From positions 1 to 42,592 of the forward strand of contig JBFMBF010000009.1 in assembly GCA_040755315.1 (NCBI GenBank): a stretch of DNA of 42,592 nucleotides, in the 5' to 3' direction. This document shows positions 1-42,592 of this stretch, one piece after another. A program made the translations under genes and the position numbers. Each line of letters starts with the position of its first letter. Within the stretch, counting starts at the first letter, position 1. This DNA is from Candidatus Hadarchaeota archaeon. Lineage in GTDB: Archaea > Hadarchaeota > Hadarchaeia > Hadarchaeales > Hadarchaeaceae. The notes below the pieces were generated by a model that did no database searches, was not told the origin of the DNA, and saw only the letters and a program-made list of their open reading frames with translations.

Positions 1-3000
1 ACTGCCACCGCAGGGTGGCGATCGGTCGAGACCTGGGGCGGGGCTGTGGGCGGGACAGCGAGCTGGAGGAGCGTGGAGACTTGGGCGGGCGCCGTCAACG
101 GAGCGGCTGCGTGGTACTCGGTCGAGAGCTGGAGCGGTACCGTTGCTACCTCTTCGGGATGGAAGGCGGTGGAGAGCTGGAGTGGTACTGTGAACACGGC
201 CGCGGCTTGGACTGCAGTGGAAAGCTGGGCTGGGAGTGTAACCACGGCTGTCTCATGGAGAAGCGTTGAAACGTGGACTGGAATTGTACTGGCGCCCATG
301 GGAGACTGGATCTTGCTCGAAACCTGGACAGGTGTAATTAGCGCCCCGGCTGTCGGCTGGAGGGCGGTGGAAAGCTGGGCTGGGACGGTTAACACCACAA
401 TTACTGGTTGGAAACAAGTTGACACATGGGCAGGTGCTGTTACAGCTACTGCCCAATGGCGCGTCGTTGAAACGTGGACTGGAAAAATCTTTTCTGGCGG
501 CGTGTGGCTATCTGTAGAAAGTTGGAGCGGAGCTGTAACTACAACTACTCTATGGAAGAGCTTGGAAACTTGGACGGGCACTGTGGCTACGCCGCTATTG
601 GGCTGGCGTGCTGTGGAGAGCTGGACTGGAACAGTGAATGCACCGGGCTTGTGGAAGATTGTAGAAAGTTGGACAGGATCTGTCAACGCCGCTTCCACCT
701 GGCGGCCACTTGAAACTTGGACGGGCACCGTCAGAACACTTGGTGCACCAACGTTGATTTCACCTCCAAACGGCACATTGACAAACGACAACACCCCAAC
801 CTTTGACTGGACAGACATCACCGGAGCATCCGAGTACCAGATATGGGTTTCTAGCGAGAACGACTTCGACCCGCTTGAGGTGAACACTTTCGTGAGCGTG
901 AGTACTTACACCAGCGCGGCACTCCAAGACAATGTACACTACTGGAGAGTCAGGTCAAAGGACGGCCCGCTGTTCTCTCCCTGGTCTGAAGTCTATATGC
1001 TCATTACTGACACGACCCCCGCGCCTGCCCCAACGCTTCTGCTGCCTGAAAACAACACCACGGTGTGGTTGGATCAGCCGCTATTCACCTGGACTGCAGT
1101 AGCGGAGCCCAACGTGACATACTGGATACAGATAGACAATGACAACGACTTCAGCTCTCCGGTTTACAACAGGGACAACATGGTAAACAACTGGCGCACG
1201 ATTGAAAACAAACTCCTCGAGAACTTCTCGCCTTACTACTGGAGAGTGGCCTCTGTAGACAACGCTAGGAACGAGAACTGGTCCGGATGGTTCAGGTTCA
1301 TGCTCAAGGTCCAGCCGGCCTCGAGCGTGACCCCAATCTCGCCGTACTGGGACAATACATCGCCTCGCACAGTAACAGCGACGGCAAGCGACAACGACGG
1401 CGTGGTTGAGAACGTCGAGCTCTGGTACAGGTACTCTGTCGACAACCTCGGCTGGGGCAGTTACTTGCTGTTCGGCGTTGACAATAACGGCTCCAATGGT
1501 TGGTCGTGGACTTTCACGTTCGACAACGGCGAAGGCTTCTACCAGTTCTACTCCAGGGCGTGGGACGACAGGGCCAACTACGAGAACGCCCCCGACAACG
1601 CGGACACGGGGTGCGGGTACGACTTCACGGCTCCGACCAAGCCGACGCTGCTCTCGCCCGAAAACTACTCAACAATCCGAGAGAGCTACGGAAAGCCGAC
1701 GTTCACGTGGGTCTCCTCCACAGACAACAAGGGCGCCTTCCCGGGAAGCGGCATCACCTACAGGCTGGTCGTTGACAACGACAACGACTTCAGCTCTCCG
1801 GTTTACAACAGGGCAGGCATCACCGACAACTGGCACGCGCTTGAGAACAGCCTGCCCGAAAACGTCTACTACTGGAGAGTGACTGCCTACGACGGCTCCT
1901 TCAACGAGAACACCTCGGACTGGTTCAGGTTCATGCTCAAGGTCCCGCCGGTCTCAAGCGTGACCCCAATCTCGCCGTACTGGAAGTCCTCCTCGCCAAT
2001 CACCATGGGCGTTACTGCAAGCGACAACGACGGCGTGGTTGAGAACGTCGAGCTCTGGTACATGTACTCTGTCGACAACCTCGGCTGGGGCTCCTGGACA
2101 CTGTATGATTACGACGCTACATCGCCATACTCCTTCACGTTCCTGCTCGACCAGGAGGGTTTCTACCAGTTCTACTCCAGGGCGTGGGACGACAGGGCCA
2201 ACTACGAGAACGCCCCCGACAACGCGGACACGGGGTGCGGGTACGACTTCACGGCTCCGACCAAGCCGACGCTGCTCTCGCCCGAAAACTACTCAACAAT
2301 CCGAGAGAGCTACGGAAAGCCGACGTTCACGTGGGTCTCCTCCACAGACAACAAGGGCGCCTTCCCGGGAAGCGGCATCACCTACAGGCTGGTCGTTGAC
2401 AACGACAACGACTTCAGCTCTCCGGTTTACAACAGGGCAGGCATCACCGACAACTGGCACGCGCTTGAGAACAGCCTGCCCGAAAACGTCTACTACTGGA
2501 GAGTGACTGCCTACGACGGCTCCTTCAACGAGAACACCTCGGACTGGTTCAGGTTCATGCTCAAGGTCCCGCCGGTCTCAAGCGTGACCCCAATCTCGCC
2601 GTACTGGAAGTCCTCCTCGCCAATCACCATGGGCGTTACTGCAAGCGACAACGACGGCGTGGTTGAGAACGTCGAGCTCTGGTACATGTACTCTGTCGAC
2701 AACCTCGGCTGGGGCTCCTGGACACTGTATGATTACGACGCTACATCGCCATACTCCTTCACGTTCCTGCTCGACCAGGAGGGTTTCTACCAGTTCTACT
2801 CCAGGGCGTGGGACGACAGGGCCAACTACGAGAACGCCCCCGACAACGCGGACACGGGGTGCGGGTACGACTTCACGGCTCCGGGAACGCCCACCCCCAT
2901 ATCCCCAGAGAACGGCTCGGCCGTGACCATTTCCACGCCGATGTTCACCTGGACCAGTGTGAGCGACCTTTCCGTGGTTGTGTATGAACTTGTAATCGAT

Positions 3001-6000
3001 GACGAAAACAGCTTCACAGCCCCACATGTTTACCACAAGACGCAAATTTCAGAGAACTCTCACACAGTTGAAAACTCACTTGGGGCAACAACATTCTACT
3101 GGCGTCTGAGGGCTGTAAACGGCGCTGGCTTGGCCGGAAGCTGGTCAGGTGGTTTCACGTTCACTGTCACAAATGTCTGGCGCGAGGTGGAAACATGGAC
3201 TGGCACGGTAAACGGCACAACTCAGTGGAGGGCTGTCGAGACTTGGAGCGGCACAATAACCACTCAACCCACCACCGGATGGCAAAGTCTAGATAGCTGG
3301 AGTGGAACAGTCATCACGACGGCAACCCTATGGAAAGCTGTAGAAACCTGGACAGGAACAGTCTCTGCAACTGGCGCCTGGAAGGCAGTGGATACCTGGA
3401 CGGGAGTAATAACTACTGCCACGAACTACTGGAGCGCAGCTGAGACTTGGACTGGAACGGTACAGACGACTGCATCTTGGAGAACCGTGGATAGTTGGGC
3501 CGGCACAGTGACCGCAACCACTATCATAGGATGGAGCACGGTCGAAACTTGGGCCGGCAGCGTTGCAACACATGCCTTGGCGTGGGGAGTAATTGAAACC
3601 TGGAGCGGGGTTCTCACAACTGCTGCAGGATGGAAAGCCTCCGAAACTTGGTCTGGAACGGTCCAAGCTGTAACTCCTGGATGGTTGGCTGTCGAGGGCT
3701 GGACAGGGACAGCCAGCACCGCCATACCCGCTCCCGCACTCATCTCGCCCTCAAATGAATCCAGCACAGGAGATAGCACTCCAACATTTGACTGGGACAA
3801 CACCACACCGGTAGACAACTTTGAATTGTGGGTGGACGACGACGTCAACTTCTCGTCCCCTGTCATAACAACCACTGCGACTGCAAGTGAATTCACTCCT
3901 GGAGCTTCCCTATCGGACGGCACATATTACTGGAGGGTGCGCTCTTTCAGGGGCGGAGAGAACTCGGCTTGGTCAAGCGTTTGGTCTCTGACAATAACTA
4001 CTGCCGCACCGCCGCCGCCTCCACCTCCTCCACCGCCGGCCGCAGACTTCAGCATCTCGGCGAGCCCGACGACGAGCGAGGTGTCCCAGGGCGGCTCAAC
4101 GCAGGCGACCATCACAGTGACGCCGAGCGGAGGATACAGCTACACAGTCTCCCTCAGCGCCACTGGCCAGCCCAGCGGGGTCTCCGTCAGCTTCACGCCA
4201 GAAAACGGCACGTCCTTCACCTCGACCATGAGCGTGGTGGTGAGCAGGTACACTCAAGTTGGGAGCCACACAATAACCGTTACAGGAAAAGGCACAGACG
4301 GGAAGACCCACACCTTAACATTCACCCTGAAGGTCACCGAGCTGCCGGTTGGCCTGCCGACCTCGTCTGTGAGCGCCATCGCGCCATTCTGGCAGGTTTC
4401 AATCCCGTTCACGGTAACTGCAGCCGCGAGCGACAACGACGGCTCAGTGGCCAGCGTGACCCTATACTACCGCTACTCCACCGACAACTCAATCTGGGAC
4501 AACTGGGTGGCCTTCGGCACGGACACCGCGGCCCCGTGGTCGTGGAGCTTCACTGCCCCGAGAGGCCAGGGATACTATGAGTTCTACTCTGTGGCCAGGG
4601 ACAACGAAAACAACATTGAACCTACCACTGCGCAGGTGCAGGCAAGGTGCGGCATCGACACCACTCCGCCAGCTGCGCCAAGACTGCTTGCTCCGTTGGA
4701 AATCTCGAACACAGGCGCGCCAAAGTTTGACTGGCCAGACATCTCGGACTTTTCCGGCGTCAGTTACACGCTGGAAATCAGCACTGGCATGAGCATGACC
4801 ACTCTCGCCCTGAGAAAGACCGGAGTCTCGGCTTCCGAATATTCTCTAAGCGCCTTGGATATTTTGGCTGCAGGGATGTACTACTGGCGTGCTCGGGCGC
4901 AGGACGGCGCCGGGAACCTTGGCGCATGGTCTGAAACCCGGGCCCTGTACATAACCTCCGCACCGGTGCCGACAGCAACCATCGAGAGGCTGTCGGCCGG
5001 TGGAATAGGAACACTGGACTTCGGTCGATACAACATCTTCATAACTAAAGTGACGATAACCGCCAGGCTGGAAGTCGCAGGCGGGGAAGCCATGGCGGCG
5101 CAGATTTCTATAGAAGAATTCGTCCAAAAGCCGGAGTGGGCGTCAGCGCTGGAAAACATGCATGTGTACCGTTACTTCGGGATAGTCAGCAGCACCGTCA
5201 CAAACGAGGACATCAGCTCGGCGAGAATTGGATTCAGGGTGACAAGGGAATGGGTCGCACAGAGGGGACTGGACGAGAACACCGTGAGACTTTACAGGTG
5301 GGACGGCTCCTCGTGGGAGAACCTGTCGACGAGGTTCCAGAGGGCCGACTCCGACTTCATGTACTTCGAGGCCGAGTCTGAAGGGCTATCCCTGTTCGCC
5401 GCGGCCGGGGAAAAGGTGGAAACGCTTGTCATAGTGCCGCTCCCGCCCTTCATAATCTACGCCCTGCTCACGATGTTCGGTGTAATAGGGGTCGGGTTCG
5501 GCTACTGGACTTACATGAGCAAGATCCGCCGCATCCCACAGGTGGTCCCGCTCAAGCGCCTTGCTCAGACTTCACGCCCGACCCCGGCCATTCCAAAACC
5601 CATCATCCCGACCATCTCGGTTGAAATGCTGCGGCCGGCGCCCGTGACGGCCACGCCGGGAGTGACAGCAGAGGCGACGCCTATCCCAATCGCCACCCCT
5701 GCGTTCAAGCCAAAGGTAACCCCGCCAGCCGAGACCCTCACGGCGCTGAAGAAAATCGGGGCTCCTGCAAGAGCCCCATCCATCCCGCGGGTTCCAGGCG
5801 CCATCACCGGGCCAGCCCCAATATCGCTGACCGAACTTGCGAAGGTTGTTAGGCCAGTTGCCCCGGCCACGTCACTCGACGAGCTGGCTAGGATTACCAA
5901 GGGCGCCCCAGCCATCCCGGTGAAAAGCCTTCAGGTGACGGTCAAACCTGTTGAGCCAGCTGTAGCGCTTGAGATGTTGAAGAGGAAGATAGAAACAGAA

Positions 6001-6063
6001 CAACGCACGGACGGGGGAACATTCATTCCTAAAGCCAAAAAACGCCGACAAAAAAAACGATGA
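1..6063 (+). CDS. Giant cell-surface protein, 5'-partial: Trp-rich repeats, FnIII/Ig-like modules, PGF-pre-PGF domain, TM anchor, Pro-rich tail
   Basis: Frame is open from base 1 (TATAGWRSVETW...). It has WxxVE[ST]W[ST]G repeats, P-x-L-x-x-P...YYWRV modules, poly-Pro, a PGF-pre-PGF-like segment (IGFRVTREWV...RLYRWDGSSWENL...EAESEGLSLFA) and a hydrophobic helix before a basic C-terminus. Confidence 0.85.
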   Translation, partial: TATAGWRSVETWGGAVGGTASWRSVETWAGAVNGAAAWYSVESWSGTVATSSGWKAVESWSGTVNTAAAWTAVESWAGSVTTAVSWRSVETWTGIVLAPMGDWILLETWTGVISAPAVGWRAVESWAGTVNTTITGWKQVDTWAGAVTATAQWRVVETWTGKIFSGGVWLSVESWSGAVTTTTLWKSLETWTGTVATPLLGWRAVESWTGTVNAPGLWKIVESWTGSVNAASTWRPLETWTGTVRTLGAPTLISPPNGTLTNDNTPTFDWTDITGASEYQIWVSSENDFDPLEVNTFVSVSTYTSAALQDNVHYWRVRSKDGPLFSPWSEVYMLITDTTPAPAPTLLLPENNTTVWLDQPLFTWTAVAEPNVTYWIQIDNDNDFSSPVYNRDNMVNNWRTIENKLLENFSPYYWRVASVDNARNENWSGWFRFMLKVQPASSVTPISPYWDNTSPRTVTATASDNDGVVENVELWYRYSVDNLGWGSYLLFGVDNNGSNGWSWTFTFDNGEGFYQFYSRAWDDRANYENAPDNADTGCGYDFTAPTKPTLLSPENYSTIRESYGKPTFTWVSSTDNKGAFPGSGITYRLVVDNDNDFSSPVYNRAGITDNWHALENSLPENVYYWRVTAYDGSFNENTSDWFRFMLKVPPVSSVTPISPYWKSSSPITMGVTASDNDGVVENVELWYMYSVDNLGWGSWTLYDYDATSPYSFTFLLDQEGFYQFYSRAWDDRANYENAPDNADTGCGYDFTAPTKPTLLSPENYSTIRESYGKPTFTWVSSTDNKGAFPGSGITYRLVVDNDNDFSSPVYNRAGITDNWHALENSLPENVYYWRVTAYDGSFNENTSDWFRFMLKVPPVSSVTPISPYWKSSSPITMGVTASDNDGVVENVELWYMYSVDNLGWGSWTLYDYDATSPYSFTFLLDQEGFYQFYSRAWDDRANYENAPDNADTGCGYDFTAPGTPTPISPENGSAVTISTPMFTWTSVSDLSVVVYELVIDDENSFTAPHVYHKTQISENSHTVENSLGATTFYWRLRAVNGAGLAGSWSGGFTFTVTNVWREVETWTGTVNGTTQWRAVETWSGTITTQPTTGWQSLDSWSGTVITTATLWKAVETWTGTVSATGAWKAVDTWTGVITTATNYWSAAETWTGTVQTTASWRTVDSWAGTVTATTIIGWSTVETWAGSVATHALAWGVIETWSGVLTTAAGWKASETWSGTVQAVTPGWLAVEGWTGTASTAIPAPALISPSNESSTGDSTPTFDWDNTTPVDNFELWVDDDVNFSSPVITTTATASEFTPGASLSDGTYYWRVRSFRGGENSAWSSVWSLTITTAAPPPPPPPPPPAADFSISASPTTSEVSQGGSTQATITVTPSGGYSYTVSLSATGQPSGVSVSFTPENGTSFTSTMSVVVSRYTQVGSHTITVTGKGTDGKTHTLTFTLKVTELPVGLPTSSVSAIAPFWQVSIPFTVTAAASDNDGSVASVTLYYRYSTDNSIWDNWVAFGTDTAAPWSWSFTAPRGQGYYEFYSVARDNENNIEPTTAQVQARCGIDTTPPAAPRLLAPLEISNTGAPKFDWPDISDFSGVSYTLEISTGMSMTTLALRKTGVSASEYSLSALDILAAGMYYWRARAQDGAGNLGAWSETRALYITSAPVPTATIERLSAGGIGTLDFGRYNIFITKVTITARLEVAGGEAMAAQISIEEFVQKPEWASALENMHVYRYFGIVSSTVTNEDISSARIGFRVTREWVAQRGLDENTVRLYRWDGSSWENLSTRFQRADSDFMYFEAESEGLSLFAAAGEKVETLVIVPLPPFIIYALLTMFGVIGVGFGYWTYMSKIRRIPQVVPLKRLAQTSRPTPAIPKPIIPTISVEMLRPAPVTATPGVTAEATPIPIATPAFKPKVTPPAETLTALKKIGAPARAPSIPRVPGAITGPAPISLTELAKVVRPVAPATSLDELARITKGAPAIPVKSLQVTVKPVEPAVALEMLKRKIETEQRTDGGTFIPKAKKRRQKKR
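16..735 (+). repeat. Trp-rich peptide repeat block 1 (15 visible copies, ~16-17 aa period)
   Basis: Consensus W-x-x-[VL]-[ED]-[ST]-W-[STA]-G-x-[VI]; the DNA is diverged between copies. Confidence 0.9.
1537..2883 (+). repeat. Apparently identical 624-bp tandem duplication (~2.2 units) within the surface protein gene
   Basis: ttctaccagttctactccagggcgtgggacgac begins at 1537, 2161 and 2785; 1537-2259 matches 2161-2883 by eye. Confidence 0.92.
3178..3715 (+). repeat. Trp-rich peptide repeat block 2 (11 copies)
   Basis: WREVETWTG through WLAVEGWTG, same consensus as block 1. Confidence 0.9.
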
Positions 6064-6873
6064 TTAACCAGGGCCAGCCATCGCCTCAAACTTAGGGGCC
6101 AGCTTCGTCGGCTTTATGTCTATCTTGAGTATCTCCTGCGCCACCTTTCTCAGGGACAGGCTCGCCTGGGCCTCAGGGTATGCCGCAATCACTGGCAGGT
6201 CACGCCTGAACGCGTCCTCCACCATCTCGTCATCCTCCACCATCCCAATAACAGGAGCTATCTTGCTGGCGTGCTCGACCCAGTCATCCATTATCGCCCC
6301 CCGCGGAACCCTGTTTATTATCACTCCGATGCTCTGAACTCCCATCAGCTGCTTCAAGCCGGCGGCAGTCTGGCTGGCCGAGAAAACCGAGTCGACATCT
6401 GGGTTGACCACAAAGACAAGCCCGTCCGCTATCGCCGTCAAAATCAAATGCTCGAAGCTCACTGAAGCCGGGGTGTCAACTATTATGTACACAAAGTTCT
6501 TCCTGAGCTTCGCAACCATCCTTTCAAACCTGTTGATGGTGTGCTCCACAAACCCAATCATGTCCCTGCTCCCAGGCGGCAGGAACCTCCCGCCCGCGGG
6601 GAGGACTGCCAGCTTGGGGAACATCGGCTTCCCGCTGGCCATCAGCTGGGACAGGTAAATCGCGTCCGAAAGTGCATGCTTACCCTCCAAAACATGCGAG
6701 AGGGTCACGTCGGCGCCTGGACACAGCTTCAGCTCCACGGTCCTGACGTGGGTGTCACCGTCTATCAGCAGTACCATGCCGTTCTGGAGTTTGCTTAACC
6801 AAGCGGACAATCCCATTGAAACAGTTGATTTTCCCACCCCGCCTTTTGTTCCCATGACTGAAATTATCGGCAC
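6064..6873 (-). CDS. MinD/ParA-family ATPase
   Basis: Deviant Walker A KGGVGKST, LLIDGD, IIVDTPA, 269 aa. Confidence 0.88.
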   Translation of the reverse strand: MPIISVMGTKGGVGKSTVSMGLSAWLSKLQNGMVLLIDGDTHVRTVELKLCPGADVTLSHVLEGKHALSDAIYLSQLMASGKPMFPKLAVLPAGGRFLPPGSRDMIGFVEHTINRFERMVAKLRKNFVYIIVDTPASVSFEHLILTAIADGLVFVVNPDVDSVFSASQTAAGLKQLMGVQSIGVIINRVPRGAIMDDWVEHASKIAPVIGMVEDDEMVEDAFRRDLPVIAAYPEAQASLSLRKVAQEILKIDIKPTKLAPKFEAMAGPG

Positions 6874-6877
6874 TTCA

Positions 6878-7294
6878 TCACTCCTGAGGTTTCCTGCCCT
6901 TGAAAATCTTCTCGAGTTCTTTCCGGAGGTCCTGTCCGGACGGGAGGGTTGGACTCCTTACCTGTATTCTCATGTCGGAGGCCCTGTGAACAAGCTTCAG
7001 TCTCTTGGGGTTGACTGGGTCAAACTCAAACCTGAGAAGACCTGCCTTCTCAAGCTGCTGGAGGTGGTACCTGATGAGCACATTCGTGATGTTCCTCTTG
7101 AAGAAACCGCTTGCGCGCTTTGCAAGTTCCGCCTGCCTGAGCGGCCCCTTCCCGATTTCAAGGTATACCCACTGCCTGATGGGGTCGGCCAAGGACTCAG
7201 CCACCTGGAATGCCTTTTCCACATTCAGCGTTTGCCACTCGGCCTCCTCAGCCCCCTCGAAAAGCTTTGTGGGTTTCCCTTTCTCCACTTCCAA
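6878..7294 (-). CDS. Winged helix-turn-helix (ArsR-like) regulator
   Basis: LADPIRQWVY...LRQAELAK...IRYHLQQLEKAGLL. Start probably TTG 7294 after GGTG; the ORF-track upstream extension is AT-rich promoter DNA. Confidence 0.7.
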   Translation of the reverse strand: MEVEKGKPTKLFEGAEEAEWQTLNVEKAFQVAESLADPIRQWVYLEIGKGPLRQAELAKRASGFFKRNITNVLIRYHLQQLEKAGLLRFEFDPVNPKRLKLVHRASDMRIQVRSPTLPSGQDLRKELEKIFKGRKPQE

Positions 7295-7322
7295 GTTTAC
7301 ACCATTATTTTTTCTTTCTATT

Positions 7323-7342
7323 TGTATAAAAAGTATTATACA
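7323..7342. promoter_or_regulatory. Perfect inverted repeat TGTATAA-N6-TTATACA in a divergent promoter region
   Basis: Read directly in the AT-rich spacer between the wHTH and methyltransferase genes. Confidence 0.55.
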
Positions 7343-7418
7343 TGATTTAAATCCAATGAAACTTTGTACAACCAAAGATGCTATTCTAGATTTAAGACGG
7401 GAGGACAACATTTTTTAC

Positions 7419-8258
7419 GTGGCAAAAAACATTCGTGAAGCTCTGGCCGGGCAACTTTCCGAAGATGAACTGAAGCTCCTGCGGGCTTTTGACATCGTGG
7501 GCGACATCGCCGTTGTGAAAATACCGGAGCAACTTCTGCCAAAAAGACATGCTGTCGGGCGGGCGATAATTCAGGTCCATGGGCAAGTGAAAACAGTGCT
7601 TAATCAGACCGGCCCAGTCAAGGGGGAGTTCAGAACCCGGGGGCTGGAGGTGATTGCTGGAGAACCAAAAACAACCACAACTTACCTGGAGAACGGATGC
7701 TGGATCAAGGTTGATTTGGCAAGCGCATATTTTTCTCCTAGGCTGGCTGGCGAGAGACTCAGAATCGCCAAGATGATTTCTCCAGGAGAGGTTGTGCTGA
7801 ACATGTTTGCGGGGGTGGGGAGCTATTCAATTGTCGCTGCAAAAAACGGCGCGGTTGCCAAGATTTATTCCATCGACAAAAATCCAGACGCCTTCAGGTC
7901 CATGGTTGAAAACATCAGGATAAATAGGGTTGGCGACCGGGTGATTCCGATTCTCGGAGACGCAAGAGATATCGTGGAAGAAAGTCTGAAAGGTACTGTG
8001 GACCGGGTGATAATGCCGCTGCCCGAGCTGGGCCGGGAATTCCTTGAAGTCGCGGTAGATGCCCTGAAGCCAAGAGGGGGGACGGTACACTTTTACGACG
8101 TCGGACAGGAGCCAGATGTCTTTGGACCTTCGGCCAACTTCGCGAGGGATATCGCAACCAGGCAAGGGATGAAGACCACCCTGCTGGGCCAGCGAAAAAT
8201 CAGGTCTTACGCCACCCGCTGTTACCACATAGTCTTGGACCTTCTATTTCAAAGGTAA
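7419..8258 (+). CDS. Trm5/Taw2 (Met-10+)-family class I SAM-dependent tRNA-modifying enzyme
   Basis: FDIVGDIAVV, YFSPRLAGER, NMFAGVG, DRVIMPLP; GTG start at 7419. Confidence 0.85.
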   Translation: MAKNIREALAGQLSEDELKLLRAFDIVGDIAVVKIPEQLLPKRHAVGRAIIQVHGQVKTVLNQTGPVKGEFRTRGLEVIAGEPKTTTTYLENGCWIKVDLASAYFSPRLAGERLRIAKMISPGEVVLNMFAGVGSYSIVAAKNGAVAKIYSIDKNPDAFRSMVENIRINRVGDRVIPILGDARDIVEESLKGTVDRVIMPLPELGREFLEVAVDALKPRGGTVHFYDVGQEPDVFGPSANFARDIATRQGMKTTLLGQRKIRSYATRCYHIVLDLLFQR

Positions 8259-8262
8259 TCGG

Positions 8263-8577
8263 ATGGAAAGAAGGGTTTTGAAGTTCTTGAGGGAGTTTTC
8301 TGAAAAGGAGCTTGAAGAGAAAAGGGCCTCCCGGATTCTGGTCCGCCGGGTCAAGATGAAAAACGTTATGAAGCGCGGAAGAGTTCCGGACTTCAGGGTC
8401 AGGGCTGTTGAAGGCGCCCGGTACCTCGTATGCGTCTTTACGAAAGAAGACCTCACGGTCTACTTCTTTGATGGGGCGGGAGCCTCACTCGGGGCGGCTG
8501 AGTTGTCTGGCAAGGGGGCAGTGGAAGAGTGGCGAAGGATTTCAAAATCAACGGGTGCTGTTTTTAACCTGTTTTGA
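8263..8577 (+). CDS. Hypothetical protein
   Basis: 104-aa ORF starting 4 nt after the upstream stop. Confidence 0.55.
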   Translation: MERRVLKFLREFSEKELEEKRASRILVRRVKMKNVMKRGRVPDFRVRAVEGARYLVCVFTKEDLTVYFFDGAGASLGAAELSGKGAVEEWRRISKSTGAVFNLF

Positions 8578-8754
8578 CCTGCCTTCCCACTTTTTTCTTA
8601 TCCTCTGGGAAAGCTTTCCATCCTTAATCACAAGTGGACCCCGGTACCCGCACTCCTTGCAATCATGGACAGACCATAGGTGAGGCAATCCTGAAGCCCA
8701 GACTAGATTGTCTGAGCCGCAGCGCGGGCAGTGGGACCTACCTTTTTTAGCCAC
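8548..8754 (-). CDS. Small Zn-ribbon protein
   Basis: CPRCGS...CKECGY; coupled to the upstream phosphoesterase. Confidence 0.7.
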   Translation of the reverse strand: MAKKGRSHCPRCGSDNLVWASGLPHLWSVHDCKECGYRGPLVIKDGKLSQRIRKKWEGRSKQVKNSTR

Positions 8755-8766
8755 CCTGACCCCCGC

Positions 8767-9426
8767 TCATAGCTCTATGAGCTTTGCCTGAACCTCTCGC
8801 TTGTTGGAAATTGAAACCTCTGCAGCGAAACCCTTCGTTATTTGGCCTGGGTTTACCATGACCGTTTGACCAAGCCTGTCTATTCCCCTGGCTTCATGGA
8901 CATGGCCGCAAACGAGCACGGGGGGTTGCTGGGACTCAACGTAACTCCTTATGCTTTTGCTACCAACATGGACTCCCTCATCGATCTTGTCCAGAGCCGT
9001 GCCGAACGGTGGGGCATGGGTCACGAGCACCCACTTTGGCCCCTTGTTGCAGCCTATTGCCGCGAGTTCCTCCTGGATTTCCGCCTCCGTCAGCTCAAAG
9101 GGGGTGTTGAAGGGAGTGAGATTGGATCCGCCAAGGCCGACGAACGTCACGTCATCCAAGGCCCGGCACTTGCTGTGCAGGTTCATGTCGTATTTGTCGA
9201 GTATCTGCAGTATCTGCTTTGGGTCACAGTTACCCGGAACGGAAAATGCGGCTACCCCCTGCTCTTTGACCCTCTGGAGAAGCCCCTCCGCCACCTCCGG
9301 AGGGCCGAAGTTTGTGAGGTCACCTATCAACAGGGCGCAATCATAGCCTCTCTCTAGGAACTTTAGCAGGTTTAGCTCACCGTTCGACGCGCCGTGAAAG
9401 TCTGCAGTTATAAGTATCTTCAACAC
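8767..9426 (-). CDS. Calcineurin-like metallophosphoesterase
   Basis: ADFHG, GDLT, PGNCD, THAPP, CGHVHE motifs. Confidence 0.9.
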   Translation of the reverse strand: MLKILITADFHGASNGELNLLKFLERGYDCALLIGDLTNFGPPEVAEGLLQRVKEQGVAAFSVPGNCDPKQILQILDKYDMNLHSKCRALDDVTFVGLGGSNLTPFNTPFELTEAEIQEELAAIGCNKGPKWVLVTHAPPFGTALDKIDEGVHVGSKSIRSYVESQQPPVLVCGHVHEARGIDRLGQTVMVNPGQITKGFAAEVSISNKREVQAKLIEL

Positions 9427-9674
9427 AGCACCGATGGTTAAGGAATTTTTCCTGTTAAAAGGCTTTGGGCCGGCCTCAAACGGGCGGCATCTTGAACAAA
9501 AACAGGAGAATATACTCAACTAAAACATACAATTCTTCGTTTTTATCCTTATTTTAAACAATTATTAAATAATAAACCGTTTTGTTCCAATACAATCAAA
9601 ATTTTAGGAAATTAGTCTGAAATAGTAAAATCTATATAACACTTTGATTAAGTTAGGGTGCTTCAGGTGATTTG

Positions 9675-10385
9675 ATGGTTGCAGACAAGGTGGCTGAAAT
9701 CTTGAAATCCGTGGAAGACGGGCGGAAAGAGCTTACTGAAATCGAGTCCAAGGCGGTGCTGCAGGCGCGGGGCATTCCCGTAAACCGCACGCAGCTTGCG
9801 ACCGATGTATCTGAAGCCATAAGAATTGCTAGGGAGATCCACTACCCTGTGGCTCTCAAGGTAGCTTCCCCTGACATCCTGCACAAAAGTGACGCGAAGG
9901 GTGTGAAGCTTGGCGTGGGTTCTGAGTTTGAACTCAAGCGGGCTTTTGAAGAGTTAATGAACAATGCCCGGACGTACAACCCTGGCGCAAGAATTCTCGG
10001 GGTCACCGTGCAGGAATACGTCCCGCCGGCGCGCGAGGTGATAATCGGGGGGCTGCAGGACAAGACCTTCGGCCCCACTGTGATGTTTGGGCTTGGCGGC
10101 ATCTGGGTGGAGGTCCTGAAAGACGTGAGCTTCAGGCTTGCCCCGCTGGACCCCGCTGAAGCAAGGGGGATGATTCAAGAAGTTAAGGGGAACCCTGTGC
10201 TGACAGGCACCAGGGGTACGCCGCCAGCGGACATTAACGCTATTGCAGACGTGATACAAAAAGTTGGTCAGTTAATAGTCGACTTCCCTGACATCTCTGA
10301 GATTGACATAAACCCGATGTTCGTGTTTGACGCGGGAAAAGGCGCAGTTGCGGTTGACGCCAGAATTCTGCTCGGGAGGGCTTAG
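9675..10385 (+). CDS. acdB: ADP-forming acetate/acyl-CoA ligase beta subunit (ATP-grasp)
   Basis: YPVALKVASPDILHKSD, FGPTVMFGLGGIWVEVLKD, EIDINP, AVDARI. Confidence 0.9.
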   Translation: MVADKVAEILKSVEDGRKELTEIESKAVLQARGIPVNRTQLATDVSEAIRIAREIHYPVALKVASPDILHKSDAKGVKLGVGSEFELKRAFEELMNNARTYNPGARILGVTVQEYVPPAREVIIGGLQDKTFGPTVMFGLGGIWVEVLKDVSFRLAPLDPAEARGMIQEVKGNPVLTGTRGTPPADINAIADVIQKVGQLIVDFPDISEIDINPMFVFDAGKGAVAVDARILLGRA

Positions 10386-10420
10386 CTGCACGGAGTTCCC
10401 CATGCTGCTGAACTTTAGGA

Positions 10421-11731
10421 GTGAGCCGGATGCCTGTCAATTTCATACGTCTTTTTGAGCCAAGGTCTGTGGCGGTCGTGGGCGCCTCGGAACTCAAGGG
10501 GGCTGGCGCGGCATTTTCGAATGAATTCAAGCTTATCGCGGAAAATGCATCCAAGCTTAAGAAAAAAATTTACATCGTCGACCTTAACCAAAAACTTCCC
10601 GGAGCGGTCGGGCTGGGCAAAGTCCCCAAAGGGGTAGACCTAGTGGTCGTCGCGCTCCCTAGAGAGCTGCTGGCAAAAAATCTGAGCAAGATACTCTCCA
10701 AAAAAATGGGGGCCCTCGCGCTGACAGAGGAAGAAGTGGACACAAAAGTTGAAAAGGAGTTGGCTAAGAAAAAAGTCATTGCTCTTGGGCCTGGGTCATT
10801 TGGGGTCGTGAACACAAAGATTGGCCTTGCTGCAGTGCCTGAAAGTGGCCCATCCTTCAGGTTTGGCGGGATTTCTATCGTTTCTGGAGGCCGCGCATCA
10901 ACCATCAACATCATTGGGCGCGCCAAGTCATGGGGGGTGGGCATGGCAAAACTTGTCTCCACGGGGAGAGGTCTTTGGATCGGCCAAGCTGAACTCATCC
11001 ACCACCTGGCCTCCGACAAGGAAACCCGCGTGATATGCATCTTCATCGACGATGTGAAAGATGGCCGAAGGTTAATGAGCGCCGTGAAAGGAGCCTCGGT
11101 GAAAAAGCCGATTGTGGTGATGAAATGCGGCCCGCCCGACAAGGTGTTTGAAGGCGCAATAAACCAATCGGGTGGCATCATTGCTGAAAACTTCGGAGAC
11201 ATGCTGGGCGGAGCAGTGGCGCTTGAAAAGTTCTCTGGCATGAATGGAAAAAGAGTGGCGCTGGTCGCAGGCCTTGAGGAGGAGGCAAATCTGGTGGCCG
11301 GACAAATGTTGAAAGACGGGCTGGAGCTGGCTAAACCATCCGAAGAGACTTTCAAGAAGATATTGAACAAATGCCGCGGAGCAAGGATGGAAGGATGGGT
11401 CTGCCTTGGGAGTGCCGCCAATGTCGATGCGTACAAGAACGCAATAAAGGAAGTCCTCTCTGATGATTCCGTCGACGGGGTTATGGTGGCCTGCGCGGGG
11501 GCCGTTGCCCTCACTCCCGATGACTATTCAAAAATGGCGGACGCGGCCGGCAAGTCCAAGGAAAAACCAGTTGTGATAGTGGTTGACGTTAAGTCAGGCG
11601 CGGTCGCGAGGGAAGCGCTGGGAGAAAAGAGTTCTCCCATCTACTGGAGCGAGAGGCTTGCTGCAATCGCCCTGAAGATGCTCAAGCTCCGGCATGACAT
11701 CGTTGAACTAAGCGGAATGCCATCTGAGTAG
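10421..11731 (+). CDS. Degenerate ACD alpha-subunit homolog (CoA-binding fold) lacking the phospho-His loop
   Basis: LFEPRSVAVVGAS, LGPGSFGVVN, KKPIVVMK; the canonical SHTG segment is absent. Confidence 0.75.
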   Translation: MSRMPVNFIRLFEPRSVAVVGASELKGAGAAFSNEFKLIAENASKLKKKIYIVDLNQKLPGAVGLGKVPKGVDLVVVALPRELLAKNLSKILSKKMGALALTEEEVDTKVEKELAKKKVIALGPGSFGVVNTKIGLAAVPESGPSFRFGGISIVSGGRASTINIIGRAKSWGVGMAKLVSTGRGLWIGQAELIHHLASDKETRVICIFIDDVKDGRRLMSAVKGASVKKPIVVMKCGPPDKVFEGAINQSGGIIAENFGDMLGGAVALEKFSGMNGKRVALVAGLEEEANLVAGQMLKDGLELAKPSEETFKKILNKCRGARMEGWVCLGSAANVDAYKNAIKEVLSDDSVDGVMVACAGAVALTPDDYSKMADAAGKSKEKPVVIVVDVKSGAVAREALGEKSSPIYWSERLAAIALKMLKLRHDIVELSGMPSE

Positions 11732-13054
11732 GGCCTGCCCGCGACCTTTTTTTCCAATTACTTTCTCGCCGTCGAAAATCACGTCGCCGCGGGAGATTGT
11801 CGCTGCTATCGCCCCCTTCACTCTCATTCCCTCGTAGGGTGTCCACCCGACTTTGTAGTGCAAGTCTTTTGCGGTGATCTTCACTTTTTTTCTGGTGTCC
11901 ACGACCACGAGGTCTGCATCGGAACCTTCTTTTATTGTGCCTTTCCGCGGGTAAAGTCCAAATATCTTGGCGGGCCTTGTACAGATGGCTTCGACCATGC
12001 GCTCAAGCTTTAGCCTTCCCTCCGCCACTCCTTTTCCAAACATTATTGGCAGCAGGGTCTCTAAGCCGGGGACGCCTGTCTGAGCACTCCAGATGTCTTT
12101 CCACCCCACTTCTTTTTCTTCACGAGTCCCAGGCGCATGGTCTGTGACGACTATGTCGATTATCCCGGCCGCGAGCGCCCTCCAGAGCGATTCCCTTTCG
12201 TTGGCGCCCTTCAAGGATGGGTTGACTTTTAGGTAAGGGCCCAACCTAGGGACATCTGACTTGGAAAAAATCAAATGGTGTGTGGTGACCTCTGCCGTTA
12301 CCTCCTTTTTCTTTCTCTTCGCCGCTCTGATGAAGGCGCAGGCCCCACCAGTGGTTATGTGGGCCAGGTGCAGCTTGCACCCGACATCAGAAGCATTTTC
12401 AACCACTGCCCTGACGGCTTTTTCCTCTGCTTCTCCAGACCGCGCCTCGTGGTGGGCAAGCGGGTCATTCCTCCCGGATTTGATCAACTTGTCCTGCGTT
12501 TCACTTACCATTTTATCGTCCTCCGCGTGGATGAACGTCGTTCCACCGACTCTGCTCACCGCAGCCATGAGCCTCCTCATGTCACGCTGGTTCAGACGAT
12601 AAGGCGCGCATGTGAACGCCTTAAAGGATTTTACTCCAAGATATGAAAGCTCCCGAACGACCGTTATTGCCTCGGGGGTGAAATTACCCGTATGGAGAGA
12701 AAAGTCGACCAAACTATTTTTTTCTCCAGCTGTAACAACTTTCTTCAAATCTTCCGGCGCAAGGACCGGCGTGTCCCAAGGCATCATCACAACTGTTGTC
12801 ACGCCCCCGGCTGCAGCCGAGGTGCTTCCGCTTTTGAAATCCTCGCGATGAACGAACTTTGGGTCATAGATGTGGGCGTGAGCATCAATCACCCCAGGGA
12901 TTACGAGCTTTTCCTTGGCATCCATCTCCATTTCGCCCCTTGGCACCCCTGTTACGGAGATTTTTTTGGTAACCCCGTCCTCAATAGAAAGCTCTCCATT
13001 GACGATGCCCCGGGGTAACACTAGTCTGGCATTCCTGACAACCAAATCTGGCAT
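11708..13054 (-). CDS. Cyclic amidohydrolase (allantoinase/dihydropyrimidinase/dihydroorotase-like)
   Basis: PGVIDAHAH, SAAAGGVTT, FKAF, HAED, TDHAP. It lacks the HxHxR arginine typical of dihydroorotase. Confidence 0.85.
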   Translation of the reverse strand: MPDLVVRNARLVLPRGIVNGELSIEDGVTKKISVTGVPRGEMEMDAKEKLVIPGVIDAHAHIYDPKFVHREDFKSGSTSAAAGGVTTVVMMPWDTPVLAPEDLKKVVTAGEKNSLVDFSLHTGNFTPEAITVVRELSYLGVKSFKAFTCAPYRLNQRDMRRLMAAVSRVGGTTFIHAEDDKMVSETQDKLIKSGRNDPLAHHEARSGEAEEKAVRAVVENASDVGCKLHLAHITTGGACAFIRAAKRKKKEVTAEVTTHHLIFSKSDVPRLGPYLKVNPSLKGANERESLWRALAAGIIDIVVTDHAPGTREEKEVGWKDIWSAQTGVPGLETLLPIMFGKGVAEGRLKLERMVEAICTRPAKIFGLYPRKGTIKEGSDADLVVVDTRKKVKITAKDLHYKVGWTPYEGMRVKGAIAATISRGDVIFDGEKVIGKKGRGQALLRWHSA

Positions 13055-13063
13055 GAAATGCAC

Positions 13064-13291
13064 CTATGGGGTCTGTGGTTTCCTTCGCACGGCTGAGAGT
13101 GCCGCCCTGATGTCACTGCCGTTCACTGTTTTTGCCCCCCTGTGCTCGCATAGCTTGACGGCCTCCTGAGAAATTTGGACTCCATACTCCTCAAGCACCA
13201 GCCCAAGCTCTGCGGCGGCCTTTGGGGAGACCCGCGCGCCTGTGGCCCTCTTGATCACCTTCGCCAGCGTTGTTGGTGAAAATTCAGCCAT
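13064..13291 (-). CDS. Archaeal histone (HMf-like fold)
   Basis: KVIKRATGARVSPKAA...EAVKLCEHRGAKTVNGSDI, 75 aa. Confidence 0.85.
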   Translation of the reverse strand: MAEFSPTTLAKVIKRATGARVSPKAAAELGLVLEEYGVQISQEAVKLCEHRGAKTVNGSDIRAALSAVRRKPQTP

Positions 13292-13405
13292 TGTCCACGA
13301 TATCCATTAGAAAAACCGACTTATAAAAACCACTTCTCCACCCGAAGATGCAAGAGTAGGTGTCAACCTTTAAATCGTTCTCAACTGTTCTCTTTTGGGA
13401 GTAAG

Positions 13406-14746
13406 ATGGCGGACCTGCTGATAAAAAATGGGCTTGTAGTAACCATGGACCGTGACTGCAGAATAATTCCGGATGGGACGATTTCTGTTGAAGACGGGCG
13501 GATAAAGTCGTTGAAAAAAGGACGGGCAACTGGAAACAAGGCAGATGAAATCATTGACGCTCGCGGGAAAATAGTAATGCCTGGCCTGGTATGTTCGCAT
13601 ACTCACCTTTATGGAATGCTGCTCCGCGGCGCGCCGCTTAAAATAGAGCCGCCCACGGACTTCTCACAAATACTCCAGAGGGTGTGGTGGCCGATGGACG
13701 AGGCCATGGGAAAAGAAGATGCATATGCAAGCGCCGTCATATCCTGCCTCGAGTTCCTTAAGACGGGTACGACCCTTTTCGCCGACACGTTCTCCGGACC
13801 AAACTCCATAACGGGGGTACTGGACAAAATCGCCTCGGCTGTTGAGCAATCTGGAATCAGGGGAATACTTGCCTTCGAGGCCACCGAGCGGCACTCCAAC
13901 GCTGAAGGAACAAAGGGGATGAGGGAGAATGAGAGGTTCATCAAAAAAATGAAGAAAGAAAAGGCGCGCCGTGTGACTGGCATGATAAGCCTCCACGCCT
14001 CCTTCACCATTTCAGACGAACTCATCAAGTGGGCTAGGGATTTGGCCAGCCGCTACAAGGCTCCCCTGACTATCCACACTTCAGAGGGGCTCGCGGACTT
14101 GTACCACAACTATGAGAAGTTTGGAAAGAGGACGGTGGAAAGATTGAAAGAAGAGGGCCTTCTGGGTCCAGACGTTGTGCTCGCCCACTGCGTCCACGTG
14201 AACGACAATGAACTCGAGATAATCAAAAAGATGGGGGCAAAAGTAGCCCACAACCCCATGAGCAACATGCTGAACGCAGTGGGAGTGGCCCCAGTGCCGA
14301 AAATGCTCGGGATGGGGATTCCTGTGGGGCTTGGCAATGATGGGTACATCTTTGATGGCTTTGAGAATATCCGCGCGGCATTTTTGTTACACAAGTTGGC
14401 TGGACGGGACCCACGCGCCATAACTCCCAGGGAAGTCATGGAGATGGCGACCATCAGGGGAGCCGAACTTTACGGGTTAGGAAACGAGCTCGGGTCTCTG
14501 GAACAAGGCAAGCTGGCCGACATCATAATCATCGATCCCTCCATAGCTCCGACACCTGTCACCCCTGACAGCGTGCTTGGGCATCTTGTAAACACTGTAG
14601 ATGGAGATGACGTGGAAACCACCATCGTGGGGGGGAATGTGCTTATGCGCGAGAGGAAGGTGCTGTCAATGGATGAAGGAGAGGTTGTGAGCATTTCGAG
14701 AAAAACCGCGAAGAAGCTGTGGCAAAAGCTCGGCGCTGCGAGGTGA
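13406..14746 (+). CDS. SsnA/MTA-SAH deaminase-like amidohydrolase
   Basis: MPGLVCSHTHLY, LHASFT, IHTSEG, LAHCVH, HNPMSNMLN, GLGNDG. Confidence 0.88.
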   Translation: MADLLIKNGLVVTMDRDCRIIPDGTISVEDGRIKSLKKGRATGNKADEIIDARGKIVMPGLVCSHTHLYGMLLRGAPLKIEPPTDFSQILQRVWWPMDEAMGKEDAYASAVISCLEFLKTGTTLFADTFSGPNSITGVLDKIASAVEQSGIRGILAFEATERHSNAEGTKGMRENERFIKKMKKEKARRVTGMISLHASFTISDELIKWARDLASRYKAPLTIHTSEGLADLYHNYEKFGKRTVERLKEEGLLGPDVVLAHCVHVNDNELEIIKKMGAKVAHNPMSNMLNAVGVAPVPKMLGMGIPVGLGNDGYIFDGFENIRAAFLLHKLAGRDPRAITPREVMEMATIRGAELYGLGNELGSLEQGKLADIIIIDPSIAPTPVTPDSVLGHLVNTVDGDDVETTIVGGNVLMRERKVLSMDEGEVVSISRKTAKKLWQKLGAAR

Positions 14747-14752
14747 GCCGGG

Positions 14753-15844
14753 GTGGACCTTTCTGTTGAGATATGCGGCTTGAAGCTCCGGAATCCTATC
14801 CTGCCTGCCGCCGGCCCAAACGTTATGGATGGCAACACACTTGTGAAGGCTGCCGAGGGAGGAGCGGGTGGACTGGTCGCGAAGACTGTGGGCGTTAAGC
14901 ACGCCGAGGTTCCACGCCCCTGTATAGTAAAAATCAAAGACAGTCTGTTAAACTGCGAGTTCTGGTCGGACATTCCTTTGGAAAAATGGATCAAAACAGA
15001 GTACCCAAAAGCTAAAAAGACGGGTCTTCCTCTTATCGCAAGCATTGGATACCGCGCGGAGGAAATTAGGGAAGTTGCCCCGAAAATTGTTGATGCCGGG
15101 GCAGATGCATTAGAGCTTTCGACACAATACTTGGGGAACGACCCAACATCAGTTGCTGAAGCCACGGAGGCGGCCAAAGAAGTCGTGAAAGTTCCAATCT
15201 TCATAAAGCTGAGCCCGAATGTACCCGACATAATACAGTTCGCGGAGGCCGCGGAAAAAGCTGGAGCGGACGGGATAGTTACTGTAAACGCGTTTGGACC
15301 GTGTTTGGCGATTGACATTGAGAACGCCATGCCGATGCTCGGGAGTGCCCACGGCTACGGCTGGCTCTCTGGGCCTTCAATAAAACCCCTTGCAATAAGG
15401 TGCGTTGCGGACATCGTGCGGTCCGTCAAAATACCAGTAATAGGTGCTGGGGGGATATCCAACGGACGTGACGCTATTGAGTTCATAATGGCCGGAGCAT
15501 CAGCGGTCCAAGTGTGCACGGCTGCCATTGTGAGGGGACCAAAAGTTTACGGGATAATGGCCGATGAGATGGGCAAGTTCATGCGGGCCAAGAACTACAA
15601 CGCAATCGAAGACATGAGGGGGGCCGCCCTTAAACACCTCCCAGAACAGCCGCCTCACACGACTGCGAGCCCTGTTGAAGTGATAGAATCCAGGTGTACC
15701 GCATGCGGCCTATGCGAGCGCCACTGCCCCTACGACGCAATCCACGTGAAGGGTAAAGTGGCCCGAGTTGATCCCGCAAAGTGCTACACCTGCGGACTCT
15801 GCGTCTCTGTTTGCCCAACCAGAGCCATCAGGTACTCTTGGTAA
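14753..15844 (+). CDS. Dihydroorotate/dihydropyrimidine dehydrogenase-like FMN enzyme with C-terminal 2x[4Fe-4S] domain
   Basis: LRNPILPAAGP, AKTV, KLSPN, GWLSGP, GAGGI, GASAVQVCT, two CxxCxxCxxxCP motifs. Confidence 0.85.
   Translation: MDLSVEICGLKLRNPILPAAGPNVMDGNTLVKAAEGGAGGLVAKTVGVKHAEVPRPCIVKIKDSLLNCEFWSDIPLEKWIKTEYPKAKKTGLPLIASIGYRAEEIREVAPKIVDAGADALELSTQYLGNDPTSVAEATEAAKEVVKVPIFIKLSPNVPDIIQFAEAAEKAGADGIVTVNAFGPCLAIDIENAMPMLGSAHGYGWLSGPSIKPLAIRCVADIVRSVKIPVIGAGGISNGRDAIEFIMAGASAVQVCTAAIVRGPKVYGIMADEMGKFMRAKNYNAIEDMRGAALKHLPEQPPHTTASPVEVIESRCTACGLCERHCPYDAIHVKGKVARVDPAKCYTCGLCVSVCPTRAIRYSW
15783..15844 (+). repeat. Left 62-bp direct repeat (3' end of the DHOD-like gene)
   Basis: 53/62 identical to 20673-20734, with the first 28 nt exact. 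Confidence 0.9.
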
Positions 15845-15870
15845 CGTTGTGCTCGTCTAAAACAAACTGT

Positions 15871-17193
15871 CTAAAAACGCCTCCAAAGTTCTGAAGCCAA
15901 TTGAGTGGTTTTTTGAGCGATGGATTTCTCGTCTAGCCCTACCAATTTTTTATCGTGCATCAAAATTTTTCCGTTACATATTGTCGTGTCTACCGTTGCA
16001 TCAACCAGCCCAAAGATCAGATGGCCTAAAAAGTTGTTCTCATTCAAGATGGTGGGGGAAAGGTAGTCCACCAAAATTATGTCAGCTGGAGCACCACTTT
16101 CTATTTTTCCTACGCTCCAGCCAGTTGCCCTTTGCACAATTTTGGGGTTGTTTTCCAAAAGCATTGCGGGCGCTTCCAAAAATGCAACCCGCGGGTCTTG
16201 CTTTACGTGGCGATGGAGGAGGTATGCACATCTCATCTGAGCAAGCATGTCTGAGTTCATCCCATCTGTGCCCAAGCCTACTTCAATCCCTTTTCTCATC
16301 ATCCCCAAGACGTCGGCGCAGCCCACGGCATTGTTCATGTTTGATTCTGGGTTGTGAACCACGTTTGTGCCTGTGGCTTTCAAAGTGTCCATCTCTTTTT
16401 CATTGATGTGGACGCAGTGCACAGCGATTGATTTCTCTCCCAATGCACCATGTGAATTCAACCTTTCGATCACCCTCATGTTGTATTTTTTCACATTTTC
16501 ATCTTGGTCTGCTTTGTCCTCGGCGCAATGAACGTGGATCCCGACTCTGAATTTTTTTGCGAGCTGAACAGACCTGTCCAGTGTATCATCATTCACCGTA
16601 AATGCGGCGTGTAGACCGACCATTCCTTTCACGAGTTGCGACGGTTTGGATTTAAGCAGGGAAAGGAAGCGTTCGTTTTCTTTCAGCCCCTCTTGCCCCT
16701 TCCCGTAGCGGTCAGATGTTCCAAAACACAGAGAGGCCCGGATTCCAACTTCCTCCACTGCCCGGGCGATTTCATCCAGGCTCCCCCTTTGAAAAGATTG
16801 GCTTTCGTGATGGTCGATAATTGTGGTGGTTCCATTTCTCACGCACTCGATCAGGGGAACCAACGAGCTGTAGTAAATATCCTCCTTGGTCAGAGCGTTG
16901 TCCAACTTCCACCATAGCTTCTCCAATATTTCCACAAAATTCTTCGCGGGCTCGCCTGGGATTGCCATTCCCCTGGCAAAAGTGGAATAGAGGTGATGAT
17001 GGGTACAAATCAGGCCCGGCATTACTACCTTTCCTGTCGCGTCAATGACTTCCTCGACCCGGTGCTTTCCGCCAGCTTCTTTTTCAACACTTGTGATTTC
17101 TCCATCCTGAATGGCCACATTTCCTCGCTTGAGAATCCGTCGTTCATTGTCCATCGTTACTATTAACCCGTTTTTTATCACTATACTTGTCAT
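15871..17193 (-). CDS. ssnA: Putative aminohydrolase SsnA
   Basis: ICTHHHLYSTFARG, ILEKLWWKLD, HNPESNMNNAVG; directly downstream of ygfK. Confidence 0.88.
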   Translation of the reverse strand: MTSIVIKNGLIVTMDNERRILKRGNVAIQDGEITSVEKEAGGKHRVEEVIDATGKVVMPGLICTHHHLYSTFARGMAIPGEPAKNFVEILEKLWWKLDNALTKEDIYYSSLVPLIECVRNGTTTIIDHHESQSFQRGSLDEIARAVEEVGIRASLCFGTSDRYGKGQEGLKENERFLSLLKSKPSQLVKGMVGLHAAFTVNDDTLDRSVQLAKKFRVGIHVHCAEDKADQDENVKKYNMRVIERLNSHGALGEKSIAVHCVHINEKEMDTLKATGTNVVHNPESNMNNAVGCADVLGMMRKGIEVGLGTDGMNSDMLAQMRCAYLLHRHVKQDPRVAFLEAPAMLLENNPKIVQRATGWSVGKIESGAPADIILVDYLSPTILNENNFLGHLIFGLVDATVDTTICNGKILMHDKKLVGLDEKSIAQKTTQLASELWRRF

Positions 17194-17236
17194 GTGGTTC
17201 CTCCACCTAACATTGATTTGCAAGTTGTCATAAAAA

Positions 17237-20200
17237 CTATTGGCTTCGGGCAAATGGCAGGAATGGCAAAGATGTTGTAACCCCTTTTAGGATTACGTAC
17301 ATCTCTGCTGGGCCAACCAAAGAAAACTCTCCTTTGAAATCCTTTTTCAATTCCATACGCTTAATTCTAAAATCGGGAGACAATTCAAGTCTCACCCACT
17401 CGTTTTCAAACGTCATTTCTTTGGTCCCGTTCCCCATGAACAGACTTGACTCTTTTCCGTTCTCCCGCCTTCGGATGATCCACTCCTCCCCTTTTCTCTC
17501 GATGTGAAAAGCGTTGTCGTCTTCTCTTCCAAAGTCACTCCTCTCAAAGAACAGCTTGGGCTTGTCCATGTAAGGTTTTCCATTGTGCACGCAGAAGGTC
17601 GCGCAGTTGCCACACTGGTTGCAAAAGTCTTGGACATGGAGAATCTGCCTAGTCTGTGAAATTCGGAAAATCTCATCGCCGGACTCCTTTAATTCTCCCT
17701 GTCGGCTGGAGACCTTGGGTAGCCTCAGACTCGTGGGGGAAACAAAGAAAGTGTAATTAGCCCGATTGGGGCACACCTCCACGCACTTGTCGCAAAAGCT
17801 GGAGCATTGCATGCACCTTTCTGCCTCTTCCTGCGCCTCTTTTTCCGTCAACACTGCCTCGACAAGGTCAAAGCCGCCGCGCTTTTCTGGAGGGAGCATG
17901 GATCTCTTGTGCTGTGCCTCTTTTCTCGCTCGGACGCGTTTCACCTGCACGATGTCTTCTTTTGAAAGTGCTGAAAGTTTCCTATCTGGCAAACCAGCTT
18001 TTACGCCCAACTGTCGGCAGATTGCCTCTGCAGCCCGCCTTCCGTCAGCGCACGCCGCGATGATGGTTTCTGGCCCCCGAACGACATCCCCTCCAGCATA
18101 GACCCGCTCATGCCCTGTGAGCCCGGTCTGAGGGTCCACGACAATTGTGCCGTCATTGTTCAGGGAAATTGAGCTTTTGTTGAAGAGGGAGACATCTGGA
18201 CGCTGCCCGATGCCTGCTATTATGGAATCGGCCTCAATTTGGAATTCACTGCCTTCGATGGGAACTGGCCTTCTCCTACCGTCTGGGCCAGCCGATCCCA
18301 GTTTGTTCCGGATGCACTCTAAGGCCGCGACCCTGCCGTTATCGAGGATAATTCTGTTGGGTGCGGCCAGCTCTTCTATAGTTATTCCTTCCTCGAGGAG
18401 TTCCTCAACCTCCTCTTCTGCGGCCGGCATCTCCTCGCGGGTCCGCCTGTAGACTACGACCACCGGCCCGCCTGTGAGCCGCTTGGCCGTCCTAGCAGCA
18501 TCCATGGCCGTGTTCCCACCACCTATCACCAGAACTCTTTTGCCCAAGTCAACCCTTTCGCCCCGGCTCACCCGCTCTAGAAAATCGAGGGATTTGTAAA
18601 CTCCCTTTCCATCTTCACCTTCGATACCTAGGCGGGCGTCTTGTGAGAATCCCGATGCTACGTAAACGGCGTCGAAATTTTGATTTAGAAGCTCCTCAGG
18701 GGGCGTGGAAATGGGATGGGAAAGCTCGATCTTCACGCCCAGCTTCTTTATGCGCTCGATGTCAGTTTCTACGACCTCTTTTGGCAGTCTGAATGCTGGA
18801 GCAATGGCCAACATTCCACCTGGCCGGTCTTTAGCCTCATAGACCACCGCTTCAATCCCATTAACTGCCAAGAAGTAGGCTGCAGCCAGCCCAGCGGGGC
18901 CACTGCCAATCACTGCGACCTTGTGACCACTCTTTTCTGCTACCTTAACAGTTGCCTTCCCCTTCTCGGCGGCGAACCGCTTCAGCGCCCGGATGGCTAC
19001 GGGCTCGTCGTAGTTGTTTCGCGTGCATCTGGTCTGGCATAGATGGGTGCAAACGTAGCCTGTTACCATGGGCAACGGATTGCGAGATAGAATAATCTCC
19101 AATGCCCTATCGTATTCTCTCTGGGAAATCATCCGCGCGTACTCTGGCACATCCTGGAGGACTGCACACTGCTCCATGCAGGGGGTATTGACGCAATCAA
19201 ACAAGTCCAGCTTTGATTCGACCTTGGGGAGACCATATGGATGGTAGCTCTTTTTGTATCGCGGGTCATCCAAGGCCCGAGCTGCCTCAAGTTCTAGGTT
19301 GGCCAGCTTGTTCTTGGCGAGTTCCTCCAAGCTCTTAACTCCCCGGCTGCGCATATCCCTTTCCAAGTTTTCCAAATATTGGGTCGAATTGGCGTAACCG
19401 CCTGGTTTTAGAAGATCGGAGACTGTGGATATAGACCAAGCGCCGGAGGATAGGATGGACGTGACATTCAGCGCGTCGGCGCCTGCAGAGAAGGAGACTT
19501 TCAGGTCGCCGCCAAACTCTTTGGAGAGCTTGTGGAATAGATTGATGGTTATTGGGTAGAGTGCGCGTCCCGACATGTACATTTCATTGCCGGGGAGATT
19601 GCTCTTGTGATTTACCGTGGCTAAGGTGTTGCTCAGCTTGACCCCAAAAATCAGGCCCCGTTCATTGGCGACCTTCTGCAGGGCCCTGATCAATTTAACT
19701 GCAAGGTCATACTTCAGATCGTGCTCGAACACGGCGTCGGGGATGTTGATCTCCTTAAAACCAAGTTGGTCGTGGAGGATGCTAATCACCTTATCTTTGC
19801 CCAGCAGAGTTGGGTTCAGTTTGACAGTCGTGTGAAGCCCCCTTTCTTCCATCAGGTGCCTGCTAATTTTTTCTATTTCACCAGGGGGGCAGCCGTGCAT
19901 TGTAGAAAGGGTAACGCTGTTTACGATTTTGGCGGGAATCTCTATGTCAGCGAACTGGGGGAACTTTTCTTTCAAAACCTTCCTAATTTCGGAGATTTCC
20001 TTGGACGCGTCTTGCAGCCTGTCCATAAAATGGACCATTGGGGGACTCTGGATTCCTTTCAAATCATAACCGACGCTCATGTTGAAGACAGTTCCGATGG
20101 GAACTTTGCCTTCAAAGCCGAGGATTCTATGAAGAATGTGGATCAATGCCCAGGCCTTTACGTACTCCCACGCGGATTGGTCTAGCTTGAGCTCCTGGGA

Positions 20201-20533
20201 AAATTCCACGTTGTACCCTTCGTCCTCCATGTCGATGCAGGGCCGGGGAATCGTCAGTTCATCCATTATCTGCACTGTTTTCAGCTCAATGAACCTGGCA
20301 CCACATAACCACGCGGAAACGATGTTCTGTGCAAGTTGGGTATGGGGGCCCGCTCCCGGCCCGATCGGCGTAGCCATGTACTGCCCAAAAACGTTCGGGT
20401 TGGCATGGGGACTGTCCTTTTTTGGGGTATAGAAAAGAGCGCGTTGGATCCCAAAGATGGACTGGTTCTCTTCAAGCTCCGTAAGAATCCAGTTTAGGAG
20501 CACTTCAAAGGATTGGGGTTTCATGTCGTCCAA
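17237..20533 (-). CDS. ygfK: YgfK-family Fe-S flavoprotein oxidoreductase
   Basis: GPGAGPHTQLAQNIVSAWLCGARFIELKTVQ, STMHGCPP, KLNPTLLG, GSGPAG, GGGNTAMD, CNQCGNC. Confidence 0.92.
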   Translation of the reverse strand: MDDMKPQSFEVLLNWILTELEENQSIFGIQRALFYTPKKDSPHANPNVFGQYMATPIGPGAGPHTQLAQNIVSAWLCGARFIELKTVQIMDELTIPRPCIDMEDEGYNVEFSQELKLDQSAWEYVKAWALIHILHRILGFEGKVPIGTVFNMSVGYDLKGIQSPPMVHFMDRLQDASKEISEIRKVLKEKFPQFADIEIPAKIVNSVTLSTMHGCPPGEIEKISRHLMEERGLHTTVKLNPTLLGKDKVISILHDQLGFKEINIPDAVFEHDLKYDLAVKLIRALQKVANERGLIFGVKLSNTLATVNHKSNLPGNEMYMSGRALYPITINLFHKLSKEFGGDLKVSFSAGADALNVTSILSSGAWSISTVSDLLKPGGYANSTQYLENLERDMRSRGVKSLEELAKNKLANLELEAARALDDPRYKKSYHPYGLPKVESKLDLFDCVNTPCMEQCAVLQDVPEYARMISQREYDRALEIILSRNPLPMVTGYVCTHLCQTRCTRNNYDEPVAIRALKRFAAEKGKATVKVAEKSGHKVAVIGSGPAGLAAAYFLAVNGIEAVVYEAKDRPGGMLAIAPAFRLPKEVVETDIERIKKLGVKIELSHPISTPPEELLNQNFDAVYVASGFSQDARLGIEGEDGKGVYKSLDFLERVSRGERVDLGKRVLVIGGGNTAMDAARTAKRLTGGPVVVVYRRTREEMPAAEEEVEELLEEGITIEELAAPNRIILDNGRVAALECIRNKLGSAGPDGRRRPVPIEGSEFQIEADSIIAGIGQRPDVSLFNKSSISLNNDGTIVVDPQTGLTGHERVYAGGDVVRGPETIIAACADGRRAAEAICRQLGVKAGLPDRKLSALSKEDIVQVKRVRARKEAQHKRSMLPPEKRGGFDLVEAVLTEKEAQEEAERCMQCSSFCDKCVEVCPNRANYTFFVSPTSLRLPKVSSRQGELKESGDEIFRISQTRQILHVQDFCNQCGNCATFCVHNGKPYMDKPKLFFERSDFGREDDNAFHIERKGEEWIIRRRENGKESSLFMGNGTKEMTFENEWVRLELSPDFRIKRMELKKDFKGEFSLVGPAEMYVILKGVTTSLPFLPFARSQ

Positions 20534-20672
20534 ACTACCACTCTTTGGACTAGAATTGTCTGTATAAAAATCTTTTATCCCTGGCCCTTACGTTGACGCT
20601 GAAAACTACGATAAACTTTTAATCATCTGTCTCAACAAGAATTCGGTCAAATGGCGAAGTACTCTGTCAATG

Positions 20673-20734
20673 GCTACACCTGCGGACTCTGCGTCTCTGT
20701 CTGCTCAACTGGGGCCATCAGACACTTGTGGTAA
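20673..20734 (+). repeat. Right 62-bp direct repeat (orphan copy of the DHOD-like gene 3' end)
   Basis: Encodes YTCGLCVSVCSTGAIRHLW* and lies 10 nt before ATG 20745. Confidence 0.9.
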
Positions 20735-20744
20735 GCGGGTCGTT

Positions 20745-21266
20745 ATGTTGGAGATTCTTTTCTGGTCCATTCTCATTTTCCTCGCCAGACTAATCGATGT
20801 CTCCATGGGCACGATGAGGATGATACTCCTCGTCAGGGGGAGGCGAGGGATAGCGGCCGTTTCATCGTTCTTTGAAATAATGATTTGGATACTGGCGGTG
20901 AGCCGTGTAATCACACAACTGGACAACTGGTATTACATTTTTGCCTTCGCCCTTGGCTTTGCCTCCGGGAACTTCCTCGGGAGCTACATAGAGGAAAAAA
21001 TTGCTCTCGGCTACATGTTCGCGTACATAGTCCCGAAAAAACGCGCTAAAAATTTAGCCGATGAACTCAGAAGAGCTGGATTCGGGGTGACGGTTGTGCC
21101 GGGACACGGCTTGAAAGGCCTAGAGATGGTTTACAATGTTTTCTTTAAGCGCCGAGACACGAAGAAGCTTATGGAAATTGTAAAAAAACACGACTCTTTT
21201 TTCACAATGATTGACGTGAGGACCGAGCGCGGAGGTTATTTTGGGAGCGCGCGCAAGGGAAAGTAA
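20745..21266 (+). CDS. UPF0316/DUF2179-like membrane protein
   Basis: IFLARLIDVSMGTMRMI, FFEIMIWILA, LRRAGFGVT. Confidence 0.82.
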   Translation: MLEILFWSILIFLARLIDVSMGTMRMILLVRGRRGIAAVSSFFEIMIWILAVSRVITQLDNWYYIFAFALGFASGNFLGSYIEEKIALGYMFAYIVPKKRAKNLADELRRAGFGVTVVPGHGLKGLEMVYNVFFKRRDTKKLMEIVKKHDSFFTMIDVRTERGGYFGSARKGK

Positions 21267-21275
21267 GGGACAAAA

Positions 21276-22085
21276 ATGATAGGGGATATCAAGCTTCTCA
21301 ACATGGCCGCCGAGCGTTTGGAGAGAGGACTGAAAATAGGGGTCTGCACTGTGGTGGAAAAGATAGGCTCTGGTCCGTCGGAAGTGGGTCGGAAAATGTT
21401 GGTGTCAGAGGATGGAGAGATTATCGGAACCATAGGCGGCGGCGAGTGCTTTGAACGTGCGCTTGTGCAAGCGGCACTTAAGGCCGTCCGGAAAGGCAGG
21501 ACAAAGAGCGTCAAGTTCTCTTTTTATGGAGGGGCGAAAGAAGGTGAGCTGGACACAGGACTGTGGTGTGGAGGAGCGATGACGGTGTTTGTGGACGTGG
21601 TCGAACCAACCCCCAAGCTGGTGATCATAGGGTCTGGGCACGTTGCTCTGCCGACATACAAGGTGGCGGAAATGCTGGGATTTGATGTGACGGTCGTCGA
21701 CGACAACGAGGACACCCTGACCAAGAAGAGGTTTCCAAACGCGAAGCTGGTTTTTAACCGGGACTTTGAAAAGGCCCTGAAAAAGTTGAAGGTTGACAAA
21801 AATGCTTACGTGGCGATAGTGCACGGGGAACCAAGGCACGACCTTGCAGCCCTGCGAAGGTTCATCAAGATGGACGTGGCCTACCTTGGGGTTCTCGGCA
21901 GCGGGCACAAGATAGCCAAGCTGAAGAAAATCTTGGCAAAAGACGGAGTTGCAAAGAAGAAAATCGACGCCGTGAGTGCCCCCATAGGGCTGGACCTGAG
22001 CGCCAGGACCCCAGAGGAAATCTCCATAAGCATAGCCGCTGAACTGGTAAAGGAACGAAGAACCAGCCGCAGGAGCGCGAAATAA
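21276..22085 (+). CDS. xdhC: XdhC/CoxI molybdo-hydroxylase maturation factor
   Basis: GTIGGG, CGG, IIGSGHVA, YLGVLGS, APIGLDL..RTPEEI. Confidence 0.9.
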   Translation: MIGDIKLLNMAAERLERGLKIGVCTVVEKIGSGPSEVGRKMLVSEDGEIIGTIGGGECFERALVQAALKAVRKGRTKSVKFSFYGGAKEGELDTGLWCGGAMTVFVDVVEPTPKLVIIGSGHVALPTYKVAEMLGFDVTVVDDNEDTLTKKRFPNAKLVFNRDFEKALKKLKVDKNAYVAIVHGEPRHDLAALRRFIKMDVAYLGVLGSGHKIAKLKKILAKDGVAKKKIDAVSAPIGLDLSARTPEEISISIAAELVKERRTSRRSAK

Positions 22086-23399
22086 ATGCTAATGATGAAG
22101 CCGCATTTCAAGACAAACATCCGCGGGCAGCTGATGATCGGGGAAATCAGCGCTGTGGACTTGGCCGAGCGATTCGGGACGCCGCTTTACATCATGGATG
22201 AACAGAGAATTAGGGACAATTTCCACAGGTTCTACAAGGCCTTCGCTGAGAGATGGCCAAGCGTGCTCGTCTGCTATGCCCTTAAAGCCAATTCAAACTC
22301 GGCTGTCGTGAAAATTCTTCAAAGCGAGAAGGCTGGTGCAGACGTTAGTTCTGAAAATGAGCTCAGGATAGCGCTTCAGGCCGGCATTCCTGGCAACAAG
22401 ATGGTTTTCAACGGCAACCACAAGAATTCCAGGGAGCTTGAAATTGCCATAACCAACGGCGTCCTGATCAATGTTGACGGCTTCCAAGAGCTGGAGGCTG
22501 TGGACAGGATTGCCCGACGTTCGAAGAAAAATGCCAGAATAAGCCTCAGGGTCAACCCGGCCATAGAGGCCCCCACCCATCCTTACATAGCTACCGGCGT
22601 CAGGGAAAGCAAGTTTGGTTTTGATGTGGCGAGCGGGCAGGCTTTTGAGGCTTACGCGAAGGCATCCAGAATGGAGAATGTTGAGGTTGTCGGGATACAC
22701 GCGAACATAGGCTCCCAAATTTTGGACTCCTCGCCTTTTGAAGAAGAGGCGGAGAAGCTCATGGAGCTGGTCGCGCTCGTGAAAGAGCGGCTGGGGATTT
22801 ATATCTCGCATGTCGACTTTGGCGGCGGTATAGGGATTCAATACAAGCCTGAAGAAAAGGGGCTGCAACCCGATGAAGTGGCGGAAAGAATCACGGGCGT
22901 CGTGAAGCGGATGGTGGAAGAAAAGGACCTGGCGAGGCCCATTCTCATGTTCGAGCCCGGGCGGTACATAGTGGGCGATGCAGGTGTACTTCTGGCCCGC
23001 GTCGGGTATGTGAAGGAGCGGCCTGGGATGACGACTTGGATTTCGCTGGACGCTGGGATGAACGCGCTCATCAGACCCGCGCTATACGGTGCGTATCACC
23101 ACATAGAAATCGCTAACAAGATACTGGAGAAAAACGAGTTCACGTACAATGTCGCCGGTCCCCTGTGCGAGTCGGGGGACTTTCTGGGAAAAGACAGAAA
23201 GCTGCAGAAGGTCGTGCAGGGCGACCTCGTGGCGGTCTTCGATGTCGGGGCGTATGGCCTATCTATGTCGAACCAGCACACAGTTCAGCCGAGGCCGGCC
23301 GTGGTCCTTGTGAACGGCAAGAATGCAGAGGTTGTCAGGCGGAGAGAAACATTCGAAGACCTGACAAGGCTTGACCAAATCCCTGGCTGGTTGAAATGA
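22086..23399 (+). CDS. lysA: Diaminopimelate decarboxylase
   Basis: FGTPLY, YALKAN, SKFG, GGG, EPGRY, GPLCESGD, VGAYG. Confidence 0.9.
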   Translation: MLMMKPHFKTNIRGQLMIGEISAVDLAERFGTPLYIMDEQRIRDNFHRFYKAFAERWPSVLVCYALKANSNSAVVKILQSEKAGADVSSENELRIALQAGIPGNKMVFNGNHKNSRELEIAITNGVLINVDGFQELEAVDRIARRSKKNARISLRVNPAIEAPTHPYIATGVRESKFGFDVASGQAFEAYAKASRMENVEVVGIHANIGSQILDSSPFEEEAEKLMELVALVKERLGIYISHVDFGGGIGIQYKPEEKGLQPDEVAERITGVVKRMVEEKDLARPILMFEPGRYIVGDAGVLLARVGYVKERPGMTTWISLDAGMNALIRPALYGAYHHIEIANKILEKNEFTYNVAGPLCESGDFLGKDRKLQKVVQGDLVAVFDVGAYGLSMSNQHTVQPRPAVVLVNGKNAEVVRRRETFEDLTRLDQIPGWLK

Positions 23400-24625
23400 A
23401 GCGAATAGCTGTCAAGTTTGGCGGGACGAGCGTCGGCAACATGGAGCGCGTTCGGTTGGCTGCCAAAGCAGTTTACAGGGAATTCAAGAAAGGAGTCCAG
23501 GTGATCGTGGTAGTTTCGGCGATGGGACACACTACTGACTCCCTGATAAAATCCGCCAAGACAATCTTCGGAGATTTCAGCGATGAGGAGATCGATTACA
23601 TCATGGCTCTTGGGGAAAGGGCCAGCGCCAGGATATTTGCGGCCGCGCTCAGGGAACTCGGCGCTAAGTCGGTGGCGATAGATCCGCTGGACAAGCGATG
23701 GCCGGTTGTAACGGACGAGAACTTCAGGATGGCGGACATAGACCTGAAAGAAACCACCGGACGCGCGAAAAAACACTTGGCACCACTATTGAAAAAGGGA
23801 GTAATCCCAGTCGTCTGCGGCTTCCTTGGGAGGAGCAGAGAGGGGAAAATAACTACGATCGGGCGCGGGGGAAGCGACATAACGGGGTTCCTGATGGGGG
23901 AGTGCCTCGGCGCGGACGAGGTAGTCATAGTCACAGATGTCGAGGGGGTGATGACCGCAGACCCGAACAAGATTCCTGACGCCAGGACACTCAAAACAAT
24001 CACTGTGGAGGAGATGAGGGATCTGGCAAGGTTTGGTGCCCAGGTCATGCACCCGCGCGCCATGGCCTACAAGGACCCGGACATAAGCGCCAGAGTCGTA
24101 CACTACAGGCATGGTGATTTATCCATTCGGGGCACCACAATAATTGGACCAAAAAAAGGTGAGTTTGTGGGCGTCAGGCTGCATGAAAAGCCGTTGGCAA
24201 TGCTGACCGTGGTTGGGGAGGAGATGCAGACCACCCCTGGAGTGCTGGTCAAAGTGACGGCGCCGCTCAGCAGAGCTGGGGTTAACATCTTCGGGGTCTC
24301 CATAGGGCCGAGGTCGTTCTCGATATATGTTGCCGAAGCACAGGCGAAAAAAGCGCTGCAGCTCATGCACAATACTATAACCGGAAACGAGCTGATGAAG
24401 TCGGTGACCGGCGAGGTCGGGCTGGCATTGATAATCGCGGAAAGCGAGAAGTTCATCTACACGCCGGGAGTCATTGCGAGGCTGACCGAACCACTTGCCA
24501 AAGCGAAGATAAACATAATTGAGATACTGTCGAGCAGGACATCAATAAGCTTCTTCGTGAACTGGGACGATAGAGATTATGCCCTTAAGCTGTTCAGACA
24601 GGTGATGAAGGAGATAGAGGGATAA
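23396..24625 (+). CDS. lysC: Aspartate kinase with ACT domains
   Basis: VKFGGTSV, VVSAMG, TTIGRGGSD, TDVEGVMTADP. Confidence 0.92.
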   Translation: MKRIAVKFGGTSVGNMERVRLAAKAVYREFKKGVQVIVVVSAMGHTTDSLIKSAKTIFGDFSDEEIDYIMALGERASARIFAAALRELGAKSVAIDPLDKRWPVVTDENFRMADIDLKETTGRAKKHLAPLLKKGVIPVVCGFLGRSREGKITTIGRGGSDITGFLMGECLGADEVVIVTDVEGVMTADPNKIPDARTLKTITVEEMRDLARFGAQVMHPRAMAYKDPDISARVVHYRHGDLSIRGTTIIGPKKGEFVGVRLHEKPLAMLTVVGEEMQTTPGVLVKVTAPLSRAGVNIFGVSIGPRSFSIYVAEAQAKKALQLMHNTITGNELMKSVTGEVGLALIIAESEKFIYTPGVIARLTEPLAKAKINIIEILSSRTSISFFVNWDDRDYALKLFRQVMKEIEG

Positions 24626-24626
24626 A

Positions 24627-25508
24627 ATGTTTGATGGCGCCTACACTGCGATGGTCACACCTTTCGACAAAAAGGGGCAGCTTGATGAAGAGGGACTACG
24701 CGAGAATGTAAAGTTCCAGATTAAGAAGGGGATTCAGGGGCTTGTTCCTGTTGGGACGACAGGTGAGTGCTCGACGGTTTCTTACGAGGAACACAACAGA
24801 GCGATTGAGGTGGTTGTTGACGCTGCCGGAGGCAAGGTGCCCGTCCTGCCGGGGACTGGGAGCAACAGCACATGGGAAGCGATAATGCTGACGCAGCACG
24901 CAAAAGAGGTCGGGGCGGACGGGGCCCTACTCGTGGTGCCGTACTACAACAGGCCGACACAGCCTGGGCTTTACGCCCACTTCAAGAAGATAGCTGAAGA
25001 GGTTGACATCCCACAGGTGATTTACAACATCCCGTCCCGCACAGGCGTCAACATGCTGCCGGAGACCATGGCGAAGCTTGCGAAGCTGAAGAACATCGTG
25101 GGAGTGAAGGAGGCCACGGGAGACATGAACCAAGTGAAGAAGATAATCGAGCTCACGAAGGGAGAAGATTTTATCGTGACTTCAGGAAACGACTCCGACA
25201 CGCTTGAGGTGATCAAGCTCGGCGGCGTGGGCGTGATTTCCGTGGCGTCGAACATAGTGCCGGCAGAAGTGGCAGAACTTACGGCACTGGCGAGAAAGGG
25301 GGATTTCGCCGGGGCAAAGAAGCTCAACGACGAACTTTCTCCGCTTTTCAAGACCCTGTTTATCGAGACGAACCCCGGCCCCGTGAAGACCGCTATGAAT
25401 ATGATGGGTATGGCGGCGGGCGGGTTCCGGCTGCCTCTGGTGGAGATGGAGCCGGAAAACAGGGGGAAGCTTAGAGCGGTTCTCGCTGAGATGGGGCTTC
25501 TAAAATGA
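24627..25508 (+). CDS. dapA: 4-hydroxy-tetrahydrodipicolinate synthase
   Basis: GTTGE, VPYYN, YNIPSRTG, GVKEA, ETNPGPVK. Confidence 0.95.
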   Translation: MFDGAYTAMVTPFDKKGQLDEEGLRENVKFQIKKGIQGLVPVGTTGECSTVSYEEHNRAIEVVVDAAGGKVPVLPGTGSNSTWEAIMLTQHAKEVGADGALLVVPYYNRPTQPGLYAHFKKIAEEVDIPQVIYNIPSRTGVNMLPETMAKLAKLKNIVGVKEATGDMNQVKKIIELTKGEDFIVTSGNDSDTLEVIKLGGVGVISVASNIVPAEVAELTALARKGDFAGAKKLNDELSPLFKTLFIETNPGPVKTAMNMMGMAAGGFRLPLVEMEPENRGKLRAVLAEMGLLK

Positions 25509-26278
25509 TTCGAGTAGCTCTCTGTGGCGCTTGCGGGCGAATGGGCAAGATGATTATACAGCAGATTTCAAAACAGGGAGACATGAAACTTGTCGCTGCC
25601 ATGGACGCCCCTGAGAACCCAAATGCTGGGGCAGACGCTGGAGAACTTGCGGGCGTGGGAAAGCTTGGCGTTAAGATTGTTGGGGCAGACAAATTGACCG
25701 AAATTCTGAAGCAGTCCAAGCCCGACGTTCTGGTGGACTTCACAAGCGCCGGCGCAGCCGTGGAAAACGTGAAGGCGGCTGCGGAGGCCGGGATTGCGGT
25801 GGTCGTGGGCACCACCGGGTTCACGGAAGAACAGAAAATGGAAATCAAAAAATATATCACGAGAAAAAAAATCCGTGCTGTAATCTCGCCGAACATGTCC
25901 GTGGGGGTCAACGTCTTTTTCAAGCTGGTGGGCGAAGCCGCCAAGAGGCTCGGCAGCGACTACAAGGCCGAAATAGCGGAAGTCCACCACATACACAAGA
26001 AAGACGCCCCCAGCGGAACCGCAAAGATGGCGGCGCAGGTGATTGCGAAGGAGCTAGGCTGTAGTGTCGACGAAATCAAAATAAAATCCATAAGGGAAGG
26101 AGAGGTCGTCGGGGACCACATGGTGACCTTCTCCGGCCCGTTTGAGCTTGTGGAGATCACGCACAAGGCCAAGAGCCGGGAGACTTTCGCTGCCGGGGTT
26201 GTAAAGGCGACCCGTTACATTGCTGAAAAAGGCAAGCCCGGTGTTGTTGAAGATATGCGGAACGTTCTGGGGCTATGA
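25505..26278 (+). CDS. dapB: 4-hydroxy-tetrahydrodipicolinate reductase
   Basis: GACGRMG, GTTG, SPNMSVGVN, EVHHIHKKDAPSGTA. Confidence 0.95.
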   Translation: MIRVALCGACGRMGKMIIQQISKQGDMKLVAAMDAPENPNAGADAGELAGVGKLGVKIVGADKLTEILKQSKPDVLVDFTSAGAAVENVKAAAEAGIAVVVGTTGFTEEQKMEIKKYITRKKIRAVISPNMSVGVNVFFKLVGEAAKRLGSDYKAEIAEVHHIHKKDAPSGTAKMAAQVIAKELGCSVDEIKIKSIREGEVVGDHMVTFSGPFELVEITHKAKSRETFAAGVVKATRYIAEKGKPGVVEDMRNVLGL

Positions 26279-26349
26279 ATCCGCAAGCTCAGACATCGGG
26301 GGCTTGACGCTTTTTTGGTTAACATTGTACAACTCATTCTGACCCATGA

Positions 26350-26918
26350 TTACAAAACGCTTATCCCCGCCACGCTCAGCAGGAACAACACCCCGAAGAA
26401 GATGAACACTGCCCCGGAAAATATCTTGATGTACCCGAGCGGCACAACTTTCGGCAGCCTGCTCCCAATAATCACAGCTATTCCCATCAGCAAAGCGTAT
26501 GCAAGTAAAGCCCCAAAGAAAATCAAAACTGGAGAACCAGTTCTGGCTGCCAGGGCCAGCGTGGAGAACTGGGTCTTGTCACCGAGTTCCATCACAGCCA
26601 CCATTACGAAGTCAGGGGGCAAACTTCCCGCGCCTTGATTTGATCTCCTTCTCTTCCCCAGAAGCCAAGGTTAGAATTCCAACCTATGAAAATGAAAGCG
26701 CCGACCATGCTAATTAGCTGGGTTGGGAATAGTTCCCCCAAGACTGTCCCAGCCAGTATACTTGCGCCATCCACCGGTGCCACCGCTAGGATTGCTCCTG
26801 CAAAAACGGACAGCGCCTTGTATCTCGTGGACAGCGTTATCGCGGCGAGCTGCGTTTTGCCTCCAAGTTCAGCGACCGCGACCACGCCAAAAGCTGACAG
26901 GAACGGCGTCAAATCCAT
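26350..26918 (-). pseudogene. Frameshifted TMEM165/GDT1 (UPF0016) transporter
   Basis: ELGGKTQ and ELGDKTQ half-motifs lie in different frames, with apparent frameshifts near 26680 and 26620. Confidence 0.8.
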
Positions 26919-27126
26919 TTAAATGCCCAATCTTGGCAGGCTACCTCAAAGGTTTGTGGTATGGGCACGGGCGCCCGGCTCTGCAGAACCTGCACTTCTC
27001 CTTCTTTGGCGGCTGTGGCAGAGGCCCGACCATATGGCCGTATTTCCTACGCGGCAATCCAACACCGAAACCTCTCGCATCGTCAGATTAATAAATGCCC
27101 GCAACAAAACAGAGCGAGGCGAAAAA

Positions 27127-28266
27127 ATGGCAAAAATCCCTGTGGGCATCCTAGGCGCGACTGGAGAGGTCGGGCAGAAGTTCATAATCAACCTGCAGAA
27201 GCACCCGTGGTTCGACATAAAGGCGCTTTACGCGTCAGAAAAATCCGCTGACAAAAACTATGAAGATGCCGTTGGCTACGGAAAGGAAACATCGAGGTGG
27301 TTCTGCCACGAGGAGCCGCTGAAAAAGGTCCTTGACATCGAAGTCAAAAACCTGAACAAAGTCGACGCGGCCGAGTGCGGACTTTTCTTCTCCGCCCTTC
27401 CATCCGAGGTGGCATTCGAGGAGGAGGGGAGAGTCGCGAAAGAAAAACCAGTCGTCAGCACGGCGTCAGCATACAGATATTTCGACGACAGCTTCACATA
27501 CCTCCCCGGGGTAAACGAGTCCCACACGAACATGATAAAGGTTCAGCAGAAGTCGAGGGGCTGGAAAGGCTACGTCGTCCCACAACCCAACTGCACGACC
27601 ATAGGGTTGGTTATGTCCCTGAAGCCGCTCTATGACGAGTTCGGGCTAAAAAGCGTCACCATGGCCTCGATGCAGGCCGTTTCTGGCGCCGGCTATGCTG
27701 CTGTCACGGAATGGTCCAAGCAGAGGAAGGCTGAAGCTGGCGGCCTGCCATGCGAGTTGAACAACTATGTGCAGAAGACCTTTGAGGGCAACGTTATCCC
27801 TTACATCAAGGACGAGGAGTCAAAGGTCAAAAAAGAGACGGTCAAGCTTCTGGGAAAATTCTCTAACGGTAAAATAACGCCGGCTGACTTCAAGATAACG
27901 TGCAAATGCAACCGCGTCCCGGTGATACACGGGCACACTGAATCAGTCTTCATCCAGACGGCCAAGAGCTGCTCGGTCGATGACCTGAAGAAGGCTTGGA
28001 GGGGCTACAGGAGCGAGCCGCAGAAGTTGGGCCTGCCTCTGGCGCCAAAACAGCCGATAGTTGTGATGGAGGAAGCTGACAGGCCACAGCCCAGGTTTGA
28101 TTCTTACGTGGAGAACGGGATGGCGGCGGTCATCGGTGGGGTGGAGGCAAATGTTTTCGAAAACGGTTTCCAATACACGGTGCTTTCTCACAATGTTGAA
28201 CTCGGCGCGGCGAGGGGCGCGGTGCTGGCCGCGGAGTATCTGTACAAGGCCGGACTAATCAAGTGA
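27127..28266 (+). CDS. asd: Aspartate-semialdehyde dehydrogenase
   Basis: GILGATGEVGQ, PNCTT, MQAVSGAG, CNRVPVIHGH, RPQPR; ATG at 27127. Confidence 0.92.
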   Translation: MAKIPVGILGATGEVGQKFIINLQKHPWFDIKALYASEKSADKNYEDAVGYGKETSRWFCHEEPLKKVLDIEVKNLNKVDAAECGLFFSALPSEVAFEEEGRVAKEKPVVSTASAYRYFDDSFTYLPGVNESHTNMIKVQQKSRGWKGYVVPQPNCTTIGLVMSLKPLYDEFGLKSVTMASMQAVSGAGYAAVTEWSKQRKAEAGGLPCELNNYVQKTFEGNVIPYIKDEESKVKKETVKLLGKFSNGKITPADFKITCKCNRVPVIHGHTESVFIQTAKSCSVDDLKKAWRGYRSEPQKLGLPLAPKQPIVVMEEADRPQPRFDSYVENGMAAVIGGVEANVFENGFQYTVLSHNVELGAARGAVLAAEYLYKAGLIK

Positions 28267-28648
28267 AGGATGCTGAAGGAATTGCAACTTCAGTAATTGC
28301 GCTGGTTGTTGTTTTGGCGGTCGTGGCTGGCGCCGGCGCATACTTGCTTGCGACGCAGGCGGGGGGCCTGTCAAAAGCAACGGCCTCGTCCCCCCCACGG
28401 CAACCTTTACTGAGGACTCAAGTTTTAGTTGGTCCGAAGGCAGCATCTCATCAACGCACAAAATCGGGAACAAGTATTACACTTACTACGCCGGGATGGG
28501 AGTCTCGGTCGCCGAGTATTCGAACGGGAACCTCACGAACATCGCCAACCACATTTTGGATTTTCAGGGCTTGAACGCCGACCCGACTATAACCATCTTT
28601 GGCGAAAATGATTACAAGATGTTCTTCAAGACGCAGGTAAATCAATGA
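28263..28648 (+). pseudogene. Remnant of a membrane-anchored secreted protein (frameshift or internal deletion)
   Basis: N-terminal TM/signal segment in one frame; KIGNKYYTYYAG...ADPTITIFGENDYKMFFK* in another; the switch falls at a C7 run near 28390. Confidence 0.5.
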
Positions 28649-29292
28649 ACCTTACCAGTAGTTTTTTTGCGTTTTTTCTTCTCGCCGACACTTGGTTCCA
28701 GAATTAAGCCCGCCCTCTTCAACGACTTGAACATCTCCCTCAGCGTCCTCTTCTCCTTTATCTTGCCTTCGACGAGCACTAGGATTGTGATGGCCCCGAC
28801 TATCACGTAAAGCATCCAAGGCTCCGGTAGAAACCCTCCGACGCTTGAAAGCGCGACTGTCCAGAAGATGCTGGATGCTGCTGCGCCGGCCGCCACGGAA
28901 AAGAATATTGTCGACAATTTTATGTTCATGATGGAGGCGAGGAGTGCCGCCCAAGAGACGCCCAGAAGGAAGGTGAAGCCGAAAACCGCTGTGCCAAGGC
29001 TCCATCCCTTGAACTTGCGCTCGAACTCCTCCAGACCCTTCATGGCAACTTTTTCCAGCCTTTTCGTCGCCTTTATTTTGCCGAAAACCACTCTGGTGAT
29101 GCGGTTGAAGTAGTGGAACTCGTATCTCAGCAGCCGCAGTATCCCGAACCAAACCGGCACCAGCGCCACGTGGAGGGCGCTGACGATTGCCGCGGTTTCC
29201 AGCGGAGGGATGCCGTTCGCCAGCGAATAAGATGCGCCTGCCATCGGGCCGAACAGGAAGAGTATGCCGAACAGCCACAGGGCAACTTCCAT
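28642..29292 (-). CDS. Membrane protein, possibly small multidrug export (COG2426)-like
   Basis: Several hydrophobic helices; ATG 29292 follows GGTG. Confidence 0.6.
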   Translation of the reverse strand: MEVALWLFGILFLFGPMAGASYSLANGIPPLETAAIVSALHVALVPVWFGILRLLRYEFHYFNRITRVVFGKIKATKRLEKVAMKGLEEFERKFKGWSLGTAVFGFTFLLGVSWAALLASIMNIKLSTIFFSVAAGAAASSIFWTVALSSVGGFLPEPWMLYVIVGAITILVLVEGKIKEKRTLREMFKSLKRAGLILEPSVGEKKKRKKTTGKVH

Positions 29293-29378
29293 TTTGACAC
29301 CGATTACTCTCTCGCGAAAACCTATAAACAAATGTTGTTTGCGCTCGCCTGCTGGGATGTCAAACGTTTGCCACGCTA

Positions 29379-30609
29379 TTATGCCAAACGTTCACCACGG
29401 CCTGCAATGAATCTCAAACGTTTGCCACCATTTATACGAGCCAAAACTTCCAGCACAGTTCTGGTCGTAAGTCCAGTATATCTGGCGATATCGTGCTTGG
29501 TTTTCAAGCCAATTTTAATTGCTGTTTTAACTTTCATCTCGTTCTCATGCGGGTTTGTCCTTAGAGGCTGAATTTTGACTGCCGCAGAAAGACGACTCGC
29601 CAGCTCTTTCCCTAACTCGGTGACTGAATATGTAGTGTGGAAAGATTGATTTTTGATCAACAGTCCTCGTCGAATTAATTCTCTAATCCGCCACAATGTT
29701 GATTCTTTAGATATTTTAAGTATCGATGCCAGTTCTCCGCTCGTAAAATTCCGTGAGAACTCGTTTGAGGCAACCAATGCAATTTCCCACGCTGCTGCCT
29801 TGTAAGAGTTGCAAACGCTCTCGAGCCTTTGCTGATGAGTTGCCATTGCAATGCCAACCTCCCGCAATTTCAGCAAATCTTCTCGTTTGCCTATCCTCAA
29901 GTAATACTTGTCGCCGTAATCTGGCACATGATAAGTGAAGACACTGGACTTTACATCGCTCGCTCAACAAACGTTGCATATCCTTCATGAACGAAAAATC
30001 GCAGCTGTGTAATCTCACTTCCTTCTTGCCCGTTGTGGGATTGCAAACAGAACCTTCCATTGCAAAAACTTCACTCACATAAACTTTCACCACACTTTGG
30101 GGAGAATTGAATACCCACTGCGGTATACTTTAAGCGTCTACAGACGTTGGTACGCCAAAAAAATCATGCATAAATGTGGCCAGCGTTTTGTTTGCCACTT
30201 GGAGTATTGTAGTCCCTGTTTTGTCAATCCATGTACGCACATGTTGGATACCAAAAAGTTCTTGCAGCAAATCCTTAAACACAATTATTTTTGTTGGATC
30301 TTTTTTCTGACTGAACATAACTGAATTGATGTCTTTTGGTATAGACCCATCTGGCATCATCCCAACTAGCAGGGCAACTTTTTCATCCAGAGAAAACGGG
30401 ACACTGACAACAATTCCATTTCTACACCTCCCCAATAAAAGAAACAATTTATCGCTACTCAGTCTTTTTACTGAAAAACATGCCAAATCATCAAGCGTCA
30501 ACTTATGGTACACTTTTTCACCGTTCATTAGGGGTCGTGCTTTTTTAAGCCGATTTTGGGGAGAGAAGTCAGCGAAAGTATTGTTTCGGAAAAATACGAA
30601 AGCAACCAA
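29379..30609 (-). pseudogene. Two-motif LAGLIDADG (DOD/WhiA-like) endonuclease with C-terminal wHTH, disrupted
   Basis: LLVGMMPDGSI and YVSEVFAMEGSV motifs; in-frame TAA at 30130-30132; frameshift near 29958; HTH-like segments ELASILKIS..TLWRIREL and HDIARYTGLTTRTV; visibly AT-rich. Confidence 0.72.
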
Positions 30610-30620
30610 ATATGGAGGGA

Positions 30621-30725
30621 TAGCGGGGGGTGGAATCTCCGAAAGCGGCCTTGCGCCACTTCCTCTTGAACCACCGACCTCCGGGTTATGAGCCCGGCGG
30701 GCACTCCATGCTGCCCTACCCCGCT
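30621..30725 (-). tRNA. tRNA-iMet(CAT) with a 30-nt intron at position 59/60
   Basis: AGCGGGG acceptor stem (A1-U72), CCGGG-CTCATAA-CCCGG anticodon arm, GGTGG-TTCAAG|intron|T-CCACC; CCA not encoded. Confidence 0.93.
30635..30664 (-). other. BHB-type tRNA intron in the T-loop
   Basis: AGGAAGTGGCGCAAGGCCGCTTTCGGAGAT; bulges AGA and ATT, relaxed central helix TTCA/GGAG, 9-bp intron stem. Confidence 0.85.
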
Positions 30726-30765
30726 ACCACAACTTCTTTCTCATCTGGGGTAAAATGGCTTGCGC

Positions 30766-31290
30766 TCAAGCCTTGGCCGGTGGCGCCTGCGCGACCGTCG
30801 CCGGGGAAATCAGCTTTCGCAGCATCCCGCCCAGCATCGCCCCAGAACCGACCACCGCGATTATGAAAAAGATGTCGAGGATTGTGGCAATCATCAGCGA
30901 CGACAGCAGCTCCTCGGCAGCAACAGTGCGGCCCAGCGTCTGCGTGAGCGTGGAAAGTATTGGAGAAACCCCGCGGATTACAAGCGTGGCCGCGTTTGAA
31001 ATGACAAGGCCTGCCTCAAGCAGCAACCCGTTGACGGCCCCTGCCCTGAAGTGGCTCCATCCCGCCGCAACCTCACGCGATAGGAAATATCCCGTCAGGA
31101 CCCCGCCGAGCAGGTAGGAAAGAAGCCAAGCTTTAAAGAGTATCAGACAACCACCGCCGAAAACCACCCCGTAAACCACCGGCTTGAGGTAGCGCTTCCT
31201 GTCTAGGCCCCTTGACATCAGGAACAGCGACACCTCTAGCACCAGGCCCGCGGTGACGCTGTAAATCAGGAAGAACTGCGCGTCGTCCAT
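30766..31290 (-). CDS. Hypothetical multi-pass membrane protein
   Basis: 174 aa, Gly-rich hydrophobic helices. Confidence 0.65.
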   Translation of the reverse strand: MDDAQFFLIYSVTAGLVLEVSLFLMSRGLDRKRYLKPVVYGVVFGGGCLILFKAWLLSYLLGGVLTGYFLSREVAAGWSHFRAGAVNGLLLEAGLVISNAATLVIRGVSPILSTLTQTLGRTVAAEELLSSLMIATILDIFFIIAVVGSGAMLGGMLRKLISPATVAQAPPAKA

Positions 31291-31354
31291 GCATCGCCCT
31301 ACGCGGCGGCGGATAAACGGCTTTTGTCTGCCAAGAATCAGGATTGGCTGTACA

Positions 31355-31714
31355 TCATCTCTTGCTCTTGGTGATGGAGATGCCCTGCCACGTCAGCCTC
31401 ATCTTCACTTTTCCTTTGGGGGCGAGGCCCAATTCCTTCGCCATGACTCGCGGGATCGAAACAACCAATGACCCACCTATCTTTTTCAGCTCCCGCTCCT
31501 CCTCCAGCCGCGGCTTCCATAACCCCAGCCTTGTCGCCTTCTCCTGCGCCCGCACCACTTGCTTTGCAGCGTAAAATTCCTCCCCGCACTTTGAGCATTT
31601 GTCCACCTCCAACTCCGGCTCAACCACCACCTGCCCCACGACATACGGCGCGCTGGCTCGCCTGATCTCACCCCCGCAGACGGGGCAGCTCCTGAGGTAC
31701 CTTCCCGCCATCAT
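31355..31714 (-). CDS. YgiT/MqsA-type Zn finger fused to an AbrB/MazE-like DNA-binding domain (putative antitoxin)
   Basis: CPVCGG...CSKCGEEF, then LKKIGGSLVVSIPRVMAKELGL. Confidence 0.8.
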   Translation of the reverse strand: MMAGRYLRSCPVCGGEIRRASAPYVVGQVVVEPELEVDKCSKCGEEFYAAKQVVRAQEKATRLGLWKPRLEEERELKKIGGSLVVSIPRVMAKELGLAPKGKVKMRLTWQGISITKSKR

Positions 31715-31961
31715 AACACCTTTCCCGTCGTTTGCCCGATGTTTATCACGACTATCTTGTCGCCCAGCTCGGCGTACCTGATTAGGACGTACTTTCTAGC
31801 GAACCTGTCCTGCGCCAGCCACTTCCCGGCCCTTCTGCTCTCGAGTTTTTTCTTTCATCATCTATCGCCGCCGCCAGCCTCTGAACAGACATGCCGAGGT
31901 GGTCCATCTCCCGCCACGCCGATTTGGTTATCACTAGGCGCTTCCTTTTTGTGTATAACAT
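31711..31961 (-). pseudogene. Frameshifted putative RelE/DUF4258-like toxin
   Basis: MLYTKRKRLVITKSAWREMDHLG... then -1 frame KKLESRRAGKW...YVLIRYAELGDKIVVINIG...VL*; its TGA overlaps the antitoxin ATG. Confidence 0.6.
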
Positions 31962-32080
31962 TTGTTTAACCTCTATTTAACTTTTTACAGTTCCGCCATC
32001 CATTTTCGCACAATCATCCGACGGAGCTTTGGGTGAGGGGCCTATATAAAGGGAAAAATTTCAGGTTGATGGGTATCTCG

Positions 32081-34036
32081 ATGGGAACTCAAATGTTCGG
32101 ATGGGCCGGGACAGTTTTGCGTGTCGATCTGGCGAGGGAAAAAGTGGTAAAGCAGCCCCTAGACAAAAAGACGGCTGCCGACTTCATAGGTGGCAGAGGG
32201 ATAAACAGCAAAGTTCTTTTCGACGAGATTAAGCCGGGGATAGACCCGCTGGCCCCTGAGAACATCATGTGCTTCGCGGTCGGACCTATGACAGGGACAT
32301 CGTTCACGAGCACAGGCAGGATTCAGGTGAGCACCCTCTCACCATACAGCTACATCCTGGGGGACGGCAACTCAGGGGGATTCTTCCCGTGGTTCCTGAA
32401 GCTTGCTGGCTACGACCAGATAGTGGTGACTGGGCGGGCGGGCGGGCCGAAGTACATCTTGATAGATGATGACGAGGTGGAAATCAGGGACGCCTCCGAC
32501 CTGTGGGGCAGGGACACCTGGGAGACCACTGACATGCTGAAAGAGAAACATGGAAAAGAGTTCAGAACGGCGTCCATAGGGCAGGCCGGCGAGAATCTTG
32601 TCCGGTTCGCCTCCACGATGTTTGATAAGTACTGCTCGGCAGCCCGCGGGAGCGGCGCCGTGATGGGCTCCAAGAAGCTTAAGGCCATCGCGGTTCGGGG
32701 GACGAAGAAGGTCCAATTGGCTGACAAGGAGGGGGCGGAGAAACTGGCAGCCGAAGAGAGAAAGTTCTTTCTCACCGACCCCACACAGCGGAAAATCGCC
32801 AAATATGGGACCCACTTAGGGATGCTCGGGTGGTGGCCCGGCTACAGGTACTTCAAGCGCTATCTGTCCGAGAAAGATGTGCCGGAGGATCTGAAGCCGG
32901 AGGGGTGGAAGAAGTACGAGACAGGAAGAACGGCCTGCTATGGCTGCCTAGTGAGCTGCAAGAACGTGTGCCAGATCCCGGAAGGTCACAGAACATACGG
33001 GGGGGAAAAGGGGGAGGGGCTGGAGTACGAGACGATATTCTGTCTCGGGACAAACTGCGGCGTCCTCGACCCAGTATCGATAATGATAATGGGGAACCTC
33101 GCGGACAAATATGGCATGTGCACGATACCGTTGGGAAACGCTGTCGCATTCTCGAAAGAACTCTACGACAAGGGCATCATAACGAAGAAGGACACGGGCG
33201 GGCTCTCTCTGGAGTGGGAGGTCATTGACGACCAGATTGAGCTGATTCACAGGATAGCGCTGAGGGAAGGGTTTGGTAACTTCCTGGCCGAGGGGATGTA
33301 CAGCGTGGCGAAGAGGATCGGCAAGGAGGCTATGGATTACTGCTATCACGTCAAGGGGTCGTGCCGCGGGCCTTCTGACTACCCTGTCGGAGTCTTTACC
33401 TTGGCGCACGCGACATCCACGCGCGGGGCCGACCACCTCAGGGGGAGGAGCTGGGCGTTCGGGGAGAACGACCCAGACGTGTTCCCCGACCTGCAGAAGA
33501 AGGGCTACATCCCGTCCGAGCCCGTCCCGGCGCTGGTCGTCTCTGAGAATGCATGCACGCTCGCGGACGCCCTCGGCCGCTGCAAGGGGAGCGTCAACAA
33601 CTGGGCGGCGGCCGTGCCGCTTGTGTTCAGGTACCCGCTGTGGGATGGAATCGCGATGGTGCTCACGGCCGTGACCGGCGTCGAGTACACCTCCGCCTCG
33701 GTGCAGCAGGCGCTCGAGAGGATTTACGCCATCGAGAGGGCGTTCCTCATAAGACAGGGGATAACCAGGAAGCAAGACCGGCTGGTGCAGAGGCCCGGGA
33801 AGAAGGGCACTCCAGAAGGGCTGGAGGAGGAGAAGAACCACGAGAGGATGCTCACGCAGTACTACCAGATGAGAGGGTGGGAGGAGAAGAGCGGCGTCCC
33901 GACGAAGGACACTCTCAACAAGCTGGGGCTGCATCGCGTGGCCGACGAGCTTGAGGCAAACATGCCGTACCCAGAGTGGGACGGGCCGCCGCTGTGGCCG
34001 CTTGAAAAGTACCCGCACGGCGGGAACCGAGCATAG
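32081..34036 (+). CDS. aor: Tungsten aldehyde:ferredoxin oxidoreductase-family protein
   Basis: GWAGTVLRVDL, IGGRG, SIGQAGENLV, GAVMGSKKLKAIAVRG, CYGCLVSC, EYET, RGADHL; TATA-like ctatataaa at ~32042. Confidence 0.9.
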   Translation: MGTQMFGWAGTVLRVDLAREKVVKQPLDKKTAADFIGGRGINSKVLFDEIKPGIDPLAPENIMCFAVGPMTGTSFTSTGRIQVSTLSPYSYILGDGNSGGFFPWFLKLAGYDQIVVTGRAGGPKYILIDDDEVEIRDASDLWGRDTWETTDMLKEKHGKEFRTASIGQAGENLVRFASTMFDKYCSAARGSGAVMGSKKLKAIAVRGTKKVQLADKEGAEKLAAEERKFFLTDPTQRKIAKYGTHLGMLGWWPGYRYFKRYLSEKDVPEDLKPEGWKKYETGRTACYGCLVSCKNVCQIPEGHRTYGGEKGEGLEYETIFCLGTNCGVLDPVSIMIMGNLADKYGMCTIPLGNAVAFSKELYDKGIITKKDTGGLSLEWEVIDDQIELIHRIALREGFGNFLAEGMYSVAKRIGKEAMDYCYHVKGSCRGPSDYPVGVFTLAHATSTRGADHLRGRSWAFGENDPDVFPDLQKKGYIPSEPVPALVVSENACTLADALGRCKGSVNNWAAAVPLVFRYPLWDGIAMVLTAVTGVEYTSASVQQALERIYAIERAFLIRQGITRKQDRLVQRPGKKGTPEGLEEEKNHERMLTQYYQMRGWEEKSGVPTKDTLNKLGLHRVADELEANMPYPEWDGPPLWPLEKYPHGGNRA

Positions 34037-34073
34037 ATTTTTCTCGGGGGCGCTGCAAACCGCTTCGGGCAAG

Positions 34074-34886
34074 TTACTTGACGAACTTCCTGAGCCGCTC
34101 CACTGTCCTGTAAGGCACTGTGATGTCGCCCACCGCGCCCGAACCGGAGTCGGTCCCTCCAACCTTGACCAAGTTGTACTTGCGAGCTATCGTCCGGAAC
34201 CTCTTAACCTCCATAGGGGTGTGCGTCGGATGGTAGACCTCAATCGCGGCGAGGCCCTCCTTGACGAGTTGCGGAATGAACCCCTCGGCTTCACCGAACT
34301 TTGGGTGCGCCAAAGCGACAACTCCTCCGGCACCGCGTATCAGATCGACCAAGACGGGGAGCGGACGCTGGTCAATGGGAACATGCGCTGGCCTCCCCGG
34401 CCCGAGGTAACGGTCAAAAGCGTCCCTCATGCTACTCACGGCCCTAGTCATCTTCAGGTAGCTGGCTATGTGGGTCATGTCAATTATGCTTGAGTCGCCG
34501 ACCTCTTGCAAAACATCCTCGTAGGCTAACTTGAGGCCCAGGCGCTGTAGCTTTTCAATAACCGATATCGCTCTGTTCGCTCTTTCCATCTGGGCCCTGC
34601 CTATTTCAGAAATAAGCTGGCGGTTGTGGTAATTTATGAAGTAACCCATGATGTGGGCGTTGCGCATCCCTTCCTCGTAAATCATCTCAACGGCTGGGAT
34701 GACCTCCACTCCGAACATCTCTGACGCTCCAGTCGCTTCCTGTACGCCCTCAACCGTGTCATGCTCGACTATCGCTATCGCTGCGACGCCTTTCTCCTTC
34801 GCTGCCCTGACGACATCTTCCGGCTCCAGTTTCCCCACGGAGGTCGTCGTCCTGACGTGCAGGTCCGCCCTTTTTCCCGTTATCAT
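34074..34886 (-). CDS. PHP-domain protein with degenerate metal ligands
   Basis: ADLHVRTTTSVG, AIVEHDT, HIMGY, GGVVALAHP, GGTDSG. Confidence 0.8.
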   Translation of the reverse strand: MITGKRADLHVRTTTSVGKLEPEDVVRAAKEKGVAAIAIVEHDTVEGVQEATGASEMFGVEVIPAVEMIYEEGMRNAHIMGYFINYHNRQLISEIGRAQMERANRAISVIEKLQRLGLKLAYEDVLQEVGDSSIIDMTHIASYLKMTRAVSSMRDAFDRYLGPGRPAHVPIDQRPLPVLVDLIRGAGGVVALAHPKFGEAEGFIPQLVKEGLAAIEVYHPTHTPMEVKRFRTIARKYNLVKVGGTDSGSGAVGDITVPYRTVERLRKFVK

Positions 34887-34973
34887 GCACACATGTGTTC
34901 CTCCGGTAAGAATAAAGTTTGGCGACGACGCCATAGTGCCTAATAGCCTGTGCGCCAAATTCAGTTGGAAAAG

Positions 34974-35651
34974 ATGACAAAGCTGGTATTGTTTGACGTG
35001 GACCAAACGCTGGTCGATGCTCTGGAGCACCACAACTACGGTTACAGTAAAGCTATGAAAGAAGTTTTCGGGGTAGACGCCCAGCTGACTGAAATAAAAT
35101 TCGCGGGGAAAATCGTTCCGAACATTATCAGGGAGCTTGGTGAACTCAAGGGAATCTCCAAAGATGTGGTGGAGTCTAGGCTTGCCGAGGCCGTGGAGAA
35201 AGTCGAACATTTCGCCAAGGAAGCCGTAAACAAAAACCATGTGAAAGTCTTGGCAGGGGTGGTTCAGCTACTTGAAAAACTGAGGGAAAGAAAACATGTC
35301 ATTGGGATTCTTACAGGGAGCCCAAAAGCTGTGACCGAGTCAATCTTGGAAAAAGCCGGCCTCAAGAAATATTTTGACATTATGGTGTTCGGGCCGGAGG
35401 GCAAGAGCAGGGTGGAGCTGGTCGGGGTCGCCGTCGCCAGGGCTGAAGGGAAGACTGGCAGAAGATTCTCGGGAAAGGACCTTGTGACCATCGGAGACTC
35501 GATACACGACATTGACTGCGGGAAGCCCTACGGGGCCGTGACAATCGCGGTGGCAACTGGATTCCACTCGAGGGAGGAACTGATGGAACACTCGCCGGAT
35601 TACCTCTTCAGGGACCTCACAGACCCAAAAATTCTGGAGGTTTTGGCTTGA
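34974..35651 (+). CDS. HAD-superfamily hydrolase
   Basis: LFDVDQTLVD, ILTG, IGDSIHD. Confidence 0.9.
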   Translation: MTKLVLFDVDQTLVDALEHHNYGYSKAMKEVFGVDAQLTEIKFAGKIVPNIIRELGELKGISKDVVESRLAEAVEKVEHFAKEAVNKNHVKVLAGVVQLLEKLRERKHVIGILTGSPKAVTESILEKAGLKKYFDIMVFGPEGKSRVELVGVAVARAEGKTGRRFSGKDLVTIGDSIHDIDCGKPYGAVTIAVATGFHSREELMEHSPDYLFRDLTDPKILEVLA

Positions 35652-35656
35652 GCGGG

Positions 35657-35710
35657 ATGACGGGCAAAGTCGTGCTCATCAGGGGCTGCTCAGGCGGCAT
35701 CGGCTACTCC
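35657..35710 (+). pseudogene. N-terminal fragment of a short-chain dehydrogenase
   Basis: MTGKVVLIRGCSGGIG resembles the SDR TGxxxGIG start, then runs into the convergent gene. Confidence 0.5.
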
Positions 35711-35740
35711 AGATCTCTTTACTTGGCCGCCGCTACTTGT

Positions 35741-36793
35741 TTAGACGCGCTGGGCCTTGTAGAAAAATCCCGGAGCTTGGCCAACTTTTGTGCTCTGGAG
35801 CTCGAGTTGCCAGACTATCTCGCCCGCGCGAGTCACCTCAATTATGGTTGACACGTCGTCGTTCATGTTGCCTAAAGTCCCACCCGTGTTCACCGACACG
35901 ATCAAAACGTTTCCGTTTGGCAGCGAATCGCCGTCCCTGGTCGTCCGCAGGTTGGAGTTGCCGTAAGTCCAAATGGTTTGCCCGTTTTCCAGCCCGGCCT
36001 CCACCACCACGTAAGGGGAATCATTTTGGAGGCAAACCAACATGGTGCCCCTGTTTTCATCTATCTCTGGTTCGTGAGGGTCCGTGTCAGTCCCAAAAGA
36101 ACTCCAGTCGTGCTCCTTGACGACCTTACCAGTCTCGTCCACTATCGTTGTCAGATAAAAGTTTCTCATATTTATCATCGTGTTCCCATTGCTCAACCTC
36201 TGGACGGCATTTGTATGTGTCCAGCCCTGAAATGAATACTGCGAAGTGGGGAACCTCTGAAGATAATTATCTTTCGCATACCAAGACCAGACGGGACTGC
36301 CGCTGAAATTGACTTCTTTGACCACGGCATCTGTCTGCGCGTCGTTGTTTCCAAACACATAAATCGTGTTTCCGTTGGATAACCTGTCGGCATCATGGCT
36401 GTTTTTCTGGTCCAAATGTGACCAAACGAGATTTCCACTTCGGTTTATCTCGTATATGCCGCTGTTGGATATGGAAATCAATATGTGGTTGTCTGGGAGC
36501 ACCTCCGCGTCAAAGCCGACTATTGTCCCGCTTGGCGTCCAGTTGTCAGGGAGTGTGAACTCCCAAACGACGTTGCCGTTCATGTCGACCTCGTAAATTT
36601 TTGGATTGTCCCTGTCGTGAGTGTCGGTGAAAAGGGTCGTGCCGTTGTATGCCTTTGCCTGATTGTAAACCGAAACGACGAACGGGCTGCTGGCAGTTGT
36701 GGTGCTCGGGGCCCCGCGAGCGACAAAGAAAGCGCCCGCTCCGGCGGCAGACAGGATCAGGACAAAAACCAGAATTACTTTCCCGCTCGGCAT
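35741..36793 (-). CDS. Membrane-anchored arylsulfotransferase-like beta-propeller protein
   Basis: N-terminal TM; SHDADRLSNGN, WTHTNAVQRL, PHEPE, RDGDSLPNGN, EVTRAGEIVW. Confidence 0.72.
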   Translation of the reverse strand: MPSGKVILVFVLILSAAGAGAFFVARGAPSTTTASSPFVVSVYNQAKAYNGTTLFTDTHDRDNPKIYEVDMNGNVVWEFTLPDNWTPSGTIVGFDAEVLPDNHILISISNSGIYEINRSGNLVWSHLDQKNSHDADRLSNGNTIYVFGNNDAQTDAVVKEVNFSGSPVWSWYAKDNYLQRFPTSQYSFQGWTHTNAVQRLSNGNTMINMRNFYLTTIVDETGKVVKEHDWSSFGTDTDPHEPEIDENRGTMLVCLQNDSPYVVVEAGLENGQTIWTYGNSNLRTTRDGDSLPNGNVLIVSVNTGGTLGNMNDDVSTIIEVTRAGEIVWQLELQSTKVGQAPGFFYKAQRV

Positions 36794-36795
36794 CT

Positions 36796-39129
36796 TCACA
36801 ACTTCTTTTCCTTCAACGCCTTCAGCACTCGCTCGGGCGTGAACGGCGACTCGTAGAGCCTGATTCCAACGGCATTGTAAATAGCGTTGGATATCGCCGG
36901 CAGGGCCCCGTTTATGCAGACTTCCCCGGCGCTCTTCGCCCCGTAGGGCCCGGAAGGCTCGTAGCTGGGCACGAGGATGGAAATTATCTTTGGGACATCA
37001 GCTATCGTGAAAATTTTGTAGTTGGCGAAAGACGGGTTGAGCACCCTTCCGTTGCCGTCAAATATGAACTCTTCAGTCAGGGCATAGCTCACGGCGTTCA
37101 GGACAGCTCCCTCGGCCTGCCCCTCCGCCAGCCTCGGGTTGATCGGGGTCCCGCAGTCGAGGGCGACCACGTAGCGCGGGACGGTCACCTGCCCGGTCTC
37201 TGTGTCCACGACCACCTCGACAAAGTGAACTGCGTATGACTGTGGTGGCATTGGACTGAACCGCGAAGCCGTGGCGGAAATCTGGAACTGGTTCCTGCCG
37301 TAGAACGCCCTGCCGGCTATCTGGCTGTATTCCACCCGCTCTCCCGTGCTGACCGAGACCACTCCCTTGTTTTCCACCCTCAGGTTCTCCTTCGGCTCGC
37401 CGAGCATCTCAGCCGCGACGTGTAGTATCTGTTCTTTTATCTTGTGAGCTGCATCAAAAACCACTGCACCCGTGAGGTAGGTTGTGCCCGAAGCGTAAGC
37501 GCCCTTGTCGAAAGGAGTGATATCAGTGTCAGAGACATACGGTATGACGTCCTCGAGCGGGATGTCCAGAACCTCGGCGAATATCTGCGAAAGGACTGTG
37601 TCGGCCCCCGTCCCGAGATCAGTGGCACCCATCAGGAGGTTGAAAGAGCCGTCGTCATTCATCTTCGCGAAAACCGATGCCATGTCTATGAAAGGAACAG
37701 TCGCCCCTTGGACGGTACAGACCATCCCGACCCCTCTCATCAGCTTGCCTTCCTTCTGCTTGCTGTACTCCTCCCGCTTCTCCCTCCAGCCAAACATCTC
37801 CGCGCCCTTCCTCACGCACTCCGGGAGTGAGCAGCTCTTGATTGTCATGGCCACACCTTTCCCGACCTCGCCCAGCTTTTCGAATATCGGGTGGGTGTCG
37901 CCCTCCCTGACGGTGTTTTTCAGCCAGAAGTCGACCGGGTCCATCCCCACCGCCTCGGCCATCTCGTCCATCATCACCCCCATCGGGAAGGAGGCCTCGA
38001 ATACTCCGTAACCCCTGTAGGCACCCGCCTGCGGCAGGTTGGTGTAGACAGTGTCTCCGACGAACTTGATGTTGTTGCACTTGTAAAGAGGCAGGGTCTT
38101 CGCGCAGCAGTTGCTCATTACTGTCATCGCGTGGGAGCCGTAAGCCCCTGCGTTGCTGATGACCTTCATGGAGATGGCCGCCAGACTCCCGTCCTTCTTC
38201 ACGCCGCTTTTCAGCCAGAATGCCATCTGGTGCCTCGTCCTGGAGCTGACGAACACCTCCTCCCTGCTGAGGACCAGCCTGACGGGCCGCTTCGTCCTTA
38301 GTGTCAGCATCCCGCAGACGTCCTCAAGAAGCATCTCCTGTTTGGAGCCGAAGCCCCCGCCTATCCTTGGCTTTATCACCCTGACCATCCTCTCCGGTAT
38401 TTCCAGACATTGGGCAACTATCCTCCTGACGTGGTACGGGACCTGGGTGCTTGAGCGGACCACCAGGCGGCCGCCGGGGTCAAGATAGCTGATGCACGAG
38501 TGGGGCTCCAGGGCGCAGTGCTGCCCGTAGTGGTTCTTGAACTTGCGCTCGATGACGAAATCCGCATCCTTGACTCCATCATCGAAGCTACCCGCCTCCA
38601 AGTCGATGTGGGCGCAGTGATTGTGCTTCGGGTCATAGAAGACGGGGATGATATACTTGCAGTCGGGCTCATCGTGTATCACCGGCGCGCCCTCGTCCAT
38701 CGCCCTCTCGAGGTCGAAGATTGCCGGCAGCGGCTCATAGTCCACCTTGATTAGCTTCAAGGCCTTCTCGGCTATCTCCTCTGTGTCGGCGGCCACCGCG
38801 GCCACCCTGTCCCCGACATGCCTGACCTTGTTGTCGAACATCACGGTGTCGTAAGGTGAGGGCTCTGGCCACCCCTGCCCGGCGGTCGTGTGAATGACCC
38901 GCGGGATGTTCTTGTAGCAGATGACGGCGCGAACTCCCGGTAGGGCCTCGGCTTTTCTTGTGTCAATGTCCTTGATCAAGGCGTGCGGGTGCGGACTCCA
39001 GAGAATTTTCGCGTGCAGCATCCCGGGGAGTGTGAAGTCGTCCGTGTATAATGGTTTCCCCATGGCAAGCGGGATGGCGTCTATCTTGCGCGCGTCCTTC
39101 CCGACAACTCTACCTGAAAAAACCTTCAT
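36796..39129 (-). CDS. Xanthine dehydrogenase-family molybdopterin subunit (XdhD-like)
   Basis: SSTQVP, IGGGFGSKQE, AYRGYG, DLGTG, AYASG, AEGQAEG, GAKSAGE. Confidence 0.92.
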   Translation of the reverse strand: MKVFSGRVVGKDARKIDAIPLAMGKPLYTDDFTLPGMLHAKILWSPHPHALIKDIDTRKAEALPGVRAVICYKNIPRVIHTTAGQGWPEPSPYDTVMFDNKVRHVGDRVAAVAADTEEIAEKALKLIKVDYEPLPAIFDLERAMDEGAPVIHDEPDCKYIIPVFYDPKHNHCAHIDLEAGSFDDGVKDADFVIERKFKNHYGQHCALEPHSCISYLDPGGRLVVRSSTQVPYHVRRIVAQCLEIPERMVRVIKPRIGGGFGSKQEMLLEDVCGMLTLRTKRPVRLVLSREEVFVSSRTRHQMAFWLKSGVKKDGSLAAISMKVISNAGAYGSHAMTVMSNCCAKTLPLYKCNNIKFVGDTVYTNLPQAGAYRGYGVFEASFPMGVMMDEMAEAVGMDPVDFWLKNTVREGDTHPIFEKLGEVGKGVAMTIKSCSLPECVRKGAEMFGWREKREEYSKQKEGKLMRGVGMVCTVQGATVPFIDMASVFAKMNDDGSFNLLMGATDLGTGADTVLSQIFAEVLDIPLEDVIPYVSDTDITPFDKGAYASGTTYLTGAVVFDAAHKIKEQILHVAAEMLGEPKENLRVENKGVVSVSTGERVEYSQIAGRAFYGRNQFQISATASRFSPMPPQSYAVHFVEVVVDTETGQVTVPRYVVALDCGTPINPRLAEGQAEGAVLNAVSYALTEEFIFDGNGRVLNPSFANYKIFTIADVPKIISILVPSYEPSGPYGAKSAGEVCINGALPAISNAIYNAVGIRLYESPFTPERVLKALKEKKL

Positions 39130-39133
39130 GCGC

Positions 39134-39595
39134 TCACCTCTTCGTCCTCTCCGCGGCCAGGTTCACAGCGTCAATCAGCTTCATGTATCCTGTGCAGCGG
39201 CAGAGAACCCCGTCCAAGGCCTTCTTTATCTCGTCCTCGCTCGGGTGCGGGTTTGAATCAAGCAGGGCCTTTGTCGAGAGAATCATGGCCGGAGTGCAGA
39301 AGCCGCACTGGACCGCGCCAGCGTCCGCGAACGCCAGCTGGATGGCGTGGGGGCGCTCGTCCTTGCTCAGACCCTCTATCGTGGTTATCTCCCTGCCACT
39401 CGCCTGCGCCGCGAACATCAGGCATGACTTGACCGGCTTTCCGTCGACCAGGACGGTGCAGACGCCGCACTCCCCCGTGCCGCAGCCGTTCTTCACCCCA
39501 TAGTAGCCCTCGCGCCTGAGCACATGGAGGAGCCTCTCATGGGGCTCGAAGACCAGCTTTTTCTCCTCGCCGTTTATCTTGCAGATTATTTCCAC
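39134..39595 (-). CDS. Xanthine dehydrogenase-family 2Fe-2S subunit
   Basis: GCGTGECGVCTV, QCGFCTP, CRCTGY. Confidence 0.95.
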   Translation of the reverse strand: MEIICKINGEEKKLVFEPHERLLHVLRREGYYGVKNGCGTGECGVCTVLVDGKPVKSCLMFAAQASGREITTIEGLSKDERPHAIQLAFADAGAVQCGFCTPAMILSTKALLDSNPHPSEDEIKKALDGVLCRCTGYMKLIDAVNLAAERTKR

Positions 39596-40387
39596 TCACT
39601 CGCCTCCCACAACATCCGCTAGGGCCCTGCGCAACAGCACCCCAAGAACTTCTCTCATGTAGTCCTCGCTGGCGAGGATGCTTTTGTATATCGGCAGGCT
39701 CGGTAGATGATTTTTCACTGCTGATTCCACCGCTTCCGGCGCCATCCCCTCAAGCTCCCACTCGAGCTTCTTCAGGCGGCCGAGCCTGCAGTTGCCAGAT
39801 ACCGCCAGCCTGACCTTTGAGATGTTCTGTTCTGCCATCTCAGCGTAGGCAGCCACAGTCAGGATTGAATAATCTGTCTTTGTCCTTGCGAACTTGATGA
39901 AGCTGCCCTTCCCCGGGAGGCTCCTCGGGAGGACGACCTCTTTTATCAGCTCGCTGCTCTTTTGCCTAGCGCCCAGGAACTTTTCGAGCGGGACCGGGCG
40001 CTTTCGGCCAGCCGTCAAAATCTCGGCGTCCAGCACAAGCAACGCGGGAGGGAGGTTGGCCCACGGGAACCTGCACGCGATGTCCCCACCGACAGTAATC
40101 ATGTTTCTAAGGGGAGTGTCCGACAGTGTCGAGCAGGCGGCGCGCAATATTCCCGACGCAAGCCCGGCCGCCTCCGACTTCTCCAGGTCTGAGATAGTCG
40201 CTCCGGCGCCGATGTGAATGTTGTTTTTGTCTGCCTTGATGTAGCCCAGCCCCAGTCGCGTGATGCCCACGAGGTGGGAGACTTTTGGCTGCCTGGTGAA
40301 AGATGTCGCCCCCGCCACCGCGATGCTGGATGACCTCCTGAGCAGCCTTGCCGCCTCGGCCAAGTTCTTCGGGTGGTGAAACTCCAT
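39596..40387 (-). CDS. Xanthine dehydrogenase-family FAD subunit
   Basis: HPKNLAEA, AGAT, IGAGATI, RNMITVGGDI. Confidence 0.88.
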   Translation of the reverse strand: MEFHHPKNLAEAARLLRRSSSIAVAGATSFTRQPKVSHLVGITRLGLGYIKADKNNIHIGAGATISDLEKSEAAGLASGILRAACSTLSDTPLRNMITVGGDIACRFPWANLPPALLVLDAEILTAGRKRPVPLEKFLGARQKSSELIKEVVLPRSLPGKGSFIKFARTKTDYSILTVAAYAEMAEQNISKVRLAVSGNCRLGRLKKLEWELEGMAPEAVESAVKNHLPSLPIYKSILASEDYMREVLGVLLRRALADVVGGE

Positions 40388-40450
40388 TCAACCTCCTCCG
40401 ATGACCATCCCAACCCAGATATCGTCGCCGTCTTTTAACGTTTTGTTCAG
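40386..40450 (-). repeat. 65-bp orphan copy of the moaD 3' end
   Basis: 64/65 identical to 41527-41591; carries GGAGGAGGTTGA-ATG for the FAD subunit. Confidence 0.93.
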
Positions 40451-40490
40451 ACTGGTAGGTTTGCCATCACTTGCTGGGCATCCCACAAAC

Positions 40491-40532
40491 TATTTAAATT
40501 TTGAAACAGTTGTTTAAATAATGAAACAGTTG
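40491..40532. promoter_or_regulatory. Candidate promoter/operator of the MNT-HEPN pair
   Basis: Inverted TATTTAAA...TTTAAATA (40491-40520) and direct repeat TGAAACAGTTG at 40502 and 40522. Confidence 0.5.
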
Positions 40533-41069
40533 ACCAAAAAAGAGCTGGATGTACTGGCCCACTTTTTCGAGGACCCAATGGAAGAGGTTTACCTGCGCGA
40601 ACTTGCCCGCAGGATAAAGATGAGCGCGGCCACCGCCATGCGCGCCACCCAACTTCTGGTCAAGAAAAACCTGCTTGTGAAACGTGTAGAAAGGAACGCC
40701 ACATATTTCAAAGCCAACATCACGCCGGAGTTCAGGGAGATGAAAAAGGCCCACACGGTATCAAAGATATTCGACGCTGGGGTGGTTGGCCTGATCAGGG
40801 AAAGGTCGGCTGGTCTGGCATCCATGCTGCTTTACGGAAGCGCCGCAAAAGGGGAAGACAGCCCCGACAGCGACTATGACTTTCTTGTCATAGCTTCAAG
40901 GTGCGATGTAAATTCTGACGAGCTTTCGGGAAGGCTCGGCAGGGAAACCAACCTCAAAGTGTTCGACGCCGCGGGGTGGAAAAATGTTTCCAAGAAAAAC
41001 AGGGCCTTTTACTTGGATGTTATAAGCAACTCTATACCACTTTACGGTGAAAAGCCGGTGATAGATTGA
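40521..41069 (+). CDS. wHTH-fused minimal nucleotidyltransferase (MNT antitoxin)
   Basis: YLRELARRIKMS HTH; LYGSAAKGEDSPDSDYDFLV. Confidence 0.88.
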   Translation: MKQLTKKELDVLAHFFEDPMEEVYLRELARRIKMSAATAMRATQLLVKKNLLVKRVERNATYFKANITPEFREMKKAHTVSKIFDAGVVGLIRERSAGLASMLLYGSAAKGEDSPDSDYDFLVIASRCDVNSDELSGRLGRETNLKVFDAAGWKNVSKKNRAFYLDVISNSIPLYGEKPVID

Positions 41070-41503
41070 CCCTGAACGAATGCTTCGCTTCTGGAAAACT
41101 GCGCAGGATACGCCCAGACATGCTCAAAGCAACAAAATCTCTTGAAGCCGCGGAGGCGAAGTTGAATGGGGCAAAAGCGCTGATGGATGACAACCATGCG
41201 GACGCTGCCCTCTTGTACGCCTACGCCAGCATGTTTGGGGCGGGGAGGGCAATCCTGTACAGAGACGGAATTCAGGAAAAATCCCACTACTGTCTGGCAA
41301 AGTACTTGGAGGAAAAATACTTGAAAACCGGAAAAATAGACCCTGGACTCATCACGCTGCTCAACACGTTCCGTGAGGAAAGACATGAAATCATGTACGG
41401 GTTCGCGGAAGTTGCTGTGAGAAAAGAGGAGGCAAAGGAAGCGATATCAACTGCTGAAAAATTTCTACTAAAAGCTAAGGAACTTTTAAGCAAGAAAATT
41501 TGA
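41066..41503 (+). CDS. HEPN-domain protein (toxin partner)
   Basis: AYASMF..GRAIL, KSHYC, REERHEIMY; 4-nt overlap with the MNT gene. Confidence 0.85.
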   Translation: MTLNECFASGKLRRIRPDMLKATKSLEAAEAKLNGAKALMDDNHADAALLYAYASMFGAGRAILYRDGIQEKSHYCLAKYLEEKYLKTGKIDPGLITLLNTFREERHEIMYGFAEVAVRKEEAKEAISTAEKFLLKAKELLSKKI

Positions 41504-41528
41504 AGTTGCGATTTTGGAATGGTGGGAT

Positions 41529-41759
41529 TCAACCTCCTCCGATGACCATCCCAACCCAGATATCGTCGCCGTCTTTTAACGCTTTGTTCAGGCCGACGAG
41601 CTCACCGTTGACGAAGACCCGCAGCGGTTCCATCTCGCCCTCCTTGAAGTCCAGCCTGAGAAGCATCGCCCTGACTGTTGTCCCTTCCGGAAGCTCTAGC
41701 TCGAGCTTTTCCTTGCGCTGCTGGCGTAGCCCCGGCATGAGCTCGACTTTTACTTTCAT
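41529..41759 (-). CDS. moaD: MoaD/ThiS ubiquitin-like sulfur carrier
   Basis: 76 aa, VFVNG, LKDGDDI, C-terminal GGG. Confidence 0.85.
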   Translation of the reverse strand: MKVKVELMPGLRQQRKEKLELELPEGTTVRAMLLRLDFKEGEMEPLRVFVNGELVGLNKALKDGDDIWVGMVIGGG

Positions 41760-41814
41760 TTTATCACCAAGTAAACTCTTCCAACTTCACTAAAGCGTTC
41801 TTGTTGCCGTTGAC

Positions 41815-42592
41815 TTACTCTCCCTGAGCTTCGTTCTTCTTATTGCTATTTCCCTGCCCCTGGTTCCCGCCAGCGTTGCCCTGCCCTCCGCCGTTTCCTT
41901 GCTCTTGGCTGCTATGGCTTTGTTCGTTGCCATGCTCTTGGGACTGGCTGCTTTGTCCCTGCCCGCCATCCTGGTTACCTTGAGAGTTCTGGTTCCCTTG
42001 GTTTCCCTGCTCTCCACCGTTTCCTTGGCTTTGGTCAGATGATTGGCCGGGCGGCGTCCCCCCCTGCCCCGGCGGCGTGCTCGGCGGACTGTGGCCCTGT
42101 GCCGGATGGCTTACGGAGTGGCCGGGCGGGGATTCGGGTATGTTGCCGTGGTTTTGGCCGCCGCCGTTTCCTTGGCCCGGGTCGATCACCCGGATGTTGT
42201 CGCTCCCCTCGAACAGCACCGCGTGCCACTTCCCGGTCACCGTCAGCTTCACATCGCCGACGCTTGCCAGCGCCTGCACCGCCGCCCTGTCGAACTTGAC
42301 CATCAGCTCGGGCAGGCCGTCTGCGTCGCGATCGACCAGTTGCGGGTCCTTCACGAACCCGTATGTGGGGCTCGACTCCGCCGGGACCGCGTCGTTCAGC
42401 ATTATGGCCGGTATGCCAACGTTCCCGAAATCGTAACCCTGCGGCAGCTCAATGTATGCTGTTACCCACCTGCCGTTGCCCTTCAGGTTCAGGGTGTCCG
42501 GGTCGATGTCGACTGCGGCCGGGATTGAAAATCCGCACGCAGCATCCGCAACATCTGGCGCACTCTCGACGTTCCCTGCCACATCAGCCGCA
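41815..42592 (-). CDS. 5'-partial surface/secreted protein with Gln/Gly/Asn-rich tail
   Basis: Frame is open to the window end; IDPDTLNLK...LMVKFDR...FEGSDNIRV domain, then a low-complexity tail. Confidence 0.75.
   Translation of the reverse strand, partial: AADVAGNVESAPDVADAACGFSIPAAVDIDPDTLNLKGNGRWVTAYIELPQGYDFGNVGIPAIMLNDAVPAESSPTYGFVKDPQLVDRDADGLPELMVKFDRAAVQALASVGDVKLTVTGKWHAVLFEGSDNIRVIDPGQGNGGGQNHGNIPESPPGHSVSHPAQGHSPPSTPPGQGGTPPGQSSDQSQGNGGEQGNQGNQNSQGNQDGGQGQSSQSQEHGNEQSHSSQEQGNGGGQGNAGGNQGQGNSNKKNEAQGE

Follow-up and report, generated by a model that had tools for sequence, protein, structure and literature searches.

How do toxin-antitoxin pairs and other small sets of genes manage to move with no transposase or integrase? 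[quoted passage not shown] Integron cassettes are small, often toxin-antitoxin pairs with their own promoter, and are inserted without target duplication. Examples of tyrosine-integrase islands are given in PMC2853133 (section 10) and in passages of PMC7002104, archaeal integrons are the subject of PMC9668308, and parts of PMC2884548 describe homology-facilitated illegitimate recombination in naturally competent bacteria, which replaces resident DNA. [quoted passage not shown] 2000), and passages of PMC3457768 recognise it also for "other DNAs". In PMC2853133, the duplications vary in length from 24 to 423 bp (Table 3), a start or stop codon is often covered by the repeats, which leaves the target intact, and an operon-like structure holds one of the insertions. 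The screen left no archaeal case. Its authors leave the mechanism unresolved, propose DNA breakage, and state that release and re-infection lack experimental evidence.

Two insertions in one archaeal window

The window (the whole 42,592-nucleotide stretch of archaeal DNA analysed) carries two direct repeats that a preliminary description had read as two insertions of the same geometry. Features are collected in Table 1. Both repeats are real, each with two copies in the within-contig listings. Event 1 pairs 15783-15844 with 20673-20734 (62 nt, 85% identity, 9 differing positions), and event 2 pairs 40386-40450 with 41527-41591 (65 nt, 98% identity, 1 mismatch). In both, the target gene is intact, its stop codon lies inside the repeat, and the cargo is antisense to the target, SsnA and YgfK to the dihydroorotate dehydrogenase (DHODH)-ferredoxin gene and the MNT-HEPN pair to the ThiS/MoaD-family gene. 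The cargoes are unrelated, one metabolic (SsnA-YgfK) and one a toxin-antitoxin pair (HTH-nucleotidyltransferase plus HEPN). So much of the common geometry stands, but the agreement of 62 with 65 is accidental. The event 1 duplication aligns over about 90 nt, because its displaced copy continues beyond 20673-20734 in a decayed 5' extension to about 20645, which makes up the 5' third. Each copy had also been said to end with the stop, which is indeed included, but the thiS repeat extends 2 nt beyond it, into the ATG of the next gene.

Table 1. Features of the two insertions, in positions of the window
Feature	Position	Strand	Basis or remark
Target gene 1, intact: PreA-like dihydroorotate/dihydropyrimidine dehydrogenase carrying a 4Fe-4S ferredoxin domain at its C terminus	14753..15844	+	Pfam DHO_dh and Fer4; NCBIfam PreA E 3.5e-63 (under the cut-off)
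Event 1 repeat, in-gene copy (family D16): final 20 codons and stop	15783..15844	+	
Cargo 1: SsnA aminohydrolase	15871..17193	-	NCBIfam NF005540 and TIGR03314 above cut-off; start taken from sequence
Cargo 1: YgfK (putative selenate reductase subunit)	17237..20524	-	TIGR03315, 1011 bits against a cut-off of 835
AT-rich spacer, TATA-like boxes in both directions	20525..20644	.	Sequence; kept in G002
Event 1 displaced copy of DHODH 3' end	20645..20734	+	Profile match E 1.2e-11
Downstream genes DUF5698 and xdhC	20745..22085	+	
Event 2 downstream gene: FAD subunit, xanthine-dehydrogenase-like operon	39596..40387	-	Pfam FAD_binding_5
Event 2 displaced copy	40386..40450	-	Carries the single substitution
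TATA-like TTAAAA inside the repeat	40433..40438	-	51 nt upstream of downstream ATG
Cargo 2: promoter/operator region	40451..40520	+	
Cargo 2: HTH and minimal nucleotidyltransferase (MNT-type antitoxin)	40521..41069	+	Pfam MarR_2, NTP_transf_2; PADLOC PDC-M05A E 1.3e-20
Cargo 2: HEPN protein (putative RNase toxin)	41066..41503	+	Pfam HEPN E 1.8e-14; PADLOC PDC-M05B
Event 2 repeat, in-gene copy	41527..41591	-	Identical to the single copy at the G002 empty site
Target gene 2: ThiS/MoaD-family sulfur carrier, intact	41529..41759	-	Pfam ThiS E 6e-8

Empty sites, which the description had proposed as a check, are found in relatives for both events. In genome G001 and in genus g11, DUF5698 directly follows DHODH and the ssnA-ygfK block is absent; in the window the block makes up an insert of 4828 bp between the repeats. 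Event 1 also occurs in the same-genus genome G002, where the second repeat copy is heavily decayed, and its duplication is old. From its sequence, the AT-rich spacer would hold putative promoters that serve ygfK on one side and, on the other, the genes displaced downstream. In genera g2 and g12 ssnA likewise lies behind DHODH, but with other partner genes, and this blurs the polarity of event 1.

The insert of event 2 is 1076 bp and holds only the MNT-HEPN pair and its promoter. It is absent from G002, whose thiS ortholog is 92% identical and where a single 65-bp stretch (8742-8806) is matched by both copies of the window. The FAD-subunit gene adjoins thiS in G002, G026, G032 and L333, and in none of these, nor in L334, is an MNT-HEPN pair found beside thiS; L333 and L334 are the two loci examined out of five in a metagenome search with ThiS, both without cargo. 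The displaced copy retains the original thiS-stop/ATG junction with a GGAGG ribosome site. With one mismatch in 65, event 2 is recent, and the age gap between the two events is great, event 1 being common to G002 and event 2 absent there.

A conserved TATA-like box lies within the thiS repeat, an observation new here, and is a candidate internal promoter. Its Leu codon TTA is kept in 6/6 thiS homologs, TTA being 2.7% of the Leu codons in this genome. Since the 65 bp reach back just past the box, the xanthine-dehydrogenase-like operon would keep both promoter and ribosome site.

Counts, lengths and ends

Within the genome (G000), 7 genes among 1263 ends tested have their 3' end copied in intergenic DNA downstream (repeat-protein region excluded), compared with none among 1288 mid-gene segments and 1 among 1268 start segments. 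In relatives, direct repeats bracket 18/94 toxin-antitoxin or ATPase loci and 0/97 control loci; among the 18, L107 and L158 match paralogs, and two others, L298 and L196, are doubtful. With three doubtful cases dropped, the enrichment has a Fisher p of about 1e-5, in which kin are not independent. About 1 in 6 of the sampled loci is bracketed, with empty sites in close relatives, and the insertion pattern is common across one archaeal family. These counts go against independent chance events, which had been kept open, and bear out the claim of a recurrent, integrase-less process that inserts genes and leaves the target gene whole, with further cases in the genome and its relatives. Assembly artefact or chance repeats could be suspected in a 50-contig assembly, but the copies are not identical in either event (9 differing positions in event 1 and 1 in event 2), the event 1 layout and the event 2 empty site are seen independently in G002, and the control loci are clean; we consider this explanation extremely unlikely.

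For lengths and orientations, we curated a set of 32 cases, after dropping 12 of the 44 listed repeat pairs that were weak matches, nested second copies or perhaps remnants of paralogs (the C24 second pair, the C27 27-mer, C3, C8, C19, the second pairs of L268 and L183, L298, L249, L251, L196 and L140). Some of the curated repeats may be paralog remnants or repressor operators, and the empty site was checked in only 4/32; those of rnpB and of tyrA/pheA are found in G002. Targets are the 3' ends of 11 protein genes and 3 tRNAs, 5 5' ends, and 11 sites elsewhere, with RNase P also represented. The repeats range from 19 to 171 bp (median 59 bp).

This set bears on the model of the preliminary description, by which gene 3' ends would be recognised by an undescribed trans-acting enzyme that duplicates some 60-65 bp and sets the cargo antisense. 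The median, the compact cargo and the rank of 3' ends as the largest assignable class agree with it, and such an enzyme may be missing from view because the genome is incomplete (86.6%). Its rules do not hold: only 5/32 lengths fall at 58-69 bp, event 1 is longer, the cargo is sense in 7 and antisense in 6 of the 13 3'-end cases, targeting is not exclusive to 3' ends, and the bias towards them is explicable by selection (see below). No shared cargo-end motif is found among the 32 cases beyond toxin-antitoxin promoters, nor a shared hairpin head; 8/64 flanks fold with z < -2, with no structure beyond operators. We therefore regard this model as very unlikely.

A Pfam scan of the 39 window ORFs finds no integrase, transposase or reverse transcriptase (RT) family, in agreement with the preliminary description, which had also correctly reported that the cargo ends lack terminal inverted repeats; 0/32 cases have at least 8 of 12 matching terminal bases. 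The only tyrosine recombinase found for G000 is the integrase of an integron that lies on a different contig (C40). G000 also encodes one Y1 and two DDE transposases and a Cas1, and has no match to the RT (RVT_1), serine resolvase or TnpB families. The three transposase loci lack long flanking direct repeats, and their ends match no cargo end except for a TATA-like 17-mer. A unit mobilised by an IS or MITE was rejected on the missing inverted repeats and conserved ends and on these transposase loci, and retro-insertion because cargo 2 includes its own upstream promoter region and RVT_1 has no match in G000, a genome 86.6% complete. A 30-bp periodicity, an idea taken from archaeal histone footprints, was not found in the 32 lengths, judged by eye.

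Origin and spread of the inserts

In our view both events are probably insertions in which a long target stretch of variable length was duplicated, with no dedicated integrase at work. Foreign DNA would be joined into the chromosome at a break, with ends that are not sequence-specific at the joining step, and repair would re-copy 20-170 bp of the target, bracketing the insert; a staggered break that is filled in, or a template switch in replication, would either one give such a duplication. Duplication is the outcome observed, and host break repair its likeliest mechanism; we infer the repair step by exclusion, because no donor is close enough to read junction microhomology. Selection would give the gene-end pattern, inserts in a genome that is 91% coding surviving if the duplication spans a stop, a start and promoter, or an RNA gene end. 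A targeting enzyme is not required for this, which makes the pattern less surprising. Once next to a conserved gene end, the block would then spread to relatives by ordinary homologous recombination there, perhaps in linear form as a filled allele or in circular form after excision between the repeats, and the second repeat copy would decay.

Homologous MNT-HEPN pairs lie at thiS and at the G002 tRNA-Ser, with related pairs at tRNA-Sec and at several protein-gene ends; the best homologs have 72-75% DNA identity. In the promoter region of cargo 2, 26 nt are 96% identical to the same region of the tRNA-Ser cassette. Junctions differ between homologous cassettes: the promoter element that they share is preceded by 33 nt in the window and by 7 nt in L098, and the corresponding lengths are 31 nt in L112 and 20 nt in L116. 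The cargoes, about 1.0-1.2 kb for MNT-HEPN, are trimmed tightly to promoter and genes; as a counterpoint to break repair, they are tidier than random fragments would be.

The inserts might instead be what is left of integrase islands: a virus or plasmid would have integrated site-specifically into each gene end, made it whole again through the attachment site that it carried, and since shed all but addictive or useful genes. The geometry of tyrosine integrases is alike, with tRNA cases in PMC2853133, and tRNA 3' ends are the targets in 3/32 cases here. Yet event 2, recent as it is, contains nothing except the pair with its promoter, a separate integrase would be needed for each of more than 20 unrelated targets, 5' ends and intergenic sites are duplicated too, and no integrase family occurs among the cargo genes scanned, a part only of those in relatives. 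Searching with the antitoxin gave one weak bacterial locus in genomes and no viral one. We find this origin quite unlikely, and weak for protein-gene targets.

The ssnA-ygfK block shows how an insert may travel. Compared with genera g3 and g7 at four-fold sites, the two flanking genes have an identity of 0.22-0.34 but ssnA and ygfK one of 0.51-0.61, the same as they have to same-genus G002 (0.58-0.59). In g7 the block again lies behind DHODH, with a DHODH-end copy beyond ygfK for which the best of 30 ends are those of G001 and G004 (scores 78 and 72), its own gene scoring 45. On comparison of sequences, these results show movement of ssnA-ygfK between three genera into the same site, which is new here, and the apparent re-entry at that site in other genera is the comparative evidence added by event 1. 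G021 and G026 are assembled in pieces, and the full layout was read across two contigs.

Homology alone might then account for everything, if the donor already had the gene end beside the cargo and a single crossover or one-sided strand invasion brought it in, with no new duplication ever made. This fits event 1 and the tyrA case, in which a low-GC pheA is placed exactly before the native pheA, now an internally deleted remnant. It also fits the thiS repeat, identical between G000 and G002 while 0/3522 neighbouring 65-nt windows are (mean 8.2 mismatches), and the most conserved of 47 gene ends; promoter constraint partly explains that identity. Homology cannot create new neighbours, yet homologs of the event 2 pair occupy unrelated sites and no examined relative has the pair beside thiS. 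At DHODH, tyrA and pheT the in-gene copies show 8, 7 and 8 differences in 63 from G002, which is ordinary, so they do not look foreign. Homology as the only process seems unlikely to us. The earlier suggestion of a trans-acting or homology-driven capture survives in its second half, for event 1.

We put forward more tentatively, as an addition to insertion with target duplication, that the scar makes the cassette self-targeting. The copies would recombine into a circle with the cargo and one gene-end copy, and after transfer to a related archaeon the host recombinase would reinsert it behind the same gene. If true, this would be a mobile life cycle without an encoded mobility gene, and may be a route for archaeal toxin-antitoxin pairs and small metabolic blocks. 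Its footprints would be ssnA-ygfK behind DHODH in three genera, a DHODH end of foreign type in g7, and a thiS end whose 65 bp are exactly identical in two genomes that otherwise share 86% identity.

Comparison with known systems

Taken as a whole, the preliminary description is partly confirmed in its observations and partly supported in its interpretation; its suggestion of an undescribed mechanism gives way to the geometry already in Furuta et al. 2010 (PMC2853133). A literature search by title and abstract opening found no report of archaeal toxin-antitoxin genes with this insertion pattern.

Integron cassettes are alike in being small, and an integron is present in this genome on C40. The window cargoes differ in having no attC-like repeats, which are seen only on C40 and have no match to contig C9 in the self-alignment listing. 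Tyrosine-integrase islands likewise leave the gene whole on one side and a displaced 3' fragment on the other, but here there is no integrase in or beside the cargo and no single preferred attachment site per family; targets are many and unrelated, 5' ends are also duplicated, and no length is fixed. As described in parts of PMC2884548, homology-facilitated illegitimate recombination has one end anchored by homology and the other joined illegitimately, which fits the ssnA-ygfK spread and the pheA case, but there resident DNA is replaced and here it is duplicated.

With the insertions of PMC2853133, the window shares a small insert without a mobility gene, unique direct repeats matching one empty-site copy, variable length, repeats spanning start or stop codons, and insertion into an operon-like structure. 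Against the definitions used there, the inserts of 1076 and 4828 bp are below 20 kb, the duplications of 65 bp and of 62 to about 90 bp exceed 30 bp, empty sites exist (event 2 in G002; event 1 in G001 and g11 genomes), and neither mobile elements nor dispersed repeats appear in Pfam on the 39 ORFs or in the within-contig repeat listings. The cargoes, MNT-HEPN and SsnA-YgfK, include no restriction or modification gene, so they work like a restriction-modification unit but are not one, and the process cannot depend on the cargo making a restriction cut. Instead of restriction enzymes, the inserts studied here carry toxin-antitoxin pairs, AAA ATPases or metabolic genes; they sit in an archaeal host, and one block shows cross-genus transfer into the same site. 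The kind of insertion is thus already known from bacteria, and the archaeal host, the non-restriction cargo and the cross-genus transfer extend it, with many natural cases in one family.

Two insertions of different age in the window

Both direct-repeat pairs of the preliminary description are recovered in place by a repeat finder, and relatives provide the site without cargo for each. Event 2, the nucleotidyltransferase (MNT)-HEPN pair behind thiS, is a recent insertion. In G002, a genome of the same genus, thiS abuts the FAD-subunit gene with no insert, and both window copies of the repeat align to a single 65-bp stretch; the same adjacency is present in G026, G032 and the metagenome locus L333. 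The sole mismatch of the pair sits in the displaced copy, the cargo has 48.5% G+C against 57-59% in its neighbours, and homologs of the pair occupy other sites, as in G002, where the homolog lies behind tRNA-Ser and a 27-bp duplicate of the tRNA's end brackets it. The 65-bp thiS end does not differ at all between the window's genome (G000) and G002. Of 3522 windows slid along the sequence downstream of it, not one is identical (mean 8.2 mismatches). Ranked among 47 orthologous gene ends it comes first in conservation, followed by ends with values of 1 and 2; the mean is 8.5. This identity could reflect a recent exchange of the thiS tract between lineages; function probably accounts for part of it. 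A TATA-like hexamer, on sequence grounds a candidate internal promoter, begins 12 nt into the repeat and 51 nt ahead of the downstream ATG, somewhat beyond the 31-45 nt usual in this genome, and in 6/6 thiS homologs it uses the Leu codon TTA, a rare one (2.7% of Leu codons). A duplication as long as 65 bp may have survived because the candidate promoter inside it would be retained.

Event 1, the ssnA-ygfK block behind the DHODH/PreA-like gene, is old and has spread. In G001 and five genomes of genus g11, DHODH is followed directly by DUF5698, with no block. The window's second copy of the DHODH end aligns across about 90 nt rather than 62, and that of G002, which also holds the block, is far more decayed. 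Among the DHODH loci of 29 other genomes, ssnA lies directly behind in 10, and ygfK in G021. Two genomes of genus g7 (G021 and G026) have ygfK, then a decayed DHODH 3' end, then xdhC (E 1.2e-5 and 2.5e-10); compared with 30 gene ends, this copy matches best G001 (78) and G004 (72), with 45 for G026's own gene. Measured at four-fold degenerate sites, both flanking genes have identities of 0.22-0.34 to genera g3 and g7, near saturation, and ssnA and ygfK 0.51-0.61, the value also found against G002. The block has thus been transferred among three genera, in all of which it follows the same gene. This cross-genus re-entry is the most interesting part of the analysis. In genus g12, ssnA has other partner genes and an identity of 0.38-0.40, and g2 is saturated, which blurs where the adjacency first arose.

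Features of the window, of other contigs (C numbers) and of further loci (L numbers)
Feature	Location	Description
Event 1 repeats	window 15783-15844/20673-20734	62 nt, 85%; DHODH/PreA-like ferredoxin fusion ends in repeat; opposite-strand ssnA and ygfK between copies; DUF5698, xdhC and lysine genes downstream
Event 2 repeats	window 40386-40450/41527-41591	65 nt, 98%; ThiS/MoaD-family gene ends in repeat; opposite-strand HTH-nucleotidyltransferase and HEPN between copies; FAD subunit of xanthine-dehydrogenase-like operon next
Displaced DHODH end	window 20652-20734	in frame with ATG at 20652; 27-codon ORF with three ferredoxin cysteines, probably incidental
Repeat ORF	window 46-6063	2005 aa; ~208-aa internal repeats (DNA up to 99% identical) plus Trp-rich repeats of 16 aa; surface protein probable
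Low-GC stretch	window 28900-30800	40-43% at 29.5-30.5 kb; HTH gene and unassigned ORF; poor G002 alignment; search for a bracketing repeat here found none
pheT	L081:5133-7640 (G000:C24)	three 3'-end copies around AAA/DUF4143 ATPase and DUF6036 pair; middle copy fused to fragment matching cas6 3' end of G008; cas1 next
tyrA/pheA	L079:6300-9140 (G000:C11:36299-39140)	low-GC pheA, PemK-like toxin and HNH gene behind tyrA; native pheA an internally deleted remnant; G002 keeps intact tyrA-pheA-nadE
RNase P RNA gene	L078:4992-5660 (G000:C11)	ParE-type pair inside 5' end
Toxin-antitoxin array	L085:235-3420 (G000:C34)	PIN, HicAB and MazE-PIN pairs in alternation with three 200-300 bp fragments, 92-97% identical; contains 100-N gap, assembly may be imperfect
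Perfect short duplication	G000:C8:3426-3586	58 bp around 45 bp; overlaps tRNA-Asp call
Perfect short duplication	G000:C3:35618-35769	26 bp around 100 bp
Perfect short duplication	L164:2834-3043	55 bp around 100 bp
Inverted repeat	L180:1206-2956 (G049:C4)	AAA/DUF4143 ATPase in perfect 84-bp inverted repeat, unlike direct-repeat cases
Integron	L087 (G000:C40:1-7402)	integrase at 1226-2209 (TIGR02249, 470 bits), then same-strand ORFs; attC-like repeats between them near 3540, 4736, 6040, 6793
Fragmented ORF	G000:C16:18115-18700	low-GC, just upstream of short basic ORF and rpl21e-like gene; presumably LAGLIDADG-like, by motif
Clustered repeats	L069:4045-4339 (G023:C14)	near-palindromic direct repeats of 22-24 bp, located between genes for xdh large subunit and AOR

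Recurrence in the genome and its relatives

Self-comparison of G000, with gene calls from a simple purpose-made caller and the repeat-protein region excluded, yields such duplications genome-wide: 7/1263 genes are followed, in intergenic sequence, by a copy of their own 3' end, against 0/1288 mid-gene and 1/1268 start segments. Other clear examples are pheT (two inserts in series, one common to G002), tyrA/pheA (a 105-bp duplication, with an empty site in G002), the 5' end of the RNase P RNA gene (a 44-49 bp copy remains upstream; G002 has one copy, an empty site) and two intergenic cases. In relatives, an anchor gene counts as bracketed if copies of a direct repeat scoring 35 bits or more lie to either side of it; the loci considered have at least 300 nt of flank on each side. 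Bracketed loci are 6/24 for MNT, 5/27 for the DUF4143 ATPase, 2/20 for HEPN and 5/23 for ParE, and 0/28, 0/25, 0/26 and 0/18 for controls; the 18 bracketed loci include two paralog matches and two more doubtful ones. Insertion with target duplication is a family-wide pattern. With about 7 cases per 1.2 Mb, we estimate a chance of about 3% for two in one 42-kb window, or about one such window per genome, and the window is not a hotspot. The three perfect short duplications with tiny inserts may be the most recent outcomes of this process.

Lengths, targets and candidate machinery

Of 44 listed repeat pairs, 32 were kept by hand, with the empty site checked in just 4. Repeat lengths, as altered by decay, range over 19-171 bp around a median of 59, with quartiles at 45.5 and 89, and the proposed mode at 60-65 bp dissolves, with 5/32 at 58-69. 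Targets are 11 protein 3' ends, 3 tRNA 3' ends, 5 5' ends, 2 positions just past a gene and 11 others, contrary to a gene-3'-end rule. Nor is the cargo regularly antisense: where classable, 13 are sense and 7 antisense, and at 3' ends the numbers are 7 and 6. The 64 cargo-side flanks have in common just toxin-antitoxin promoter or gene-end pieces, with no inverted ends among them, as the preliminary description had noted for the window, and homologous cassettes differ in their junctions. A dedicated gene-end enzyme fits these cases poorly and is very unlikely.

The one tyrosine recombinase found in G000 is the integrase of an integron, which has a cassette array of its own. Decayed integrase islands, also a poor fit, are quite unlikely. 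Searches of this 86.6% complete genome for RT, resolvase and TnpB gave no match, and the incompleteness therefore leaves room for an unseen enzyme. G000 has one Y1 and two DDE transposases, for which we found no link to the cargo ends, and it encodes a Cas1.

Mechanism and comparison with known insertions

The comparisons establish insertion, target duplication, variable ends and, for one block, movement between genera at a single site. Homology capture alone would account for event 1 and for the pheA insertion, but new sites cannot arise from it, and we find it unlikely. Break repair combined with selection and homologous spread probably accounts for the pattern. Host repair would join foreign DNA at a break and re-copy part of the target, selection would retain insertions in which the duplicated stretch restores a gene end or promoter, and the block could then spread by homologous recombination at the copied gene end.

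The mechanism had been called possibly undescribed, yet the same geometry appears in PMC2853133, which defines insertion with long target duplication. Repeats there are 24-423 bp and often cover start or stop codons, thus leaving the target whole; one insertion is into an operon-like structure, and zero archaeal cases survived the screen. The authors propose a virus-like cycle, and state that release and re-infection are without experimental evidence. The present host is archaeal (a histone gene, with archaeal RNase P and SRP RNAs), and in the literature searched, with partial coverage, we found no report of the pattern with archaeal toxin-antitoxin cargo. The recurrent insertion process is real, as first proposed; its length, orientation and target rules fail, and it is a variant of a described process, not a new gene-end-targeting system. 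Judged by PMC2853133, the window cases share the structural features of the class and lack its restriction gene, and they therefore work like insertions with long target duplication without being RM units.
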